DNA from: an uncultured delta proteobacterium
GTDB lineage: Bacteria; Desulfobacterota; Desulfomonilia; Desulfomonilales; Desulfomonilaceae
Direction of reading: 5' to 3'
Length of the DNA stretch: 64,000 nucleotides
Assembly: GCA_963789265.1 (NCBI GenBank)
Contig: CAWBKB010000006.1
Span: 384,001 to 448,000 of the forward strand
In this document: positions 1 to 64,000 of the stretch, piece after piece
Layout of the letters: the number at the start of each line of letters is the position of its first letter
Numbering within the stretch: position 1 is the stretch's first letter
Notes under the pieces: model-generated
Told to the model about the DNA's origin: nothing
Databases searched by the model: none
Seen by the model: the letters and a program-made list of their open reading frames with translations, nothing else
Position numbers and translations under genes: made by a program

Positions 1-92
1 TCGCGCGCTTTTGGGATTATTTCCGCATCGGTAAAGCGCGCGAACGTCTTTCGAATCAGGGCCTCCGGTTTTGGTTTTGGAATTGCGTTCAC
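1..92 (-). CDS. 5' end of probable acyl-CoA dehydrogenase (runs off window)
   Basis: GTG start after GAGGA RBS, translation VNAIPKPKPEALIRKTFARFTDAEIIPKAR resembles ACAD N-terminal helix; directly downstream of etfA. Confidence 0.6.
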   Translation of the reverse strand, partial: MNAIPKPKPEALIRKTFARFTDAEIIPKAR

Positions 93-130
93 TGTTTGTC
101 CTCAGTAGGTTGGGGGAGAGAGGGCCCACA

Positions 131-1321
131 TTATCCGTGCTCTCGTACCGTGTGGGTTAGTGCGGGAAGGACCTCGAAGAGATCGCCCACAATGGCAAAA
201 TCAGCTATCTCGAAAATAGGCGCTTCAGGATTCTTGTTGATGGCCACCACATATCGGGACCCGTCCATTCCAGCCTTGTGTTGCACCGCACCCGAGACGC
301 CGCATGCAAAATAGACCTCAGGTCTAACAGTCTGGCCGGTTTGTCCGACTTGTTGTTCTTGCGGGAGAAAACCTTCTTCCACCACCACCCGTGTACCTGC
401 GACCTGTCCACCAACAGCATCGGCGAACTCGTTCAAAACCTTCATTCCTAAGTCAGAGCAAACCGGCCGGCCGCCGGCCACAATTATTTTTGCGAGCGGC
501 AAACTCACTCCCTTGTCTTCGCTCGTTACACATTCAAGGACGTTGGTGAATTCCTTGCAGTCAGCCATACTGATTTCTTCAACGCGGATTTCACCATTTC
601 TCGATTGATCGCGGTCGAGCGCTTTCATGATTCCCGGTCGCACGGTCGCAGTTTGCGGCCTGGAAAACTTCGAGACGATGGTTGCCATGATGTTTCCGCC
701 GAAAGCCGGACGTGTCTGAAGAAGTATGCGCTCTTCAGGATCTATCGATAGCCGCGTACAGTCAGCGGTTAGCCCCAGGCCAAGCCTTCGGGCTATTCTT
801 GGCGCCAGATCTCTCCCCAGATGGGTCGCGGCAATGAGCAGAATGTTTGGTTTGTGCCGCCGGACAAGTTCGCCCAGAATGTGAGTGTAAGTGCAGGTCT
901 GATAATATGAAAGAGCCGCATGTTCGACGACGACGCACCGATCGGCCCCATGCTGGATTAGCTGGCGTGCGTGATCTCGGATTCCATCTCCCAGAGCCGC
1001 GGCCACGACTTCTTCGCCGAGTTCGTCGGCAAGGGCTCGCGCACAGCCAAGAAGCTCGAACGCGGATCTGTGGAAGACATTTTCGCTCTGTTCCGCAAAA
1101 ACCCACACGCCTCGATAGTCGCTGAAATCCGGCGATTCTCGGGTCGGAATCTCGCCGGTCAGTGCCTCGAATTTGCACGATTCCAGGCACGCGCCGCACA
1201 ATGTGCATCTGTCTTCAATCCATCTCGGTTTCTTGTCTATGGCTTCCAGTGCCTGATATGGGCATGATCGCATGCAAAGGCCGCATGAATTGCATTTTTC
1301 AAGATCAATGCGGATAGCCAT
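131..1321 (-). CDS. etfA: Electron transfer flavoprotein alpha subunit with N-terminal 2[4Fe-4S] ferredoxin domain
   Basis: CxxCxxCxxxCP and second cluster motif at N-term; LTADCT, RPAFGGN, QVGQTG, GVSGAVQH ETF-alpha motifs. Confidence 0.95.
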   Translation of the reverse strand: MAIRIDLEKCNSCGLCMRSCPYQALEAIDKKPRWIEDRCTLCGACLESCKFEALTGEIPTRESPDFSDYRGVWVFAEQSENVFHRSAFELLGCARALADELGEEVVAAALGDGIRDHARQLIQHGADRCVVVEHAALSYYQTCTYTHILGELVRRHKPNILLIAATHLGRDLAPRIARRLGLGLTADCTRLSIDPEERILLQTRPAFGGNIMATIVSKFSRPQTATVRPGIMKALDRDQSRNGEIRVEEISMADCKEFTNVLECVTSEDKGVSLPLAKIIVAGGRPVCSDLGMKVLNEFADAVGGQVAGTRVVVEEGFLPQEQQVGQTGQTVRPEVYFACGVSGAVQHKAGMDGSRYVVAINKNPEAPIFEIADFAIVGDLFEVLPALTHTVREHG

Positions 1322-1322
1322 T

Positions 1323-2120
1323 TTATTCTCCGAGCCGGATCTCCTTCTCGCGAAGGGCTTTCACCAACTCTGCGGCAATGGTTGACGGAGATCCTTCCAG
1401 AAAGCGCGTATTCCGAGCTTCTTTGGGAGTGAACGTCCTGATCACTTGAGTGAGCGAGCCGGCAAACCCCAAGTCTTGGACCTTGGCGCCGATGTCCGCT
1501 GCATTCCATATCTCTATTGGGGCGCGATCTGATGTCGCTAACAGTATGCCTTGAACTGTGGGGTGACGCGGCTCGTTAAGGGACGCGAGAACGGTCAGGA
1601 GGGCGGGGGTTGGGGCTTCTATTCTTTCGCAGCCGGTCTCGATAGCGCGTTCTACAACGACTCTGCCGTCCATGACCTCCAACCGCCTCACGTATGTAAG
1701 CTGCGGAATACCGAGGAACTCAGCAACTTGCGGCCCGATTTGGGCTGTGTCGCCATCCACGGCCTGTCGCCCCGCGATGATAAGATCGAACTCGCCGATT
1801 CGCTTCAGCGCCAGCCCCAACGCGGTGGATGTTGCCCATGTATCCGCGCCCGCGAAAGCGCGATCTGTGAGCAGGATGCCTTGATCGGCTCCCATGGAAA
1901 TCGCCTCACACACGGCCTCTATCGCCTGCGGGGGGCCCATGCTCAGGGCCGTCACCTTGCCGCCTGTGCTGTCCTTGATGCTGAGAGCGGCTTCCAGGGC
2001 GTGGCGATCTTCCGGATTTATGATGCTTTCGACACCTTCTCTGAGAAGATTGCCCGTTTTCGGGTCAATTTTGACTTCGGTGGTGTTGGGCACCTGTTTG
2101 ACTAGGACGACAATATGCAT
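1323..2120 (-). CDS. etfB: Electron transfer flavoprotein beta subunit
   Basis: MHIVVLVKQVP start, DRAFAGADTWATS, GRQAVDGDTAQIGP motifs; start trimmed to ATG at 2120. Confidence 0.95.
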   Translation of the reverse strand: MHIVVLVKQVPNTTEVKIDPKTGNLLREGVESIINPEDRHALEAALSIKDSTGGKVTALSMGPPQAIEAVCEAISMGADQGILLTDRAFAGADTWATSTALGLALKRIGEFDLIIAGRQAVDGDTAQIGPQVAEFLGIPQLTYVRRLEVMDGRVVVERAIETGCERIEAPTPALLTVLASLNEPRHPTVQGILLATSDRAPIEIWNAADIGAKVQDLGFAGSLTQVIRTFTPKEARNTRFLEGSPSTIAAELVKALREKEIRLGE

Positions 2121-2250
2121 AGAGATCTCCGTCGGACCGGTGAGGTGGGCAGCGCAAAAATAGCTCCGGAACGAAGGTTTTGTCAAGTTTAACCGGATAT
2201 GAGTTTTCTCCCCCTTTCATCGAAAAGTTTTTCAGCTCGTGGCTGATGCC

Positions 2251-2288
2251 AAAAAAAACGCCATGGACACTGTCAGTCCAAGGCGTTT
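2251..2288 (-). terminator. Intrinsic terminator-like hairpin in etfB leader
   Basis: Minus strand AAACGCCTTGGAC-TGACAGT-GTCCATGGCGTTTTTTTT: stem followed by U8. Confidence 0.6.
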
Positions 2289-2669
2289 CCTCCTGGAGAA
2301 ACAAAATGTGAGGAAAAAAACAGTCAAGGCGGCGGCATGATCAAACACACAATTGCTGGCCAGCCGTTACGGTACCAATTCGGCTACAACCATTTCGTCC
2401 GGATCTGGGAACCCTTTTTAGGAAATAGCAATTAAGGTCCTGCTCAGTCCTACCGCGTGAGTTGTGCCGCCCCGAATAACTTTAATCCTTCAATCCCGTG
2501 CCCTCTTTAGATACAACATCCATGCCAAAGATAAATATCATCAAATTACAATATGTTATTCAATGGTAAAATGGCGAAAAGCTGAGGAAGTGCGAGAATC
2601 GCCCAGAGGCAGCGATATTGTGGGCGTGAAATGCACACCGGATATCCCGCCAGATCTCCGATCATTATG

Positions 2670-2790
2670 GTTTAGCCTATCAAAGGACTCTATGAGACTT
2701 TTGAGTTCCGGTCGGCGGCTGTGTTCGGCTGCATTTCCCGATTGCAGCTCTTTTTCCACTTTTTTGAGATAATCTTTAACCGCACCCAGC
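2670..2790 (-). pseudogene. N-terminal remnant of a type IIG-like restriction-modification / N6 DNA methylase
   Basis: VKDYLKKVEKELQSGNAAEHSRRPELKSLIES resembles the recalled 'YL..i......GnatEHsyRpaL..Lle' N-terminus; similarity ends after about 35 aa. Confidence 0.5.
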
Positions 2791-2859
2791 ACGTGATGAA
2801 CTCCTCTCTCTTCCAGAGATACGTCCTTATACAATATCCGAAGAGGAATTTCCTAGGAA

Positions 2860-3012
2860 TTGAGGTTCACCGCAAAAGCCGTTACCGAGGGCATTGAGGC
2901 CCACATAGGGGACGCGGTCCATGTCCCCGTATACGCCGCCGAAAAGACATTCGCAGATTGCTTCAAATATCGGAACAAGATTGGGATCGATATAGCCACC
3001 GAGGCCATGAAG
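2860..3012 (+). pseudogene. C-terminal fragment of AbiEi-family (type IV TA) antitoxin
   Basis: VPVYAAEKTFADCFKYRNKIGIDIATEAMK matches the AbiEi 'KTvADCFKyRnkiGldvalEAl' motif; N-terminus and toxin absent. Confidence 0.7.
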
Positions 3013-3110
3013 CGGAGACTACCCATCTCGCAACAACTCGCTTGGAAATCATCAGGTTGAGGGGTGGCAGCTCATCGTTGCCGGGCTGGAAGAACGGCGA
3101 GAAATACCTT

Positions 3111-3449
3111 CTATACTGCAATTCCATGGGATTCGGGAGTTTCTTCCGGTACAAAACGAACCTCCACTCTCTTGTGAAGAGCAGCGGCTATCCTTGACGC
3201 CATCAAAAGAAAGTCTTCTTCGTAATCTGCCTCTTCGATATCCGCAACGACAGAAGCACTTATACCGGCAAGGTCGGCGAGCTGTTCACGGCTGAGACCT
3301 GCTTGGTTACGGAGGTTATAGACCGCTTGCGCAATATCAGCCTTGACCCGTTCCTCTTCGTAAAGAGCAATCTCCTTCGGGTCATTACCGATATATCTGT
3401 CATAGGCCCACTGGAAAGCATCAGAACTGAGTTTCTTTTCTTCTTCCAT
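3111..3449 (-). CDS. XRE-HTH antitoxin (HigA-like)
   Basis: HTH LRNQAGLSREQLADLAGISASVVADIE; 1 nt downstream of toxin. Confidence 0.8.
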   Translation of the reverse strand: MEEEKKLSSDAFQWAYDRYIGNDPKEIALYEEERVKADIAQAVYNLRNQAGLSREQLADLAGISASVVADIEEADYEEDFLLMASRIAAALHKRVEVRFVPEETPESHGIAV

Positions 3450-3450
3450 T

Positions 3451-3825
3451 TTAGGGCTCCCAGACAAAAGTGTGGAGGATGGAATCTCTCTCGAACTCGG
3501 CTTTCCTCTCCATAGCCCGATCAATTTCCCTTGGCGGAACTTTTTGAGTTTTCTTGATCAACCCGCGAGAGATCACAACGGCGCGTCCTTCATGAAAGAA
3601 ATATAGCATCCGGTGGTTGACGTTTCCACGTTTAACTCTCAGTTCATAAATATCGTCTCTTAGGTAGGCAGCGAAAGGTCTATTGAGTTCATATTCCTGA
3701 TTTCTCAATCGTTCGATACGTTCCAAGCATTTGCGCTTATCCTTTGCCTCCAAATCATCCAGCCAGTCTATCATAGGAACTTTGCCATCGGCCTTCTTGA
3801 AGAATATGACTTGAACCTCCGGCAA
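3451..3825 (-). CDS. RelE/ParE (HigB/gp49-like) toxin
   Basis: LRDDIYELRVK..NHRMLYFF..KKTQKVPPREIDRA; toxin-first organisation. Confidence 0.85.
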   Translation of the reverse strand: MPEVQVIFFKKADGKVPMIDWLDDLEAKDKRKCLERIERLRNQEYELNRPFAAYLRDDIYELRVKRGNVNHRMLYFFHEGRAVVISRGLIKKTQKVPPREIDRAMERKAEFERDSILHTFVWEP

Positions 3826-4039
3826 TGGTTCGTCCTCCGCGAGTTTTTATCAAGGAATTCGAAAAATGGGTCAAGAGAGACTTTTTCACAAGTTTCTCCA
3901 TTTTCACTTTCTGAATTCCACAACACTCCTCTATCATTTAGGAAATTCCCGCTCCTCAATAATGTTTGAGTGGAAATACTGGAATTCCCTCTCTCCTGTG
4001 CGAATATACTATACTGATGGTGAATTCTTCAGGTAGCTA

Positions 4040-4921
4040 GTGCAAATGGATCGACCGCAAAATCTTCCGACCCGCTGGACCGTCAAAGACATCCTGGAAT
4101 GGACCGCGGGGTATTTCAAGAAAAAAGGTATAACCACTGCCCGGCTCGATGCAGAACTTCTTCTCGCTCATTGCCTGGGAGTGGATCGGCTTCACCTGTA
4201 CTTGAATCTGGAAAGACCTCTGAAGCAAGAGGAGCGAGCCCGATATCGAGAGTTGATCCGCCGCCGCGCCCTGCGGGAGCCTGTGTCTCTGATTAGAGGG
4301 ATCAAAGAGTTTTGGTCCTTGCGTCTAAAAGCTGTACCGGGAGTCCTCATACCCAGGCCCGATACGGAGGCGCTGGTAGAGGCGGTTCTGGAAGAAATCC
4401 GGCATCACCCGAATCCAAATATACTGGAAATCGGCACCGGGTCCGGGGCAATAGCAATTGCAATTGCTCTCGAAAACCGTGGCTTCCGGATCGTTGCCAC
4501 TGATATCGATACCCTAGCGCTCGAAGCCGCGCGTTTCAATGCAATCAATTTGGGCGCGGGTGCCTCCATAGATTTTCTCGCCTCGGACCTCTTCACGGCA
4601 ATCAAACCGGGAAGTAAATTCGAAGTGGTCTGTTGCAACCCGCCGTATATTCCGAGCGACGTGATCCCGACCCTGGAACCGGAGATTAATTTTGAACCTC
4701 GCAAGGCTCTGGACGGCGGCCCGGACGGCCTGGACGTTATTCGTCAACTCGCATCCCAGGCCGGGAATTACCTGGCTGAGAACGGGGCCTTGATCATTGA
4801 AATCGGATCGGAACAGGAAGCTTCGGTTCGTGAAATGTTTGAGACTCTCGGAGGTCTCCATGATATACGCACATTCCCGGACCTGTCGGGAAAGCCACGA
4901 GTCGTTAGCGGTAGACTCTGA
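4040..4921 (+). CDS. prmC: Release factor glutamine methyltransferase
   Basis: VLIPRPDTE, EIGTGSGAIA, NPPY, ALDGGPDGL motifs. Confidence 0.95.
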   Translation: MQMDRPQNLPTRWTVKDILEWTAGYFKKKGITTARLDAELLLAHCLGVDRLHLYLNLERPLKQEERARYRELIRRRALREPVSLIRGIKEFWSLRLKAVPGVLIPRPDTEALVEAVLEEIRHHPNPNILEIGTGSGAIAIAIALENRGFRIVATDIDTLALEAARFNAINLGAGASIDFLASDLFTAIKPGSKFEVVCCNPPYIPSDVIPTLEPEINFEPRKALDGGPDGLDVIRQLASQAGNYLAENGALIIEIGSEQEASVREMFETLGGLHDIRTFPDLSGKPRVVSGRL

Positions 4922-5540
4922 AACCCGCTTCGTAATCGTTGGTCTGGGAAAATTCGGGTGCATCGCGCTGGATCGCCTGAGCAGTTCATTCCCGGAGTCC
5001 CGGATCATTGTGATCGAACGGGACAATGCAAAATCCGAAGGCAAGTACCCCGACTCAATCAATTTGATCCAAGGAGACGCAGTCTCTTTCTTGCTCGATT
5101 CCCCTTTGCTCCGTGCCGAAGACCTTATAATTCCGATGGTCCCGTTCCATCTGGCGGCTGCGTACGTCTTGGCGCGGCACCCCGAGTCACGCGGAACGCC
5201 AATTCCCGAACAGGTGATAGGATTGCTCCCCAATCCTCTGCTTATCAACGAGTCCAATGTCGTTTGCAGCCGTGCGGACTTTCTGTGTCCCGACGATTGC
5301 CCGGAGGGTGAGTTATGCACTGTGACAGGCGAGCCCAGGGTACCCCTGTACGACGATCTGGGACGGCTAGAAATGCCAGGCTACAATCTACTGGTTCAGA
5401 AAAGTTTGCAGATCCTGCCGGGGGTGGGAGGTTATAAACTGGGAGATCTTCAACGGCTTGCCGAGCTTGCGGACAAAGGCCGGCTGATTATTGCCACTTC
5501 GTGCAAATGCCACGGTATTCTAACTACCATCGTTGCATGA
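4911..5540 (+). CDS. Hypothetical protein with Rossmann/TrkA-N-like N-terminus and Cys-rich C-terminus (start uncertain)
   Basis: VIVGLGKFG dinucleotide-binding motif; CPDDCPE..C, PGVGGY, TSCKCHG. Confidence 0.65.
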   Translation, partial: VDSETRFVIVGLGKFGCIALDRLSSSFPESRIIVIERDNAKSEGKYPDSINLIQGDAVSFLLDSPLLRAEDLIIPMVPFHLAAAYVLARHPESRGTPIPEQVIGLLPNPLLINESNVVCSRADFLCPDDCPEGELCTVTGEPRVPLYDDLGRLEMPGYNLLVQKSLQILPGVGGYKLGDLQRLAELADKGRLIIATSCKCHGILTTIVA

Positions 5541-5728
5541 CAAACCTTTCATGCACATTCTCCTTTAACAGGAGATTGCAAATTTCGTCAAATTAGGAAG
5601 AAGACCAAAGAGGAAGGATTTGCAGCCGAGACATTGCGAAGTTCTCAAATGCATTTCTTTAAATTGCTGGACCAAGACGGCTAGGATTTGAGCCGCTTAA
5701 CATACGCGTACCTTGGAGCGGAGAAGAG

Positions 5729-6100
5729 GTGAGATCTATGAAGACAATATTAGCGTTTCCGACAGTTCTTGTTGCGGCATTAGTCCTGGTAATGGTTCAT
5801 GCCGGCCCCACTTACGCGCAACACACATCGATAGCGGTTGCCAATGCCGGGGCCGCGGTGGACTCCGTGGTCGGGACTGGAGGACACGTACCCGCGCAAC
5901 TGGTTAGAGGAGGCCACGGCCGAGGTTTTCGTTTCGGACATCGAAGGCCGTTCTTTTTCGGCGGGATCGGTGTAGTGCCGTATTCTTACTATGGTGATGA
6001 CTACTTCTATGGATGCGGTGAGGGATGTTATCAGGAAGGCGCCAAGACCTGTGTTTGGAACGGATACAAATACAGGTGCTACGTTGAGCCGTCGTATTGA
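5729..6100 (+). CDS. Small secreted Gly/Tyr/Cys-rich hypothetical protein
   Basis: Signal peptide (hydrophobic stretch, AGPTYA), GGHGRGFRFG, C-terminal Cys residues. Confidence 0.6.
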   Translation: MRSMKTILAFPTVLVAALVLVMVHAGPTYAQHTSIAVANAGAAVDSVVGTGGHVPAQLVRGGHGRGFRFGHRRPFFFGGIGVVPYSYYGDDYFYGCGEGCYQEGAKTCVWNGYKYRCYVEPSY

Positions 6101-6284
6101 TGCTATTGATCCGGGGCATTTGTGTGGCGGACGGCGAGGAATTAGAATAACCGCGGGAGTACCGGGGACGGCGTGGAGAGACCCTCAGTTCCGGTTTTTC
6201 GGCGGCCGGTGCGGCCTATGACGATACCGCCCGGCCGGAGAAGGTCGTTCCCCGGTCTACACGCGTCCCCGGGTGAGCTTGGCA

Positions 6285-7484
6285 TCAATCTGAATTAGGT
6301 TCTTCCTTGGGTTGCGCTCGGCGTGGCAATGGAATGTTGCAAAGTTGGCGGAGTAGCCTGCTCCTTACTATAAAGAGGCCGTTCCCTTTAGGCTTTTGGG
6401 AGGTCCATAGCATCACCACAGCGTCACCTTTACCCGGCACAAAGGACATGATGCTGTGAAAGCCCGGCACACCGCCGTTTTTGCTCACGACGGAATATCC
6501 GCCGGCCTTTTTCTCAAACCAACCGGGAGTCCCGGAAAAGTCGGGATTAATTCGCCTGATCATTAGCTCAAAGGTCGCGTGATTCAGCAACGCTCCGGGT
6601 CGAAGGGCCTTGTAGAATTTCAGTAGATCCGAGAGCGTGCTTTGAAGATGACCGGATGGCATCGCGTAGGGGCCACCCTTAATCCTATGTTCTATTGGTA
6701 TGAGTTCCCCCTTTAGGGCCCTGTACCCTGTGGCCATGTTACGGTCGGCAATTCCCGAGCCTGTGTGGTCCATGTGCAATGGCCCAAAGACCGTCTTTCG
6801 CATGTAGTTCAGATACCTCATACCGCTGACGGCTTCGATGATCTTTCCCACTACCGCAAAATTGAAGTTGTTATATTCCTGGTTAGTTCCAGGTGCAAAG
6901 TCCAAGGGCACATCTTCAGCGGCTTGGAGCATTTCTAGAAAGGTCGGATACTTCCAGCCCATCTCAGGAATGCCGCTTTGATGGGCCATAAACTGTTTGA
7001 TCGTAATTGATTGCCAACTCTTAGGGAGCCTTTTCAAGTATTTGGCGGCTGGAGCATTTAGGTCCAACTTCCCTTGCTCGACGAGCAACATGGCCCCGAC
7101 AGCCGTGATAGCTTTGGAGAGCGAGCCAATATAGAAAACGGTATTCATATCCGGCGCTTCACCCGATGCGAAGGACTTTACTCCATACCCTTTCTCTACT
7201 ACTACTTGCCCGTTTCTTACGACGCCGACAACCAAACCGGGCAATTGCTTACGCCTCATGGCCGGCACGATGATACGATTGGCGGCGGCTTCAGCAAAAT
7301 TGCTCGCGTGTGGCCCCCCCGGCTTAATCCATTTCTCCTGAGCCGGAGCGGAAGTCGGTAAGAGTGTTAAAAGGAGTCCCACGAACAACACAAGTTGGAG
7401 TTTTTGGCTGTGACCCGGAGAAACGATCTCCGATCGACGTTTCATTTCAGAATAGTCCATAGTTAGGTCCTGCCTTGTTACCAT
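6285..7484 (-). CDS. Serine hydrolase, beta-lactamase class C/AmpC family, secreted
   Basis: FYIGSLSK (SxxK), EYNN (YxN), KNGGVPGF; signal peptide. Confidence 0.9.
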   Translation of the reverse strand: MVTRQDLTMDYSEMKRRSEIVSPGHSQKLQLVLFVGLLLTLLPTSAPAQEKWIKPGGPHASNFAEAAANRIIVPAMRRKQLPGLVVGVVRNGQVVVEKGYGVKSFASGEAPDMNTVFYIGSLSKAITAVGAMLLVEQGKLDLNAPAAKYLKRLPKSWQSITIKQFMAHQSGIPEMGWKYPTFLEMLQAAEDVPLDFAPGTNQEYNNFNFAVVGKIIEAVSGMRYLNYMRKTVFGPLHMDHTGSGIADRNMATGYRALKGELIPIEHRIKGGPYAMPSGHLQSTLSDLLKFYKALRPGALLNHATFELMIRRINPDFSGTPGWFEKKAGGYSVVSKNGGVPGFHSIMSFVPGKGDAVVMLWTSQKPKGNGLFIVRSRLLRQLCNIPLPRRAQPKEEPNSD

Positions 7485-7711
7485 TTAGATGCTCCTATGC
7501 ATTTCTGGGTTCAAATGGATACTAGTTGAATTTTCCTGGTCTCGGGATGACATTTGGTGCTAACTTGCCACTATCCTATTGGTCATAGGGGGTGTAGTGA
7601 AACACCCAGCCATCCGCCGCCGCCATCTTCGGTGGATGGCCTGCTTTGGTTCGATGGTGCGGGACTTCGTTGCACAATCAAGGTGGGGAAAGAGATCTCG
7701 GGAGCAATAAG

Positions 7712-8167
7712 TTGGCTACATCGTTCGTGAGTTGCGTCATGCATTACGTATTCAGCACCAAAGGGCGCAACCCTCTCTTAGTCGACCAGATGAGGACAAG
7801 CCTCTGGGCCTATATGGGGGCCATTTCACGCAATTATCGGATGAAAGCCTTGGCTGTTTGGTGGAACTGCAGACCACGTCCACATTTTGATGTCGTTACC
7901 TTCGTCGATTTCCATTGCTGATGGTATTCGACTGATCAAGGGCAATTCATCTAAGTGGGTTAATGAAACGTTCCCCTCTCCGACAGGTTTTGCTTGGCAG
8001 ACCGGATATGGAGCATTTAGTGTGAGCCGCTTGTTCATTCCGGAAACCATCGGCTATATCAATAATCAACCATCCCATCACAGAATCACAACCTTTCAAG
8101 AGGAGTACGTGTACACTTTTTGGAGAAACATGGATTGGAATACGACGTACGATATTTGTGGGGATAA
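7712..8167 (+). mobile_element. tnpA: IS200/IS605-type Y1 HUH transposase (RAYT-like), two frameshifts
   Basis: HYVFSTKGR, DHVH (HUH), KGNSSKW, FAWQTGYGAFSVS, YINNQ; frame breaks near 7858 and 8110; REP hairpins downstream. Confidence 0.85.
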
Positions 8168-8193
8168 GGTTCGTCCAGAAACCTGGCGATAAA

Positions 8194-9868
8194 GAAACTG
8201 TCTCAAAAGTCGATTTTGGGCTCACGATTCTCAACCGATTTTACTAATGAGATGTGAAAAGAGAATCGGAGAGGGAAAGGATTATGCCGCAAATCAGAGC
8301 CGACTACAAGCAGGTGTTTCTGCTTCCGCCCGCTATAGATGACTGGATAGGGCCTGATCATCCAGCGCGCTTCATAGGAGACTTTGTGGATTCCTTGGAT
8401 TTGGAGGTGCTGGGTTTTCGAGTTCCGAATGGCGAAACGGGCCGTCCTCCCTATATTACCGATCTTTTGTTGAAGGCATGGCTCTACGGCTATTTCAGCA
8501 GAATCAGGTCATCGCGCAAGCTTGAGAAGGCATGCATGGAGAACATGGGATTGATTTGGCTGACGGGTATGAATGCAGCGGATCATAATACCCTGTGGCG
8601 ATTCTGGAGGGACAACAAGAAGGTTTTCAAGGGAATATTCAAACAATCGGTTCAAGTGGCAGTCAAAGCCGAGTTGATAGGTATGGCGGTTCATGCATTG
8701 GATGGAACCAAGATCCCTGTCGGATCATCTCGGGAGAAGTTCGAGAACCAAGATCAGTTGGAGCGGATGCTTGAGAATTTGGACAAGTGCGTTGCCGACG
8801 TCATGACGGAGACAGAGAGGTGCGAGCAAGAGGAGGGCGGCGAATGGCGTCTTCCCGAAGCCCTTCAGGACGAGTTGAAACGCAAGGAGCGGATACAGAA
8901 GGCCTTGCAGGAATTGGATAAGACTGACAAGAAGGTCGTCCATCCCTGCGAGCCGGATGCCCGGTACATGAAAACCGGCGGTCTACTGAGCCCTCTTACA
9001 ATGCTCAAGCGGTGGCAGACCAACAAAGCGGCATGATTGTGGCTGAGGAAGTGGTCGACGAAGGCAATGACAATGGGCAGCTTGTTCCCATGCTGGATCG
9101 AGTTCAGGAAAATTTGGGCGCAACCGCAGAGGAAACCGTGGCGGACGCAGGATACTTCGCATCGGCTCAAATCGCGTTGGCCGAAGAGAAGGAGTACGAG
9201 GTCTTGGTCGCCAAGTCGTCGGGAGAGTCCGCTGCGGAAAAAGGCGCTCAATGGGACCCTTATCACGCTTCCCAGTTCGTCTACGACCAAGAGCGAGACG
9301 TCTGTATTTGTCCGCAAGGCGCATCGCTGAACTTTCTTCAGAAGAAAGTCACAGGAAAAAACGGAAACGAGATCCGGCGGTATCGATGCCGGGACTACTT
9401 GACGTGTCCTGAACGGTGGAAGTGCAGCAAGAGCAAGAATGGCCGTCTCATAGACATTAACATCTATCGTGACGCAGTTGAGCGTCACCGCAAGAAACGG
9501 GAGGTCCCGGAAAGCAAGACGCTACTCCGAGCCCGCAAGGTGATCATTGAGCCGGTCTTTGCATGGATAAAGAGCCACTTGGACTTTAGACGGTGGACCG
9601 TGTCCGGATTATCCAATGCGAAGGCTCAATGGTCTTTGATGTGCGCCACCTTGAATCTCAAGAAGCTCTACAGCCATTGGCTGACGGGGCGTCTGGTGCT
9701 AACCGCGGCCTAAGACATCAGGACGGAGAGTGACTCATGGCTGCCTGAGGCATACTCATAGCCGGCCCCGGCTCGTCGGAGACAAGGGAGGCCAAGGTGC
9801 GAGATTAACCGCACCCTACCACCCCGAGAGTCGTCATCGTGCCACTACAACCGTTTTGAGACACTCTC
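8194..9868 (+). mobile_element. IS1182-family insertion sequence
   Basis: TIRs GAAACTGTCTCAAAA / TTTTGAGACACTCTC; encloses transposase; flanked by halves of REP palindromes. Confidence 0.9.
8284..9713 (+). CDS. IS1182-family DDE transposase (frameshift near 8972)
   Basis: GRPPY, SSRKLEKAC, DHNTLWRF, LDGTKI, SYNAQAVAD, ADAGY, IEPVFAWIK; adding one A to ATGAAAACC joins the two ORFs. Confidence 0.9.
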
Positions 9869-10045
9869 TTTATCGCCGGGAGAGCAGGAACAACAGGCCT
9901 TTGTCGTCCCTTTAGGGACGATTGATGCCTTGGATAGGCCAGGAACGGCCCGCCGTCCCTACAGGACTGGAATATGCTTGGTTTTCGACTCCACCTGGCG
10001 ATGAATCGCCAGGCTACTATCAAATGTTCCTCCGGAACACGATTC
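9869..10045. repeat. REP cluster (CCCGGCGATGAATCGCCGGGCTACTATC / GTCCCT..GGGAC family)
   Basis: GTCCCTTTAGGGAC, GTCCCTACAGGAC, CCTGGCGATGAATCGCCAGGCTACTATC; same family at 22190-22600. Confidence 0.8.
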
Positions 10046-10109
10046 GTGCAGATCCTTATTTTTACGTCAAGGCGCATCACAGTCTTTTGGGTATGACGGC
10101 CCCACGATC

Positions 10110-12197
10110 TTAGTGTGAACCTTCAATCACTAAGTGCAATGTTCGGCTAAGCTCTTCGGCACTGTATGGTTTGGCGACAACGCCGCTAAAACCGTATCTT
10201 TTATACTGACTCATAATCGGGTCATTTGAGTAACCGCTCGAGACGACGGCTTTCACCTTGGGCTCGATCTTCACCAGTCTGCGGAGCGTATCCTGACCTC
10301 CCATCCCGCCGGGAATGGTCAGATCCAGGATAACTGCACTGTAAGGAGTCCCCAAGTCTTTGGCGGAACGGTAGAGCTGGACGGCCTCCTCACCATCTCT
10401 TGCTACATCAACTTCGTAGCCTAGAATCATGAGCATTTCCCTTGCCATATCCCTTATTGTCTCTTCATCGTCCATGAGCAGTATTTTCCCCTCGCCGGCA
10501 ACAACCCTCCCGAGAGAATCTTTGTGTTGAGCCACAACTTTCTGAGAGGCAGGGAGATAGACATGAAAGGTTGTGCCGACCCCCGCCTCGGACTCAACTG
10601 TAATCAAGCCATCGTGGTTCTTCACGATGGAATAGGCGGTTGCAAGCCCCAAACCGCTCCCTTTCTGCTTGGTCGTGAAATAAGGGTCGAATATTTTGGG
10701 AAGAATCCGGGCTGGTATACCGACACCCTGGTCTCGTATGGATAACTTGAGGTATTCCTCATTGTTCAAAGAGAGTCCGTCTCCATCGCTTGCCGAGATA
10801 TTCTCAAGAAGCACCTGAATCACGCCCCCTTCAGGCATGGCTTGGTCAGCATTTATTATCAGGTTGCTGATTACTTGGCTGATCTGACCCACGTCAACAT
10901 CGACCTGATAAACATCATCGGGAGCAGAAAGTTCACAGCGGACGTTCGAGCCGCTGGACGCAAACTCGCATGACTCTCTGACCAGTTCTAAGATCGAAGT
11001 GGTCTTTCTGATCGGCGCCCCGCCTTTGGAAAAAGTGAGCAACTGCTGAGTCAGATCTCTGGCCCTGGCGACCGCTTTCTCAGCCTCTTCCATTCTGTGA
11101 GCAATCTTGTCGGGAGAATGTGGAGACATCTTTGCAACGGCAATGTTGCCCAGAATCGAGGTGAGAATATTGTTGAAGTCATGGGCTATTCCCCCGGCGA
11201 GGATTCCAATAGACTCAAGCTTTTCCATCCGGACCAGATCATCGATTGCCCTCTTTCGCGCTGTAATATCGCGGCAAATTCCTCTGAATCCTGACGGCTC
11301 ATCGAGGGCGTCTCTGATTAAAGATATGGAAATAGTGAGGCTTCTCTTTGTTCCATCCTTTCTCGTTATCTCGTGATCGAATATCTTATGGGGTTTCCCG
11401 GTGCTCCGAACCTTGTCAAATGCCTGGAGCGTTCTTTCGGCATTGTCCTCGTCCATGAGTTGCCGATAACTCATTGTCATCAGGGCTTCCCTGGAATAGC
11501 CGGCGATCTCACACATATTGTCGTTGAAGAAGGTGAAATTGCCTGCCATATCAACTTCATAATAGCCGTCTTGAATGGTCTCAATAATATTTCGATATTT
11601 TTCTTCTGATTTGCGCAGATCTTCCTCCATCTTCCTGCGCTCGACAATTTCATTCTTAAGTTCATCCCGGTGCTTCTGAATTAGATGAAGCTGCTTTTTT
11701 TCCGGCGTCAAGTTCTCGACCAGAACTAGGACGGATCGGTACTCTTTCATTTTGAGGGGGCGAAAAGTCATACGCCCCCATATTCGCCTTTTTCGAATTT
11801 GAAGCACCGCAACGTGTTCCCGCGGCTTTTTGGTAGAAAATACTCTTTTCAAGACGGACTGAACTTCTTGACCGGCTAAGGCGTCAACAAATAGAGAAGA
11901 AAAAGGGCTGCCCAGTATTCTCTTATAGCCCCTGTCAACACTTGAGCAGGCTTGGTTGGCAAAAATAATATTGAATTCTCGATCGATCAAAAAGGCAGGA
12001 ACAGGGAGGGACTGGAGCAGTTTGCCGAATGAGCTCGTCCGGACTCCTGTCAGATCGAAGCTGCCGGAAGGGGTCAGGGCGTCTTCAGATAAGCCCTCCA
12101 AACTGACGTTTTCTGTCACTGGGTTCGCTCCTTGCAGGCTGTTTCGGGTTTCGTCATGGCATTCAAAAAAGTACGATATCTGATGGGTCTTTCGCAC
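10110..12197 (-). CDS. PAS-PAS hybrid histidine kinase with receiver domain (start uncertain)
   Basis: AHDFNN H-box, NLIINADQAM, DQGVGI, FTTK..GSGLGL, receiver MDDE/DLTIP. Confidence 0.95.
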   Translation of the reverse strand: MRKTHQISYFFECHDETRNSLQGANPVTENVSLEGLSEDALTPSGSFDLTGVRTSSFGKLLQSLPVPAFLIDREFNIIFANQACSSVDRGYKRILGSPFSSLFVDALAGQEVQSVLKRVFSTKKPREHVAVLQIRKRRIWGRMTFRPLKMKEYRSVLVLVENLTPEKKQLHLIQKHRDELKNEIVERRKMEEDLRKSEEKYRNIIETIQDGYYEVDMAGNFTFFNDNMCEIAGYSREALMTMSYRQLMDEDNAERTLQAFDKVRSTGKPHKIFDHEITRKDGTKRSLTISISLIRDALDEPSGFRGICRDITARKRAIDDLVRMEKLESIGILAGGIAHDFNNILTSILGNIAVAKMSPHSPDKIAHRMEEAEKAVARARDLTQQLLTFSKGGAPIRKTTSILELVRESCEFASSGSNVRCELSAPDDVYQVDVDVGQISQVISNLIINADQAMPEGGVIQVLLENISASDGDGLSLNNEEYLKLSIRDQGVGIPARILPKIFDPYFTTKQKGSGLGLATAYSIVKNHDGLITVESEAGVGTTFHVYLPASQKVVAQHKDSLGRVVAGEGKILLMDDEETIRDMAREMLMILGYEVDVARDGEEAVQLYRSAKDLGTPYSAVILDLTIPGGMGGQDTLRRLVKIEPKVKAVVSSGYSNDPIMSQYKRYGFSGVVAKPYSAEELSRTLHLVIEGSH

Positions 12198-12583
12198 TCA
12201 TTGTACGCGCCCCGGCACGGCAGGACGCATGATAACTAATACCGAGACAAAAGTCTAAGAAATTCAAAGCCGTTTTTCTCTTTCAGGCAAAGTCCTTTAG
12301 CGCAGGTTCGGGCGAAAGCAGATTTCCCATCTGCATCACCCGCTGGAGTCGCGGATGCTTTGCGTCCGGCGATTCGCTCCGTGAGAGGTTGAGGCTTCGT
12401 GAAAGCCCTTTTTTTAGAACTGTCGAGGAGACGCGGGAGGCAACAGCGCGATGTAGCGCACGGTGGCTATTGAGTCACGTTTATATGGGCCATTACAGGT
12501 CTGCTCGAACCTCCAGGTTCACTTTCTTTTTTCCGGGCAGAATCGCCTCCATTTGGCGTAGCCCTCGCTGAGATTCTTTCGGG

Positions 12584-12778
12584 TCATCGGGGTTCCGACC
12601 TGTCAGATTCTATCCGAATTTGGTTCGCTCCCGTAGCCATAGCCCTTAGCAGTCTTTCAAATAGACGTTGCAAGCCATTCTCTGACAGTCCATATTTTTC
12701 CATAAGTTCCGCATCCGAGAGTCCTTGGTCGATATCCGACATGATCTCCGCCACCGGAACCCGTATGGTCTGCTTCAT
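12584..12778 (-). CDS. Small helical hypothetical protein (family recalled as expanded in Desulfomonile)
   Basis: DIDQGLSDAELMEKYGLSENGLQRLFERL pattern; GGAG RBS. Confidence 0.6.
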   Translation of the reverse strand: MKQTIRVPVAEIMSDIDQGLSDAELMEKYGLSENGLQRLFERLLRAMATGANQIRIESDRSEPR

Positions 12779-12973
12779 AGAATCAGCTCCACCCTACAGA
12801 ACACGGTATTAGATATTCTAAGAAATGTGCCGCCTCATTTCACTTTAATGCAGGAGTTTCTACGTAGAAAGCCGAATCTCATCGTATGAATCATAGTTGT
12901 CTTTGACATACATACCATAAATTCATACCATAGGCTGTAGATTTTTGGTCTGCACGAAGTCAATTAATCAGCA

Positions 12974-13255
12974 ATGACTATTCAGACCAGAATCCACTTA
13001 GACCGTTTTGACATTGGAGAAATATTCGGTCAGGTCATTCAGGAGCTTCGGCGACAGCGAGGACTCTCCCAGGAAGCGCTTGGATTCGAGAGTGGGTTAC
13101 ATCGAACTTATGTCAGCCTGTTGGAGCGGGGAAAGAAAAGTCCTACATTAGTAACCATTTTTCTCCTCGCAACTGCCTTAGATTTACCGCCCTCGGAGAT
13201 AGTCCGACGCGTCGAATCTCATTTGCGATGGAGTGCTGAAGATACTTCGGAGTAA
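12974..13255 (+). CDS. XRE-family HTH transcriptional regulator
   Basis: LRRQRGLSQEALGFESGLHRTYVSLLERGKKSPTL. Confidence 0.9.
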   Translation: MTIQTRIHLDRFDIGEIFGQVIQELRRQRGLSQEALGFESGLHRTYVSLLERGKKSPTLVTIFLLATALDLPPSEIVRRVESHLRWSAEDTSE

Positions 13256-13323
13256 AGCAGACAAATCTCGGAAGGAACCTTTCCTGTGCTCACGCCCGAA
13301 CGAAGACGGGCGGCAATGAGTAC

Positions 13324-13533
13324 CAAACTGTCTCAAAATTCTTGAACTGGACGCAATCGTAACATGAAATTCCCTCACCCTGACCCTCTCCCAAAGGGCG
13401 AGGGGACGCTAATAGAGACCTTGGATCAGCTCCCTCTCCCTCTGGGAGAGGGCTGGGGTGAGGGCACCGAAAATGCTGACCAGGCTTAATCGTGGCACGA
13501 TTCTGGGCATCAAATTAGTTTTGAGACAGTTTG
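13324..13533. mobile_element. MITE type A (IS1182-like ends), cargo CCCTCACCC/GGGAGAGGG REP pair
   Basis: TIR CAAACTGTCTCAAAA...TTTTGAGACAGTTTG, 4-bp duplication GTAC both sides. Confidence 0.9.
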
Positions 13534-13819
13534 GTACCGCCGGCCTCACATCCGGGGAGTGTTCTCCACATGCCCGGCCTTCAACACATGCTCTCCCAAC
13601 TTGCAACCGGCTCACTTATTAACGATTCTTCATAAGAACCAAAGGGTTACCCTAAGATCCGCTGATGTATAATTTGGTACGGAAGTTGCTTCCAAGGATG
13701 GCAGATGGAAACCATCAGGTTGAGACGCCAGGCTACTTCTCCCCCCCAGAGTACTGGCGTTTCGTTTGTGTGCGACAGATTTCAATCTCGGAGAAGACAA
13801 CCTAGATTGCTTCGCCGCT

Positions 13820-14945
13820 TCACCGCACCGACTCGCCCTTAGACACCTCGTAAATGGGGAAGTCCGTGTAGCCAACCTCGTCAAAAGAATACCAGAACCT
13901 TCGTATCTGCCGGCGGATTCAGGGGCCAGCCATTCGCGAAACGTTCCACAAGGTCAGGATTGCTTATGTACGGGCGTCCAAAGGAGATCAAATCAGCGCG
14001 ATGATTCCGAATAGCAGCATCAGCGGTTTCTTGGGTGTATCCGCAATTCCCAACAAGCGGCCCATTGAACATTTCGCGGAATTCCGCGAGCGTCATTGGC
14101 GTTCCAAGTTCGTGAAAACCGAAGCCCAAACCGTCCAACACGTGTAGATAGGCGAGTTCATATCGGTCAAGCTGTTTGGCAACATACAGAAAAGTCTCAC
14201 GATAGTCGGGCGAGCCCATATCGTTAAAATTGCCGTTAGGTGCAATGTGCACGCCTACTCTGCCGGACGGCCAAACAGTAAGAATTCCTCTGACAATCTC
14301 GTCCAGGAATCGGAAGCGATTTTCCAGGCTGCCTCCGTAGCGGTCCGTTCGATGATTGGTCTTTGATTGTAGAAATTGATCGATAAGGTACCCATTTGCC
14401 GCGTGTATCTCCACACCGTCGAACCCCGCTGCTTTGGCTCGCTCAGCCGCGCGGCGATAATCCTCCACGGCGGCCGATACTTCATCCGTTTCCAGCGCTC
14501 TAGGCGTTTCATACGGCTGTTTGCCGATAGGCGTATAAATGTAATCTCCATTGATTTTGATGGCCGAGGGCGCTACCGGTAATCCCTGAAGCTCATGGAA
14601 ACTACTGTGAGAGGCTCGTCCACAATGCCACAGTTGCAGGAAGATCGGCGTGCCTTTAGTATGCACCGCGTCAACCACCTTCTTCCAGGCTTCGGCCTGT
14701 TCGTCCGCGTAGATTCCCGGACTGTTCCGCCACCCTATACCTTGCTCGGAAATTACCGTCGCTTCCGTGATGATGAGTGCAGCGGAGGCTCTCTGAGCAT
14801 AGTACTCGGCCATCAATGAATTGGGCAGCCTTTCTTCGCCGGCTCGAGACCGGGTCAGCGGAGACATGACGATTCTGTTCTTCAGCGAGAGATCGCGCAA
14901 GGAATACCCGGCGAGCAAGGCGCCGGATTTCGTAAACTCAGGCAT
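13820..14945 (-). CDS. Alkene reductase / Old Yellow Enzyme (NemA-like), frameshift near 13896
   Basis: HAANGYLIDQFL, RTDRYGGSLENR, GRPYISNPDL; removing one base restores WYSFDEVGYTDFP C-terminus. Confidence 0.9.
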
Positions 14946-15126
14946 GTTTCTTTCTCCTCATTCGTGTTGAACCCTATAAACAGAATTGGTTCCTCGGCCC
15001 ATCGGCCTAGTAACACCAAGATGACACAGGTGATTATGCCGTAATTTCCGCTGGGACGGCTTCTATCCTGATCTTAGGCCGCGCAGTGCATTGACATAAG
15101 CGGCAAGGTTTATTACGGTCGCGTCC

Positions 15127-16580
15127 ATGATCGAGCATGAAGAACATCGCAGTCCCGGCATCTGTATCCTGGTCCTTCAAATAATGGTATTGGCGGCGGT
15201 CCTTATTTTGGGGCACGCCTGCCTTGAGACTCCTGTCACTTTTGCAAAGGACTCGTCCTCCGTCTCTGTTGAAACAGATGCTGCGCGTGTGAGTGAGGAT
15301 TCGCGAGATCAGGCTTCTGAGAAGCACGATGATGCCGCCGTTCGGCAGCAGAGAAGGCCGGAAGAAAATCAAGCTCAGCTTCAAAAAGCAGAGGAACCCA
15401 ACCAGATTAAACAGCACTTGAGTGAAGAAGAAACGTCTAATGCAAGAAGTGATTCAGCCCCTGGATCGAGAATCAGGCGCCAGGTGGCTGGCGGGATTTA
15501 TTTCTTCCAAGCCCTGGAATTGCCCGTTGCGGCAGAAAAAGGAGTGGATAGAATCTGTCCTGGATGCGGTTGAACGCAATCACATTCCTGTCTGCAAAGA
15601 GATTCTGGGACTCGTTGCCACCCTGATTTCAATTGAATCAGGGTTTCAGGCCGATCCGCTGGTGGTGGGCCATTCGGGACGGAGAAGCATGGAGTCTCTT
15701 CTAAAGCGGGCCGAGCTAAAACTCAATGAGGAATATGGCCCTATGATGTCGATGCCTCCGATCCCGAAGTATTATGCCGCGTACAAAAAGAAGTATTGGC
15801 CTAAGTTGCTTGCATGTCATACTGAAAGTGATGTCGAGCTAATAGCAAAGCGTCTTGGCGAAGAATTGAAAAAGGATGCCAAAAACTTTCCCGCTGTCGT
15901 GGGGAACGTTGTGAATCAGAGGCTCAACAAGCTCGAAAACATCGTCAGAAGTAAAGGCTCCATGCAACTAAAGCTGTTGCGCGCCAGACCGGCCATGAGA
16001 GAGCGCGGCGAAGAGTTCACCGATGAAGAGCTTACCCAGTACATGTATACCCGTAATGGCGGCGTAGACGTAGGGGTTGCAGCGCTCAAACCCATGTTTG
16101 TTCAGTACCGCGGCGCGATATGCCAAGAAGAATAATCTGTCCTGGCTCTTCTTTGTGGGGATGGACTATCACTATGGTCCTTTTGCCAGCAGAAACATGG
16201 CGGAACAGATCCGGATAAGGGACCTTTCCGGCGAGAAGATAGCCATAGACGGCAGTTTTCTTAATCACGATGAAAACGGGAAACCTGACCACGAGGATTC
16301 GGACACTCTACTCGCCGCGTGCAAAGCCTTCCCGATCATCCCCAAGGAGGCTTTTTTCAAAGCTTTCTGCTTCGAACGGAGCCCTGATTACATATATACC
16401 GATGTTCATCGCTCCATTGCGGAGGCTCATAGCGAAAAATTCGGAGAAACGCCCTTTGCTGTAATAGGCGAGATAAGGGTGGGGGAAAGTGCGGAAATCA
16501 AATTCGGCATCACCTGGACCACCAGACTTTATCTGAACAAACTTGACCGTTACCTGAATGCTATACCCTGGGACAATTAA
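15127..16580 (+). CDS. Secreted DUF1615-like protein split into three frames
   Basis: Signal peptide; ESGFQADP, GSMQ, YT..GG motifs; three overlapping ORFs joined at about 15440 and 16109. Confidence 0.6.
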
Positions 16581-16643
16581 TAACGGTGCCGCCTGATTGC
16601 AGACGTGCACAAATGACCGCAGGTGGGTATCCCCCAATTACAG

Positions 16644-16897
16644 TAGGGTGGGCATCCTGCCCGCCAATTAATGTCGTGGGCATCCCGCCGCCCGACTGAT
16701 TTTGATGGAGTGGTCACTCATACCGGTTCGCTCACAATGAGTGAGACCCGGCAAATAGCGAACGGCACTGATCTGGCATCATGACGGAACTCAGGTCAAT
16801 GGCGCCCAACATCCATTCATAAGATCCCGGGTACCACCCCGCCATGCCCTTCATCTGGAATCGACGGGCAATCCCGCGCTTCGCGGGACCACCCTAC
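16644..16897. repeat. GTAG-type REP cluster
   Basis: GTAGGGTGGGCATCCTGCCCGCC ... CCACCCTAC, second GTGGGCATCCCGCC. Confidence 0.6.
16872..16888. repeat. 17-nt micro-palindrome TCCCGCG-CTT-CGCGGGA
   Basis: Directly read; sits inside the CCACCCTAC REP. Confidence 0.75.
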
Positions 16898-16916
16898 TGA
16901 TCTTATGTGCAAGCGA

Positions 16917-17729
16917 TCAATCGGCGAAGAACGCCGCGGTGGGACTCACGTCTATTCTTACCTCACGTACTCCGGGTACCTGCTCTGCCATCACCCTGAG
17001 TTCGTCCGCCAACTGTCCGGCCACTGTTGCGCCGGCTTGAGTATCTACATAGACCACTTGGTCCTTGGCTCTCACCCTGACACTAGGACACTCATCAATC
17101 AATCGGGCCTTGACCCTCGCGGCCGTGACCAAATCCTCCAGCACATTCTGAGACTCGGGTGTTGTTCGGAAATGCTCCAATCCGACCGCGTGGCTGATTA
17201 TATCGACTGCATCTTCGACTGTTATCTTGCGAATATGAATCACCATGTCGTAAAGATTGGGGTCCCAAGTGTCCGCACCGAAAAGCTTTAAACTCCACTG
17301 CCGTCTCTCATGGTCGTCCTTTTTCAGGACGTAAAGGGCTTCATCCTTGGAGATCTTTTCGCGTTCCATTTCCAGCCGGACTCGATCCTCGAGATCGGCC
17401 AATATGCGAACTTTGAGCACGTGGTTGACCTTCTTCAGGAAGAAGTGGCCTCCGAGGCCGTGATACACCACATTGTCCTTCCGAACATGCTCCAGGAAGG
17501 CTGCTTCAAAGAAGGCCAAGTACTTTTCTTTGCCGTAAGTGAAACGTTCCAAAACGGACGGTGCGTCGTGGAGAGCCCGCACCAGTTTTATTTCGGGGAT
17601 ATTGAAATGATCGGAAGCTTCGACGAGGACCTCGCGAGAGATGCAGTCGTACCCGAGTCTTTGTGCAACTCTCTCGGCGACATCTTTTCCTTTGCTGTAA
17701 GATCCCCTGGAAATAGTAATTATGGGCAT
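16917..17729 (-). CDS. Cytidylate kinase-like family protein with C-terminal BON-like domain
   Basis: IITISRGSYSKG, DPNLYDMVI; C-term VPGVREV. Confidence 0.85.
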   Translation of the reverse strand: MPIITISRGSYSKGKDVAERVAQRLGYDCISREVLVEASDHFNIPEIKLVRALHDAPSVLERFTYGKEKYLAFFEAAFLEHVRKDNVVYHGLGGHFFLKKVNHVLKVRILADLEDRVRLEMEREKISKDEALYVLKKDDHERRQWSLKLFGADTWDPNLYDMVIHIRKITVEDAVDIISHAVGLEHFRTTPESQNVLEDLVTAARVKARLIDECPSVRVRAKDQVVYVDTQAGATVAGQLADELRVMAEQVPGVREVRIDVSPTAAFFAD

Positions 17730-17807
17730 TGTCCCACTCCTTTCGACCGAACACTAAGTGCATCGTATAGCAAATACGGTGAGGCCAGGAACCTGGCACG
17801 GAAGAAA

Positions 17808-17892
17808 AGATTGCTTCGCTGCGCTCGCAACGACAGATAGCGTGAATGTCATTGCGAGGAGTGAAATCCCGCGTCCCGCGGGAAAGCAATCC
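17808..17892. repeat. GATTGCTTCG/GTCATTGCGAG REP pair containing micro-palindrome at 17867-17883
   Basis: GATTGCTTCGCTGCGCTCGCAACGAC...GTCATTGCGAGGAGTGAAA[TCCCGCGTCCCGCGGGA]AAGCAATC. Confidence 0.8.
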
Positions 17893-18046
17893 CACCTTGA
17901 AACTGCGCGTTCGAGTTCATGAATCGAAATACTAGTACATTTCTCCGTAAGCGAGTTCGGCATGCGCCGAACACTTTTTAGGATAATAATTTTGATCCAT
18001 CCTTACAAACAATTAATTTTTTCGCCGGTCCCGCAACTCACCGGTG

Positions 18047-19165
18047 TCAGTCCCCCTTGATCTTTCTCTCGGCTTTGCAGCTTACGCCGATTCCTTCCAG
18101 CCCCGTGTCGAAACATCCGCTACATGAGATGCACTTGGCTTTCGCGAGATCGCCACTCTTCCAGCGGTTGATCAGATCGGGCTCTCGGATTAGAGGCCGG
18201 CAAAATGCCACGTAATCTGCAATTCCATCGGCAAGAATTCTTGAAACCACAGCGGGAGACCTTATTCCACCCACAGTAACTATCGGCACGTTGACCGATT
18301 CTTTGAACCGACGCGCCAATTCCGCGAGGTAGGCCTCGTCCTCTTCCCGGTGAATATTTTGGCGAGAAGGCACCATTCCATTAACCGAGGCTCGATTGCC
18401 TCCGCTAACCTCGATGCAGTCTATTCCGTCGTCCACCAGCCTGCGGGCCACTTGGAGCGACTCGTCCGGAACTAGGCCTTCATCGACATAATCGTTGCCG
18501 CTCAGCTTGATGAAGACCGGATAATCCGAGCCGACCGCTCCTCTTACCGCTTCCATTGTCTCGCCGAGGAAACGGTAGCGCCTGCTTATGTTTCCCCCGT
18601 AACCGTCGGTTCGCCGATTTGTTGCGCCGGAGAGGAATTGATTGATACCGTACCCATGAGCGCCGTGAAGCTGTATCCCGTCGAATCCCGCCCTTTTGGC
18701 CCTGGAAGCGGCCGCTGCATAAGCTTCGATCACCTGGGCTATCTCCTGCCGCGTCATCTCCTTGGGTGTATTTCCGGTCAGAGCGTCAGGCACAGCGGAA
18801 GGGCCCCAGATTTCTCCTTCTTCCGGGAACAGTTCAGAGTTCGCCCGACTGCCGGTGTGGGCAAGCTGGGCCATCACTTTACCGCCTTGCGAATGGATTG
18901 CCACGGCCAGGCGGCTGAGCCCCTCCAACTGGTTGTCGCTGTAGTTACCAATCTGATAAAGTATGGCGATCCCATTGGGCATCACGTACTGAAACCCGGT
19001 AACAATTAGGCCCACCCCACCGGCAGCCAGCCTACCATAAAATTCTATTGCCGTATCCGTGACGTACCCTTTTCGGTCACCGACACCGGACCACGTGGCG
19101 CTTCGGACGGATCGGTTATTAAGTTCCAGGGACTTAATCATGGTCTTTTCAAAAAGTTCGGGCAT
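18047..19165 (-). CDS. NADH:flavin oxidoreductase (OYE-like family)
   Basis: NRSVRSAT, HGAHGYGINQFLS, RPLIREPDL, CISCSGC. Confidence 0.9.
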   Translation of the reverse strand: MPELFEKTMIKSLELNNRSVRSATWSGVGDRKGYVTDTAIEFYGRLAAGGVGLIVTGFQYVMPNGIAILYQIGNYSDNQLEGLSRLAVAIHSQGGKVMAQLAHTGSRANSELFPEEGEIWGPSAVPDALTGNTPKEMTRQEIAQVIEAYAAAASRAKRAGFDGIQLHGAHGYGINQFLSGATNRRTDGYGGNISRRYRFLGETMEAVRGAVGSDYPVFIKLSGNDYVDEGLVPDESLQVARRLVDDGIDCIEVSGGNRASVNGMVPSRQNIHREEDEAYLAELARRFKESVNVPIVTVGGIRSPAVVSRILADGIADYVAFCRPLIREPDLINRWKSGDLAKAKCISCSGCFDTGLEGIGVSCKAERKIKGD

Positions 19166-19299
19166 TAATCTTGTCTCCTTTCATCCGGCGTCAGAGAAGC
19201 TCCAGGGCCACAGGCGGATGTGATGTAAAGCCGAAGAAGGCCCGGTACCCTCTATTGCCTCGGCAACTCCTGTTATGAGGGGTGAAGAGCAGTTTCGGC

Positions 19300-19503
19300 T
19301 CACTCCTGATCAAAACCAAGTTCTTTGCCGATTTCTCTAAGGCTTTTGGAGGGAGTGTCCATCGATTCTCCCCGTTCTTTCCTCAATTCACGAAGATCTC
19401 CAAAGTCCTCCAATGCCTCCTGAATTTGCAGAAACTCTTCGTAAGGGAGAATTACAAACTCCTTTTTCCCTTCCTTTTCGATAACTTGTGGATGTAATCG
19501 CAT
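19300..19503 (-). CDS. Antitoxin (Phd/YefM-like)
   Basis: GKKEFVILPYEEF..IQEALED; paired with RelE toxin. Confidence 0.75.
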   Translation of the reverse strand: MRLHPQVIEKEGKKEFVILPYEEFLQIQEALEDFGDLRELRKERGESMDTPSKSLREIGKELGFDQE

Positions 19504-19511
19504 GACTGCTC

Positions 19512-19760
19512 CTATCTATATGCTTCCCTAAGATGGCGAATACGGTAAACAACGATTTTATCTCCTTTTACTTCGAAGAGGGCCCGCCATTTCCCCATCC
19601 TAAGCCGGTATTCCGGCCAATGATCCGTCAATTTCTTGATGTCGCCCTTGAGACCGCTTTCAAGCGCCAAAAGAGCATTGTACATGACGCGAGACTCATC
19701 TCTTGGCATGGCTTTCAGGTCTTTCTCAGCCTTCGGCTTCAGTTCGACAGTATATCTCAT
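19512..19760 (-). CDS. RelE/ParE toxin
   Basis: DIKKL...EYRLRMGKWRALF...IRHLREAY. Confidence 0.85.
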   Translation of the reverse strand: MRYTVELKPKAEKDLKAMPRDESRVMYNALLALESGLKGDIKKLTDHWPEYRLRMGKWRALFEVKGDKIVVYRIRHLREAYR

Positions 19761-20150
19761 TCCAATCTATTCCGTGAAATGCTGCAAGCGAGCGCGGAGA
19801 TACTAAGTCCTAAGTCTTGAGGGTCAGGCCTATTTTCTCAGCATTGATTCGTTTCTGCAATTCTCCATTAGTATCACGCTGGCTCTATCACTTTAGTGAT
19901 GATACCAAGAAAGGCGTGTCGATTACCAAGGACGTCCCACAGCTAATCTCTAGCGCATCTGGCTCCAATGTCAACTTTATAAGCCCGATCCCGGATCCAT
20001 GGGGCCAAGGCCCGATCTTGAGATCTTTCTCGCAACCAAGAAAAGATGGGGAGCAGTTGTTATGGAATATGCTATAGTTGGAACTACAGAAGGCCCGGCA
20101 AGACATTGACAAGAATAATTATGCTTGAGCATCATCACAGAGGACTTTAA

Positions 20151-20375
20151 TTGGACCAAAACAACTTTTCGATCTTTGACCTGCCTCCCTCTGAAAAACT
20201 GCAGCTAGTGGAAGACTTGTGGAATGACCTGGCAGCCACTCCAGAAGCGGTGCCGGTGCATGACTGGCAGAAAGAAGAATTGGCCAGAAGAAAGGCCAAT
20301 CTGATGAAAAACCCCGCTGCGGGGCTCACGTGGGAACAAGTGAAGAGACGGGTCCGAAGTCCTTATGGCCGCTGA
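20151..20375 (+). CDS. Putative addiction-module antitoxin; overlapping toxin start (MAAEL) truncated
   Basis: LPPSEKLQLVEDLWNDL..WQKEELARR..TWEQVK. Confidence 0.8.
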   Translation: MDQNNFSIFDLPPSEKLQLVEDLWNDLAATPEAVPVHDWQKEELARRKANLMKNPAAGLTWEQVKRRVRSPYGR

Positions 20376-20473
20376 ATTGATGGCCGCACTTCCTTTTACC
20401 CCTGTCATAAAAGGCCATCCGGCCCATTCTTCCTAAGCGTGTAAAATTCCTGCAATCGGTGCATCTGCGTCCA

Positions 20474-22129
20474 TCAATGAACCACTAGCAGAGTAAAGGG
20501 ATATACATAAGCCTGAAGAAATACCAGGCAACCCACAAGCGTAGCCAGGGCAAGGCTGTGGAAGAAAACGTACCGCAGAATGTCCCCCTCGTGGCCGTAC
20601 CACTGGGTTGCAGTACTGGCCACCACGATGCTCTGAGCGTCAATCATCTTGCCCATGACACCGCCCGCACTGTTGGCAGAACACATCAGCGTCGGGCTTA
20701 TACCTATCTGCTGGGCGGAAATCCGCTGCAAACTACCAAAAAGCACGTTGGAAGATGTGTCCGAACCTGTGAGTGCGACTCCAAGCCATCCGAGCAAAGT
20801 CCCGAAGAAAGGATAGAGGTGACCGGTCATGGCAAAAGCTATGCCCATAGTGGCATCCAGCCCGGAATATCGAGTCACGAATCCGAGAGAAAGCATGGCT
20901 GATATTGTCAAGATGGAATACTTAATCATCTTGATCGTTTCCCAGTAGATTCTCACCATGTCGCGGACGGAATAGCCCATAACAAAACCCGATATTATCG
21001 CTGCCAAGAGGATGCCTGTGCCTGTGGCCGACAACCAGTTGAGAACGTAGACTGCCTTCTCGGCCACAGGCTTTGTAACCACGGGAGGCATGCGCATCAC
21101 CATGAGGTGCAGGTCGGGGACCAGGAACTTGGGCATGGAAATCGCGTTGAGAAAATGCTTGAACGGCCCCAGACCCCACAGGAAGACGAGAACACTGAGG
21201 ATAATCCACGGCGTCCAGGCCCGAATCACTTCTCCTCTGGTGTAATCGTGACTTGCTCGCGCTTCAGCGGTCGCATCATGCCCGTTCAGCCCCCAAATCT
21301 GTTTCGGATGCCACTTCATCAAGAATATCGTCACCGCAGCCAGCGATACCAATGAAGATATGATGTCCACCAGCGAAGGGCCATGGAAATTAGAAACCAG
21401 AAATTGAGGAACTGCGAAAAAAACTCCGGCCACCAATGTAGCCGGCCATACGCCGATTATCCCGCGGAATCCCGCGTAAGCCCACACAAGCCAGAACGGG
21501 ACGAGAAGGGAGAAGAAGGGGAGGATGCGCCCTACCATCGCGCTCAAATGCATTTCGTTCAATCCGCTGACCCCTGCCAAAGTAGTGACCGGGATGCCCA
21601 AGGCTCCAAAAGCTACGGGGGCTGTGTTTGCAATCAAGGAGAGCCCGGAAGCTTCAAGCGGCCCGAAACCTAAACCGATCAAAATTGCGGCAGTAACAGC
21701 CACCGGAGTGCCAAATCCGGCGGCCCCTTCGAAGAAGGCTCCAAAGGCAAAAGCGATGAGCACTAACTGCAACCTGCTGTCCTGCGTAACAGCGGTAAGG
21801 CTGGTCTGTAGGATCTCGAACTGGCCTTTCTCCTTCGTGAGCCGATAGAGGAAAATGACGTGCAGGATGATCCAGCATATAGGCATGAGGCCGAAGCACG
21901 CCCCATAGATTGCGGTGGCTGTTGCGAGTTTTCCGGGCATGTGAAACATAGCCGTTGCCACAGCCAAAGCCGTGGCAAGACCCAGGAGAGCGGCATAGTG
22001 GGCCTTGATTCTGAGAATCGCCAGTGTCCCCAACAGGACCACTACCGGCAAAGCGGCACACAGCGTCGAGAGCGCAATATTATTCAGTGGATTGTAAACT
22101 TGTTGCCAAGGCACCTCCAAACCTCCCAT
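20474..22129 (-). CDS. lctP: L-lactate/glycolate permease
   Basis: FFEGAAGFGTPVA, ANTAPVAFGALG, GSDTSSNVLFG, GGVMGKMI. Confidence 0.95.
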   Translation of the reverse strand: MGGLEVPWQQVYNPLNNIALSTLCAALPVVVLLGTLAILRIKAHYAALLGLATALAVATAMFHMPGKLATATAIYGACFGLMPICWIILHVIFLYRLTKEKGQFEILQTSLTAVTQDSRLQLVLIAFAFGAFFEGAAGFGTPVAVTAAILIGLGFGPLEASGLSLIANTAPVAFGALGIPVTTLAGVSGLNEMHLSAMVGRILPFFSLLVPFWLVWAYAGFRGIIGVWPATLVAGVFFAVPQFLVSNFHGPSLVDIISSLVSLAAVTIFLMKWHPKQIWGLNGHDATAEARASHDYTRGEVIRAWTPWIILSVLVFLWGLGPFKHFLNAISMPKFLVPDLHLMVMRMPPVVTKPVAEKAVYVLNWLSATGTGILLAAIISGFVMGYSVRDMVRIYWETIKMIKYSILTISAMLSLGFVTRYSGLDATMGIAFAMTGHLYPFFGTLLGWLGVALTGSDTSSNVLFGSLQRISAQQIGISPTLMCSANSAGGVMGKMIDAQSIVVASTATQWYGHEGDILRYVFFHSLALATLVGCLVFLQAYVYPFTLLVVH

Positions 22130-22232
22130 CTTCAGTCAAAAATCCCCCCCTTTCCCCATGAGCGTTAAAATAGCCAGCCTCTCAGAATTTGAGAGCCCCA
22201 GCGGGGCTCAATGATAGTAGCCCGGCAATTCA

Positions 22233-22440
22233 GAAACTGTCTCAAAACTATGTTGATGCCGAGCATCGTGCCACGATGGCTGCCCGGCACTAAAGTACCG
22301 GTCTACTCTCAATCGCCCCGATGGGGCTCAAATACAAACGTCCCGGAGGGACTAGTGATAGTAGCCCGGTAATTCATTGCCGGGAATAGGGAGCATTCGT
22401 GTTACGATTTCGTTCGGTTCCAGGGTTTTGAGACACTTTC
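22233..22440. mobile_element. MITE type A (reverse orientation), cargo CCCGGCAATTCATTGCCGGG-family REPs
   Basis: TIR GAAACTGTCTCAAAA...TTTTGAGACACTTTC; duplication TTCA in loop of CCCGGCAA-TTCA-TTGCCGGG. Confidence 0.9.
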
Positions 22441-22559
22441 TTCATTGCCGGGGGACCGGTGAGCGATGATCCAGTTCTTCGTTCCCAGGGCGCCGGAGGT
22501 AAAAATGCTTCGGGCGCCCTGGGGACGAACAGGCTCTCTTGGCCGCTTGTTCCCGGCGA

Positions 22560-22576
22560 TCCCGCGTTCCGCGGGA
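22560..22576. repeat. 17-nt micro-palindrome TCCCGCG-TTC-CGCGGGA
   Basis: Replaces the right arm of a CCCGGCGA...CTATC REP. Confidence 0.8.
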
Positions 22577-22654
22577 CTATCGGGATGTCCCTCCGGGACA
22601 GCAACGCCTCAGCAATCAATCAACCTTATTTTAACGGCTATGCCCCTTTCCCCG

Positions 22655-23974
22655 TTAATGTTGAATCCCGCGTTCCAGTGAAAGATTAATAATCTCGCAT
22701 GTATGAGACACACTCCAGCTACGGCCCCACTTTTTCCGGGCGTACTGGAGTTGCATTAAGCAACCGGGGTTGGAAGTAATGACCCTTTCGGCCCCCGTTT
22801 TGTCGATCGCTGCGACCTTGGCCTCAAGGATCTTCATGGCTCGTTCACGGTGGGTAATATTGTAGATTCCGGCCGAACCGCAGCATTGTCCTTCATCAAG
22901 GATGTCTTTCAGCGTGAGGCCGGGTATCAGGCCCAGCACGTCGCGCTGCGGAGTGATGAGCCTTTGCCCGTGGCGTAGGTGACAGGGATCATGAAAACAA
23001 ACTGTCTCGGGGATTGCACCAAGTTTGATGTAGTCCTTCAGCGCAGGAGCCAGGAATTCGGATATGTCCCGAACCTTTGCGGAAAATGCCTCAGCCTTCT
23101 CGGCCATGCGGGCACGCTGGCCAAGGGTTTCGCGGTAGGCTTTCAATTCGGATCCGCACGCGGCGCAGTCCGTGACAATCGCTTCCACTCTTTTTTCTTC
23201 GAACAGGTTTACATTGTGTTCGGCCATTTCGCGGTAAATTTTTCGCTCGCCTTCAGCGATGTTGGGTGTACCGCAACACTGCTGGTTTTTCGGAACAACG
23301 ACCGTGTACCCCGCTCGAGTGAGAATGTTTATTGTGGCTCGACTCACTTCTCCGAAGATGAGGTTCATTGCGCAGCCCAAGAAAAAGCCCACTCGGCCCC
23401 TTTCCTTTCCAACCGCGGGGATTTCTTCGGGCAGAGTATGGCTTAACGGCCGCACAGGAAGAGGCGGCAGCAAGGATTCCATAAATTCCAAATCAGGTGA
23501 GATGAGGCGCAAAATGTGGGATTTCTCAATTAGCCGTTGAAGCCCCGAATACTGGTACACGCGTAGAGGCGTTAAAAGATGCGAGAGCTTTTCCTGATCA
23601 CGAATGGCATGATGGAGGACAAATCGCTTCAATAGAGGCTGCGCGGTATTCTCCTCAATCCGATGCCGCGCCTCAAGGACTAATTCGCCCACTTTGACTC
23701 CCGCGGGGCAAACGGTTTGGCAATTGCGGCAGTCCAGGCAATGGTACATGTGGCCCACAAATTCTTCCGAAGCCGACAATCGTCCGTCAATGACTGCCTT
23801 GATCATAGCCACGCGGCCTCGGGGAGACTGGGTCTCTATACCGTCGGTGCGATAGGTCGGGCAGGTAGGGAGGCAGGTTCCGCACCTCATACACTGGAGG
23901 ACATCGCCGTAATCGTGAATATCCAAAGTAGCCAAAGCCTTGGCAATCTTCTCTGAATCGACGTGCTTGCCCAT
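22655..23974 (-). CDS. glcF: Fe-S oxidoreductase, GlcF-like (2 CCG domains)
   Basis: CMRCGTCLPTCP, CLDCRNCQTVCP, QCCG, HDPCHL, CCGSAG. Confidence 0.9.
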   Translation of the reverse strand: MGKHVDSEKIAKALATLDIHDYGDVLQCMRCGTCLPTCPTYRTDGIETQSPRGRVAMIKAVIDGRLSASEEFVGHMYHCLDCRNCQTVCPAGVKVGELVLEARHRIEENTAQPLLKRFVLHHAIRDQEKLSHLLTPLRVYQYSGLQRLIEKSHILRLISPDLEFMESLLPPLPVRPLSHTLPEEIPAVGKERGRVGFFLGCAMNLIFGEVSRATINILTRAGYTVVVPKNQQCCGTPNIAEGERKIYREMAEHNVNLFEEKRVEAIVTDCAACGSELKAYRETLGQRARMAEKAEAFSAKVRDISEFLAPALKDYIKLGAIPETVCFHDPCHLRHGQRLITPQRDVLGLIPGLTLKDILDEGQCCGSAGIYNITHRERAMKILEAKVAAIDKTGAERVITSNPGCLMQLQYARKKWGRSWSVSHTCEIINLSLERGIQH

Positions 23975-23979
23975 AGAAG

Positions 23980-25368
23980 CTATTCTGTATTCTCCAGAAA
24001 TATTTTTCCCGGATTGAGACGGCCTTCAGGGTCGAAGGCCCGTTTGATCTTTCTCATAACCTCAATGGCCTTCGGGCCTACCATTTGAGGCAGATATTTG
24101 GATTTCGTGATTCCCGTGCCATGCTCGCCCGAGATGGTACCGCCGAGGCTGATGGCCTTTTTGAAAATTTCGTCATAAGCGGCTTCCACTCGATGAATTT
24201 CTTCGGTATCTCGTTCGTCGGTCAGACAAGTTGGGTGGAGATTGCCGTCACCCGCGTGCCCGAATGTCCCGATCTTTATTGAATATCTTTTGGCGGCTTC
24301 CTGGATGGCAGCCATCATCTCCGGGATAGCCGGCCGAGGCACCGTCACATCTTCGAGTATCGTGGTCGGCCTGACTCGCGCCAGAGCTGTGAGAGCATTC
24401 CGTCGAGCGGTGAACAGCTCTTCCGATTCTTTCAGGTCCTTGGCCACCCGCAATGTCCGGGCCCGGTTGGCTCGACAAGCTTCTTCAATGCCCGCGGCTT
24501 CCTCTCCAACAACCTCCGGGTGTCCGTCCGCCTCGATCAGAAGCAGTGCGGCCACATCGCGTGGCAGGCCGATCATGACGTGATCTTCCACGCAGTTAAT
24601 AGTCATCGAGTCCATCAGTTCCAGGGTAGAGGGAATGATCTTGCGTGAGATTATTGTGGAAACTGTGCGTGCAGCATCTATTATATCGTCGTACAGAGCA
24701 AGAAAGGTTTTCCTGGCCCGCGGCTTGGGAATGAGCTTTAGCGTTATCTTTGAGAAGATTCCGATTGTTCCTTCGGAACCCGTCAAGAATTTGGTGAGGT
24801 TGTACCCCGCCACGTCTTTCACGCACTTGGTTCCATAATGGACCTTGGACCCATCAATCAGCCACGTGTCAAGGGCAAGCACATAGTCGCCGGTGATCCC
24901 GTACTTCAGTCCTCGCAAACCTCCGGCATTTTCTGCCACGTTCCCGCCGATGGTACAAACCTTCATGCTTCCCGGATCGGGTGGATAGAACAGGTTTTGG
25001 GCTTCAACGGCAGCATGAAGATCCGCGGTAATCACCCCCGGTTCTACGGTCACTGAGAGGTCATTCGACTCGATCTCGATGATGCGGTTCATGGCAGTAG
25101 TGGCAATGACAATCCCGCCCTTCACCGGGACGGAACCGCCGCTCAGACCTGTACCGCTCCCCCTGGTGGTGACCGGCAGTCCTTCCCGTGCAGCGAATTC
25201 CAAGGTCAAACCGATATCTTCTTCTGTGATAACGCGGACAACCGCGTCAGGCTTGTGAGAAACAAGAGGAGCGGCGTCGTACGAGTAGCAAAGCAGCTCT
25301 GCCTCAGAGGACAGGACCTTGCTTTTGCCGAGCAGGCGTTCCAATTCGTTCACAAATGGTTTACGCAT
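23980..25368 (-). CDS. glcD: FAD-linked oxidase, GlcD-like (lactate/glycolate dehydrogenase)
   Basis: RGSGTGLSGG, PPDPGS, GSEGT, HAGDGNLHP, GEHGTG, NPGK. Confidence 0.92.
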   Translation of the reverse strand: MRKPFVNELERLLGKSKVLSSEAELLCYSYDAAPLVSHKPDAVVRVITEEDIGLTLEFAAREGLPVTTRGSGTGLSGGSVPVKGGIVIATTAMNRIIEIESNDLSVTVEPGVITADLHAAVEAQNLFYPPDPGSMKVCTIGGNVAENAGGLRGLKYGITGDYVLALDTWLIDGSKVHYGTKCVKDVAGYNLTKFLTGSEGTIGIFSKITLKLIPKPRARKTFLALYDDIIDAARTVSTIISRKIIPSTLELMDSMTINCVEDHVMIGLPRDVAALLLIEADGHPEVVGEEAAGIEEACRANRARTLRVAKDLKESEELFTARRNALTALARVRPTTILEDVTVPRPAIPEMMAAIQEAAKRYSIKIGTFGHAGDGNLHPTCLTDERDTEEIHRVEAAYDEIFKKAISLGGTISGEHGTGITKSKYLPQMVGPKAIEVMRKIKRAFDPEGRLNPGKIFLENTE

Positions 25369-25395
25369 CTTAAGGGCTGTTCGGCCGAGGCAACA

Positions 25396-25809
25396 TTACG
25401 CGGCCGTCAGTTCGTATGTCAGGCGGTCATCTTCAAGGTTGGTCACACGTATCTTCACTTTCATGCCTGCTTTGATTGCATCGTCAGGAAGAGAGCGGTC
25501 CATTCGGCCAAAGACCTTAATGCCGTCCGCGAATTCCGCGACTGCCAGCACGTACGGGACATCCTTTTCAAAGCCCGCAGGCGCATACATCGCCTTTGTG
25601 TACGTCAGGACAGTTCCCTCGCCCGCAACAGGGAACCATTCCATATCATCGCTGAGACAAACGTCGCAGTCACTGCGTGGCGGAAAGAATTTGGCTCCGC
25701 ATCGCATGCACAAGGTGCCGGACAACTCGTTATTCTTCAGCAGATCCACAAATTGTTCAGTCTTCGTCACACCGGTGAAACTTATGATGCCGAACTGTTC
25801 AAATCCCAT
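25396..25809 (-). CDS. DUF35 Zn-ribbon/OB-fold thiolase partner
   Basis: CMRCG..FFPPR.DC..C; start trimmed to MGFEQ after GGAGG. Confidence 0.9.
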   Translation of the reverse strand: MGFEQFGIISFTGVTKTEQFVDLLKNNELSGTLCMRCGAKFFPPRSDCDVCLSDDMEWFPVAGEGTVLTYTKAMYAPAGFEKDVPYVLAVAEFADGIKVFGRMDRSLPDDAIKAGMKVKIRVTNLEDDRLTYELTAA

Positions 25810-25830
25810 GTCAATCCTCCAGAAAAGGCG

Positions 25831-25970
25831 TTTACCGCGGAGAGCGCAGAGACCGCGGAGAAATAAGTGTTCTTTATTTCTGTGGCAGGTGAGATATATG
25901 TCTGTACGACTCACCTTGTCATGTCCAAAGCATTTATCTCTCTGCGATCTCTGTGAACTCTGCGGTGAAT
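25831..25970. repeat. Inverted REP pair (ACCGCAGAG..CGCAGAG family)
   Basis: TTTACCGCGGAGAGCGCAGAGACCGCGGAG ... CTCTGCGATCTCTGTGAACTCTGCGGTGAA. Confidence 0.8.
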
Positions 25971-25973
25971 TTC

Positions 25974-27128
25974 TTACTCCGCCCCGAATATGCTCACATT
26001 GCCATAGATGCCTACGCCGCCTATGTTATGGACCAGCCCGATTTTCGCGTCCGGCACCTGCATATCCCCTGCCTCGCCTCGCAACTGCAAGATAATGGTA
26101 CGGATTTGCGAGCCTCCGGTGGCTCCGATGGGATGCCCCTTGGAGAGCAATCCTCCATCTACGTTGACCGGAATATTGCCTTCCTTATAGGTCTCTTTGT
26201 TTCGAATAAGCTCTTTCCCTCGGCCCGGCTCTGCGAATCCCAGGTCTTCGTACGCCATCATCTCTGCGATTGTGAAGCAATCGTGGACTTCGGCTACGTC
26301 CACGTCTTTTGCTGTTATGCCCGCCATTTCGTAAGCTCGCTTTGCTGCCAGTTGCGCACACTTCAGTCCGCTAAAGGTATCTCTACCGGCCATGTTTATC
26401 GGAGCCGTAGCCATGCCGAGCCCTTTTATCCAAATCGGTTTTTTGCAAAGGGCCTTCGCCCTTTCTTCGGAGGCAAGGATGACGCACGATGAGCCGTCCG
26501 CGTTCGCGCAACAATCGTACATCTTGAGAGGCGTGGCGATATACTTCGGCTCAAGCACTTTGTCCAGCGTCAAAGATTTGCGGAAGACCGCTTTCTCGTT
26601 GATCTGCCCGTAAGTTGAGGACTTGACGCGAATGAGGGCCAGGTCTTCCTCGGAAGTGCCGTACTTCTCGAAATGCCCGCGGGCGTACATTGCGTAGTAA
26701 GCCGGCATCATGGTTCCAAAAGGAGCTTCCCACTGAATATCCGCGCCGCGTCCCATTCTCTCTTGAGATTCCGCAGAAGAGATTTCGGACATCTTCTGGA
26801 AGCCCAGCACGAGCACAACGTCGTGAAGGCCGGACGCGATAAGTGCGTACGCGGTTCTGAGGCCACTGGAACTGGATGAGCACACGCTTTCTACATAGAA
26901 GGTGGGCTGGGGATTGAGCCCCAGGTACTCTGCCATAAGTCCTGCCGGCGTCCGCTGTTTGTCGTATTCAGGAGCCGAACAGATTACCGATGCGTCGATC
27001 TGTTCCGATTTGAGGCCCGCGTCTTGCATGGCGTCTCGGTAGGCTTCAAAAGCCAGTTCTCGGATCGAACCCGGGTAGGCCCGCACAAAAGCACTTTGGC
27101 CGACGCCGATTACCGCAACCTTTGCCAT
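25974..27128 (-). CDS. Thiolase (SCP-x/archaeal-type acetyl-CoA acetyltransferase)
   Basis: ESVCSS catalytic Cys, EVHDCF, NVDGGLLSKGHPIGATG. Confidence 0.92.
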   Translation of the reverse strand: MAKVAVIGVGQSAFVRAYPGSIRELAFEAYRDAMQDAGLKSEQIDASVICSAPEYDKQRTPAGLMAEYLGLNPQPTFYVESVCSSSSSGLRTAYALIASGLHDVVLVLGFQKMSEISSAESQERMGRGADIQWEAPFGTMMPAYYAMYARGHFEKYGTSEEDLALIRVKSSTYGQINEKAVFRKSLTLDKVLEPKYIATPLKMYDCCANADGSSCVILASEERAKALCKKPIWIKGLGMATAPINMAGRDTFSGLKCAQLAAKRAYEMAGITAKDVDVAEVHDCFTIAEMMAYEDLGFAEPGRGKELIRNKETYKEGNIPVNVDGGLLSKGHPIGATGGSQIRTIILQLRGEAGDMQVPDAKIGLVHNIGGVGIYGNVSIFGAE

Positions 27129-27416
27129 GTACTCCTCCTTATATTGAGATTGGAAACTTCGATAATTTGGAAGGTGTCAAATGATACCATGCGGCCGGGT
27201 TCGAGATCAACAGGCTCTCTGAGGACACGGAGATGAACTACGTACGCTCCTGTCGAGTTGACCCCAAGGCACGAGTCTGGTACAAATTGAATGAGCCCAG
27301 CCTTTAAAGGCTATAATCAGAGGGCGCAGCAAGACAAGTGCTGTTGCCTTTTTTCGCTTGTGCTGTGGATGTTGTTCACGGGATGCCATAAACTTTTACC
27401 AAACGAGAAGGAATAA

Positions 27417-27896
27417 GTGATGAGCTTGGCCAAGCGTCCGATAACCTCTGAAGGACACAAGAAACTAAGAGAGGAACTCGACCGATTGATCCGCGTAGAG
27501 CGACCGGCGGTGATAAAGGAGATCGAAATAGCCTTGGGCCATGGAGATCTCTCAGAGAATGCGGAATACACGTACGGCAAAGAAAAACAGGCCCTCATTG
27601 AAACGCGTATCCGGAGCCTTCAGGATCGGCTTGCCGCTTGCGAAATAATAGATATTGAGAATCGCCCCCCGACGAACCGAATCGTATTCGGATGTTCCGT
27701 CACGATTGAGGATTTAGATACCAGTGAACAGAAGGTTTACCAGCTTCTTGGGCAGGACGAGGCCGACATAAGACGCGGGGTCATATCAGTCGATTCCCCG
27801 CTGGGGCGAGCCCTCATCGGCAAAGAGGTCGACGACGTTGTGGAGGTGAAAACTCCCAACGGCCTTCGAGAGTTCGAAGTCCTTGAGATCTCCTGA
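27417..27896 (+). CDS. greA: Transcription elongation factor GreA
   Basis: HGDLSENAEY, ISVDSPLGRALIGK. Confidence 0.97.
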   Translation: MMSLAKRPITSEGHKKLREELDRLIRVERPAVIKEIEIALGHGDLSENAEYTYGKEKQALIETRIRSLQDRLAACEIIDIENRPPTNRIVFGCSVTIEDLDTSEQKVYQLLGQDEADIRRGVISVDSPLGRALIGKEVDDVVEVKTPNGLREFEVLEIS

Positions 27897-27939
27897 AACA
27901 AGCGATTTATAATTGCTCATGAGTTGGTCAGAGGCGGAT

Positions 27940-29259
27940 ATGCACGACAAAACTGCACCGCAATCGGCCGCGTCCTACCCCGGAGTTCTCATATTGTGCG
28001 ATTTTGACGGCACTGTGTCAACGAAGGACACTGTGAATCGTCTGGTGAGAGAACACGCGACGTCGCCGGAATGGCGCTATTACGTGAAGCGGTATATGCT
28101 CGGAGAAATAGGCTCCCGGGAAGTATACGAAGGCATCGCGCCCCTAATGAGGATGACTCGTGAGGACCTGGAAATGTTCGTCCGCAACCACGCGGCACTG
28201 GATCCGAGTTTTCCCCAATTCCTGGCATGGGCCAAGAGACGAGGAATCGACGTCAAAATTGTCTCCGACGGATTCGATGCCACAATAGAAAGATTGTTTC
28301 ACAACCACGGAATCTCGGGGCTGGAAATCTTCGCCAACACCCTAACCTTCGGAGACGACGGCAGAGTCTCAATGGCTAGCCCGCATTCCAATCCTGCATG
28401 CGGAACCTGTGGCACGTGCAAGTTGAGCATTTTGCGAAAGTTTCGGCCTTATTATGACAAGATCGTTTTGATCGGGGACGGGGAGTCCGACCGCCACGTC
28501 GCAGGTGAAGCCGATGTGGTATTGGCGCTAAACGAGCTTTTTGTATATTGCGCCCGGCATCGCATTCCATCGGTGCGTGTAAGCGGCTTTCAGGAAATTC
28601 CTCAATTACTCACAAGGGGCATCGCGGCCGTGGCATTCGACATGGACGGTACTTTGATCGATTCGCTTGACACCATTACAGACGCGTTTAATCACATGTT
28701 TAAGACGCTCGGTTACCCGTCGATGACCACAGCAGAAGTGGTCCGAACCACTTCAATCTCACTAAAGGATTTTACCGAGACTTACCTCAAACCAGAGGAA
28801 ACGGAAACAGGCATTCGAATCTTTCGAGAATACTACGACGGCATTTTCCTTGAGAAAACGACGATGATTCCGGGGGTAATGGAAACGCTCGCAGCACTTG
28901 ACGGGACAATACTCAAGGGGATCGTCACCAACAAGCGTGGCAATTACGCCCTAAAGCTCGCGGAGCATTTTGGATTCGCTCAAAACATGGCTCGCATCAT
29001 AGGCGCTGAAGACGGCTTCAAGGCTAAGCCGGCTGGAGAAATGTGCGAGGAATTTATCCGCTCGGTGGGGGCCTCCAAAGATAATACGGTCTATGTTGGG
29101 GATGCTCCAATTGATATTCAGGCAGCGAAAAACGCGGGCATAGATGCCTTTGCCGTGGCAAATCCCCTTTTCTCTGCGGAAGATCTGGCACTTTGTGCTC
29201 CCCGTAGAGTATTGAATGATATAACCGAGTTGCCTGCAGCGCTCCGGCCTCTGATATAA
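27940..29259 (+). CDS. Tandem HAD phosphatase (MtnX-like IB domain fused to Gph-like IA domain)
   Basis: CDFDGTV...GDGESD and FDMDGTLIDS...VGDAPID. Confidence 0.9.
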   Translation: MHDKTAPQSAASYPGVLILCDFDGTVSTKDTVNRLVREHATSPEWRYYVKRYMLGEIGSREVYEGIAPLMRMTREDLEMFVRNHAALDPSFPQFLAWAKRRGIDVKIVSDGFDATIERLFHNHGISGLEIFANTLTFGDDGRVSMASPHSNPACGTCGTCKLSILRKFRPYYDKIVLIGDGESDRHVAGEADVVLALNELFVYCARHRIPSVRVSGFQEIPQLLTRGIAAVAFDMDGTLIDSLDTITDAFNHMFKTLGYPSMTTAEVVRTTSISLKDFTETYLKPEETETGIRIFREYYDGIFLEKTTMIPGVMETLAALDGTILKGIVTNKRGNYALKLAEHFGFAQNMARIIGAEDGFKAKPAGEMCEEFIRSVGASKDNTVYVGDAPIDIQAAKNAGIDAFAVANPLFSAEDLALCAPRRVLNDITELPAALRPLI

Positions 29260-29260
29260 G

Positions 29261-29487
29261 GTAACCGTTCAGCGGACTTCAAGATTCACCGCAGAGTCCG
29301 CAGAGAACGCAGAGATAAAGGATAGTTTATTCAATTCCACGTCAATCACCGCGTGTACAGTCAGGTCGGCATTGTCCTTCCCGCGTCGTGGGATCACATA
29401 CCGGAACCTGCTGTACACAATTCGCATAAGCGTTCGGAGAAAATAGAATTCTCCGCGGTCTCTGCGCTCTCCGCGGTGAACGATTAC
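29261..29487. mobile_element. MITE type D (GTAA ends, 8-bp duplication; IS66-like) carrying CCGCAGAG REP pair
   Basis: Ends GTAACCGTTCA / TGAACGATTAC; GATATAAG at 29253-29260 and 29488-29495. Confidence 0.85.
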
Positions 29488-29642
29488 GATATAAGCTATG
29501 CGGCTGAATTGTCCGCGCTCGGAATTGTAGTCGCGTAAGAATTGGTTGAGAATGAGGGTAGTGGCTGGAACGGGCGTATTGCTATCCGAATGACTATTAT
29601 GAATATGGGAAATAACGGTATGTACTGGGACGGGGTCGGAAT

Positions 29643-31529
29643 ATGAAAACTAGTGTTTCGCTGTCCGAAGTTCATCGCACCGTATCAATTCCTGATGGAA
29701 AGCGCCTGCTGACACGTATGTTCGCCTTTTTCGGGCCCGCCTATTTGGTGAGTGTCGGCTATATGGATCCCGGCAATTGGGCGACCGATCTGGAGGGCGG
29801 ATCGAAGTTCGGTTATACGCTCATCTGGGTTCTGTTAGCATCCAACATCGCCGCGATAGTACTCCAAACTTTGGCCGCAAGGCTCGGAATTGTTACAGGC
29901 AGAGATTTGGCGCAGTCCTGTCGCGACCAGTACCCTCGTTCAGTTAATTACATGCTCTGGGTGTTGGCGGAAATTGGGATAGTGGCCTGCGATCTCGCGG
30001 AAGTGCTGGGAGGGGCAATCGGGATCAATCTCCTGTTCGGCATACCTCTCTTGTGGGGTGTAGTGCTTACAGGATTTGATGCGCTGCTCTTTCTGGCCAT
30101 TCAAAGTTTCGGGATTCGAAAATTCGAGAGTTTCATTCTGTCTTTGATTTTCACAATCGGTTTGTGCTTCGTATTTGAAATTTACTGGTCAGCTCCACAT
30201 TGGGGCGAGGCGGTCAAGGGTTTCGTCCCGAGTATACCCGCAGGAGCGCTTTACATTGTTGTCGGCATCATAGGAGCGACTGTGATGCCCCACAATTTGT
30301 ATCTGCATTCGGCTCTGGTACAAAGTCGAGCTTACAACACATCACCTGCAGGTAAACGACAGGCATGCCGTTTCAATTTTGTTGATTCCGCACTGGCTTT
30401 GAACGTCGCTTTTTTCATAAATGCGGCTATCCTGATCGTTTCCGCGGCAGCGTTCTACGGCAAGGGGACAGAGGTAACGGAACTCCAGCAGGCGCACAAG
30501 CTGCTCTCGCCTATGTTAGGGACAACTCTTGCGGGGGTCCTGTTTGCAATAGGTCTCATTTGCAGCGGCCAGGCCTCTACCATAACCGGTACTCTGGCAG
30601 GCCAGATTGTTATGGAGGGGTTTCTACATTTTAAGATCCGCCCGTTCTTAAGAAGATTAGTGACCCGTCTTCTAGCAATTGTACCGACAGTCTTGACGGT
30701 TCTGTTTATGGGTGCCGAGGGAAGCTACAAATTGTTGATCTTGAGCCAGGTCATCTTGAGTTTACAGCTCTCTTTTGCCATGATCCCACTTATCCATTTT
30801 ACCAACGACAAAAGGTTGATGGGGGATTTCGTCAACCGTTTCTGGCTAAAGATTCTCTCCTGGGCTGTGGCGCTCGGAATTCTAGGTCTGAATATTAAAC
30901 TCGTAAGCGATCAAATAGGAGAGTGGATACAATCCAGCCCAACGCCAACCTGGATATGGGCCACAATTGTGCCGCCGTTATGTATTCTCGGGCTGTTCCT
31001 CCTCTATATTTTTGTCCGACCCTTTATTCATCTGCCTGAAAAGGAGAAGCTTCCCGGATGGCGCACACTCAGTCATCTTATTCGCGCTGAAGAGGACAAG
31101 CTGGACCTGGAGGTGCACCGCTATAAGCGAATCGGGGTCGCTGTGGCGCACAACAAAGCAGATGAACGAGTCCTGAGCCATGCCCTGCCGGTTGCACGCC
31201 AGCACGATGCCTCACTCTATTTATTTCATGTAGTGGAAGGGGCGAGTAGCACGGTCTTCGGTGCTGACGCATTCGATGCCGAGACCAGACATGATGAAGA
31301 GTATCTCAGACAGCTCGCTGCCGCGCTCAACCACAGAGGGGTCGAAGTGGAGATTTTCTTGGGGTATGGAGAGGTGGCCAAGGAACTGATACGCATGGCT
31401 CAAGAGCAAGAAATTGATCTGTTGGTCATGGGCGGGCACGGACACAGGGGGCTCAGTGACCTTATATTCGGCAGCACCATCACGCCGGTGAGGCATGTTC
31501 TTGAAATACCCGTGCTTGTGGTCAGGTAG
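29643..31529 (+). CDS. mntH: Nramp Mn2+/Fe2+ transporter with C-terminal universal stress protein domain
   Basis: YMDPGNW, MPHNLYLHS; C-term VMGGHGHRGLSDLIFGST. Confidence 0.95.
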   Translation: MKTSVSLSEVHRTVSIPDGKRLLTRMFAFFGPAYLVSVGYMDPGNWATDLEGGSKFGYTLIWVLLASNIAAIVLQTLAARLGIVTGRDLAQSCRDQYPRSVNYMLWVLAEIGIVACDLAEVLGGAIGINLLFGIPLLWGVVLTGFDALLFLAIQSFGIRKFESFILSLIFTIGLCFVFEIYWSAPHWGEAVKGFVPSIPAGALYIVVGIIGATVMPHNLYLHSALVQSRAYNTSPAGKRQACRFNFVDSALALNVAFFINAAILIVSAAAFYGKGTEVTELQQAHKLLSPMLGTTLAGVLFAIGLICSGQASTITGTLAGQIVMEGFLHFKIRPFLRRLVTRLLAIVPTVLTVLFMGAEGSYKLLILSQVILSLQLSFAMIPLIHFTNDKRLMGDFVNRFWLKILSWAVALGILGLNIKLVSDQIGEWIQSSPTPTWIWATIVPPLCILGLFLLYIFVRPFIHLPEKEKLPGWRTLSHLIRAEEDKLDLEVHRYKRIGVAVAHNKADERVLSHALPVARQHDASLYLFHVVEGASSTVFGADAFDAETRHDEEYLRQLAAALNHRGVEVEIFLGYGEVAKELIRMAQEQEIDLLVMGGHGHRGLSDLIFGSTITPVRHVLEIPVLVVR

Positions 31530-31655
31530 AATTTAAAGGCACTCGCCGCGAAGGAAGACAAAGCCCACTACGGCTGCTGAAACTCCGGTTGATCGCCGCG
31601 CAGTCCGTACCCCGCCTTGCTCTCACCCAGTCGGGAGCCTTTTTCGAAATCTCGC

Positions 31656-32466
31656 CTAAGATTTCAGCATTGCCAGAAAAATCAAAGGCGCGATGGCAAT
31701 CCGATAAAACGCGTAAGGGACAAGGTTCCAGCGCTGAAGCAAAGCGATAAACGTCTTCACTGCGATAGAGGCTGACAAGAATGATACAATTATTCCAACC
31801 GTGAAACATCGGAATGTCAGAAGCGTGAAACAAGCTCCAATTCTTGTAGAGATCGAATATCGCGGCCGCGCTCAATATTGGAACAGCCGCGAGAAACGAA
31901 TATTCTGCAGCAATCCGGCGATCGAGACCGCAGAACAGACCCCCGACAATTGTAGAAGCTGAACGGGACATTCCAGGCCACAATGCCAAGCACTGAAAAA
32001 GCCCTATTTTTAGTGCATGCCCGTAGCTCACGCTATCTATCTGCTCAACTTGAGACTCCGGTTTATACCTCTCAGCCAGGAGTATTCCTATGCCGCCCAC
32101 ACCGAGGGCCGCGGCGACGGTAAGTGGGCCGAACAGATACTGTTTGATGAAGTGATGGGCAAAAGCCCCACAGATGACTGCCGGCACCGTGGTCAAGGCC
32201 AAAAGCGAAAGACCTCTCAGTCCCGAAAAATTTCCATCTTCCGCGTTCCGCCTGAATGGAATGAGCCTTACGAAACGAGGCCAGTACAAAACCACGACTG
32301 CTGAAATCGCTCCGATTTGGAGGAATACCTCAAAACATGTTGCTTTGGGTCCTGTAAAATCAAGCAGCGTACCGGCCAAAATGAGATGCCCGGCAGAAGA
32401 GACCGGCAAATATTCGGTCAAACCCAGCACTATTCCAAGGATTGCGGCAATCCAAAGCGCATTCAT
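31656..32466 (-). CDS. uppP: Undecaprenyl-diphosphatase, frameshift near 31805
   Basis: GLTEYLPVSSAGH, PGMSRSAST, AAEYSF; removing one base restores VPYAFYRI C-terminus and stop at 31656. Confidence 0.92.
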
Positions 32467-32784
32467 CGAATACTCCTTGTTACTGAAACCTCTTCAAATG
32501 ATGCCGACTACAAGCCGTTCTGCAGGCCCGTCGGGGATCACAATATGCCCCATCGAGATGTCGGACGCAATATCCTATCAGGATTCACATCAAAAGGAGG
32601 TTTTAGAGATGGTCTCGGATTGCCTTCGCGGAGGGATTTGGTTGCTGAAGAACCGATAGTAAAAGACAAGCGCGTACCGCGGAAGCGGTCTGATGTCGAT
32701 GCGCTTTCAAGCAAGTGTCGCCGTGCCCGTGTACGCGGCCATCCGGTAGGACCGGTTCCGCGAGACGCGAATCGCCGGCAGGGA

Positions 32785-32940
32785 GAAACTGTCTCAAAAC
32801 TCTTGAACTGGACGCAATCGTAACACGAAATTCCCTCACCCCAGCCCTCTGGGAGAGGGCCGGGGTGAGGGCACCGAAAATGCCTAGCAGGCCCAATCGT
32901 GGCACGATGGCGGTCATCAAAATAATTTTGAGACAGTTTC
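32785..32940. mobile_element. MITE type A, cargo shortened CCCTCACCC/GGGAGAGGG REP
   Basis: TIR GAAACTGTCTCAAAA...TTTTGAGACAGTTTC; duplication GGGA in loop of GCCGGCA-GGGA-CGCCGGC. Confidence 0.92.
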
Positions 32941-33174
32941 GGGACGCCGGCGCTACCGTGCCATTGGCAGCGTATTTGCGAAACGCTGTGCTGAGCGCCT
33001 TGGATGTGAGAGCACACTACACCCTTAAGCCAGAGCAAACAAATACCCAGCCCCATCTTGGCGCTTTCGAACCACACTGATCGGTGCCTCATGTGCCCGT
33101 GTTTCCGTACACGGTTACAGTACGACACCACGTCACGCGCCGCACCATTTCAGAGAAAGCAGCAGACCCGCAAC

Positions 33175-33480
33175 TTATTTGGGCTTTATCATTTCAGCCA
33201 TGGATTCAAGGGACTTGGCCACGAATGACCTGACTTCGTTGGAAGACTTGGCGGCCACATCATCCAGGGCCGAGGTAATGCCTTTAATCCTGCCGCGCGC
33301 TTCTTCCGCTACCGGTTTCAGCGCATTGATAAGCGATTCTTTCGCCTTTGCCACCGAGTCTTCCAGAGCAGCCCCGTACATGCCGGTAATCGGCGAGCTT
33401 TCCGAGGCCGGCCGCCAGTCGCTGAAAGGCTCAAATTTTCTTCTCCAAAGCTCTGGTCCCTGATTCTGAGTATCCATCAT
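33175..33480 (-). CDS. Hypothetical helical protein
   Basis: GAGGAG RBS, amphipathic helical composition. Confidence 0.55.
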   Translation of the reverse strand: MMDTQNQGPELWRRKFEPFSDWRPASESSPITGMYGAALEDSVAKAKESLINALKPVAEEARGRIKGITSALDDVAAKSSNEVRSFVAKSLESMAEMIKPK

Positions 33481-33627
33481 CTCTCTCCTCACGAGTTGCG
33501 AAGCCTCGTACACTACCAAAATTGCTTCATCCAGAAGTGGTTTTCACGAATTCCTGGGTCGTTTCTTTACGTCAGTTCAATATCCCGGCTTAATTTTATG
33601 AGACATCGTAATCCGCGTGATGTTTCA

Positions 33628-34296
33628 CTAATAGAGCAGAGGCAGCAGCAGCCAGCGTGTTTGTCTGCAATATACGGAATACCCCTCGCCAAACTCCTCT
33701 TGAAGAAATCTCTCCTCTGCCTGGATACGTGCAATAATCGCGACCAGCATGACAAGCAATAACAACAGCCCAATGCCGCCGCGAAAAATGAGACACCATC
33801 CCAGCGTACCCAGGATGAGCCCCGTGTAGCTGGGGTGACGGATCACACGATAAAGTCCGTCCATCTTCAGTTCGTGCTGCTCTTGCACAGTCACCAACCC
33901 GCTGAAACGATGACCCAATGCGAAAACGGCTGCAACTCGGATCATCCCGCCTATGAGGAAAAATGCGAGGCCCCAGTAGCGCACAGTGTCGCCGCCGATA
34001 GTCCACCAATTGTGGCGGTCCTCGTAAGGAAGGAGCAAGGCCATGATAAGAGGAACAATAATAAACGGAAACAAGACCCAACGATTGGAGGTCATTTCTC
34101 GCGGACCCGGGCTCAAACCGCTGGCCCCTGAAAAACAGAGCGCTACGCCGAAAACTATCGTTCCGATAGCGAGACCCGTCCGCGCGGGGTTAGCAAAGAA
34201 TCCTCGGAAATCCCCCCATGACGAGATAGCGAGAAAGAGCCACAGTAAACTACCACCGAAACCGACTGCAATAAACCGCGGATTAGTGCGCCGCAT
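33628..34296 (-). CDS. Isoprenylcysteine carboxyl methyltransferase family membrane protein
   Basis: GLYRVIRHPSYTG, RIQAEERFL..FG..Y..Y. Confidence 0.9.
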   Translation of the reverse strand: MRRTNPRFIAVGFGGSLLWLFLAISSWGDFRGFFANPARTGLAIGTIVFGVALCFSGASGLSPGPREMTSNRWVLFPFIIVPLIMALLLPYEDRHNWWTIGGDTVRYWGLAFFLIGGMIRVAAVFALGHRFSGLVTVQEQHELKMDGLYRVIRHPSYTGLILGTLGWCLIFRGGIGLLLLLVMLVAIIARIQAEERFLQEEFGEGYSVYCRQTRWLLLPLLY

Positions 34297-34678
34297 GCCG
34301 CCTCCCAAGATATGTACTATCCAGATACCAGCAAATAATCCCACGCCGCCTTGTGAACCCCATCGGGTTTTGTGGGTACCATGGATTCGCGTTCTAATCA
34401 ATAAGTCTTTAGTCTTACACCTTCCAGTAATAATGCTAAAAAGGATTCACCTCGAAGAGCGCCGAGATCCCAGAGATAGAGAATGTTCAAAACAAGATAA
34501 AGAGAGTCGGCTGGTTCACTTCTGGGGCCGACGCGGATATTCAGCGAACAGGCTGAATGCCATATCTGTTATCTGTAGAGCGGTCACGTCTGCTTTTGGC
34601 TCATGAAAAAACTTGCGTCAAGAGAAGACTCGCCCCGTCTCGACTACCTGAATCGTCTGCTTGCACGTACACCTTGAA

Positions 34679-35437
34679 TTATCCGGCAACACTCCGGCCA
34701 TGTTCGGCCATCGAATCTCGCACGACTCTCCTGAATTCCCAATAAAATGGCCTACTATGGAATTCGCGTAGCCTCTCCTCGTACTCTTTTTCCTGGAGAG
34801 ACGAAGGATCGTACTCCGGTGCGCTGTTGATTTGGTCTTGAGTTGCCGCCAAATAGATCTTTTTGTTCCGCCAATCAACTTCTTCGGTCCAGTTCGGCAA
34901 GACCAACACTTTCTTGCCCGATCCCCAGCGCTGCGTATCTATCACAATGTAATCAACCGTCCATTTTTCATCATCAATGACAAAATCTTCCACATGGCCG
35001 ATGTATCCGTCCCGGGCTTCCACATGAAAGCCGATTGCCTCATGAGTGCTTCTTAGCTGGACGTCCCCGGTCGCGGCATGAGCCGCCTCGGCAAGTTCAA
35101 CGCCCTTTTTCGGCATATCGCCTGTGGTGAACTGCCATCTGCAACAAGCATCCAGTTCGTGCAATGAGATTGTCGGTGCATCTTTCTCAATGGTTGGACT
35201 ATCCCTGATTTGCACCTTTGAAAGGCTTACGGGTACTGATTTCATCCTGGCGTTCAATTGCCCTAGAGCTGCCAAAGAAATGAGAACTTTTCTGCCCCGC
35301 AGCCATTCATGTGTGTCCACAATCAGATAGTGAATGATCCACGATTGAGGATCAAAGAAGAACCCTCGAATATGTCCGAGGCTACCGTCTGTTGCATCAA
35401 TTTCGTATCCTGCAAGATCGTTTATGCTATAGAGCAT
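34679..35437 (-). CDS. Tandem PRC-barrel domain protein
   Basis: Two repeats of G..I.A.DG..G.V.DF..D...W...Y..DT..W..G.KVL. Confidence 0.88.
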   Translation of the reverse strand: MLYSINDLAGYEIDATDGSLGHIRGFFFDPQSWIIHYLIVDTHEWLRGRKVLISLAALGQLNARMKSVPVSLSKVQIRDSPTIEKDAPTISLHELDACCRWQFTTGDMPKKGVELAEAAHAATGDVQLRSTHEAIGFHVEARDGYIGHVEDFVIDDEKWTVDYIVIDTQRWGSGKKVLVLPNWTEEVDWRNKKIYLAATQDQINSAPEYDPSSLQEKEYEERLREFHSRPFYWEFRRVVRDSMAEHGRSVAG

Positions 35438-35709
35438 TTTTCGTCTCCCGGTTGTCATCTTTTGAATGCACAACCTTCTAAAGAGCCTCTCTGCTGGCTG
35501 TTATGCAATTTTGTTCGACATGCGCCGCACATAACAAAAATCCAATCAAACTACTTTCTCAAGATTCCCGGTTACTTGTCCGACAGCATTTGGCTGTCCT
35601 GCACCTATTACTGCACTCGCCGCCTGTCCCCATCCATCATTAACAAAGTCATCCTCTTAATGGATGTCAAGTATCCAGGGGGCAACTCTTGCTTTTTGAT
35701 GCCGGAGAC

Positions 35710-35794
35710 CGCAGCATATATGGGACTCCATTAGTCCACCGTGAGCAGGATTGTGCAGGGCGAAAGGGGAAAAGGCAAGAAACAAGACCTGATC
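35710..35794 (+). repeat. Copy 1 of about 85-bp duplicated 3' end of a Y1/RAYT-type transposase
   Basis: Encodes AAYMGLH*STVSRIV; ends GCAAGAAACAAGACCTGATC. Confidence 0.6.
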
Positions 35795-35857
35795 GTTTGT
35801 TTCTGATGCTTTGCCTTCAGGTAGAGCGTGGTTAACCAGAGCGATTCGCATTTTCTC

Positions 35858-35923
35858 ATCTGTGGCAATCTGCGCAATCTGTGGGTTAGAAGAAATCCGC
35901 CGATTTCACAGATGGCCGCAGAT
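35858..35923. repeat. AATCTG(C/T)G tandem/inverted REP-like pair
   Basis: ATCTGTGGCAATCTGCGCAATCTGTGG ... CCGATTTCACAGATGGCCGCAGATT. Confidence 0.6.
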
Positions 35924-36037
35924 TGAGTAGACGGGCAAACGCATGCGATCAGAAGGCCCGCGACGGAGGCATTAAACCCATCTTCTACAGTTCTCATAAT
36001 CCTGGCGGCAGGTCTTTCTTTTTTTGCGGTGGAAGAT

Positions 36038-36123
36038 CGCAGCATATATGGGGCTCCATTACCCTACCGTGAGCAGGACAGTGCAAGGCGAAAGGGAAAA
36101 GGCAAGAAACAAGACCCGACCCC
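36038..36123 (+). repeat. Copy 2 of duplicated transposase 3' end
   Basis: Encodes IAAYMGLHYPTVSRTV..ARNKT; ends CAAGACCCGACCCC. Confidence 0.6.
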
Positions 36124-36386
36124 TTATATGCTTGCACAGGAGATAAACAGTCATCGGAGTGTTCTTCGGCCCTTTGTTACTGTTTACCTTGCTATCCCCG
36201 CACACATCTGGTAATGATAAAAACACAGATTCCTTTTGAAAAGTACGGGCTTACTGTTCGCAAATGGACTTCTCGTGTGGGCATATTGTGGCTGCATGCG
36301 AGTATGATCGGTGTGGGATACCCCGGTAAAGAGATTGCGACGGAATTTCAGAGACGGCCACCTCATAAGAGCACTTGGAGGGCACT

Positions 36387-36632
36387 ATGGTCTTTTTTAA
36401 TGATAGTGACGGAAAAAAACGCTATGGAACCGTAATAGCGTCTTTGGGAATTGACCCGAAAAAGGTTACCGGAAAGTACCTGGAATCTTTGAGTGCGGAG
36501 TTTGGGTGCATTTTCGAAAAAGGCGAATTGCTACTGTGGGTTCAAGCTGACGAAGAACGGGCGGAGCAAGTTTTCGAAATTTTAAGGAAAAGACATTTTC
36601 CATTCATGGGGAAGAGCAGAAAGATGGAGTAG
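36387..36632 (+). CDS. Small hypothetical protein
   Basis: GGAGG RBS; 3 nt before next gene. Confidence 0.5.
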   Translation: MVFFNDSDGKKRYGTVIASLGIDPKKVTGKYLESLSAEFGCIFEKGELLLWVQADEERAEQVFEILRKRHFPFMGKSRKME

Positions 36633-36635
36633 AGC

Positions 36636-36956
36636 ATGATATCGAGGCACTGGAAAGGAATTGCCAAGCCGGGCGAGGCTGATAACTACATCAAGCATCT
36701 CAGGACCAATACCTTCCCTGAACTGTCAAGAATTGAGGGCTTCATCAGAGCATCTATCCTTAAGAGGAAGGTTATTGAGGGAACAGAGTTTCTGATTATA
36801 ACTGACTGGGAATCGCTGGAAGCAATCGAACATTTTGCTGGCGTGCCTGCGGATATGGCGGTCGTTCCCCCAGTGGTCCAAGATATGATGATTGATTACG
36901 ACAAAAATGCTACCCATTACGAAGTTGTGGGAAGTTTTGGAAGCACAACCGTGTGA
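36636..36956 (+). CDS. ABM-like dimeric alpha/beta-barrel protein
   Basis: MISRHWKG..Y, TEFLIITDWESLEAIEHFAG, AVVPP, HYEV. Confidence 0.8.
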   Translation: MISRHWKGIAKPGEADNYIKHLRTNTFPELSRIEGFIRASILKRKVIEGTEFLIITDWESLEAIEHFAGVPADMAVVPPVVQDMMIDYDKNATHYEVVGSFGSTTV

Positions 36957-37017
36957 TTAAACTGCTCCGGTCAATGAACCTTCCTGCATCAGCCATGAAG
37001 GTCCGCATCTCCTCTAA

Positions 37018-37545
37018 TCAGAAGGCACCCCACGATTGCTTGCCCGGGATGTAGTAACTGGGGCAAATGAAGCGAAACATGTGAGCAATCTTTTTGATTT
37101 TTTCGAGCCTCGCTTCCCTGTCTGCGCCCATGGATGCAAGCAACTCGCCGAACAATTCGTCGAAGTAGGCTTCGGCCGCCTGTTTCCGATCAGCTTCGGT
37201 TTTGAATTCGATACGAATTTGCCGCAACTCGCCGCAATCCAGCCAGATTCCTCCGCAGGACGGACATTCGTCCACTTGGACCTGCCGCTTCACGCTGAAG
37301 TAATGTTGCATCATGGGAATCCCTTTGCATTTCGGGCAGTTCAACCGTAGTGCTCCGTTCCTGTGATTCCTCTTAATTCCTTCAATTTCGCCGAGGAGTT
37401 CTCCAGCGTCCTCATCCGGCTCGTCGACCTTCTGAACTTCAAAATTGTCACAAAAGATTCCCCCGCAGCCCGATTTGCATACGTCGAATTGAACAGGTCC
37501 CACCATAACTTGGTCAAGTTGGTCGCCGCAAACAGGACATCTCAT
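37018..37545 (-). CDS. Double zf-TFIIB Zn-ribbon protein
   Basis: CPVC..DVC..GCGGIFCD and CPKC..DECPSCGGIWLDCGEL. Confidence 0.85.
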   Translation of the reverse strand: MRCPVCGDQLDQVMVGPVQFDVCKSGCGGIFCDNFEVQKVDEPDEDAGELLGEIEGIKRNHRNGALRLNCPKCKGIPMMQHYFSVKRQVQVDECPSCGGIWLDCGELRQIRIEFKTEADRKQAAEAYFDELFGELLASMGADREARLEKIKKIAHMFRFICPSYYIPGKQSWGAF

Positions 37546-37874
37546 TTCTTGGCCCTCCACGTGGCTACGATGTCTGGGTATCCGTGGATTCTGCGTGACT
37601 CTCAGCGAGTCATTGACGCTGCGCGAAGTCAGGTAATGCCAATGGTCTCGCAGTCACAATCAAGAAAACCCTTCAGCATGTCACTAGCACACGTGACTGG
37701 ACGATTCAACGAATTTGTCCACAGCGGATTGAACCTCCGCTGCCATCACCTCAAGAGTTGGGATTGCGAAGTCGCACCTGGTATCTTCGCAAACCATGTC
37801 GCAAAGAATGCGGCGGAACGCGAATCTCTTTGGAAGCTTGCCAATCATGAAGCCGCTGTTTTGACATCCTGGAT

Positions 37875-37975
37875 TATATTGTCTCAGAACAGTGTTGATG
37901 TCCGGACTGTGTCGCTGCGGTCAGCAGGCGTTGAAGCACCGGCTCACTCTCAAGCACCTCGATGGGGCTCAAATG
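37875..37975. mobile_element. Degenerate copy of the 22233-type MITE A
   Basis: TGTCTCAGAACAGTGTTGATG and ACTCTCAAGCACCTCGATGGGGCTCAAAT align with 22238-22333. Confidence 0.6.
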
Positions 37976-38188
37976 GTGAGTGTCCGGGCCGGATGTTCGA
38001 TGTTCGGCATGTAATGCAGTGCCGAGAGAGAAATCATCGTGCCACGAATTTCAGTGACGAGAAATCCGCCAATTTCGTACCCAGCATGGACAATACCTAC
38101 CTTTATGTAGGCAATCGCTACCTGCTGCATTGATGGTCTCCGCCATAATATACCAATATTACACCAACTAACTGGGCTTCACCTTTCT

Positions 38189-38205
38189 TTGGCACACACT
38201 TCGCA
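38189..38205 (+). promoter_or_regulatory. Sigma54 -24/-12 promoter upstream of nifV remnant/nifA
   Basis: TTGGCAC-ACACT-TCGCA. Confidence 0.7.
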
Positions 38206-38359
38206 ATGTTCCGCGCCAAAAGGGGCCTCGACATCGGAAGAGTCGGCCGGGGCGGACCAACGCCTCTGACTGCACGCGCATAGAGTTTCGAGTGAGCAAT
38301 TACTGAGGTGAAGTCCCCCGAGGTCTTCAGCGTCGAGCCTATATTGTGGGCCCAGGTGA

Positions 38360-38620
38360 ATGATGAATCAGATCTTTACGACTGATACTATATTGCTATC
38401 AAGAAAACAGGCGGCAGGCGTAGCCTTTTCCAAGGACGAGAAGCTCGGTACGCTGAAAACAGTTAACGGGCTTGGAATCCGTGAAATTGAGTGCGGTATT
38501 TCGGCTACGGGAGATGAAAATCGGCATGCCGTCATGAGCATTATGAAACTGGGGCTCTCCGCACAATTATGACGTGGAACCGAGCCGTTATTTCACATGT
38601 CGAGGCATCCCTTGGTTGAG
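38360..38620 (+). pseudogene. nifV: Degenerate N-terminal remnant of homocitrate synthase
   Basis: TDTILLSRKQAAGVAFSKDEKL..GIREIECGI..L*TWNRA; DTTLRDGEQ motif eroded, in-frame stop, rest deleted. Confidence 0.7.
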
Positions 38621-38628
38621 GCTTCTCT

Positions 38629-40183
38629 ATGGTGAACGAGATGGACACAAAGGTAAATCAACTCGAATTAAAGGTCTTATACGACATAAGTCAGATCATC
38701 GGCCAGGCCCTGAATCTGGATCAAACTCTGGAAATAATCCTTGGGATTTTGTCCGAATATCTATCAATGAACAGGGCCACGATCACGCTGAAGGATGAGG
38801 AACAGGGCTTTCTCTCGATCAGAGCCTCCCACGGATTGCGGCCCAAAGAGAAGAAAAGGGGAGTTTACCGCCTTGATGAGGGGGTGACCGGGCTTATATT
38901 CCGAACCGCAGAGCCGGTTGTGGTCCCCGACATTAGCAAGGAGCCTCTCTTCCTAAATAAAACCGGCTCTAGGAAGATCGAGAAGGGGCAAATATCTTTT
39001 ATTGGGGTGCCAATCGGTACTGAACGGCAGGGCCGTGGGTGTCCTGAGCGTTGACCGCCTTTTCGGAGAAGACGTCTCCTTTGAGGAAGACATCCGGTTC
39101 CTGACTATTCTGGCCGCGTTTGTGGCTCAGCTTGTCAGTCTGAACGATCAGGTGAAGGTCAGGGAAGAGAATCTGATAAAGGCCAATCTGTCCCTGAAGG
39201 CGGAACTCTCAGAGAAGAGCAAGAATTTCTTCGCGGTGGGAACAAGCCCGACAATGTTCGAGGCACAACAGTTGATCAGGAAAGTGGCCCCCACCAAGGC
39301 CACCGTTCTTCTCCTGGGAGAATCGGGCACTGGGAAGACCCTGGTCGCCCGGATCATCCATGAGTTGAGCAGCAGGGCACGCTCTTCATTCATAAAGGTT
39401 AACTCCGCGGCGATTCCTGATAATCTTCTCGAGTCTGAGCTCTTCGGTTACGAGAAGGGTGCGTTCACCGGAGCCGTTGAATCAAAACTGGGCCGGGTTG
39501 AAGAAGCTGACGGCGGAACGATCTTCCTTGATGAAATAGGCGAACTCCCCATGCCTCTGCAGGTGAAGCTCTTGAGGTTTCTCCAGGACCGTGAATTCGA
39601 GCGCCTGGGAAGCACGAAGACGAGAACGGTGGATGTCAGGATTGTGGCAGCCACGAACAGGGACCTCAGCGGGGCAGCGGCTGACGGATCGTTTCGTGAA
39701 GACCTTTATTACAGGTTGAATGTATTTCCCATCAGAGTGCCGCCTCTCCGCGAGAGGAAAGAGGACATAATTCCCCTAATCAATTTCTTTTGCGCCAAAA
39801 TTTGCCGGGAGTACGGGTCGGGGCTCCAATTCACAAACTCGGCTCTCGATGCACTTGTAAGGTATTCCTGGCCCGGCAATGTGCGCGAAATGGAAAACTT
39901 GATTGAACGACTGGCCATAATATTCGATGAGGCCGTCATAGATCTCATGGACCTGTCGCCGTACCTGGTGCACGTGGAGAAAGAGCAGCAGATACCGAAT
40001 CGGAAGCTACTGGGTTCGCTCCGGGAAAGAGAAAGACAGGAAGTGCTGGACTCCCTGGAGCGAAACGACTGGGTCCAGTCTCACGCGGCACAGGAACTTG
40101 GCATAACATTAAGACAGATGGGCTACCGAGTGAAGAAATTCGGCCTGGAAGAATTTGTTAAGCAAAAGAAAGGTGCGGGGTAA
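38629..40183 (+). CDS. nifA: NifA-like sigma54 activator (GAF-AAA+-HTH), frameshift at about 39016
   Basis: GAF domain, GESGTGKT, GAFTGA, FLDEIGE, HTH; adjacent to nif cluster. Confidence 0.85.
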
Positions 40184-40210
40184 AGCCCGATCACGTTTGG
40201 GCGGCGGCCT

Positions 40211-40365
40211 CTACGAGAAAATGGCGGGATCGATGTCTTCAGGATAGCTGTATACCTTAATCCCAAGCCTATCGGCCAGCAACTGAGCCTTTGCGTCAAC
40301 CATTGGAGAAATCACTATTAGCTGCGTTGCTTTTGTATTATGCTTCCCTTCGTAAAATCTGACTC
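40211..40365 (-). pseudogene. C-terminal remnant of DUF3782/PD-(D/E)XK-like protein
   Basis: FYEGKHNTKATQLIVISPMVDAKAQLLADRLGIKVYS matches recalled 'liVISPmvd..A...A..lGi.vys'. Confidence 0.55.
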
Positions 40366-40499
40366 ATCTTCGACAGTGCCCCAAAATGGAGCACTGTCGC
40401 AGATGAGCAAGATGGGGGCGGCAATGGGCGGGGAGAAAAGATGAGACCTTTCCGAACAGAGGGGACCTTTTACGAGAAAAGTCCCCACCGCTCACATCC

Positions 40500-41772
40500 T
40501 CATCCGCAGCCGTCGCCGCTCCCCGAGCAGCCTGCCGCCTTGCCGCAGCCGTTTCCGCGACCTTTGAGGACCGCAGTGTCCCCACCTTTGTAGATAGCAT
40601 CCAGTCCCGCTTGAATGAATCCGGTCATCTGCACGGGCAGGATTTCGCACTCGGTGAGCACCTGCTCCGGAGTCTCCCCAATGCCGCTCACCAGAATTGC
40701 ACGACAGTCATGCAAGACCTCTGCAAGAGCGTACCATCTATTTACGCCTGTGCCCGGTTCCGGAGCTTTTCGTTCTTCCACCGGAGCATATCCCTCGTCT
40801 GAAGGCTCCCATATCTGAAAATGTTGCGCTTCCCCGAGGTGCATATTGACGAGCACCCCTTCCATTGTTGCGACAGCCACATAAGGCTTGCCGTCCGTGC
40901 GAATGGAGTGCGTATTGGAGCAATCCGACAGGCATCCTCTGAATTCCGAGGAGCGGTCATCGTCCAACAGCCCCACAGCGTCGGCCCGACATCTGGTACA
41001 ATGTTTCATCTGAGGGATAATCTTCTCAGCCTCGATTCGTACCGAGGCCATCAGTTCCGGGGTTGGCTCGCCGATCTCACCGAACGGTGTTCCCGCGTTC
41101 GGGTACATGGTCATGCAGTTCTGGATATCAACCCCGAGTTCTGCCATCTTGCGAGCAACCGCGGCCACATGCCCGTCGTTGATGCCGGGAATGACAATGG
41201 TGTTCACCTTCACCACAATGCCGTGAGCCTTCAAGGCCGTTATTGCTTCGAGCTGGCGTTTCAGCAGCAGTCTTGCGGCAGCGATTCCCCGATAAATCAC
41301 TTTGCCGTCACGAACCCAACTGTAGATTCGCGCACCTATTTCCGGGTCCACTGCATTCACGGTCATGGTGACGTGGGAGACGTTCAGCTCTGCCAGTTCG
41401 CTGATGTAAGGGCCGATGTTCAGCCCGTTCGTCGCCAAACAAAGGAGCAGATCCGGAAAGCCCGCTCTGATGAGGCGCAATGTTTCCATCGTAGATTTTG
41501 GCTTCGCGAAGGCATCGCCTGGCCCCGCGATTCCGGCCACGGTTATACTGGGGGCCTTTTCCAGAACTCGTTCCAAATAGAGCACAGCCTGGTCCGGGGT
41601 GAGCACTGAGCTTGTCACACCGGGTCTGCTTTCGTTGACGCAGTCTGTACTTCCGATTGCAGTAATTGCACTTGATGTTGCAATCCGGAGCTACAGGAAG
41701 GTGAACTCGACCACATTTGCCCTTTGCGTGCGCATTGAAACAGGGGTGATTGTTTATATCCAGCCCGCTCAT
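40500..41772 (-). CDS. nifB: FeMo-co biosynthesis radical SAM protein with NifX-like domain, frameshift at 41646
   Basis: HPCF, HLPVAPDCNIKCNYC, DCVNESRPG, HCTRCRADAVG. Confidence 0.95.
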
Positions 41773-41784
41773 TGTCTTATTCCT

Positions 41785-43164
41785 TTATATATAGGAGTAG
41801 CCTATTGGCGAATGTGCTTGTTTTGCCGCTATGACGGTGTTTACGACGTTGTCGAAAAGCGACTGGGCCCCGCGATATCCCAGGTGCAGGGTCCTGTGGC
41901 CGCCAAAACGGTCGTGGATCGGAAAACCCACCCGAATGAGCGGGATTCCCCATTTCTTTGCAAGATGGTAGCCTTTGCTGTTTCCTATGATCAGATCGGG
42001 TTCCAGCGCCTCAGCTTCTTCCGCGATGTCGAAAAAGTCGACTCCTCCGCGAACCAGCGGCGGTTCCGGGAGCAATCCTTCAACAACCTCCGTGATGGCT
42101 TGCTCGAAACTACCGCTTCTACCTCCTGATGCGCAGAGGACAGGTCTCACGCCTATTTCAGCAAGAAACGAGGTCAGGCCCACGACAAGGTCTTCTTCGC
42201 CGTAAACTATGGCTTTTTTGTCAAACACGTACTTGTGACCGTCCACATACGCGTCAATCAATCTGCCTCGTTCTTGGGCATGCTTTTCCGGAATCCCGCG
42301 GCCGGATAAATCTTCCAATATTTCAAAAAAGAGATCTGTTTCTCGCAGGCCGACAGGCATGCCCAGCGAATGAAGACGGACCCCAAAACGTTCCTCGAGT
42401 AATCTCCCGGCGGTTTGTTGAGCGAATAGAGTGCGGCCGAATTCTATGGCAGCTCTGCCGCCGCCCATAGCCCTGATTTGGGAAATAGGGGTGCCGCCGG
42501 AAGGGAGCTTCTCGTACTCCTTTAGGGCCGGCCCATCCAGGGTGAGCGATATGTCGGGGAGGATCGTTTCTTGAAGCGCGAAATCCTCGATAATTTCTTT
42601 CAAATAGCGGATGTCCGCGGGAGAAACGAATCCGGGAAAGAGACTGATCCCACGATGTGGCTCGGCCTCTTCGACAAGCTGGGCAACGACCGATTTGATG
42701 GCGGCATGAAACCCTTCAATATGCGTGCCCGTGTAACTGGGCGTGGATACATTTACCAGGGCGGGTGAACCATGAGCTTCCATCTCCCGGGCAAAGTCCC
42801 TGCGAAATTCGCTGATCAGCGTGGGAACATCGTCGCCGATGGTTTCGGTAAGACACGTTGTAGCGATCCCGATCATAGCGGTGTCATATTTGGACATCAC
42901 GTTCTTCAGCCCCAGTTTCAGATTCGGGCCGCCGCCAAACACAGCATGCTTCTCGCCCAAAGACGACGAGGCAATGTCCATCGGCTCTCGGAAATGGCTG
43001 ATAATATAACGCCTCATATAAGTGGCGCAGCCCTGAGAGCCGTGGAGAAACGGGATGGCACCTTCTATGCCTCGAAAGGCCAGGCAAGCGCCAAGCGGTT
43101 TGCACAGTTTGCAGGCGTTCGTCGTAGAAACATAAGGCTCAGATTGTTTAAGGGCTGATTTCAT
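41785..43164 (-). CDS. nifN: Nitrogenase FeMo-co scaffold beta subunit
   Basis: CKPLGA, HGSQGCATY, GFPIHDRFG; follows nifE. Confidence 0.92.
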   Translation of the reverse strand: MKSALKQSEPYVSTTNACKLCKPLGACLAFRGIEGAIPFLHGSQGCATYMRRYIISHFREPMDIASSSLGEKHAVFGGGPNLKLGLKNVMSKYDTAMIGIATTCLTETIGDDVPTLISEFRRDFAREMEAHGSPALVNVSTPSYTGTHIEGFHAAIKSVVAQLVEEAEPHRGISLFPGFVSPADIRYLKEIIEDFALQETILPDISLTLDGPALKEYEKLPSGGTPISQIRAMGGGRAAIEFGRTLFAQQTAGRLLEERFGVRLHSLGMPVGLRETDLFFEILEDLSGRGIPEKHAQERGRLIDAYVDGHKYVFDKKAIVYGEEDLVVGLTSFLAEIGVRPVLCASGGRSGSFEQAITEVVEGLLPEPPLVRGGVDFFDIAEEAEALEPDLIIGNSKGYHLAKKWGIPLIRVGFPIHDRFGGHRTLHLGYRGAQSLFDNVVNTVIAAKQAHSPIGYSYI

Positions 43165-43174
43165 GGTCTCGACC

Positions 43175-44572
43175 TCACCGATTGCTCACGCTGCTCAAAC
43201 AGGCAGGCGTTTGAAGCGATCCGGTTACTTCTTTTCGGGGCACGAACCGCCACACCGGGCTCATGACCGTCGAGTAGACTTCTTTGGCGAAGTTGAGCAT
43301 TCCTACAAATCCTTCGAGGGCTTCTTTGCGCTCGTGATTGTGGTCGCAAAACCCGACGCCCAGCTTATAGGCAATGGGACGTTCTTTTACCCCTCCCACA
43401 AAGATGTCCACATCCTTCTCTTGTAGAAATGCCGACAATTCCAGCGGGTTGGAATCATCCACTATGATCGTACCTTCGTCAGTGATCTCGTGGAGTTCGC
43501 GGTAGTCTTCTTCTGTTCCCGTTTGGGAGCCGACCAGCACTACGTCCATCCCAAGGAGCCTGAAAGCCTTCACCAGGGAAAAAGCTTTGAAAGCCCCACC
43601 AACGTAGATTGCCGCCTTTTTGCCTGTCAAAGACCCGCGGTATTTTTCCAGAGCCGGGAGCAGAGCTTTCAACTCGGTTCTGACCAGATCCGCGGTCCGG
43701 TTCATTATTTCCGGGTCAATGTCAGCGAAAAGGCGTGCCACGTTGTACAGTGAGTCAGCCATGTCTTCCACCCCGAAGTACGAAACACGTATAAATGGAG
43801 TGCCGTATTTCTCCTTCATCATCTTGGCCAGGTCCATTGTGGAGCCCGAGCACTGGACAACGTTCAATGCGGCTCCGTGTGCCCGTTGGATATCATCCAC
43901 TCGGCCGTCGCCGGTGATGTTCGCGACCACCTGAATACCCATTCTGGTGAAGTATTCGCGTATGATCCAGATTTCACCGGCAAGATTGAAGTCACCGAGG
44001 ATGTTGAGACTCACCGGACCGATCCCGCTGGTGTCGCCGGTCCCTACCAGCTTGAACATAGCCTTGCACGCGGCGTTGTAGCCTTCCCGCTTGTTCCCCT
44101 TGAAGCCTTCGGATTGAACCGGAATGACGGGAATACCCTTTTCCCGCTCAACCCGCCGGCAAACCGCTTCAATATCGTCCCCGATGATTCCCACAATGCA
44201 AGTGGAGTAGACAAAAGCGGCTTTAGGCTCATGCCTGGCGATTAATTCTACAAGAGCTTTGTAAAGCTTTTCCTCTCCACCGAAAATGACATCACGCTCT
44301 TGCAGGTCTGTTGAAAAGCTCAGTCGATGAAGCTCCGGGCCTGAAGAAAGGGCCCCTCGAATGTCCCAGGTGTAGGCTGCGCATCCTATAGGGCCGTGAA
44401 CCAAATGCAGAGCGTCTGCAATGGGGTACAAGACTACTCTGGACCCGCAGAATACACAGGCCCGCTGACTCACTGCGCCGGCGAGACTTTCTTTGTCACA
44501 CGATATGTGAAAGGGTTGCTCGCCTTTGCGATGTATCTGATCCTGTCTTTCGGCGAAAATTGGGGTTGTCAT
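43175..44572 (-). CDS. nifE: Nitrogenase FeMo-co scaffold alpha subunit
   Basis: SQRACVFCG, HGPIGC, YTWDIRG. Confidence 0.95.
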   Translation of the reverse strand: MTTPIFAERQDQIHRKGEQPFHISCDKESLAGAVSQRACVFCGSRVVLYPIADALHLVHGPIGCAAYTWDIRGALSSGPELHRLSFSTDLQERDVIFGGEEKLYKALVELIARHEPKAAFVYSTCIVGIIGDDIEAVCRRVEREKGIPVIPVQSEGFKGNKREGYNAACKAMFKLVGTGDTSGIGPVSLNILGDFNLAGEIWIIREYFTRMGIQVVANITGDGRVDDIQRAHGAALNVVQCSGSTMDLAKMMKEKYGTPFIRVSYFGVEDMADSLYNVARLFADIDPEIMNRTADLVRTELKALLPALEKYRGSLTGKKAAIYVGGAFKAFSLVKAFRLLGMDVVLVGSQTGTEEDYRELHEITDEGTIIVDDSNPLELSAFLQEKDVDIFVGGVKERPIAYKLGVGFCDHNHERKEALEGFVGMLNFAKEVYSTVMSPVWRFVPRKEVTGSLQTPACLSSVSNR

Positions 44573-44593
44573 TGATCTAATCCCGTTGAGCTA

Positions 44594-44810
44594 GGAAGGG
44601 TGGGCCATGCCCACCGCCGTTCCGAATAGGTGGCGACCATGAACTTGTATCGGTAGGACAGGCATCCTGGTGTCGTCATGCCCGCGTACGCGGGCATCCA
44701 GTAGGACCGGCCTCCGCGCCGGTTGTTCGCGAGTCGCCGGCGCGGAGGCCGGCTCTACCTTCGGATCGGCGCCCTGGGTGACGAATGACAGGCAGGATGC
44801 CTGTCCCACC
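44594..44810. repeat. Mixed REP cluster inside nif operon
   Basis: GTAGGACAGGCATCC..GACAGGCAGGATGCCTGTCCCAC; GTCATGCCCGCGTACGCGGGCATCCAG; GCCGGCGCGGAGGCCGGCTCTAC. Confidence 0.8.
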
Positions 44811-44836
44811 TCTTCTGTCCGGCGTCCACGGTCCTC

Positions 44837-45139
44837 TCACGTCAGCAGATACTTTTCCGCGGGTTCTCCGGCCTCAAGCGCATCCAAGATCTCATCCACC
44901 GCTTCTTCGCTGGTAATGCCGCGGTACCAATAAGCTTGGGGATAGATAACCATCACCGGCCCTTCTTCACAGAGGTTTAGGCAGCCAGTGGTGGACACCA
45001 TCGCGTTTAAACCACGATCGGCAAGTTCTTCTTCCAGATGGGGGATTAGCTGAAGCGATTCCTTCTTGATACATTTCCCTTTCGCTTCAGTGCCTCGAAA
45101 ACTAGCGCAGACGAAAATATGATGATCCGGTTTTTGCAT
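44837..45139 (-). CDS. Thioredoxin-like [2Fe-2S] ferredoxin
   Basis: HIFVC..C..TGCLNLCEEGPVMVIYP..WY. Confidence 0.9.
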   Translation of the reverse strand: MQKPDHHIFVCASFRGTEAKGKCIKKESLQLIPHLEEELADRGLNAMVSTTGCLNLCEEGPVMVIYPQAYWYRGITSEEAVDEILDALEAGEPAEKYLLT

Positions 45140-45282
45140 TGCTATTTTCCTTCTTCTTGGCCCCTGTCGGAGCTCCATGTTTGATTATGTGGAGCAGCAC
45201 GGCGAATGTGCTTGCTATTTCTTTATTTCCGGTGTCAGGTTTCACGTGGCTGTGATGCGTCAGGCATCGGTCCTCATCCGTC

Positions 45283-46659
45283 CTACATCACCAGTTCAAA
45301 ACTCTCTTCCGGAGCATCCCGATCCTGCCGCTCCAACACGACATCCAGGATCTTTTCCAGAAGGCGCATGCCGCCGCGGTAGCCGACGGTCGGGAAATAA
45401 CTGTGGCCTATGCGGTCCAGGATAGGAAAGCCGAATCGCACCAGCGGGATGTCTTCATCTCGGGCGATGTACTTCATGTAGGTGTTGCCCATAAGCAAAT
45501 CCACCGGCTCGTTCTTGATCCATTGGTGCAGGAGGAACATATCGCCTGGAGCGCTCACATTCACCGGATGCGGCACGTTTCGCGTGATCTCGTGAATTCG
45601 AGCTTCGAATTCCTTGCCCGTTGTGCCGGTCACGATATGGATCGGCCACATGTCAATGGAGACCAGGAATTCGGTTAAAGCGATGAGCTGATCGGGATCG
45701 CCTGCCAGCGCCACTTTCCTCCCGTAGAAATACTGGTGCATATCGGTGATGATATCCATCAATTGGCCACGTTCCTCATTGAGCATGTCCGGGACATTGA
45801 TTCCCGCGGCCTTCCTAAGCGTATCCACAAACCGGTCTGTGGCTTTGAAGCCGATTGGCAGGTCGAGGATTTCGCAGGGAACCTTGCATTTGGTGTCCAG
45901 TGCCCGTGCGGCCAACCCTGACGCCATCCGCCCGAGCGCGATGGTGGCCAGGCTGTCTCCGGTGCTCATTAGCGCTTCCACGGTTACGCCCCCTTTGGGG
46001 AACATTTCGTACTTGCCGGTCTGAGGGCGGTTCAGCACCCTGGATGTGTCGGGAAACACAACCGTGCGGACGCCCATCATGTCGGCAATGCGTTTGATCT
46101 CCTCCATGTCCGATGGTTCGACGTAACCCGGGATAATGTTTATCTGTTCGATCCTTTTGCCGGTGGACTGTGCAAAGTAATCCACCATGGCCCTGGTCAT
46201 GCCTGCAAACCCGGTCACATGCGTGCCCACGTAACTGGGTGTGTTCACGTGGATGACGTATTTGCCCTTGGGAATTTTGCCGTCCGCTTCAGCTTTGCGC
46301 GCGATCTGGGGAATGTCATCACCGATGGTTTCGGACAAACAGGTCGTATGCACCGCGATGACGTCCGGTTCGTAAATGGTAAAGATGTTGTCGATCGCCT
46401 GTACCAGGTTGGCCTGCCCGCCGAACACCGATGCTCCTTCCGTGAACGAACTGGTCGCTGCCATTACCGGTTCTTTGTAATGGCGTGTGAGAGTGCTTCG
46501 ATGGTAGGCGCAGCAACCTTGCGAACCGTGACTGTGCGGCAGACAGTTATGGATGCCCAAAGCAGCGTACATGGCGCCGATCGGTTGGCAGGTCTTGGCC
46601 GGGTTTACGGTCAAGGCTTTGCGTTTGTTGATTTCTTTTGGAGTATGTCGCAGTAGCAT
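45283..46659 (-). CDS. nifK: Nitrogenase MoFe protein beta chain
   Basis: NPAKTCQPIGA, HGSQGCCAY, TTCLSETIGDD. Confidence 0.97.
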   Translation of the reverse strand: MLLRHTPKEINKRKALTVNPAKTCQPIGAMYAALGIHNCLPHSHGSQGCCAYHRSTLTRHYKEPVMAATSSFTEGASVFGGQANLVQAIDNIFTIYEPDVIAVHTTCLSETIGDDIPQIARKAEADGKIPKGKYVIHVNTPSYVGTHVTGFAGMTRAMVDYFAQSTGKRIEQINIIPGYVEPSDMEEIKRIADMMGVRTVVFPDTSRVLNRPQTGKYEMFPKGGVTVEALMSTGDSLATIALGRMASGLAARALDTKCKVPCEILDLPIGFKATDRFVDTLRKAAGINVPDMLNEERGQLMDIITDMHQYFYGRKVALAGDPDQLIALTEFLVSIDMWPIHIVTGTTGKEFEARIHEITRNVPHPVNVSAPGDMFLLHQWIKNEPVDLLMGNTYMKYIARDEDIPLVRFGFPILDRIGHSYFPTVGYRGGMRLLEKILDVVLERQDRDAPEESFELVM

Positions 46660-46682
46660 GTGTTCGTTCCTTCCTCCAGGGC

Positions 46683-48338
46683 TCAATCGCAGCCGTATTT
46701 AGCTGCCAATTCGGGGCTTTCCTGCCAGGGCGCTTTCAGATATTTCCAGACCTGGCTGTTGACCATACGGTCAATCTCCCGGTAGAAATTCATTGCCCCT
46801 CTGAAGCCGGCATAAGGGCCGCCGGAATCGTAGCTATGGAGCTGTTTCATGGGTATGCCCTTCTTTTGTATGGCGAATTTTTCCTTGATGCCCGCACAAA
46901 AAATGGCTGGTTTGTAAATGTCAATGAGCCGCTCCGACTCGTACTGGCTGATGTCGTCGATGACCAGGGTCTTTGCCGCCATCTCACGCATCATGCCGTC
47001 GTAGTCCTTAAACCGGAATCCTTTCTCCTTGAGCCTCGCCAATTCCTCTTCAGTTTTGCGCGGCCGAAACTTTTCCGGATCGGGATGAACTTCCAATTCC
47101 TCGATGTTACGGCTGTCTGCATCGACCTTGAGAGTCGGCAGCACGTGGCGGCCTTCGTAGTCGTCACGGTGGGCGAATTCGTAGCCCGCGCAAATTGTCT
47201 CCATGCCGATTTCCCGAAAAAGCTCCTGGTAGTGGTGGGCTCTGGAACCACCCACGAACAGCATGGCCAGCTTCCCTTCGCAGCGAGGCCGCACTTCATC
47301 ACGAACCTTGATCACTTCCGGCATTTCTCGGGCAATGACCGCTTCGACGCGCTCGCTCAGTTCCGGATCGTCAAAATACTTGGCTATCTTGCGGAGCGAT
47401 TTTGATGCCGCTTCAGCCCCGATAAAGTTGATTTTGATCCACGGGATCCCGTACTTTACCTCCATCATTTCCGCCACATAGTTAATGGAACGGTGGCACA
47501 TGATGGTGTTGAGATCGGCAGTGTGTGCGTTCGAAAATTGGTCGTACGTGGAATTGCCGCTGAAGGTCGACACGACAGTGATTCCGCAGTCATTAAGGAT
47601 GCGGTCCAGTTCGAAGGCGTCGCCACCTATATTGTATTCACCGAGCAAGTTGATCTTGTATTTGCCTTCCTTGACCTTGTCATTCAGACCTACGACGTGT
47701 GTGAAGATGCCGTTGTTGGCAATGTGGTGCCCGGCGGACTGGCTCACGCCCTTGTATCCCTCGCAACTGAACGCGAAAACATTAATCCCGAGCTTTTCTT
47801 TCATTTCTCTTGCTACCGAATGGACGTCGTCACCGATGAGTCCAACCGGGCAGGTAGCGAAGACGCTGATGGCCTTGGGTTTGAAAAGATCGTAGGCTTC
47901 CTGTATGGCCGCACGCAGTTTTTTCTCGCCTCCGAAGACGATGTCTTCTTCCTGCATGTCGGTGGAAAAGCAGTACGTCATAAAATTCTCATCGTTCGGT
48001 CCGTTTGTTCGCGTCTGATTGCGGCGTGTCAACCAGCTATAAAAGCCGCAACCTATGGGCCCGTGCGTAATGTTGACTATGTCACGGGTTGGACCCAGGA
48101 TAACTCCCTTACAACCCGCGTAGGTGCAACCACGTTGAGTGATAATGCCGGGAATGGTGCGAGTGTTGGCACCGATTTCGGGCACATCCTGCTCTTCGCC
48201 TACTTGGTTGACGATAATTTGTTTGGCGCGCTTGCGAGCCACCTTGGTTGGAACCTTGCGCAAGAGTTCCTGCTTCACTTCCTGGGGATCAATGGGTTCG
48301 ACCCCCAAGCCGATGGTTTCATCTTTGAGTAATCTCAT
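46683..48338 (-). CDS. nifD: Nitrogenase MoFe protein alpha chain (group II insertion)
   Basis: RGCTYAGC, GVSQSAGHH, CHRS, HSYD; insertion after AHRDDYEG. Confidence 0.97.
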   Translation of the reverse strand: MRLLKDETIGLGVEPIDPQEVKQELLRKVPTKVARKRAKQIIVNQVGEEQDVPEIGANTRTIPGIITQRGCTYAGCKGVILGPTRDIVNITHGPIGCGFYSWLTRRNQTRTNGPNDENFMTYCFSTDMQEEDIVFGGEKKLRAAIQEAYDLFKPKAISVFATCPVGLIGDDVHSVAREMKEKLGINVFAFSCEGYKGVSQSAGHHIANNGIFTHVVGLNDKVKEGKYKINLLGEYNIGGDAFELDRILNDCGITVVSTFSGNSTYDQFSNAHTADLNTIMCHRSINYVAEMMEVKYGIPWIKINFIGAEAASKSLRKIAKYFDDPELSERVEAVIAREMPEVIKVRDEVRPRCEGKLAMLFVGGSRAHHYQELFREIGMETICAGYEFAHRDDYEGRHVLPTLKVDADSRNIEELEVHPDPEKFRPRKTEEELARLKEKGFRFKDYDGMMREMAAKTLVIDDISQYESERLIDIYKPAIFCAGIKEKFAIQKKGIPMKQLHSYDSGGPYAGFRGAMNFYREIDRMVNSQVWKYLKAPWQESPELAAKYGCD

Positions 48339-48365
48339 GGTGTTCTCCAGTTAACAAACAACCCT

Positions 48366-48746
48366 TCACACTTCATCCAGTACGCCTTCGCCGCCTTCGC
48401 CGGTGCGCACGCTCACCGAGTCTATCGCCGGCATGACAAAGATTTTACCGTCACCGGACTTGCCGGTTTGATTGACGTCAATGATGGTTTTCACAGTTTT
48501 TTGGACAAGCTTGTCCGGCACTACAATGAGCAGCAGGCGCTTAGGAATTAGTCGCTGGCTCTGACCGAGCTGTGCTATGGCTTCCTCGTAACCCTTTTCC
48601 GCACCTTCCAGTAGGCTGTAATCCACTAGGCCTTTGCCCCTCCCGAGTACCTCCCTGGCGGTCATGGAGAGAATGCCCGAATCGGAAAGCGCCTTTTTGG
48701 TTCTATTCATCATGTTCATGCGGATGACCGCGATGAGTTCTTTCAT
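48366..48746 (-). CDS. nifI2: PII-family nitrogenase regulator NifI2
   Basis: GRGKG, TGKSGDGKIFV; between nifH and nifD. Confidence 0.9.
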   Translation of the reverse strand: MKELIAVIRMNMMNRTKKALSDSGILSMTAREVLGRGKGLVDYSLLEGAEKGYEEAIAQLGQSQRLIPKRLLLIVVPDKLVQKTVKTIIDVNQTGKSGDGKIFVMPAIDSVSVRTGEGGEGVLDEV

Positions 48747-49108
48747 ATCTTTACCTCTTCGGTTTCGCCGGAGGCGCTCTCCTTGATTCCCGAACTGATG
48801 GTGTAAACTTCATCCACCGCGCTCACAAAGATCTTGCCGTCCCCGTAAGCGCCTTTGTCTCCGGTGCGTGCGGCTTTGATCACCGTCTTGATGACGAAAT
48901 CCTTGTCCGCATCGGGCACCACGGTAAGGAGCAGTTCCTTGGGGATTTCGTCGTAAGTGATTTCGCCAATCCTTATTCCGCGCTGCTTGCCGCGTCCGAC
49001 GACTGACATTTTTGTCACAGCGGGAAAACCGGCTTCCATCAACGCGGCCAGGACATCGTCCACCTTTGTGGGCCTTACGATGGATCTGATCATCAACATA
49101 TCCGTCAC
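48743..49108 (-). CDS. nifI1: PII-family nitrogenase regulator NifI1
   Basis: GRGKQRGI..ITYDEIPK, GAYGDGKIFV. Confidence 0.92.
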   Translation of the reverse strand: MTDMLMIRSIVRPTKVDDVLAALMEAGFPAVTKMSVVGRGKQRGIRIGEITYDEIPKELLLTVVPDADKDFVIKTVIKAARTGDKGAYGDGKIFVSAVDEVYTISSGIKESASGETEEVKI

Positions 49109-49145
49109 CTCGTTTCCTTATTTGCGCTTCTGCCGGTCCTGCCGC

Positions 49146-50048
<903 letters not shown>

Positions 50049-50135
50049 TTAGAATGTAACAGTGCATTATTATGTGATATTTATGTCGCAGAGGTAGACG
50101 GAACGGCGAGCGAGTCATCCGATTTATTGGGCGAA

Positions 50136-50175
50136 GTTACAAAATTGTAAGTGTAGTGGTTTACAATTTTGTAAC
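50136..50175. promoter_or_regulatory. Candidate upstream activator site for nif operon
   Basis: Perfect 15-bp inverted repeat GTTACAAAATTGTAA-N10-TTACAATTTTGTAAC. Confidence 0.7.
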
Positions 50176-50315
50176 CCGCTATTTGGAGGGTGACCATCCG
50201 AGTCTTGATGCCAGTGCGCGATCAAACGGTGAACAATCAAAGAAATACAGCACGGATCTGACAAAGCCCAGATCCGTGGCACCCAGGACCTGATTTTGAC
50301 TGGATGTTGGGGCCA

Positions 50316-50332
50316 TCCCACGTCCCGCGGGA
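50316..50332. repeat. Micro-palindrome variant TCCCACG-TCC-CGCGGGA
   Basis: One mismatch to copy at 17867. Confidence 0.6.
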
Positions 50333-50488
50333 AGCACCATCATGGCGCCAGGTCAGTGCCGTTTAGCATCGGCCCATTCCCACTTGTTTGAAAGCGAATC
50401 AATATGATGCCTCTGGCTGTGCACAAACTCTGAGTCGTTTGGGTCCGGTCATCATCTTTATCTATGAACCGAAGTTTTCTCGGTAGGT

Positions 50489-50725
50489 TTGGCTATGAAC
50501 ACGGCGGACAAAAACAATCAAAATGAAGATCGAAAAGACCTATTTAACAGGCTTGGTTCGGAATCCATTACTTCGGAAAAGGAATCTTTACCACCTGATG
50601 ACGAATTTTTTCTCAGGCTACAGCGGAGCTATATCGAGGCGCGTAAAATGGAGTGGGTGCGCCGCATATTTGACGAGTTGCTTTCGGCTGCCTATGACTG
50701 TCATGGTGACGGATGCTGTTGCTGA
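50489..50725 (+). CDS. Small hypothetical protein
   Basis: ORF overlapping next gene; no recognisable motif. Confidence 0.4.
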   Translation: MAMNTADKNNQNEDRKDLFNRLGSESITSEKESLPPDDEFFLRLQRSYIEARKMEWVRRIFDELLSAAYDCHGDGCCC

Positions 50726-51132
50726 GAGACCCTGTTCCAGTGGATCCATTGTATAATGTCCCTATGATTGGATATGTGAAGCTGCAGCGTGAAAACGACA
50801 AGAAGGAGCAGAAGCCTTACGTCTGTTCTCAATGCAGAACGGAGATCACTCATTCGGAAGCTCTCATCCCACTTAACGGGGCACGCGACCACTCGTTCGT
50901 CAATCCCGTGGGTGTTCGGTGCAACTTCATGACATTTAATCATTGCGAAAACGTGATTGTGCACGACGAGATATATCTCCAACATTCATGGTTTCCCGGG
51001 TACGGATGGCGCATTGTTATATGTCGGGCCTGTCTTCAGCACTTGGGCTGGAAATATGATGCAGTAACGGCCAAGGCCCTGCCGTCGACTTTCTTTGGAC
51101 TGCTTATTGATGCGATAGAGCAGGATTCATGA
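50713..51132 (+). CDS. Cereblon-like CULT/Yippee domain protein
   Basis: CSQC, NPVG, HSWFPGYGW, CRAC..HLGWKY, FFGL. Confidence 0.88.
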   Translation: MLLLRDPVPVDPLYNVPMIGYVKLQRENDKKEQKPYVCSQCRTEITHSEALIPLNGARDHSFVNPVGVRCNFMTFNHCENVIVHDEIYLQHSWFPGYGWRIVICRACLQHLGWKYDAVTAKALPSTFFGLLIDAIEQDS

Positions 51133-51183
51133 GGAGATCTGAGGCCTGAAAAGCGGGGCTTTCGGGGCGAGGACATCCGTCGT

Positions 51184-51489
51184 CTACCTTCGCAGGCTGA
51201 GAAGCAGCCGCTTCATGTGGCTCATGCCCGAGAATATCCCGCTGAGCCATCCACCCACGCATCCCGCGAGGAAAAGCTCAGCATTGGGGATCTGCCGAAC
51301 CCGGATATTGTAATAGAGGAACAAGTCTACAACGCCGAACGAAATCATAGCGGCCAGGATGAAGACCCGTACAAAATTCTTGTCCGTAACCCGCAAGAAG
51401 GCCCCGACCACGTAGAATACCAGCATCAGCACTCCCAGCGATAGAGCGAACCCTAGAAAACCTGCCTTTATGAGAAGACCCAGATCCAT
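51184..51489 (-). CDS. Small membrane protein
   Basis: Three hydrophobic segments; GAGGA RBS. Confidence 0.65.
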   Translation of the reverse strand: MDLGLLIKAGFLGFALSLGVLMLVFYVVGAFLRVTDKNFVRVFILAAMISFGVVDLFLYYNIRVRQIPNAELFLAGCVGGWLSGIFSGMSHMKRLLLSLRR

Positions 51490-51799
51490 TTTACCGATCC
51501 TCAGTTGAAGAAGACCTTTGATTGCAACAGTCCTTCGCAGAGAACGCAGAGACCGGGGAGAATTCTATTTTCGTGCACGTCGTTCCGATGGAACGCGGCA
51601 AGTTCCGGCCTGTTGCGATGAAGGCGATTTCGGCTTGCCTATACGCGCTGAAGACTCACATGACGCTGAATAAGCTGTCGTTCTTCTCTTTGTTCTCGAC
51701 GCATCTCGCGCATCGCTGGACGGTGAACCGAACAATGACCTTCCGGTCGTCACGCACAAAGAATCTCTGATCTTAGTTTTCATTGACGCCGCGCTATTT

Positions 51800-51857
51800 G
51801 AAACCGTCTCAAAACTATTTTGATGCCTAGAATCGTGGCACGATAGCAACCCGGCGC
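51800..51857. mobile_element. Solo end of MITE A
   Basis: GAAACCGTCTCAAAACTATTTTGATGCCTAGAATCGTGGCACGAT. Confidence 0.8.
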
Positions 51858-51884
51858 ATTTCCTCGCTTTTCCGCAAACGGCCT

Positions 51885-54800
51885 TCAGAATTCCAAAAGA
51901 TCGAGTCCCGTGCTGCTAATCGCAGAATTCAGATCCTCCAGATCGCGGTGAAGACCCAAGTCACTGAACATTGCTTTTGCTTTTTCTAAATACGCCTCCG
52001 TCTCGTGCCTGACAGGCTCCGAGGATTCACACTTGACCGACCGCGTGCGCACAGCTATTTCCGCATAGGTCCTTGCAAGCTCGGGACGTGCGCCAAGGCT
52101 TTCTCCTACTCTAATCGCCTTGTGCCACCACTTCAAAGCCCTTTTTCGATCGCCGATCAACCATTTATACACACCCATGAGTCTATAGGAGTCCGTTCGA
52201 TATAACGCCGCTTTCTGACATGTCTTGATCAGCATCTTTCCTGACTTTAAAGCACTTCTCCGCCATTTGCAGGATTCTTCTCTGTGGCCCCTATTAAGAG
52301 AGTCTTCCAGGCGCAGCAGGTAGTACCTCGAACTCACTTCGATAAAAGGGTGACAACTGTATGGGAGCGGCTTTCACTTCAGATCTGATTTGGTTGGCTT
52401 GATCCAGCGATTCTCCAGCCCCCGCCGTATCTTTCATCGAGAGATGTGTCAAGGCCTTTAGAGAATACATAGTGAATATGGCTGAACGCCAACCCTTTCT
52501 TTCGACAAGATCAATTCCACGATTCACTTCAGTGGTTGCTGCCTCCAGGTGGCGGCATTCAATGAGCAGACAAACATTGAGCAGATATTTAAAGAGGCGG
52601 CAAATATCGTTTTCATAGGTTTCGGCGATTTCACTCAGTTTTGACACCATCAATCTTGCTGCATCAAAATGGCCCTGGCAGACTTTAGGAAGTCCGTGCC
52701 AGGCATATTGGTGGCCTGCATCCCACGTTTCTCCAATTCTCAGGCCCCTGTTAACTAGACCCTCGTCATACTCGCTGATCTCGTTCCACCGCCCTGTGAG
52801 AAAAAGGTGCTGCGTGTGCAAGAGATCGTAATTAATCCATTGCTTGACATCATCAGGGGCCAGCCTGGGCTTTGCATAATCCAGGATCCTTCTGCCGACA
52901 CTCAGGGAAAGACCGGTGAAGGTAAAAAGAGCACTGGAGCCGACAAAGATCCCAAGCCCGAATTTGAATTTTGTCAGATCGAGACGGACGATTGTGTTAT
53001 AGAAGAAGAAAGATTCGATGAAAAACCGCTTGGGGTCGATGACAACGAGGGCTCCGGCTCTCTTGTAAAACAGGTTTACTGCTTCAGCCTCCTTGTGTGT
53101 CGGGAGTCTTTTGAACCAGAAAGATGGAAAGTACAGGGCCAGGAGGAAGGTAATAAAACTCCATAGGAACCTGAAGCCCCTTGAAAATGCATTCTTGGGT
53201 AACTTGCCCCAATAGTAGTTTAGAGCCTCGTCGAAATACTCTACCGCTTCAGTGTAGTATCCTCTGTTAAAGAGAGCGAGCCCGATGTTCTTTTCAAGCA
53301 CGGCCACCTTTTCGGGTTCGGCACTCTCTCCTCGCAGCATTAGATAAATGCGGAGCGCTTCCTGGTAGTAGTGGAGGGCCTCATCAGATGCAGCAGACCT
53401 TGATGCCTCTTCACCGGCCTCGATCAGGCACTCTTCGGCCTTTTCCCACGCTTCAGCTCTTGAATAGTGGTATGCGAGAAGACCAAAAAACTCCTCGAGG
53501 CGGTTCACAAACAATTGTTCGATAGCGGCTCCCACCCTGGCATGAAGAGTCTTGCGTTCGGGCTTGCCGATGTTCTCGTAAATGGCTTCATGAGCCAGGT
53601 CGTGATTGAACATGTACGCGGACTCCGATGTCCGAGTGTCCTTTAGGATCAATCCCAGCCTCTCGAGGGTCGCCAGTTGTTCCGGAAGCTCAGGAGGGGA
53701 TTGGACGACCGCGCGCAGAACGCGGTAGGGAAAACGGCGGCCAACGACTGCCGCAACCTTCACCACCTCCTTCAATTCCTCATCCAACAAATCCACCCGG
53801 GCCCTGATAATGCCCTGAATGGTCCTTGGAACCTTCATCGTCTCGATCTCGGTGGTGAGACGCCACTCGTTGGACGATGAGTCTCTGGTACAGAAGGCTT
53901 TCATCAATAAGCGACCGAATGATCTCCTCGATAAAGAATGGATTGCCTTCCGCCTTATCAATGATCTTGTCGCGCAGAGCAGAGAGGTGGCTCCCATTGT
54001 TCAGGAGATTGGCAACCAGTTTCGCACTTTGAAGCGAAGACAGAGGGGCAAGACGGATTTCGTCGTATCGATCATGATACACCACCGTCAGCATCTCGCG
54101 TAATTGAACCGCGGGGCCCTCCATCGTAGGACGGCTCACTCCAAGCATGAGAAGCGGGACGCTGTAAATCAAGGGAAGCAAGTGCTGAAGCATTAGTGCG
54201 GATGATTCGCCCATCCACTGAATGTCCTCGAACACTAGCACCAACGGCTGCATCCGAGCGATCCTTTCAAAGAAGTGGCGTGAGGATAGCAATACCTGCC
54301 GGCGCATGGCTTCAGCCTGCAGATGCTCGATGTGCTCGGCAAATTCCTCTCGCACGTCCAAAGAAATCATTGTGGCCAGGAAGGGGAGAATTTCAGTCGT
54401 TCCGTCTTCAAAAAGTGTCTCAACTCGGATTCGCAGTTTGCGCCGAACATCATCTTCGTTATCCTGTTCTGTAATTCCTGCGTCCGCCCAAATAAGTTGT
54501 CGGAACAGCCCGTAGGAAACCATTTTCTCCATAGAACTGGCGCTCGCTTCCAGCCATTGAACTTGAGACCGTGGGCTCGTGCCGATTACCTGATCGCGTA
54601 GCTCCGCGATAAGGCGTGATTTGCCTATGCCCGCTTCGCCGATGATGGAAACAAAGCGGCCTTGACCTTGTTTCAGTCCTTCTATGCGACGTCTGAGCAC
54701 CCTCAACTCTGCCTTGCGACCGACGACCCAAGAACTCATCCTCCTCACAGCTATGCGGTCCGTTTGGGAAGGTCCGGACCGGGCACGCAAAAGGCGATAA

Positions 54801-55429
54801 CTCAGAATACCATCGGCTTGACCATGCACTTGAATCTCACCGAGGTTCTGGAAAGCGAACAGATGGGAAGTCAGCCGGTAGGTTTCTTGCGATACGAGAA
54901 TTTCACCCTGCTTCGACGAATCCTTGAGCATTTTTGCGGTCTTCACAGCCTCACCCGCGAACACAAGCTCTTGATGCTCGCGGTTGCCGATCCGTACGAC
55001 CGTCACGTTCCCTGTGTCGATTCCGAAGCTCAGGTCCAACCTGAGTTTGCACTCCGCACTGACCTCCTCCAGCAACCGTACAATCTCCAATGCCGCGCGG
55101 CAGGCGCGCTCCGCATCATCGTCATGCGTGTCCGGTATCCCGAATACCGCCATAATGCTCTCACTGGTGAACTCGGCCATAAGCCCGTCGTAGTGCTCGA
55201 TAACGCGCCGAAAACGTTCGAAATATCCTTTCAGCAGAGCACCCTCGGTTTGGACGTCCACGGAGTCAACATAGACCCGGAAGTCGGGAATTGCGGCTAC
55301 TATGACGGTGGCGAGCTTGCACTCTGACGGACAAACATTCTCAGGAGCATCAATGTCATCCGACGCTCGTCCTATCTTTTCACTGATGGCCATGGAGCAT
55401 TTCCACATCCGGAACCGTGCGGGATCCAC
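51885..55429 (-). CDS. Class III cyclase-like / AAA ATPase / TPR protein split by two frameshifts (about 53887, 52327)
   Basis: AVFG.P..HDDDAERA, GEAGIGKSRL, VFEDIQW, EGNPFFIEE, TPR-like C-term. Confidence 0.88.
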
Positions 55430-55748
55430 GCGAAATCAGTTCTCGCGTAGTCGATCTCGGCCCCCAAACATGCTACAATCTTATTAAGAATTTTTTCTCG
55501 AACCGGCCCTTTCGATCTTGCGATGCTTCTGAGCAAAACGCCGGAGAGTCGTGCATCAGCATCTCACAGTCGAGCAAAGCCAAATGTTGACAAAATCTAC
55601 TCACATCGGTGCAGTTTATGCCACAAACCACGGCCTTGCAACGGATATTTCGGCTTGACCGGGACTCACGTTTACAGGTACGATAACATTAGGCAGCATA
55701 GGAGTGAGTTATGAGAGTTCGCGCCTGCCACTTGATCGGGGGAATTGA

Positions 55749-58685
55749 ATGGGGAAAACATTACCCGGTGGAGTTGCTCCAATCAGCTCCATATCGACCT
55801 ATGAGATCAGTAAGCTCGAATCATCCGTAGCTTGGCAATTCTATTCGTCTTGTCGCGGCCGATACAAACTTGCAATCCTCGGTGCTTTGTTGCTTGCGGC
55901 CGCACTTTGGGAGGTAGTGCCCGGTGGCCACATTCTGGCTTGGCTAGGCGCTGTTCTTGTGTCTCAGATTTCAAGTCAAGCTATGTGCTCGGCCTTTGGT
56001 AGGGCATCGGCGGCCGGCAGCTCCGAGACTTATTGGAAGTGGCTATTTGCGGCTGGCGTGGCGATCAGCGCCCTTGTGGCCGGCATTGCAGGAATCTACC
56101 TGTTCCCCGTCGGATCAATGCCCCACCAATTTGTTCTCGCGCTCTATCTGGCTTGTATAGGCTGTGTGGCAGTGATCACGTATTCCGCGTTCCTGCCATC
56201 CAGCATAATTGCCATTCTCCTGGTAATGCTTCCCTTATGCGGTAATTTCGCGAGTCAAAGATCACAATTCGGGTACACCATGGGCGCAGTGCTTTTGTTG
56301 TTCACTGTAGCATTGATTAGCGCCGCCGCCCACATGCATAGGGTCCTGATGGAAACCCTGAAACTGCGAATTGAAAAGGATGGGCTGATAGAATCTCTGT
56401 CGCGCGAAAAGGAGAAGATTGAAGGCCTCAACGCCGAACTCGAAGCAGAAGTGCTGGAGCGAAGACTTATTGCCGAATCTCTCAGCAGAAGCGAAGATAG
56501 ATACCGTGCCGTCGTACAGGGCCAAACTGAATTCGTTTGCAGGTGGCTTGCGGACTATGGCCTCTCATTCGCCAACGAGGCGTACCGACGCTATTTGCAC
56601 GCGGACCCCGATGACTTGTTAGGCCGTAGCTTCCTGGAGGTTGTGCATCCAGCCGACTTGGAACAGGTTCTTGGTTTCTTTGAATCGATTAGTCAAGGCA
56701 CCGGTCCGGAGATATGTGAATACCGAGTGAACATGCCTGGAAAGGAGATCCGGTGGCTTCAATGGACCTGCCGGCCGATACTTGACAAACTGGGTCAAGT
56801 GAAAGAGTACCAGGGCGTTGGGAGGGACATCACGGCTCGAAAGAAAGCGGAAGAAGCGCTGGCGGCGTCGGAGGAGAAGTATCGGTCAATTGTGGAGAAC
56901 GCCGGTGAAGGAATTGTGGTCGTCCAAGGGACCAAAGCCGGATTTGTGAATCCTAAAATACTAGCATATACCGAGTTGTCGGAAGATGTATTGAAGGCAG
57001 GTGAATTTATTGATTTCTTTCATCCTGACGACAGACAATTGTTGAAGGATGCCTGCCTAAAAGCGACCCAGGGAGAAGAGCCGCCATCAGCAGAACTCAG
57101 ATTCCTGAACAAGACCGGAGACAGATCATGGTTTCAGCTCAAGGCGGTAGGTATTTCATGGGAAGGCAAACAGGGAATACTCGGATTCATCACAGACGTC
57201 ACCTGGCGCAAGGAAGCGGAACGAGCACTGCAAAAATCTCATGAAGAGCTTGAAGTAAGAGTCCGGGAACGAACAGCCGAACTGAACGAAATGAACAAGA
57301 AGTTGCAGCTTGAGATTGCAGACAGACTCCATGCCGAGGAGTCATTACGTAACAGTGAACAACGCTTTCGGACAATATTCGAGAAAGCTCGGGACTGCAT
57401 ATTCGTTAAAGACATACAGCTTAGATACACTCACCTCAATCCGGCGATGCAAGCTATAATTGAAGCGGATGAATCGGATACTACAGGATTGACCGATAGA
57501 GATCTGTACGGGGACGACCAAGCAGTTCGCCTTATGGATGAAGACATGCGGGTCCTGGTCGGCCAAGTTGTAGAAGCGGAACATACTCTCATGCTTAAGG
57601 GGCGCGAACTTACTTTCAACTGCGTCAAGGTCCCTATGATAAATTCTTCAGGCGAGATCGTGGGGCTGTGCGGGATCGCGCGTGATGTCACCGAACGCTC
57701 GCGTACAAAGTCGCAACGACAGAGGAGTGGCTTGGACTTTGGGTCAAAGTTCATGACCAAAACTCTGAACCAAGTTCGGTTAGCCGCCAAGAGTGACAGT
57801 CTTGTCCTGTTACTCGGAGAAAGCGGCAGCGGCAAGGATTTTCTTGCAGGACATATCCATCATTTGTCTCCTCGATCCGGGGGGCCGTTTTTTGCGATAA
57901 ATATGGCTGCTGTAGCTCAGGAGCTTGCTGAATCGGAACTGTTCGGTCATGAGGCAGGCTCGTTTACAGGGGCTCGAACTCGGAAACGTGGGATGCTGGA
58001 GCTTGCCGAAGGCGGCACGCTCCTGCTGAACGAAATTGGGGAGTTATCCCTTACGCTCCAGGCAAAACTCCTGACTTTTCTAGACACGCGATCTTTCACG
58101 CGTGTCGGCGGTGTGGCAAACATAGAGGTGGACGCCCGACTCATTGCAGCCACAAACCGTGATCTCGGGAAGGAAGTGGAAGCCGGCCGCTTTCGTCACG
58201 ATCTTTATCACCGGCTCAATGTATTCTCCATACGAGTGCCGTCGCTGCGCGACCGGTTGGATGACCTTCCGTTGCTCGTTGAGACGATATTGAGCCAGTT
58301 GTGCGCCAAGTTAGGCCGGGGCGAGGTTCCTCCCATGGATGCCCGGTGCCTGCCAATGATGGTGCACTATCACTGGCCTGGTAACGTAAGAGAATTGAAA
58401 AACGTCTTGGAACGCGCCTTGATCCTCTCGGACGGCGGTAAAATAAAGCCGGAGGCCATCCGGCTCTGGGAACACCAAAACGTGAGCAAAGAACAGGACA
58501 ACTGGTTTTACGTCGTTCATTTCCCGGATCAGTATAAGAATTTGAACGATGTATGGAACAGCGTAAAGTCGGAGTTGCTGAAGGAGGCCCTCCGCCGCAC
58601 GTCCGGTGTCAAGAAGGATGCTGCGAATCTCTTGGGGATTTCTGTCGATTCGTTTAAGTACCAATCCAAAACCGTCGGCGTGTGA
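55749..58685 (+). CDS. Membrane-anchored multi-PAS sigma54-dependent activator
   Basis: N-terminal TM helices, three PAS domains, GESGSGKD, GSFTGA, WPGNVREL, HTH. Confidence 0.92.
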   Translation: MGKTLPGGVAPISSISTYEISKLESSVAWQFYSSCRGRYKLAILGALLLAAALWEVVPGGHILAWLGAVLVSQISSQAMCSAFGRASAAGSSETYWKWLFAAGVAISALVAGIAGIYLFPVGSMPHQFVLALYLACIGCVAVITYSAFLPSSIIAILLVMLPLCGNFASQRSQFGYTMGAVLLLFTVALISAAAHMHRVLMETLKLRIEKDGLIESLSREKEKIEGLNAELEAEVLERRLIAESLSRSEDRYRAVVQGQTEFVCRWLADYGLSFANEAYRRYLHADPDDLLGRSFLEVVHPADLEQVLGFFESISQGTGPEICEYRVNMPGKEIRWLQWTCRPILDKLGQVKEYQGVGRDITARKKAEEALAASEEKYRSIVENAGEGIVVVQGTKAGFVNPKILAYTELSEDVLKAGEFIDFFHPDDRQLLKDACLKATQGEEPPSAELRFLNKTGDRSWFQLKAVGISWEGKQGILGFITDVTWRKEAERALQKSHEELEVRVRERTAELNEMNKKLQLEIADRLHAEESLRNSEQRFRTIFEKARDCIFVKDIQLRYTHLNPAMQAIIEADESDTTGLTDRDLYGDDQAVRLMDEDMRVLVGQVVEAEHTLMLKGRELTFNCVKVPMINSSGEIVGLCGIARDVTERSRTKSQRQRSGLDFGSKFMTKTLNQVRLAAKSDSLVLLLGESGSGKDFLAGHIHHLSPRSGGPFFAINMAAVAQELAESELFGHEAGSFTGARTRKRGMLELAEGGTLLLNEIGELSLTLQAKLLTFLDTRSFTRVGGVANIEVDARLIAATNRDLGKEVEAGRFRHDLYHRLNVFSIRVPSLRDRLDDLPLLVETILSQLCAKLGRGEVPPMDARCLPMMVHYHWPGNVRELKNVLERALILSDGGKIKPEAIRLWEHQNVSKEQDNWFYVVHFPDQYKNLNDVWNSVKSELLKEALRRTSGVKKDAANLLGISVDSFKYQSKTVGV

Positions 58686-58911
58686 TTGCCGCACCGGTCG
58701 ACTTGACCGATCCATCGGTGAATCCCACCTGCGAAATAAGATAGCGGATTTACATCATTTGCCAGGAGTGGTTATACTTCCGTAGGTGAATTTCACACGT
58801 TGAGCCGGGTCTACCTTCTAGTCGGTAAAAAGTCCTTTCAACAGCCTGATACTCTCTCATCTCCCTGATTTAACTTGAATTGCACGTGAACACCACATCA
58901 GCCGGTCCCAT

Positions 58912-58928
58912 TTGGTACGTAAAGTGCA
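58912..58928 (+). promoter_or_regulatory. Possible sigma54 promoter
   Basis: TTGGTAC-GTAAA-GTGCA (GG-N10-GC); GGTGAAT motifs at about 58718 and 58785 upstream. Confidence 0.5.
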
Positions 58929-59069
58929 GAGTAGGCACCACCAACCTACCTTGCATGGGGGAGCTCACGGCCAATAATCGACCTGGGCTCCCAATTTCAG
59001 AATCGCCATGAGAGAAAAGAATCAAACCGGGAGGGGAGAGTGTCATGTGCAACAGATTATACGTGTTTA

Positions 59070-59232
59070 TAGCCAATGCCAAAAGTAATGACCTGTTCAC
59101 CACCCGTCGCCCCGGCGAAGGCCGGGGTCCAGTCCCGCGAGGAACGCGGGATTGAAAAGACTGGATTCCGGCCTTCGCCGGAATGACGGTGTCAGGCTAT
59201 CTCCAATCGGACAGAACTTTTGGCAATGGGTG
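59070..59232. mobile_element. MITE type B (TA target, IS630-like) carrying GTC..CCGGCGAAGGCCGG REP pair and micro-palindrome (59133-59151)
   Basis: TA|TAGCCAATGCCAAAAGT...ACTTTTGGCAATGGGTG|TA. Confidence 0.8.
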
Positions 59233-59723
59233 TAGTGGAACTATCCTTCTTTTGCTACTGTCGTCTGCGGGATTTGCACAGGAGTTGGGCTGGCGATCAT
59301 GCCATGCTCAAGCCGCGGCGCGGCAAACGTGGTAAAATCACAGGGCAGGCTGGCTGTGGCAAAGGTCCTGTACGATGCCGCTCAAGCGATTTACGAGCGC
59401 AATGGAGGATTGGACCGGGAACTCACTTCCATGTCTCTTGCAAAAGCAAGAATTTGGCCGGTGCTCCCCGAAGATTAGCCATCATCTCATCCGTGAAACC
59501 AAAGTCAGATATTGATAGCCTAAGAGCCCGGGTGACATGATGGTACGGAGAAAGTCCCACTTGGCATGACTGCGCCGACAATTGGGGTTGAGCGGCAGGC
59601 TCCCAGCATCTCCTGTAAATCCCGGACGTGTCCAGATCTGTGCACTTTCACAATCCCCATGCGCCCTCTCTAATGAAGGGGAAGAGGGGATTTTTATTAC
59701 TTGTTTGAAAGCGCATAGGTCTA

Positions 59724-59973
59724 TAGGCTTTGCCAAAAGTTTTGACCGATTTGCCCCACGTCCCGCGGGGTCACCCCGGACTCCGATCCGAGGTCTGTAG
59801 GGGCAGTCCCGCTCCTCGCGGGATTGTGTCTGCCCTCTTCCGGGCACCCACCAGGGGTGCCCCTACAGTGGATTCCCGCGTACGCGAGAATGACGGCTAA
59901 ACGTCCACAGCGAAGTATGTTCAGCATTCTTGGCATCGGGCGGCCAAACGGACTTTACTTTTGGCGGACGCTA
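59724..59973. mobile_element. MITE type B, second copy, with nested REP families and micro-palindromes (59754, 59807)
   Basis: TA|TAGGCTTTGCCAAAAGT...ACTTTTGGCGGACGCTA|TA. Confidence 0.8.
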
Positions 59974-60043
59974 TAAGACGTCGCAACTGGAAGGTTATGC
60001 TCTGCAATTTGCACGAATTGTTTTTGTCAATATCCGATAAGAC

Positions 60044-61214
60044 TCAGGGAATGTCGCACACGAGTTGAGAAGGGGTGCAGTACGGAAGTATGATGCGGAC
60101 AGTTGTACCCACTCCGGGCTCTGATTCGATTTCGATTCTCCCGAGGTGCTTGTGAACCACTCTCTCCACTATGGCCAGCCCCATGCCTATACCCTGAGAA
60201 CGCGTGGAGAAGAAAGGGTCGAACATATACATCTTATCCTCATCACTGATCCCGGTCCCGTAGTCCTTCACTTCCAGTACCTGTGCCTTCACCTATCTCG
60301 AAGATCGCGGCATCTACCGTTCCGCCGTCAGTTGAGAAACCAATGGCGTTTTCCAGGATTTGTTCGACCGCCAACCGAAACCAATACGGGTCAAACGTGA
60401 CCGAGTGCTCTTCAGGTATGCGGCTATGGAACTTCAAAGTTATTTTATTCTTGAGGCCCACAGGAACCATTGCGGAGACCGTCTCACCCACCACTTTCGA
60501 GATACTCCCTGTGACAAGGCTCATGGCAGGCAGATCACAGCACTGGCGAACTCGATCCGCCACCTTTTCCAGTTGATTCGCATGTTCAACGATGATGCGA
60601 CCGTATCGTCTCGTATCTTCGGGATTTTTGTCATCTTTCTGAATCCTGGCAGCGAATCCGCCGATAGTTACCATGGGATTTCTTATTTCGTGCGCGACCC
60701 CCATTGCCAATTTGTGTAGGCTTCTAATTTTTTCTTTGGCCGTCTTGTCCTTTTCGCAGAGCAGCTCTTTCTCTTGGCGGCGCAGGGTAAAGATCTCTGT
60801 AATGTCTTTGAACAGTGCCACAAAGCCCATGATCGATGTCTCATGCTCCCCGAGAGCCATTAGATAAGAAGTTGTGGCGGCTAGGCGGCGCACGGTCCCC
60901 CCTGGGTGATAGTAATCTACTTCAGTATAATTATTGATATTCTTGCCATGAATGACGTCAATAAAGATTCGATTGAAGTCATCATTCTTATCATTCAGCA
61001 ACAGCAGCATATCCAGGCCGTGCTCCATCAAATCATCAGGCGAGCAACCCAGGATTGAGCCGGTTATCCTATTTGCATAGAGCACACCGCCGTCCTGCCC
61101 CAGTACCAGAAGTGAGTCACTCATGCTGTCCAGAATGCTTCTGACTACAGGAGACTCCGTGACCCCTAGACCCATCAGAGACAGGACTGCAAGTCCTTGT
61201 TCTTGTAACTTCAA
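60044..61214 (-). CDS. PAS sensor histidine kinase, frameshift at about 60281
   Basis: AHEIRNP, ILENAI, DYGTGI, FFSTRSQGIGMGL after frame correction. Confidence 0.9.
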
Positions 61215-62080
61215 TGTGAGTCACCAATCGTGCCGAGTATTCGAGCATGCTAACATATCGGCTAATGTTGATCAATCGTTGCCGCCGACCTACGGATAAA
61301 AAGCCTCTGCCCTACGAAAGACAGACGACATACTTGACAAGAATTATTTCGATGTTTAGGCTAAGAGTGAATATAGGTGTCATTATGACGCCATGAACTG
61401 AGAGTAATGAAAGCAGGTGACGAAGGAAATGTCGAAAGCTTTGTGGCGCAACTAAGTCGGAAGCTCCACAGTGAAGCTTGAGACCAAATTAGGGAACGAA
61501 AAACCGAGTGCCAGGTCAGATTGTTACAGTCGGATGCTTGGCAATGCTGCCGAATAATGTAGAGCGGGGACAGCGTTGGAAGAGAAATGATAGTAGGAAC
61601 AATTGCAGACATTCGGAATGATTTCAGCGCCGGTAATGACAAGCTGGGGAGGTTTTTGAAGGCAAAAAGACTCGGTTGATCGGGCTCAAAGAAGTTTTCT
61701 TCGTGACCTTTCCGATCTTCGAGTAGACGGGCAACGGTTGTGAGAGCGAAAGTGGAAGCATGAATGCTCATGGGCTTCTTTTGAAGCAAGGCCGAAGATT
61801 AAATCCGACCCGTCTTCTCGATTCAAATTATTGTGTTGAGCGATATTGGGTTAGCACCTTTCTGATGGGTAATGAGAAGAGGTGCATGATTAAAAGGGCT
61901 GTGTATTGTTGAATACAACTTCATGTTCCTAAAGACAGAGTAGAATCGGGAGCAGCTTCGCTGTAAGCATTGCGCGCAATGACGTGAAAAAGTCGGTTCC
62001 AGATATCGAAGTGTGAAAATTATTGAGTTCTTACAGAACGTGAAGTGAACTGACGTAATACTAATTTTCTTGAGGTCTTT

Positions 62081-64000
62081 ATGAAATCTCACGATGAGGG
62101 GAACCGGGGTTCCAACCACAGGCGGGCCATTTGTGGCATTTGTCCTGCGGGCTGTTGGGTTGATGTAGCTTACGATTCTTCAGGTAGACTGACCCAAGTC
62201 GAAGCGGACGCTGAATCCGAATGGGGGGCTGTATGCAGGCTCGGCCGGCATTCAGCCGAGATTGTATATTCGTCGGATAGACTCCTTCATCCTTTGCGGA
62301 GGGTGGGCCCCAAGGGCACGCAAGAATTTGAGCGCATAGCGTGGGACGATGCCTTCACAATCATAGCGGACAAGCTGCAAGCCATAAAAGCGCAGGACGG
62401 TCCTGAGGCGGCAGCCATATACACAGGTCGCGGCAGCTTCGAGCTTGCCAAATGCGACGTCTTTCAACCTAAGGGTGTGGCGGTATCTTCTGCTTCCAGC
62501 TTACTTTTCCCTTTCGGATCGCCCAACACCCTGGGCGTCGGGGCCCTCTGTTATGTATCTTTCGCTATGATCGCTCCTCATGTGACCATGGGAGGAATGC
62601 TGATCAACATGTTCTCGGATATCGAGAATGCCGAGTTGATCGTCGTCTGGGGAGCTAATCCGGCAACCGACTCCCCGCCTCTGGACTTATCTCGTATCGT
62701 CAATGCCCACGGTCGCGGGGCCGAGGTTATTGTGATCGATCCTCGGCGTACAGCGACGGTGGCGCACACCGATGCTCAATGGATTCCGATTCGGCCGGGC
62801 ACCGACGGCGCCCTTGCCTTGGGCCTCTGCAACGTAATCATCCAAGAAGAGCTTTACGACGAAGCCTTTGTGCGGAACTGGACTCACGGCTTCGAAGAAT
62901 TTGCGAGATATGTCCAACACTTTCGGCCTGATATGGTGGAGTCCATCACGGGGGTCTCTCAGGAAACGGTCCGGAAGCTTGCCAGACGTATTGCTTCGGC
63001 ACGCGGCGCCTCTCCGGTTATGTACAGCGGCCTGGAATATAGTGACAGTGGGGTGCAAGCGATCCGGGCCACCCTGGTACTTTGGGCACTGGCCGGACAG
63101 TTGGACGTCCCCGGAGGCCGATGTTTCACTGTGCAGGGCAGTCAGTTCCCGATCAACCGGCAGGGACACATTCCGAATCCTGATGTTCGCAAGGCTCTGG
63201 GTCGTGACCGCTTTCCGGTGTATAGCGCTTATCGCGGTGAATCCCACGCTATCGCCCTTCCCGAAGCAGTCTTGGAGGGGAAGCCTTACCCCATTAAAGC
63301 CCTGATAATCGTTGGAGGATCAATCATAACCTCGTGGCCCCAGCCTGCTGTGTGGCGAAAGACACTCGACACTCTGGACTTTGTCGTGTGTGTGGACCGG
63401 TTCTTAACTGCGGATGCCGCTTATGCCGACATCGTGTTGCCGGCGGCTACCTACTATGAAATTGAATCATACATGGTCTACGGTCCGTTATTTCGCCTGC
63501 GCGAGAGGGTTATTGAACCTTTGGGCGAGGCTCGGCCGGGCTTTTTTATACTGGCGGAATTGGCGCGACGTCTCGGGTACGGCCACCTTTATCCGCAGAA
63601 CGAGGAGGAGTTGCTCCGCCACGTGCTGAACGGCTCCGGGTTTTCTCTTGAGGACGTGCGCGCGGCAGGTGGGACTGTCCGGGTTCCCGCGACTATGATG
63701 CAGTACAAGAAGTGGGAAAAGGGCCTCCTTCGCGCTGATGGCGGCCAGGGCTTTCAGACGTCCACCGGCAAATTTGAGATCGCATCCACAATTCTCCAGG
63801 AGCACGGCTACGACCCATTGCCCGTGTACACAGAGCCTTCGGAAGGGTCTCTCGCACAGCCGGAACTGGCCAAGAGTTTTCCTCTGGTGTTTAACTCCGG
63901 TTCACGAGTGACCACTGATTTCCGGTCACAATTTCACAGCATTCCCGGTCTGGTCAAAGATCGCCCCGAGCCTACGGTCATGATGAGCACTACGGATGCG
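62081..64000 (+). CDS. Molybdopterin (bis-MGD) oxidoreductase catalytic subunit, partial
   Basis: CGICPAGC..C cluster motif, VWGANPA, VIDPRRT, IRPGTDGALALG, ADIVLPA; open to window end. Confidence 0.92.
   Translation, partial: MKSHDEGNRGSNHRRAICGICPAGCWVDVAYDSSGRLTQVEADAESEWGAVCRLGRHSAEIVYSSDRLLHPLRRVGPKGTQEFERIAWDDAFTIIADKLQAIKAQDGPEAAAIYTGRGSFELAKCDVFQPKGVAVSSASSLLFPFGSPNTLGVGALCYVSFAMIAPHVTMGGMLINMFSDIENAELIVVWGANPATDSPPLDLSRIVNAHGRGAEVIVIDPRRTATVAHTDAQWIPIRPGTDGALALGLCNVIIQEELYDEAFVRNWTHGFEEFARYVQHFRPDMVESITGVSQETVRKLARRIASARGASPVMYSGLEYSDSGVQAIRATLVLWALAGQLDVPGGRCFTVQGSQFPINRQGHIPNPDVRKALGRDRFPVYSAYRGESHAIALPEAVLEGKPYPIKALIIVGGSIITSWPQPAVWRKTLDTLDFVVCVDRFLTADAAYADIVLPAATYYEIESYMVYGPLFRLRERVIEPLGEARPGFFILAELARRLGYGHLYPQNEEELLRHVLNGSGFSLEDVRAAGGTVRVPATMMQYKKWEKGLLRADGGQGFQTSTGKFEIASTILQEHGYDPLPVYTEPSEGSLAQPELAKSFPLVFNSGSRVTTDFRSQFHSIPGLVKDRPEPTVMMSTTDA

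Follow-up and report, generated by a model that had tools for sequence, protein, structure and literature searches.

MITE families without genes carry REP hairpins in one genome, most likely as REPs and MITEs insert into each other and multiply together

Repeats of the window and the families to which they belong

The window is a stretch of 64,000 nucleotides from an uncultured delta proteobacterium, a host described as a soil bacterium, and it holds the following features, with the strand given where a feature has one.

7601 to 8192, + strand: broken, frameshifted Y1 transposase gene, IS200-like / RAYT-like, adjoining REPs
8194 to 9868, + strand: decayed type A IS (DUF772, DDE_Tnp_1_6), one of 18, in a REP hairpin loop with TAAA / TTTA flanks
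9869 to 10040: free REP cluster, read directly, downstream of the IS and the Y1 gene; its first REP is split by the IS
13324 to 13533: type A MITE of the largest cluster, at a non-REP site with duplication GTAC; cargo an inverted doublet, CCCTCACCC / CCCTCTCCC..GGGAGAGGG
17799 to 17891: F-related repeat with an inserted TCCCGCG hairpin
22157 to 22642: type C MITE, 486 bp, with IS1595-type ends and a 10-bp duplication, CCCCTTTCCC; GTAG-type REPs and a long central hairpin
22233 to 22440: type A MITE of the second cluster, with four REP-type hairpins; duplication TTCA
25831 to 25990: D-like element with one recognisable end only, from direct reading of the sequence
29261 to 29487: type D MITE with IS66-type GTAA ends; 8-bp duplication GATATAAG at 29253-29260 and 29488-29495
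32699 to 32983: repeat island of an E-like end remnant and REPs, host to the next element
32785 to 32940: short-form type A MITE from a cluster of 3; duplication GGGA, which is the loop of the GTAG-type REP that it occupies
50211 to 50401: member of an E-like repeat family (cluster of 22 islands)
59070 to 59232: type B MITE with TA duplication; its REP doublet bears a CGTC tag and, at the tip, a small TCCCGCG hairpin
59724 to 59973: type B MITE, long form, flanked by TA; like ends, different REP array

A first-pass annotation of this DNA had proposed four types of end pair, A to D. The positions at which it placed them all hold, and each type is a genuine MITE family with many copies genome-wide and the target duplications described; three additional families, E, F and G, were found in the genome. 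All seven families bear terminal inverted repeats, and their MITEs measure 75-490 bp, have no coding capacity and are present in 20-74 paired copies per family (52 for F, 44 for E and 20 for G). The end pairs belong to ordinary MITEs, which derive from no fewer than four lineages of DDE transposase, with IS1595-type ends in C and G, IS66-type ends in D and F, and 2-bp duplications in B (TA) and E (AT).

The three type A MITEs of the window all carry 15-base inverted ends. Genome-wide, a 14-base motif of these ends matches at 291 places, whereas its reversed control matches at 73. The ends form 94 convergent pairs, of which 74 span 74-349 bp, 18 span 1673-1675 bp and two are odd. An exact 4-bp duplication borders 56 of the 94 pairs, being identical on both sides of 48 of the 74 MITEs and matching in only 8 of the 18 IS copies. 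Seventeen of these IS copies differ at 0-3 positions from a consensus that has a single frame of 487 codons, and the encoded transposase matches Pfam DUF772 in its N-terminal part (E=1.1e-14) and DDE_Tnp_1_6 (E=1.4e-22); the window copy has 9 differences and a split frame. On these domains, and on a hairpin-targeting habit such as PMC4923244 describes, the IS would be placed in the IS1182 family.

Type B pairs are flanked by TA on both sides in 21 of 26 cases genome-wide; the copy at 59070-59232 has 17 others at at least 84% identity, and the long form has two other full copies. Type C is present as 30 pairs genome-wide, 14 of them with a duplication of variable length (9-12 bp, one mismatch allowed), and one 3063-bp element with type C ends contains an IS1595-family transposase and is likely the autonomous partner of the family. 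The window copy of type C starts where the first-pass annotation had it start; it runs further than thought, to 22642, enclosing the type A copy 22233-22440, which is nested in the TTCA loop of one of the type C element's REPs. A 1,512-letter contig of a related organism (run X3) lacks both the type C element and the nested type A copy, because it joins 22127 to 22671 via 51 other letters. Type D has 24 long matches genome-wide, five with an exact 8-bp duplication, and an element at C3:479401-482803, whose ends are D-like, contains an IS66-family transposase and is the likely autonomous partner of D and F. For B, E and G, no transposase partner with the same ends was found in the 95.6%-complete assembly; the two IS630-like copies have unrelated ends.

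Hairpin loops as landing sites

The genome's hairpin catalogue contains short, high-copy palindromes with a GTAG/CTAC tag, and these REPs flank both RAYT-like genes and the insertion sites of types A and G. A stem of at least 6 bases surrounds the 4-base duplication in 13 of the 18 type A IS copies and 33 of the 74 type A MITEs, compared with 2.8% of 20,000 random sites; with perfect stems only, the counts are 6 of 18 and 21 of 74, compared with 1.1% (whole genome) and 2.1% (non-coding). In family G, 17 of the 20 pairs lie in the loop of one REP and 13 of the 20 have an exact 11-bp duplication. Type C duplications also span hairpin loops, and in both C and G the duplication consists of the loop plus 2-3 stem bases per side. 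Nine relatives of this IS were examined in other MAGs, and five of them lie in palindromes. REPs act as landing pads here, because their loops receive the type A IS and its MITEs as well as families C and G. This reverse relation, with A, C and G landing in REP loops, had been overlooked by the first-pass annotation.

The same flanks could be read the other way round, with the REP as the vehicle: a RAYT would copy a REP together with the MITE in its loop, the MITEs being passengers. Many type A MITEs do share their flanking REP halves, for instance about 12 lying in a GGCT-TTCC-AGCC loop and about 10 in a GGCA-GGGA-CGCC loop. However, type A copies that are 93-98% identical occupy REPs of different families as well as sites without a REP, each with its own 4-bp duplication, and the window copy at 13324 has no surrounding REP, which leaves this explanation hardly credible.

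REP modules between the ends

Hairpin windows occur at 18.6 per kb in MITE interiors versus 2.15 per kb in other non-coding DNA, a ratio of about nine in which non-coding DNA is set by a crude ORF mask and which rests on about a dozen founding events, because MITE copies are not independent. This is the enrichment that the first-pass annotation had put forward as a check on its idea that REP hairpins are the cargo of all four end types. Type D lies outside the pattern: its CGCAGAG-type motif is a direct repeat, subterminal and at most about 45 bases from each end, which is neither a hairpin nor internal cargo and forms part of the ends, and the interior of D is non-REP. A difference in cargo between copies with the same ends is not confirmed for D for this reason and is confirmed for C and for A, in which the cargo falls into clusters of 44, 16 and 3 copies. 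Of the two positions proposed for REPs that lack a clear pair of ends, 9869 is the first base after the IS copy that splits a REP beside the broken Y1 gene, and 25831 is the start of the element with one D-like end.

The largest type A cluster, whose window member has 14 other full-length copies at 90-98% identity, is the second exception, as its hairpins are not independent REPs in this genome. Of 122 matches to their motif, 94 are inside paired type A MITEs, and 17 loci outside pairs comprise 13 that read as degraded type A MITEs and about 4 that are free or chance matches. These hairpins are all but confined to type A MITEs in this genome and may belong to the original MITE sequence, not to REPs that it captured. 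A comparison of trees for ends and cargo, likewise suggested at the outset, gave no conflict for A: a single origin of the second cargo is not rejected (4 changes, AU p=0.13), and what looks like exchange of type A cargo may be a single event.

Family F, whose 52 pairs include at least 18 that are each bordered by an 8-bp duplication of their own, does show such conflict. REP-bearing and REP-free copies of this one MITE are observed directly, with 16 REP-free copies (144-148 bp) versus 14 that have a REP doublet at one internal site, where the frame is short of 6 bases. The F consensus is predicted to fold as one long hairpin (-43 kcal/mol), in which the entry site is an unpaired internal loop. 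On the frame tree, no fewer than 11 changes are needed to account for REP presence, and the AU test rejects monophyly (p=0.00018), in a tree of 131 columns with only 4 of 33 inner branches well supported; the polymorphism could equally reflect repeated precise loss, or gene conversion between copies. Family E interiors are combinatorial arrays of several REP types, with copies that differ by substituted blocks.

Hairpin interiors might instead have been selected, either because a palindromic core helps the MITE ends to meet or because it terminates transcription or stabilises RNA and thereby keeps insertions harmless; MITEs with REP-like cores would then multiply faster than the rest, wherever the core came from. 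Hairpins are indeed present in nearly all type A MITEs, only 2 of the 74 pairs (about 75-80 bp) being cargo-free, and the predicted folds are strong, in type C elements (-25 to -116 kcal/mol) as in the F consensus. Against selection, REP-free copies of F are about as numerous as REP-bearing ones and type D spreads without REP cargo, and we consider it very unlikely.

Modules are also shared between frames. No transposase is known for the CGTC-tagged REPs, a class of repeats that is widespread, and of 46 matches to one such doublet in this genome, 41 lie in two unrelated MITE frames, 19 in B and 22 in G, with identical boundaries and with the palindrome and its CGTC/GACG tag present in both. 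Full composites are present in the same-genus genomes G001 and G004, and at the loci read in two related genomes, G002 and G006, the CGTC doublet is free of any A-G end; cargo is distributed more widely than ends. Pfam identifies six Y1_Tnp loci in the genome, among them a RAYT-like gene at C3:99734 with GTAG REPs on both sides, a locus at C7:408888 with a REP array on one side, and the broken window gene, in pieces at 7601-7921 and 7845-8192 (Y1_Tnp E=2e-14 on 7845-8189). No CGTC units flank three of the six Y1 loci or the window copy, the flanks of two copies of 372 and 377 codons being left out of this comparison.

The hairpins inside the end pairs are REP or REP-doublet (REPIN-like) modules, of GTAG-tagged, RAYT-linked families and of CGTC-tagged families. 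That REPs hitch-hike on DDE-type ends, as the first-pass annotation had suggested, is supported because of the density of hairpins, the differing modules on the same ends, the modules common to different ends and the tree conflict in F. With a probability of roughly 0.7, the window represents a REP-saturated genome where two kinds of mobile DNA are nested in each other, and in which REP doublets enter MITEs and are then co-copied; several gene-less MITE families carry the genome's REP hairpins, and most likely REPs and MITEs insert into each other and multiply together. A REP module would enter a founder MITE copy and be copied at each MITE transposition, each entry founding a new subfamily with the same ends and new cargo. 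In the opposite direction, REP hairpin loops take up the type A IS and its MITEs as well as families C and G, and REPs within MITEs would invite further nesting. The composites have spread to many loci genome-wide, presumably moved by DDE transposases.

One question is how a module would come to lie between the ends. Insertion of Y1/RAYT type into unpaired loops of the folded MITE is the favoured route, at slightly better than even odds, and entry by recombination or gene conversion through REP homology has a substantial chance that falls short of even. Recombination might also account for the shuffling of cargo as a whole, by gene conversion, template switching at hairpins or unequal exchange and with no need of a Y1 transposase, as REPs offer 20-35 bases of homology between MITE copies and free REP arrays. 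Modules in E and F are replaced rather than simply inserted (the missing frame bases of F, the substituted blocks of E), chimeras at C1:897681 and C1:912984 have a type A left half fused via a shared REP to a type C interior, the scarcity of matching duplications among type A IS copies is as expected from inter-copy exchange, and the F tree conflict would also result. However, this explanation does not say how the first module arrived between the ends, why in F the module sits just where the fold leaves a loop unpaired, or why B and G, which have no flanking homology in common, hold a doublet with the same boundaries, and it is on balance unlikely.

Relation to described systems

It is usual to keep REPs and MITEs apart as two classes, the former driven by Y1/RAYT enzymes and the latter by DDE transposases, and REP / REPIN-RAYT systems are reportedly the subject of work by Bertels and Rainey from 2011. 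Mobile insertion cassettes and transporter IS consist of IS ends around passenger DNA and resemble the present elements in having transposase-less IS end pairs with variable passengers, with the difference that their passengers are genes and those found here are non-coding mobile elements. The first-pass annotation could match the arrangement to no described element class; it is instead a nesting of REP/REPIN, MITEs and hairpin-seeking IS, in which the parts are of known kinds and the combination is little described.

The cargo resembles the REP / REPIN-RAYT systems with GTAG- or CGTC-tagged REPs (Di Nocera et al. 2013, PMC3733652; Bertels preprint, 10.1101/2021.07.10.451892) in its GC-rich palindromes, its GTAG/CTAC or CGTC/GACG tags, its frequent inverted doublets and the REPs that flank RAYT-like genes. 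These accounts keep REPs/REPINs and MITEs as separate classes, whereas a large share of REPs here is inside TIR-bounded MITEs and spreads together with them. For palindromes ending in CGTC/GACG, Di Nocera et al. 2013 (PMC3733652) describe no transposase gene flanked by such units. The family E interiors recall the BIMEs of Escherichia coli, mosaic REP clusters (Delihas 2011, PMC3184786); BIMEs, as outlined there, are without inverted ends and target duplication, both of which the E arrays have (AT on both sides in 22 of 39).

Hairpins are also targeted by IS1272 and TnSha1 of staphylococci, members of the IS1182 family (PMC4923244, PMC5678879), with which the type A IS shares its Pfam domains, a preference for inverted-repeat or hairpin targets and little primary-sequence specificity. 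As far as those reports describe them, the staphylococcal elements insert in the stem, with partial deletion and no duplication, whereas type A inserts in the loop with a clean 4-bp duplication, and, unlike them, it has a large MITE progeny of at least 74 copies. REPs are described as IS insertion hot spots for ISPpu9, ISPpu10, ISPa11, ISPsy8, ISRm22 and others (Tobes and Pareja 2006, PMC1525189), and IS1397 and IS621 likewise target REPs (Delihas 2011, PMC3184786). In the passages concerned these are full elements, IS621, IS1594 and ISPpu9 being named as IS110/IS492-family; here, unlike them, three end families (IS1182-type A, and IS1595-type C and G) and their MITEs target REPs in one genome.

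A tentative extension would make hairpin loops the common currency of the whole community, with IS1182-type IS, IS1595-type MITEs, REP doublets and TCCCGCG hairpins landing in each other's unpaired loops in a self-reinforcing network, and with CGTC REPs travelling mainly as MITE passengers. If REP doublets do routinely lie in MITEs, the copy number and distribution of REPs would not be attributable to RAYTs alone, and repeat classes without a known transposase, such as the CGTC REPs, would gain a testable route of spread. REP-rich genomes would then be self-amplifying targets of hairpin-seeking IS, which bears on genome rearrangement, and repeat annotators that treat the calling of REPs and of MITEs as unrelated tasks will get the numbers of both wrong in such genomes.

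MITE families and their transposase partners

The genome examined spans 6.06 Mb in 9 contigs, the window being C6:384001-448000, and seven elements of the window each gave between 17 and 134 matches to it by blast, near-identical full-length copies among them; all four types, A to D, are true repeat families. The window features are as follows, and coordinates prefixed with C refer to contigs of the same genome.

Repeat elements and related features of the window
13324-13533, type A MITE, duplication GTAC, 15-base inverted ends
22233-22440, type A MITE, duplication TTCA, 15-base inverted ends
32785-32940, type A MITE, duplication GGGA, 15-base inverted ends
8194-9868, decayed copy of the type A insertion sequence (IS), 9 differences from consensus, split frame
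7601-8192, frameshifted Y1 gene copy, adjoining a REP split by the type A IS
59070-59232, type B MITE
59724-59973, type B MITE
22157-22642, type C MITE, 486 bp, duplication CCCCTTTCCC
29261-29487, type D MITE, GTAA-type ends, 8-bp duplication
59128-59146, TCCCGCG hairpin
22556-22575, TCCCGCG hairpin

A genome-wide search with the 14-base type A end motif, allowing up to two mismatches, gave 291 matches against 73 for a reversed control motif. The motif forms 94 convergent end pairs, 74 of them 74-349 bp long and 18 of them 1673-1675 bp, with 2 odd pairs of 1044 and 1481 bp that were judged to be chance or compound pairs. The 18 long copies represent a single insertion sequence, 17 of them with 0-3 differences from a consensus that holds one frame of 487 codons, and the Pfam domains DUF772 and DDE_Tnp_1_6 identify it as IS1182-type. 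Identical 4-base duplications flank only 8 of the 18 IS copies; in several, the REP half on the left comes from a different REP than the one on the right, or the duplication on one side is the reverse complement of that on the other, as in the window (TAAA / TTTA, at 8190-8193 and 9869-9872). Such mismatched flanks suggest that IS copies have recombined by inversion or exchange, or that the assembly was joined at the 1.67-kb repeat. The 74 type A MITEs cluster as 44, 16 and 3, plus 11 singletons, and because the clusters have about 45 bases in common at each end while their interiors are unrelated, the first-pass annotation was correct in describing type A as the same ends around different cargo. 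Two chimeric repeats, at C1:897681 and C1:912984, run from the left half of a second-cluster type A element through a shared REP into a type C interior.

The 10-base core motif of type B is not by itself above chance (502 matches, 596 for the control), and the family is based on 17 other copies of at least 84% identity; TA lies on both sides in 21 of 26 pairs. Both genome copies of an IS630-like (DDE_3) gene were considered as the type B partner and set aside, their ends being unrelated. For type C, the start assigned at 22157 holds, and the element proves to be 486 bp long, ending at 22642, with the type A copy at 22233 nested within one of its REPs. The 9-12 bp duplication is kept in 14 of 30 type C pairs (one mismatch allowed), and the family comprises two subfamilies that share their ends and differ entirely in their hairpin interiors, which are unrelated. 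A single 3063-bp element (C1:1641746-1644808) has type C ends around an IS1595-family transposase, together with a 332-codon ORF that matched no Pfam family and may be a passenger gene.

In a relative, a contig of 1,512 letters from a public sequencing run (X3) connects 22127 with 22671 through 51 other letters, and thus lacks the type C element and its nested type A copy; it differs by 19 letters in 328 on one side and by 15 in 241 on the other. The public-run comparison was made on contigs, most of the repeat region being covered only by short repeat-derived pieces; uncovered stretches were left out of it, as were two joints with sides of 45 and 22 letters, 22229-22577 and 22384-22578.

Type D had been listed as a further REP-carrying MITE, a description that did not survive: the repeat motif close to each of its ends is a direct repeat of three units, neither hairpin nor cargo, and type D therefore falls outside the pattern of REPs as cargo. 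Of 24 long matches, 5 have an exact 8-bp duplication. Type-D-like ends at C3:479401-482803 enclose an IS66-family gene; two other candidate partners for D and F, C1:620669 and C6:371893, hold ordinary genes and no transposase.

Of 411 repeat islands of 120-700 bp, 276 have no A-D end motifs and cluster into new families. Family E has 44 pairs, and 22 of 39 are flanked by AT at both ends; its interiors hold 4-8 REP modules in combinatorial arrangement, enclosed by two outer REPs. Family F (52 pairs) has IS66-type ends and its own exact 8-bp duplication in at least 18, and 19 of the 20 pairs of family G measure 174-176 bp.

REP hairpins inside and outside MITEs

Perfect 7-base-stem hairpin windows number 5,898 genome-wide and belong to many repeated families. 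The genome has 6 Y1_Tnp loci, among them RAYT-like genes at C3:99734, with inverted GTAG REPs on both sides, and at C7:408888, with a REP array on one side. Two near-identical open frames at C4:127925 and C1:92163, 372 and 377 codons long as counted between stops, match Y1_Tnp close to the N-terminus and continue into a long C-terminal extension; they are unlike the RAYT-like genes of about 170 residues.

Repeat islands, defined by repeated 12-mers, and density of hairpin windows
Islands of 20-45 bp: about 2,200
Islands of 45-140 bp: about 900
Islands of 140-350 bp: 300
Islands of IS size: 25
Paired A, B, C, E and F interiors (34,353 bp): 18.6 hairpin windows per kb
Other non-coding DNA (set by a crude ORF mask): 2.15 hairpin windows per kb
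Coding DNA: 0.58 hairpin windows per kb

The enrichment within end pairs over other intergenic DNA that the first-pass annotation had proposed to test is found, at 18.6 versus 2.15 hairpin windows per kb, a ratio that rests on roughly a dozen founding events because MITE copies are not independent. Neither an absence of enrichment nor a majority of cargo-free pairs was encountered in A, B, C or E, and about half of family F is REP-free. For most of the commonest stems, about one quarter to three quarters of the perfect hairpins lie in islands of at least 120 bp, the exceptions being stems that belong to IS or type A ends (94-100%) and two families with none.

Cargo is not wholly independent of its MITEs, in that 94 of 122 motif matches to hairpins of the largest type A cluster lie within paired type A MITEs, and the 17 loci outside pairs read as 13 degraded type A MITEs and about 4 free or chance matches. 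A non-MITE REP population also exists, an example being the three or four different REPs that cluster at 44653-44752 in the window, with no inverted ends nearby. The commonest hairpin, TCCCGCG-loop-CGCGGGA (17-19 bp; 202 perfect copies, 270 by a looser pattern), is found inserted at REP doublet tips, in the loop of another REP, and in F elements at the internal loop. There are clear examples of its nesting in REP loops, and a general test is weak, with stems of at least 5 bases around 22 of 270 copies versus 4.4% for re-paired flanks.

REP loops as landing sites

Short palindromes recur around type A insertions, and the duplication occupies their loop. With one mismatch allowed, 13 of the 18 IS copies and 33 of the 74 MITEs have a stem of at least 6 bases around the duplication, compared with 2.8% of 20,000 random sites; when stems must be perfect, 6 IS copies and 21 MITEs remain, and the control rates are 1.1% at 5,000 sites from the whole genome and 2.1% at 5,000 sites from crudely defined non-coding DNA. 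By eye, halves of one GTAG-type REP family lie on both sides in 16 of the 18 IS copies. Relatives of the type A transposase in other MAGs (51-71% identity, 13 matches) lie in palindromes at 5 of 9 loci examined.

At least 7 type C duplications take in the loop of a REP hairpin along with a few bases of its stem, and 17 of the 20 family G pairs occupy the loop of one and the same REP; the 11-bp duplication is exact in 13 of the 20. Since the duplication in both families (9-12 bp in C, 11 bp in G) consists of the hairpin loop extended by 2-3 bases into either arm of the stem, the staggered cut seems to follow the shape of the hairpin rather than a fixed spacing. The alternative that REPs are the vehicle and MITEs their passengers was rejected; in the best account, REP loops are the sites where several end families land. 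That IS1182-family elements target hairpins has already been published (PMC4923244; PMC5678879), as has the role of REPs as IS targets (PMC1525189).

Cargo history and the proposed mutual nesting of REPs and MITEs

The clearest case of cargo common to different frames is a CGTC-tagged REP doublet, one arm of which has 46 matches (up to two mismatches): 19 in B, 22 in G and 5 elsewhere, the last being 2 free doublets, 2 single arms and 1 probable chance match. The boundaries of the doublet module are identical in B and G, and the two length forms of type B differ by a TCCCGCG hairpin at the doublet tip. Two genomes of the same genus (G001 and G004) have full B and A composites, a third (G005) has A, and in other genomes only the cargo of B is matched. 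Among the 5 loci read, the doublet is enclosed by B ends in G001 and G004 and is without any A-G end motif in G002 and G006, the fifth locus, in G011, having two B-end motifs and no doublet match. Cargo is therefore more widely distributed than the frames.

In family F, 16 copies of 144-148 bp are REP-free and 14 bear a GTAG-family REP doublet at one internal site, some with small TCCCGCG hairpins within the REP loops; B, A or C MITEs are nested inside single F copies. The F consensus is predicted to fold as one long hairpin, with the doublet site an unpaired internal loop. A tree of 37 of the 52 pairs (140-260 bp, at least 60% identity to consensus), built on 131 frame columns with the insert columns taken out, interleaves REP-bearing and REP-free copies such that the trait needs at least 11 changes, and a single REP-bearing clade is rejected (AU test p=0.00018; 14 rows versus 16, the 7 other rows uncounted). 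Repeated changes of cargo state have therefore taken place in F, whether through insertion, loss or conversion, and the REP-bearing composites have spread to many loci. A conflict between ends tree and cargo, which the first-pass annotation had named as the mark of cargo swapping, is found in F and not in A, where a tree of 61 of the 74 copies, on ends only (92 columns), needs 4 changes and does not reject one origin (AU p=0.13), leaving cargo swapping in family A unsupported.

Mutual nesting of REPs and MITEs is the best account, with a probability of about 0.7. REP doublets would enter MITEs, a step that we infer, the DDE transposases of the MITEs would then co-amplify the enclosed doublets, and REP loops in turn serve several end families as landing sites. 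The accessible parts of the Delihas review (PMC3184786) and of Di Nocera et al. (PMC3733652) contain no description of REPs carried inside MITEs, the text of a 2024 survey of prokaryotic MITEs does not mention REPs, and a search of the REPIN literature outside subscription journals found no account of REPs inside MITEs. Each component is of a known kind; what is new is the combination, above all CGTC REPs riding in two MITE frames.

Follow-up and report, generated by a model that had tools for sequence, protein, structure and literature searches.

Among the small palindromic repeats described in bacteria, those closest to the one studied here are the NTS or Ssn-related motifs (NTS/SRM), which take in CGTC-tagged REPs and the dRS3 repeats of Neisseria (Chenal et al. 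2025, PMC11893778; Di Nocera et al. 2013, PMC3733652). In the retrieved sections of the former paper, cutting and binding are described as depending chiefly on the tag and on the base following the palindrome, binding of truncated NTS substrates is not followed by cutting, and about half of the dRS3 palindromes lack the NTS flanks (PMC11893778). The NIMEs, in which dRS3 palindromes flank RS repeats, form arrays that at the time of publication had not been seen outside Neisseria, as far as the retrieved text of that paper goes (Bentley et al. 2007, PMC1797815). A third class comprises the REP/REPIN repeats and their associated tyrosine transposases, or RAYTs (PMC3733652; Bertels and Rainey 2011, PMC3116915; Messing et al. 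2012, PMC3479197). According to the retrieved portions of these papers, the E. coli RAYT performs cleavage and strand transfer in vitro under a C|T cleavage rule (PMC3479197), and in the GTAG-3 and GTAG-14 REP families short-loop variants coexist with variants whose loop is a nested hairpin (PMC3733652). Our literature searches returned no paper combining GIY-YIG with repetitive extragenic palindromic, and nothing relevant for Desulfomonile together with REP.

The window (the whole stretch of DNA analysed, 64,000 nucleotides from an uncultured member of the Desulfomonilaceae) carries a micro-hairpin of 17-19 nt, with a 7-nt arm at 16872-16878 and its complement at 16882-16888 in the first copy. 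A first-pass annotation had listed this palindrome at seven positions and proposed that it interrupts unrelated REPs. The positions are borne out, four being exact (versus 0 in 100 dinucleotide shuffles of the window), two carrying one arm mismatch each and one being degenerate, and the copies do lie in different host repeats. The exact copy at 16872..16888 (+ strand, 3-nt pyrimidine loop) replaces the tip of a GTAG-type REP at about 16861-16899. That at 17867..17883 (+ strand, 3-nt loop) forms the apex of a TGTC-tagged SRM-like repeat at about 17848-17895, whose family also flanks class-2 small GIY-YIG genes elsewhere in the genome. We rejected this pair as the two ends of one element, as the gene enclosed is syntenic in the nearest relative (G001) without the repeats.

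The third exact copy, at 22560..22576 (+ strand, 3-nt loop), lies inside the remnant of an Acido-Lenti-1-type REP. The annotation had compared it with an intact hairpin near 9994, and this comparison is correct, the repeat at 9994..10039 (+ strand) being a form of the same host family without the micro-hairpin; however, the 22560 copy has an adjoining extra deletion of about 8 nt relative to the usual grafted form of its family. The intact repeat matches Rfam RF01687 (Acido-Lenti-1), an ‘sRNA’ family that behaves here as a high-copy REP, and an Rfam scan of the window gave this host repeat, not the micro-hairpin, as its sole match. The fourth exact copy (59133..59151, - strand) is 19 nt long, with a 5-nt loop that is purine-rich on the + strand, and occupies the apex of a long hairpin at about 59104-59188 (fold -42.3 kcal/mol, z -7.75) built from two tail-to-tail CGTC-tagged repeats. 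The one-mismatch copies lie in a further host family, family 27/4 and 5/4 (50316..50332, + strand), and immediately behind the head and opening bases of a GTAG-type REP (59807..59823, + strand). The degenerate copy at 59754..59770 (+ strand) has a changed outer pair and one mismatch. A relaxed-search match at 44681 was rejected as a micro-hairpin; it is part of a CGTC-tagged NTS/SRM-type repeat of a sister stem type (44674..44701, + strand), with tag, 9-bp stem, 2-nt loop and tail.

Over the whole genome (6.06 Mb) we found 217 exact micro-hairpins with loops of 2-8 nt and about 400 more that are degenerate. Comparison with background had been proposed as a check on the motif, and the count is far above it: 202 copies have 3-7-nt loops, whereas 105 letter permutations of the arm give a median of 0 (mean 3.1). 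Restricting the loops to 3 or 5 nt gives 197 exact, 194 one-mismatch and 262 two-mismatch copies, compared with 0, 2 and 41 for a reversed-arm control. Among the two-mismatch copies, 46 of 262 represent a compensatory change within one pair, where a hand estimate puts the chance expectation at about 7, and this excess suggests, at the level of sequence, that the structure is maintained. By a crude ORF map 171 of the 217 exact copies lie outside ORFs. Among 206 oriented copies, 188 have a purine immediately 5' of the unit and 168 have a pyrimidine immediately 3' of it. A GTAG-like head was not found as part of the micro-hairpin itself, the flanks of which show only this purine at -1 and pyrimidine at +1; the heads nearby belong to the hosts and stand 0-5 nt away depending on the host. 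Genome-wide distances between neighbouring copies show no preferred IS-sized spacing and, with no target duplication and 5-8 nt lost, an IS200/IS605-type element, another insertion sequence or a MITE was rejected.

Alignment of host repeats with and without the unit, which the annotation had suggested as a way of defining breakpoints, gives a consistent result. Some 15-27 host repeat families hold both an intact hairpin and a form in which 5-8 nt are swapped for the 17-19-nt unit, as in family 14/15 (28 intact and 11 grafted sites), family 7/6 (28 and 13), family 1/0 (11 and 18) and family 11/2 (12 and 7). The junctions show no target duplication, in agreement with the annotation; instead, host bases are missing. 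A short BLAST search for empty sites of all the micro-hairpins found at least one paralogous site with the same flanks and no unit for 72 of the 217, and 27 linked groups contain grafted and intact forms, the replaced stretch being 5-8 nt in nearly all. The flanks of 136 copies were found once only in this search, and if a part of them inserted independently, true mobility would have a larger share in the total. The hosts comprise GTAG REPs, tail-to-tail CGTC dimers, TGTC-tagged repeats and, in G015, a 280-bp element, and are unrelated in sequence and architecture; the micro-hairpin has the same sharply defined boundaries in 15 or more unrelated hosts.

The loop sequence is family-specific and orientation is fixed within host families (33 versus 3 copies). 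Hence most of the roughly 200 copies appear to come from amplification of their hosts and not from separate jumps. Loop inversion, considered as a signature of template switching, is rare (3 of 36). Trees of the host flanks for families 14/15 and 7/6 are unresolved, with 8 and 7 changes and starred branches that force only 1-2, so that a single micro-hairpin origin per host family is possible.

Within this family of sulfate-reducer relatives, the micro-hairpin is abundant in all six genomes available for the genus and also occurs in 8 of the 12 other genera. At the site orthologous to 16872, G001 has an intact host hairpin, with 6 nt where the 17-nt unit stands here. The repeat cluster at 17787-17966 is wholly missing from the orthologous G001 spacer, and the 512-bp cluster at 22132-22644 corresponds to a spacer of 19 bp. 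Identical grafted forms recur in other species. In genus g10 (G015) the REP that bounds the 280-bp element is intact in six of eight fetched copies, while in the other two the 7-nt head-proximal arm is replaced by the micro-hairpin unit; two short derivatives retain just the two arms around the micro-hairpin. Both flanks are common with this genome in only 3 of 52 micro-hairpins sampled from four other genera, the sample being the top-scoring covariance-model matches and not a random draw. Since the hosts differ between genera and the 14 stem bases are unchanged, the micro-hairpin has moved between hosts, and it is one of the smallest repeat modules known to do so. The annotation's view of a mobile hairpin therefore stands as regards movement between hosts, the orthologous site differing between relatives, but not as simple insertion, as 5-8 nt are replaced.

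Collectively, we interpret the micro-hairpin as a conserved apical hairpin module that is rarely grafted and hitch-hikes with its host, and not as an autonomous transposon, a reading to which we give an even chance of being correct. According to this model the 7-bp stem, which is the inner stem of the lineage's CGTC-tagged NTS/SRM repeats, would originate from that class, whose hairpins are recognised by Ssn-type GIY-YIG single-strand nucleases; the micro-hairpins form a separate population that is tagless and has 3- or 5-nt loops. On rare occasions, perhaps tens of events in the history of the bacterial family, a unit would be grafted onto another palindromic repeat, replacing 5-8 nt at or beside the host loop; in GTAG-type REPs it is always the arm beside the head that is hit. 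The grafted form would keep the head followed by a strong hairpin, and would then be multiplied passively with the host repeat, most likely by the lineage's RAYTs. We infer that the hairpins are single-stranded when grafting occurs, the exchange being made either by a nuclease that swaps strands or by template switching during replication, and that grafted hosts owe their later amplification to RAYTs. Single-strand cleavage and rejoining, or template switching, had been put forward in the annotation, and either may be the grafting step; given that the unit has precise ends in very different hosts, an enzyme is an easier explanation than template switching.

A more direct role for the RAYT, which we consider unlikely, is that this HUH/Y1 enzyme, acting by strand transfer, cuts and pastes the bare 17-19-nt hairpin, or copies it, as ssDNA into hairpin tips, with host amplification being secondary. 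The precise, identical unit ends would fit such an activity, as would a strict polarity relative to the GTAG head: by reading of the sequences, the head-proximal arm is always hit and the far arm kept in all 8 GTAG-type host families (7 of 7 here and one in G015), and the loop is purine-rich on the GTAG strand in 72 of 91 micro-hairpins with a head nearby. In G015 the micro-hairpin directly follows the head, at the usual place of the REP hairpin, and the in vitro cleavage and strand transfer described for the E. coli RAYT in the retrieved text point in the same direction (PMC3479197). Copy number also tracks the R1-type RAYT, which equally favours RAYT-driven amplification of grafted hosts. 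Among 13 family genomes at least 90% complete, the seven in which this RAYT was found have 16-200 micro-hairpins and the six in which it was not found have 0-6, and no RAYT was found in four less complete genomes with 5-70 micro-hairpins. Two confounders affect this correlation, namely that the hosts themselves are REPs of the RAYT type and that related genomes do not count as independent.

Several observations are at odds with a RAYT acting on the bare hairpin. The annotation had pointed to a Y1/HUH gene flanked by the hairpin, but none of the 7 Y1_Tnp matches in the genome is so flanked, there being no micro-hairpin within 2.5 kb of any of them bar one copy 2489 nt from one gene. The RAYT genes have different hairpins as neighbouring REPs, and every one of these REPs is intact. 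A GTAG-type REP with its own RAYT (REPtron) was likewise rejected as the identity of the micro-hairpin, no RAYT gene being flanked by the unit. Furthermore, loops are clonal within hosts, and the target loss of 5-8 nt is, to our knowledge, not a feature of IS200/IS605-type insertion. Agreement of the junction bases with the C|T rule of the E. coli enzyme is uneven: some loops conform, as pyrimidine-rich loops would anyway, and other hosts fail.

We regard as improbable a reading in which the micro-hairpin is a tagless NTS derivative, either made in the repair of Ssn-cut ssDNA or kept by Ssn binding without cutting and so marking or protecting the tips of repeats. Its 7-bp arm is the inner stem core of the genome's CGTC-tagged NTS/SRM repeats; compared with the NTS stem, all of the inner 7 bp match, neither of the two outer A-T pairs is present and the loop has 1 or 3 additional bases. 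The consensus of 20 tagged copies agrees at every position with the 28-nt NTS definition given in the retrieved text (PMC11893778). The sole nuclease gene flanked by the micro-hairpin stem, there in the tagged NTS-like form, is P0003, a 97-aa single-domain GIY-YIG gene (C7:415058-415348; PF01541, E 6.6e-17), of which the Ssn-type assignment is based on PF01541 and size only and the cd10448 membership is putative; a PDB sequence search gave only a weak UPF0213 match (E 0.0067). Eight tagged copies at most 450 nt away form an array around this gene, in G005 and G018 its orthologues lie between inverted tagged hairpins that have this stem core as well, and 10 of the 217 micro-hairpins lie within the adjoining 8 kb. 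Binding of truncated NTS without cutting (PMC11893778, retrieved sections) would also be consistent with this reading.

Against such a by-product of Ssn activity, the tag is present in 11 of 15 copies with a 2-nt loop (36 of 45 sister-type copies also carry it) versus 1 of 197 with 3- or 5-nt loops, so that an oriented tag and conserved tail do not place the micro-hairpin within NTS/SRM, and no intermediates between tagged and tagless forms were found among the copies of the genome. The unit lacks both the tag and the two outer pairs, and the tag is described, in the sections retrieved, as key to cutting and binding, together with the base following the palindrome (PMC11893778). Across 31 genomes neither an Ssn gene nor the tagged-repeat profile predicts the micro-hairpin: 78 copies occur in G006, which has no Ssn match, and 37 in G010, which has 1 tagged-repeat match, whereas G009 and G024 have 63 and 106 tagged-repeat matches and 0 micro-hairpins. 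A bolder proposal, which draws on both enzymes and which we think doubtful, is that the hairpin would be the smallest transposable unit so far seen in bacteria, a bare cassette swapped into the head-proximal arm of single-stranded hairpins by a RAYT, or by an Ssn nuclease on a tagless NTS core, turning the hairpin of one REP family into that of another and creating new REP families by cassette exchange.

There is little likelihood that the micro-hairpin has simply passed down by vertical inheritance as a regular component of a few ancient composite repeats, with divergence of the flanks and recombination mimicking host diversity. The family-specific loops, the grafted forms common to several species and the possibility of one origin per family are all compatible with such descent. 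The annotation had named a regular place in each REP consensus as evidence against its own proposal, and the unit is indeed regular in the subfamily consensus of each family, but forms without it coexist and each host type has an intact counterpart. The hosts are also unrelated to one another, the 3-5 host bases retained beside the unit match each host's own stem, and the difference at the orthologous site between close relatives already strains the idea of vertical descent. Finally, a selected cis-element (a terminator or regulator binding site) arising convergently would account for the conservation of the stem across genera and the excess of compensatory changes, but is very improbable, as a T-run 3' of the stem is absent from the flank composition and orientation is unbiased relative to transcription (49 versus 44), which also led us to reject an intrinsic terminator, orientation relative to GC skew is similarly unbiased (59/55/47/45), copies between divergent (35) and convergent (40) genes are equally common, and repeated origin of an identical 17-nt sequence by point mutation is impossible.

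These results bear on the diversification of REP-like repeats into many families and on the means by which the CGTC-tagged (NTS/SRM) class moves. The lineage provides a natural experiment in which one 14-base stem occurs both in a nuclease-associated tagged repeat and as a tagless module in at least 15 other repeat families, with a swap polarity that is strict relative to the RAYT recognition head and with matched before and after forms within one genome. With oligonucleotides and two small proteins it is directly testable whether a RAYT accepts a foreign hairpin behind its head, whether an Ssn nuclease binds tagless cores, and whether the exchange of hairpin tips is enzymatic or due to replication errors. 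Even if the result is ordinary, the micro-hairpin is a clear example of modular evolution among bacterial repeats.

Of the systems with which it may be compared, the small dispersed repeats (SDR) of Nostocaceae, the subject of Elhai et al. 2008, are said to be 21-27 nt long, hairpin-forming, mobile and nested in short repeats; they resemble the micro-hairpin in small size and nesting, but belong to a different phylum and differ in sequence. The NTS/SRM repeats, as described in the retrieved text, have the same stem core (PMC11893778, PMC3733652), and the tagged copies of this genome fit the NTS definition and surround a 97-aa single-domain GIY-YIG gene. In contrast to them, the micro-hairpin has neither tag nor tail, is without the two outer A-T pairs, has loops of 3 or 5 nt instead of 2 or 4 nt, sits inside other repeats and does not follow the Ssn gene in its distribution. 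The NIMEs likewise present a small conserved palindrome among many unrelated intergenic repeat families; in the retrieved account, however, their palindromes bracket the other repeats (PMC1797815), whereas the micro-hairpin replaces the apex or the head-proximal arm. With the REP/REPIN and RAYT systems, as far as the retrieved texts describe them (PMC3733652, PMC3116915, PMC3479197), the link is through the hosts, which include GTAG-type REPs with cognate RAYT genes. Unlike known REPs and their loop variants, the same inner hairpin recurs here in many families and superfamilies that are not related to one another, takes the place of part of an arm and not of the loop alone, and stays identical across genera while its hosts change.

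The micro-hairpin is a palindrome of 17-19 nt in which a 7-nt arm (window 16872-16878, for example) is followed by its reverse complement after a 3- or 5-nt loop. It is a real feature of this DNA, with four exact copies in the window compared to none in 100 shuffles. Of the further sites listed in the first-pass annotation, 50316 and 59807 stand only as one-mismatch copies, and 59754 is degenerate as described there. Across the assembly (6.06 Mb, 52% G+C, 9 contigs; the window is C6:384001-448000) 202 copies with 3-7-nt loops were found, far above the median of 0 for 105 permutations of the arm letters, and widening the loops to 2-8 nt gave 217 copies. With loops of 3 and 5 nt only, the genome holds 197 exact, 194 one-mismatch and 262 two-mismatch copies, whereas a reversed-arm control gave 0, 2 and 41, respectively. 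Hence the family has roughly 600 members, including a tail of decaying copies. The loops are almost exclusively pyrimidine triplets (or the purine complement) or a 5-nt version with one extra dinucleotide. Crude ORFs exclude 171 of the 217 copies. Neither GC skew nor transcription is associated with any bias of the unit.

Host families were defined by clustering the flanks of the micro-hairpins, and the same flanks were then sought elsewhere in the genome. The unit occupies a constant position within many longer repeat families, and the loop is specific to each family. Family 14/15 has 28 intact sites, which lack the unit, and 11 grafted sites, which carry it; the corresponding numbers are 28 and 13 for family 7/6, 11 and 18 for family 1/0, and 12 and 7 for family 11/2. 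An automated search with all 217 copies yielded one or more paralogous sites without the unit for 72 of them, and 27 linked groups contained both forms; the flanks of 136 were found once only. In nearly all groups 17-19 nt stand in place of 5-8 host nucleotides, so host bases are replaced and not merely split. No clean insertion was seen among the host families and groups compared. The absence of target duplication noted previously was upheld in the comparisons of sites with and without the unit. The host at window 59075-59200 is a long hairpin whose fold (-42 kcal/mol) has the unit at its apex. Genome-wide, the unit's host positions also hold collapsed derivatives that have lost the loop and retain a 10-nt perfect palindrome, as expected for slippage across the hairpin.

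Orthologous sites were compared with the closest relative, G001, whose genes are 87-92% identical to those of the source genome, at three window loci. At the locus orthologous to window 16872, G001 has the host hairpin, and 6 nt take the place of the 17-nt unit; the left flanks are identical. The clusters of repeats containing copies 17867 and 22560 are missing entirely from the orthologous spacers of G001, which implies that whole composite repeats are likewise gained or lost. The spacer at window 22132-22644 measures 512 bp, against 19 bp in G001, and is made up of two or more composite repeats, each about 200 bp long and present in 10-70 copies here and in dozens in the relative.

The motif is abundant in all six other genomes of the genus (54-133 copies). 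Of the 12 other genera in the bacterial family, 8 carry it (up to 140 copies); a search of 12 genomes from a second family of the same class did not find it. In a search of one genome per prokaryote species, an exact 25-mer across one grafted form was found at 28 loci, all in MAGs titled Desulfomonilaceae, uncultured delta proteobacterium or Thermodesulfobacteriota, so the source organism probably belongs to the Desulfomonilaceae. Loop and orientation are near-constant inside host families (33 versus 3), and other species carry the same grafted forms with compensatory stem differences of the host's own; host-flank trees did not distinguish one from several origins per family. For 52 top-scoring copies sampled from four other genera, both flanks occurred together in the source genome in only three cases. 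The remainder sit in different hosts, namely in long palindromes, in tail-to-tail dimers of other tagged repeats, or beside other GTAG heads. In G015, a genome of another genus, about 20 copies exist of a 280-bp element that has a REP at one end and an inverted REP at the other; the REP is intact in six of eight fetched copies, and in the other two its 7-nt head-proximal arm is swapped for the unit. Two short derivatives in this genome retain only the two terminal arms around the unit, giving a head-hairpin-head palindrome. Given this swap and the differing hosts between genera, no host is as well conserved as the unit, which has repeatedly entered new hosts over the history of the bacterial family.

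In hosts with a GTAG head, read on the head strand, the unit always replaces the head-proximal arm and the far arm is retained. The part replaced is either the distal part of that arm together with most of the loop, or the entire arm. This polarity was read in seven GTAG-type host families here, including those at window 16872 and 59807, and in one in another genus. Among 91 copies with a head no more than 16 nt away, 72 have purine-rich loops on the head strand, counts that are inflated by family amplification. The sole Rfam match in the window (9994-10039), the Acido-Lenti-1 'sRNA' RF01687, corresponds here to a GTAG-type REP of high copy number, read on its opposite strand; matches number 43 in the source genome, 78 in G001, 53 in G018 and 45 in G012, often as inverted pairs about 55 nt apart.

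The precise ends of the unit and its head-side polarity point to grafting as an event on single-stranded, folded DNA. Candidates for this step are a template switch during replication, strand transfer by a RAYT, or a consequence of cutting by Ssn.

A Y1/HUH gene flanked by the micro-hairpin, which the first pass proposed to look for, did not emerge among the seven Y1_Tnp matches in the genome. Four of these are RAYT-like genes, each bordered by GTAG-type REPs of its own that are all in the intact form; P0001, an R1-type RAYT, scores 81 bits against the cut-off of 80 of the NCBI REP-associated tyrosine transposase model. Profiles were compared over the 31 genomes of the motif survey. An R1-type RAYT was found in 7 of 13 family genomes at least 90% complete, which carry 16-200 micro-hairpins, and was not found in the other six, which carry 0-6; no RAYT match came from four less complete genomes, which hold 5-70 copies. 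The correlation is no more than suggestive, as relatedness makes the genomes non-independent and RAYT-type REPs are themselves the hosts. The E. coli RAYT cleaves at C|T sites under guidance of the head, according to PMC3479197. The junctions here fit the C|T rule inconsistently. Among other Y1 sequences, window 7845-8192 holds a truncated IS200-like transposase fragment, a 115-aa open frame matching only positions 47-121 of PF01797. Elsewhere in the source genome (G000), two copies of a 372-377-aa frame (C4:127739-128857 and C1:91569-92702) fuse a Y1 transposase-like domain to a DnaA C-terminal helix-turn-helix. Their translations differ by one residue and their near-identity reaches about 25 nt past the stop, which suggests a recently duplicated or mobile gene.

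Six GIY-YIG matches were found in the genome, five of them small and each with flanking tagged hairpins; these five fall into two classes, each with a tagged hairpin family of its own. Outside the window, P0003 (C7:415058-415348; 97 aa, PF01541 only) lies within an array of eight CGTC-tagged copies (G000 C7:414900-415900) whose 9-bp stem contains the micro-hairpin arm. In G005 and G018 the orthologues of P0003 lie between inverted tagged hairpins that share this stem core. Repeats flanking the class-2 genes belong to the TGTC-tagged family in which window copy 17867 sits. The consensus of 20 tagged copies agrees in all positions with the 28-nt NTS definition of Chenal et al. 2025 (PMC11893778), and a CGTC-tagged NTS/SRM-type repeat of the sister stem type lies at window 44674-44701. 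A Thermodesulfobacteriota-type genome has repeats matching the Neisseria NTS definition around a putative Ssn-type GIY-YIG gene. The tag accompanies 11 of 15 copies with a 2-nt loop, versus 1 of 197 with a 3- or 5-nt loop, and 36 of 45 of the sister stem type; tagged and tagless forms are discrete populations. Across the same 31 genomes neither the Ssn homologue nor the tagged repeats track the micro-hairpin: with up to 150 candidates scored in each genome, G006 has 78 micro-hairpins and no Ssn match, G010 has 37 micro-hairpins and one tagged match, and G009 and G024 have 63 and 106 tagged matches and no micro-hairpin. According to PMC11893778, Ssn cleaves upstream of the tag, at a distance of a few bases, and requires both the tag and the base after the palindrome, features that the micro-hairpin lacks.

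Collectively, the data are best fitted by a rarely grafted apical module whose stem is common with NTS-like repeats. A count at background level, or a motif that is a regular part of each REP consensus, had been named as refuting a mobile hairpin; copy number far exceeds background, but the unit is a regular part of the subfamily consensus inside each host. Once grafted, the module would hitch-hike with RAYT-type and other repeats, and the grafted forms plausibly remain RAYT substrates because the head followed by a strong hairpin is kept.

Several related systems are already described, namely tagged NTS/SRM repeats with Ssn genes (PMC11893778, PMC3733652), NIME mosaics (PMC1797815), and REP/RAYT systems together with REP families that have alternative nested loops (PMC3733652). 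Our literature search found no account of a single invariant hairpin, devoid of the tag, taking the place of the head-proximal arm or the tip in many unrelated repeat families across a bacterial family. The nearest precedent for a mobile unit this small is reportedly the tiny nested SDRs of cyanobacteria, attributed to Elhai et al. 2008.

Follow-up and report, generated by a model that had tools for sequence, protein, structure and literature searches.

The spacer between a glcF-like gene and lctP in the uncultured delta proteobacterium studied here (genome G000) holds a nest of mobile elements that was very probably built by three events at this locus on top of an older capture of a REP pair. 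The outer element is a MITE of the IS421-like (IS4) family, the element inside it is an IS1182-family MITE, and the REPs are cargo of MITE families, not a layer inserted at the glcF-lctP junction. The third event replaced part of one REP with a 17-nt micro-palindrome. An earlier note made from the sequence alone had proposed four layers, each inserted here by a different transposase; the comparisons below reduce these to the three events, with the REP pair as older cargo.

Layout of the nest

The window is the whole stretch of DNA analysed (64,000 nt, G000:C6:384001-448000, forward strand), and feature coordinates are window positions. The nest occupies 22147-22652, and every feature claimed earlier was found there. 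Both flanking genes are on the minus strand. The glcF-like gene ends at 22655; in a profile search its best models were LdhH and GlcF, each below cut-off. The lctP-family permease protein scored above the TIGR00795 (lctP) cut-off. The features are listed below.

22112..22114, minus strand: probable start codon of lctP, GTG (ATG at five of six orthologous loci, GTG at the sixth)
22121..22127, minus strand: Shine-Dalgarno (SD) sequence of lctP, outside the insertion (GGAGG core and similar start distance at 6/6 orthologous loci)
22147..22156, no strand: 10-bp target duplication, left copy (exact match to the right copy)
22157..22642, no strand: outer MITE, IS421-like, IS4 family, 486 bp (ends, empty alleles, autonomous 1,293-bp partner in G001)
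22157..22172, plus strand: left terminal inverted repeat of the outer MITE (two mismatches to the ends of the G001 autonomous element)
22193..22232, plus strand: left cargo REP, part one (small hairpin, GTAG foot at 22217-22220, left arm, 4-nt loop)
22233..22440, no strand: inner MITE, 208 bp, IS1182-type ends (4-bp loop duplication at 22229-22232 and 22441-22444)
22283..22329, minus strand: REP unit one of the inner MITE (Rfam RF01687, 21.2 bits, under the gathering threshold of 37)
22340..22384, plus strand: REP unit two of the inner MITE, feet toward unit one (RF01687, 27.2 bits, under the gathering threshold of 37)
22441..22452, plus strand: left cargo REP, part two (duplicated loop and right arm)
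22478..22529, no strand: central hairpin of the outer MITE cargo (kept in relatives)
22551..22599, minus strand: right cargo REP, whose loop, foot and one of the arms have been overwritten
22560..22576, no strand: 17-nt micro-palindrome replacing 15 nt of the right cargo REP
22627..22642, minus strand: right terminal inverted repeat of the outer MITE (one mismatch to the autonomous end)
22643..22652, no strand: 10-bp target duplication, right copy (2 nt beyond the glcF-like stop codon at 22655-22657)
7718..8192 (start approximate), plus strand: gene of a Y1 (HUH) transposase with a frameshift, probably the cognate of the REP family
8194..9868, plus strand: full-length IS1182 copy, frame broken, in a loop of the nest's REP family

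Insertion site, empty alleles and the lctP ribosome-binding site

The 10-bp direct repeat that the earlier note had placed around the outer element is an exact 10-mer at both positions, and its reading as the duplication of an IS4-family-type insertion is backed by empty alleles and by an autonomous partner. We searched 31 genomes for the glcF-lctP junction; 15 matched the 2-kb region and both genes were adjacent in six relatives. The outer element is absent from all six. The spacer measures 28 bp in G001, 29 bp in G005 and G006, 24 bp in G007, 26 bp in G008 and 162 bp in G016, compared with 520 bp in G000; the five with a short empty spacer (24-29 bp) are genus and family relatives. A contig from run X2 skips the outer element and is a further empty allele (runs X2, X3 and X7 are small shares and represent relatives only). 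Without the element and one repeat, the G000 spacer would be 24 bp, against 28 bp in the nearest relative, G001. Aligning the junction in related genomes, which had been proposed as a check, returned empty spacers, though none of those in the six relatives is base-identical and the spacers have diverged.

The long open reading frame of lctP opens at ATG 22129. The orthologues begin five codons later, at a position that aligns with GTG 22114 (the GTG start among them is that of G001), and a GGAGG-type SD sequence precedes each of these starts. In the window the SD sequence lies 7 nt before the GTG, and the 10-bp duplication begins 32 nt upstream of it. The duplicated 10-mer had been taken as the likely lctP ribosome-binding region; this is ruled out, since the orthologues place the SD sequence at 22121-22127, outside the duplication and conserved in the empty alleles. 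The related claim that the downstream gene keeps its ribosome-binding site was borne out: the site is intact because the insertion missed it, not because it was duplicated. With this site untouched, the operon therefore tolerates the insert. The target of the outer element (22139-22156) is similar to the C-tract tail found in a hairpin repeat, and that repeat serves as the target at other loci (L034, L043 and G000 C1:912623). It may be a fifth, degenerate layer; one of three other matches (at most two mismatches) runs on into a hairpin.

The outer MITE and its IS421-like partner

The two 16-nt ends of the outer element agree at 13 of 16 positions. They differ by two and one mismatches from the commonest end in G000 and are 14/16 and 15/16 identical to the ends of the autonomous element in G001. 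Relatives of this MITE without inserts are 263-268 bp long. G000 contains 161 outer-type ends (at most three mismatches to the common form) and 35 end pairs less than 600 bp apart, 20 of which have a 10-12-bp duplication (at most one mismatch) and 10 of which carry the REP of the nest. The end motif was found in 28 of 61 family genomes.

The earlier note had suggested a search for paired outer ends elsewhere in the genome, which are the 35 pairs above, and for an autonomous IS with matching terminal ends. Such an element is present in the sister genome G001 as five 1,293-bp copies with perfect ends, 11-bp duplications (5/5) and one transposase ORF of 344 aa; the copies are identical to the first at 1,291-1,292 of 1,293 bases. 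The best model for the transposase is IS4 (NF033592, E 2.9e-30) with a score of 105.5, below the cut-off of 115. Its best plasmid matches are annotated as IS4 family, and it shares 32% identity with an element of E. coli that carries the annotation IS421. G054 encodes a 348-aa relative, and an IS421-like transposase was found in 12 of 69 other family genomes. At locus L065 (G065:C6:92405-94575) the match to the transposase falls into two parts about 1.1 kb apart, and another insertion is the probable cause.

End pairing up to 3.5 kb did not find the autonomous outer element in G000, where the long end pairs are mostly MITEs with an IS1182 inside. A protein search of the G000 assembly (95.6% complete) found no intact IS421-like transposase, giving one fragment with a stop and one non-significant match. 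The outer layer is probably inactive in G000, since this fragment is all that the search found of its transposase there. Judging from the matching ends, an IS421-like transposase acting in trans would have moved the outer MITE. The outer element resembles E. coli IS421, which we take to be the element also named IS186 and to belong to the IS231 subgroup, in its similar ends starting with CAT and its G+C-rich target; the partner shares the single DDE transposase and the 11-bp duplication. It differs from IS421 in that it is a non-coding derivative with a REP-pair cargo and that no intact transposase for it was found in G000. Outer-family MITEs often land in the micro-palindrome (G000 C4:226654, C7:373959, C1:1155428 and C6:41406), some with an exact 11-bp duplication, so that the palindrome is both invader and target.

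REPs as cargo and the Y1 transposase gene

The REP family has a GTAG foot and an imperfect hairpin, is multicopy and forms inverted dimers. It has 68 intact matches in G000, and 27 of the 70 family genomes contain it. Outer MITEs elsewhere in G000, and others in G001 and G004, carry this REP pair and the central hairpin aligned in register, and because of this shared cargo we conclude that the REP pair came with the outer element. Of the 75 REP feet in G000, 73 are close to an outer-type end (within 300 bp) or an inner-type end (within 200 bp), against a background of 1.2%, and the remaining two adjoin inner-type MITEs; no free-standing Y1-spread copy was found among the 75. The earlier claim of REPs inside the outer element was right as to their presence, but they are fixed cargo of the outer MITE family and not a separately inserted layer.

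The only close Y1 gene found in G000 is the frameshifted one, 14 kb from the nest. An inverted pair of this REP surrounds the Y1 gene in five of the six closest homologues of the window gene; among the 11 Y1 loci surveyed, two have looser REP matches and the four more distant ones have none. With this query, a Y1 gene (E 1e-10 or better) was found in 30 of 70 genomes. An intact homologue passes NF033573 IS200 (79.8 vs 55) and fails NF047646 RAYT (24.1 vs 80), so the cognate does not score as a canonical class-2 RAYT. Its motif, Y---Q--HH, is that of subclass 1.2, whose genes are described as generally without terminal IS200 structures in PMC6006769. At L052:1275-1880 and at L053-L056, Y1 genes with this motif lie inside an inverted GTAG REP pair matching RF01687, suggesting that REPs do accompany some genes of subclass 1.2. 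The REP unit matches Rfam RF01687 (Acido-Lenti-1), and the window copy at 9994-10039 passes with 41.1 against a gathering threshold of 37. This suggests that the Acido-Lenti-1 'RNA' may be a REP DNA element.

Two further arrangements were seen. In the window, 7718-10060 consists of the frameshifted Y1 gene, then the broken IS1182 in a REP loop, then a cargo like that of the outer MITE with a degenerate right end. Downstream of two RAYT-like genes in G000 (C7:408822-409439 and C3:99509-100036) lie tandem arrays of other GTAG REPs, into which short IS1182 elements and the micro-palindrome commonly insert.

The inner MITE and IS1182

The inner element is 208 bp long, its ends agree at 15 of 16 positions, TTCA stands on each side, and it sits exactly in the 4-nt loop of the left cargo REP. 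The earlier description of a REP loop split by a 208-bp IS1182-ended MITE with TTCA duplicated agrees with these coordinates and ends. The MITE also carries two REPs of the family that it entered (22283-22306 minus, 22361-22384 plus), as had been noticed. Empty alleles exist for this layer too. G000 has 253 inner-type ends and 60 IS1182-ended elements of 195-220 bp, with an exact 4-bp duplication in 45 of them. It also has 18 full-length IS1182 copies of about 1,676 bp, 15 with a full frame, whose 486-aa protein passes NF033551 (363.2 vs 270). Sixteen of the 18 are in the loop of the nest's REP family; seven of these lie between both ends of an outer-type MITE and four inside an inner-type MITE.

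The inner MITE of the window is a member of a 15-copy cluster, all of which carry the REP. Members of this subfamily are inserted in this REP loop in one case out of 15, compared with 16 out of 18 for the autonomous IS1182; the remaining short IS1182-ended elements are mostly in loops of other hairpins. The target preference differs, and therefore the resident IS1182 may not be the mover of the 208-bp MITE. Its role as mover is plausible but unproven, which bears on the mover and not on the family assignment.

The 45 short IS1182-ended elements outside this cluster lack this REP; the one at G000 C1:2222630, for example, carries a pair of C-tract hairpins instead. At 10 of the 18 full-length IS1182 copies the left and right 4-mers differ and both flanks are REP arms, a hint of recombination between copies and genome rearrangement. 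Two other short IS1182-ended elements in the window, each with a 4-bp duplication, are at 32785-32940 (C6:416785-416940, 156 bp) and 13324-13533 (C6:397324-397533, 210 bp).

The micro-palindrome

The earlier note had described a REP interrupted by a 17-nt micro-palindrome. The palindrome is present, but it does not merely interrupt the REP, 15 nt of which are replaced. G000 has 267 matches, mostly 17 or 19 nt long, against about one expected per spacing. We examined 263 of these: 16 turned out to be cores of CGTC/NTS-type repeats, and the other 247, including the window copy, have no CGTC foot. The site could be resolved for 120 of the 263, whose two 9-nt flanks are also present elsewhere with no intact palindrome between them. 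What most commonly stands in its place is 3-8 nt long at 88 sites and at least 10 nt at 30 (many of them diverged palindromes), and the flanks overlap at two; none of the 120 is a clean empty site. No flanking repeat was found at 209 of 247 sites, and the longest is 3 nt. With no target-site duplication at these 209 sites and target bases lost, the palindrome lacks a hallmark of DDE MITEs, and the earlier proposal of a transposase for this layer gains no support. A purine precedes and a pyrimidine follows the palindrome at 188 of 247 sites. ORFs of at least 200 aa contain 20 of the 247 although they cover 72% of the genome.

Eleven micro-palindromes start at the loop edge of the nest's REP family, and some of them ride in multicopy MITEs and are not independent. 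The window copy lacks 15 nt of the REP compared with 7 in most of the other 10 cases; a later 8-nt deletion is possible. The palindrome is found in 31 of 68 other family genomes (1-281 copies, kin not being independent) and in 0 of 52 genomes of the sister family, a spread across genomes that argues against an assembly artefact.

Several candidates for its mover were examined. The NTS/Ssn system is unsupported, since exact-pattern NTS counts do not follow palindrome counts (0 NTS vs 281 palindromes in G037, 0 vs 147 in G068 and 36 vs 0 in G060). The Y1 gene does not track the palindrome and is absent, with this query, from the palindrome-rich G001, G037, G068 and G015. The IS421-like transposase does not match its distribution either. 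A search for a longer element with palindrome tips gave 48 half-sites, judged by eye to be diverged or MITE-interrupted copies, and the 21 ORFs between palindromes appeared by eye to be ordinary genes or spurious frames, so that no palindrome-framed gene was found. G000 has five small GIY-YIG (Ssn-like) genes adjoining CGTC-type repeats, some of them broken (C7:415055, C7:413401, C7:55798, C5:170564 and C1:1097696). Each of these genes lies next to a hairpin repeat family of its own, as does a DUF559 fragment at C3:94621. A further micro-palindrome, within a repeat of the CGTC type, is at window position 17867 (C6:401867).

Alternative explanations

Could the four layers still have been inserted in turn, the outer MITE first and the REPs later, through the action of a Y1 transposase of their own? 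In relatives the REP is paired with a cognate Y1 gene, of which the window contains a copy. That copy is the sole close Y1 gene found in G000 and it is frameshifted, the two feet scored as free both adjoin inner-type MITEs, and the REP pair with its central hairpin recurs in register in three genomes. We regard this sequence of events as very unlikely and already largely refuted by the shared cargo. An assembly chimera is more improbable still. The region consists of multicopy repeats and no run contig spans the whole element, but both duplications are exact and in register, and a 258-nt contig of X1, possibly the source sample, equals 22395-22652 (right half and right duplication) with no differences. 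A similar nest is found at G000 C7:426966-427478, with an outer MITE, a 209-bp inner MITE in the REP loop and a palindrome in the other REP; another nest is common to G002 and G003, and G004 has an outer-type element containing an inner REP-carrying MITE with different ends. The nest is more than chance because each layer belongs to a multicopy family and empty alleles exist for the outer and inner layers. The nested arrangement is an expected product of the system and not a one-off. It is also unlikely that the insert is kept for operon tuning, e.g., by stabilizing the upstream mRNA or lowering lctP expression. The insert folds strongly on the mRNA strand (z = -5.7), and REP effects on mRNA stability are described for other bacteria in PMC3184786; any nest of inverted repeats would fold strongly, though, the insert is missing from 6/6 relatives with the junction, and the one terminator-like and one promoter-like match are at chance level (0.7 and 0.4 expected). 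Most likely the elements are selfish and influence mRNA stability at most as a by-product.

The micro-palindrome may not be separately mobile and may instead have had few origins, e.g., by NTS/SRM-type hairpin recombination or repair of hairpin breaks, followed by amplification with its host repeats. This is a real possibility, though we consider it rather doubtful. Its core resembles the NTS hairpin core as given in PMC11893778, identical host contexts recur many times (some in multicopy MITEs), and no dedicated gene was found. By our own reading of the site comparison, however, there are about 15 different host contexts with different replaced bases; the 15-nt replacement in the window is unlike the other 10 cases in the REP family; and counts range from 0 to 281 per family genome, with palindrome-rich genomes that have no exact NTS. 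A bolder reading, to which we give slightly under an even chance for all its parts together, is a palindrome of 17-19 nt that is independently mobile and moved by an enzyme, overwriting 3-8 bases at hairpin tips of many unrelated repeat families without duplication. It would then be the innermost layer of a community that feeds itself, where DDE MITEs of two unrelated families took the REP over from its decayed Y1 enzyme and, by spreading it, supply an active IS1182 with landing sites.

Proposed history of the nest

Overall, the nest would be an accumulation of non-autonomous elements that bring hairpins with them and also favor hairpins as landing sites. The insertions, their duplications, the empty sites and the partner families are present in the genomes compared; the acting enzymes, the order of events and any effect on the host are what we infer from them. 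In an older step, the ends of two unrelated DDE insertion sequences presumably came to enclose inverted pairs of a GTAG-footed REP that originally flanked a Y1/HUH gene, which would have given an IS421-like MITE with REP feet outward and an IS1182-type MITE with REP feet inward. At the glcF-lctP locus, an IS421-like transposase acting in trans would then have placed the outer MITE with its REP pair 2 nt behind the glcF stop codon, duplicating 10 bp. An IS1182-family transposase, possibly but not necessarily that of the resident IS1182, would have placed the 208-bp MITE in the left REP loop and duplicated the loop. The palindrome replaced part of the right REP without duplication, apparently by cut-and-replace. 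In the likeliest route, a Y1 transposase or an Ssn-type nuclease may have cleaved a single strand, guided by the hairpin, and carried out strand transfer, with repair to follow. The second and third steps must have come after the REP capture, and either of them could have preceded the first, in a donor copy.

Relation to known systems

MITEs of the IS4 and IS1182 families, REP-targeting insertion sequences and operon-internal MITEs are already known. PMC5678879 describes IS1272 (IS1182 family) as targeting hairpins, with loop-only duplication as route c of its model. The IS1182 of G000 is like this family in its NF033551 transposase, its hairpin targets and its loop-only duplication. IS1272 as presented there deletes the target stem-loop, whereas the G000 element duplicates the 4-nt loop, prefers one REP family (16/18) and has MITE derivatives that carry this REP. 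IS1397, IS621 and IS1594 are insertion sequences that target REPs, and Chunjie is an operon-internal MITE (PMC3184786). The G000 IS1182 likewise uses REPs as landing sites and the outer MITE, like Chunjie, is tolerated within an operon. These known elements belong to other IS families, and the passages on them in that paper do not describe MITE carriage of the target REP.

The REPs studied here share with the GTAG REPs, REPtrons and REPINs the GTAG foot and imperfect hairpin, the inverted dimers and the inverted pair around a Y1 gene (PMC3733652 and PMC6006769). They differ from REPtrons as portrayed there in the IS200-type Y1 gene with a subclass 1.2 motif, and in G000 the REP survives almost only as DDE-MITE cargo. 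The REP unit fits the two-hairpin model of Acido-Lenti-1, which PMC2864571 lists as a candidate RNA; here its behavior is that of a DNA repeat to which a cognate Y1 gene belongs. The palindrome core resembles the hairpin of the NTS/SRM repeats that go with Ssn GIY-YIG nucleases. Unlike those repeats, as set out in PMC11893778, the palindrome is without a CGTC foot, takes the place of target bases, lands in hairpins of many unrelated families and shows no co-occurrence with exact NTS. It is a tiny repeat within another repeat, like SDR5 of cyanobacteria, a very small repeat that PMC4390886 describes as precisely inserted in another repeat.

A literature search by title and start of abstract, of incomplete coverage and with subscription papers mostly outside it, found none on REP-carrying MITEs of these families or on this palindrome. 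The novelty is mostly in the overwriting palindrome and in the REP takeover by DDE MITEs. A palindrome that moved by itself would rank with the smallest known mobile units and would use an unusual route of replacement without duplication. The takeover yields testable enzyme-substrate pairs. By carrying the REP, the DDE MITEs lay down target sites for IS1182, and new insertions are therefore directed to non-coding DNA already present rather than to genes. The locus shows how repeats may persist after the loss of their own enzyme: a REP with a broken Y1 gene is carried on as the cargo of DDE MITEs.
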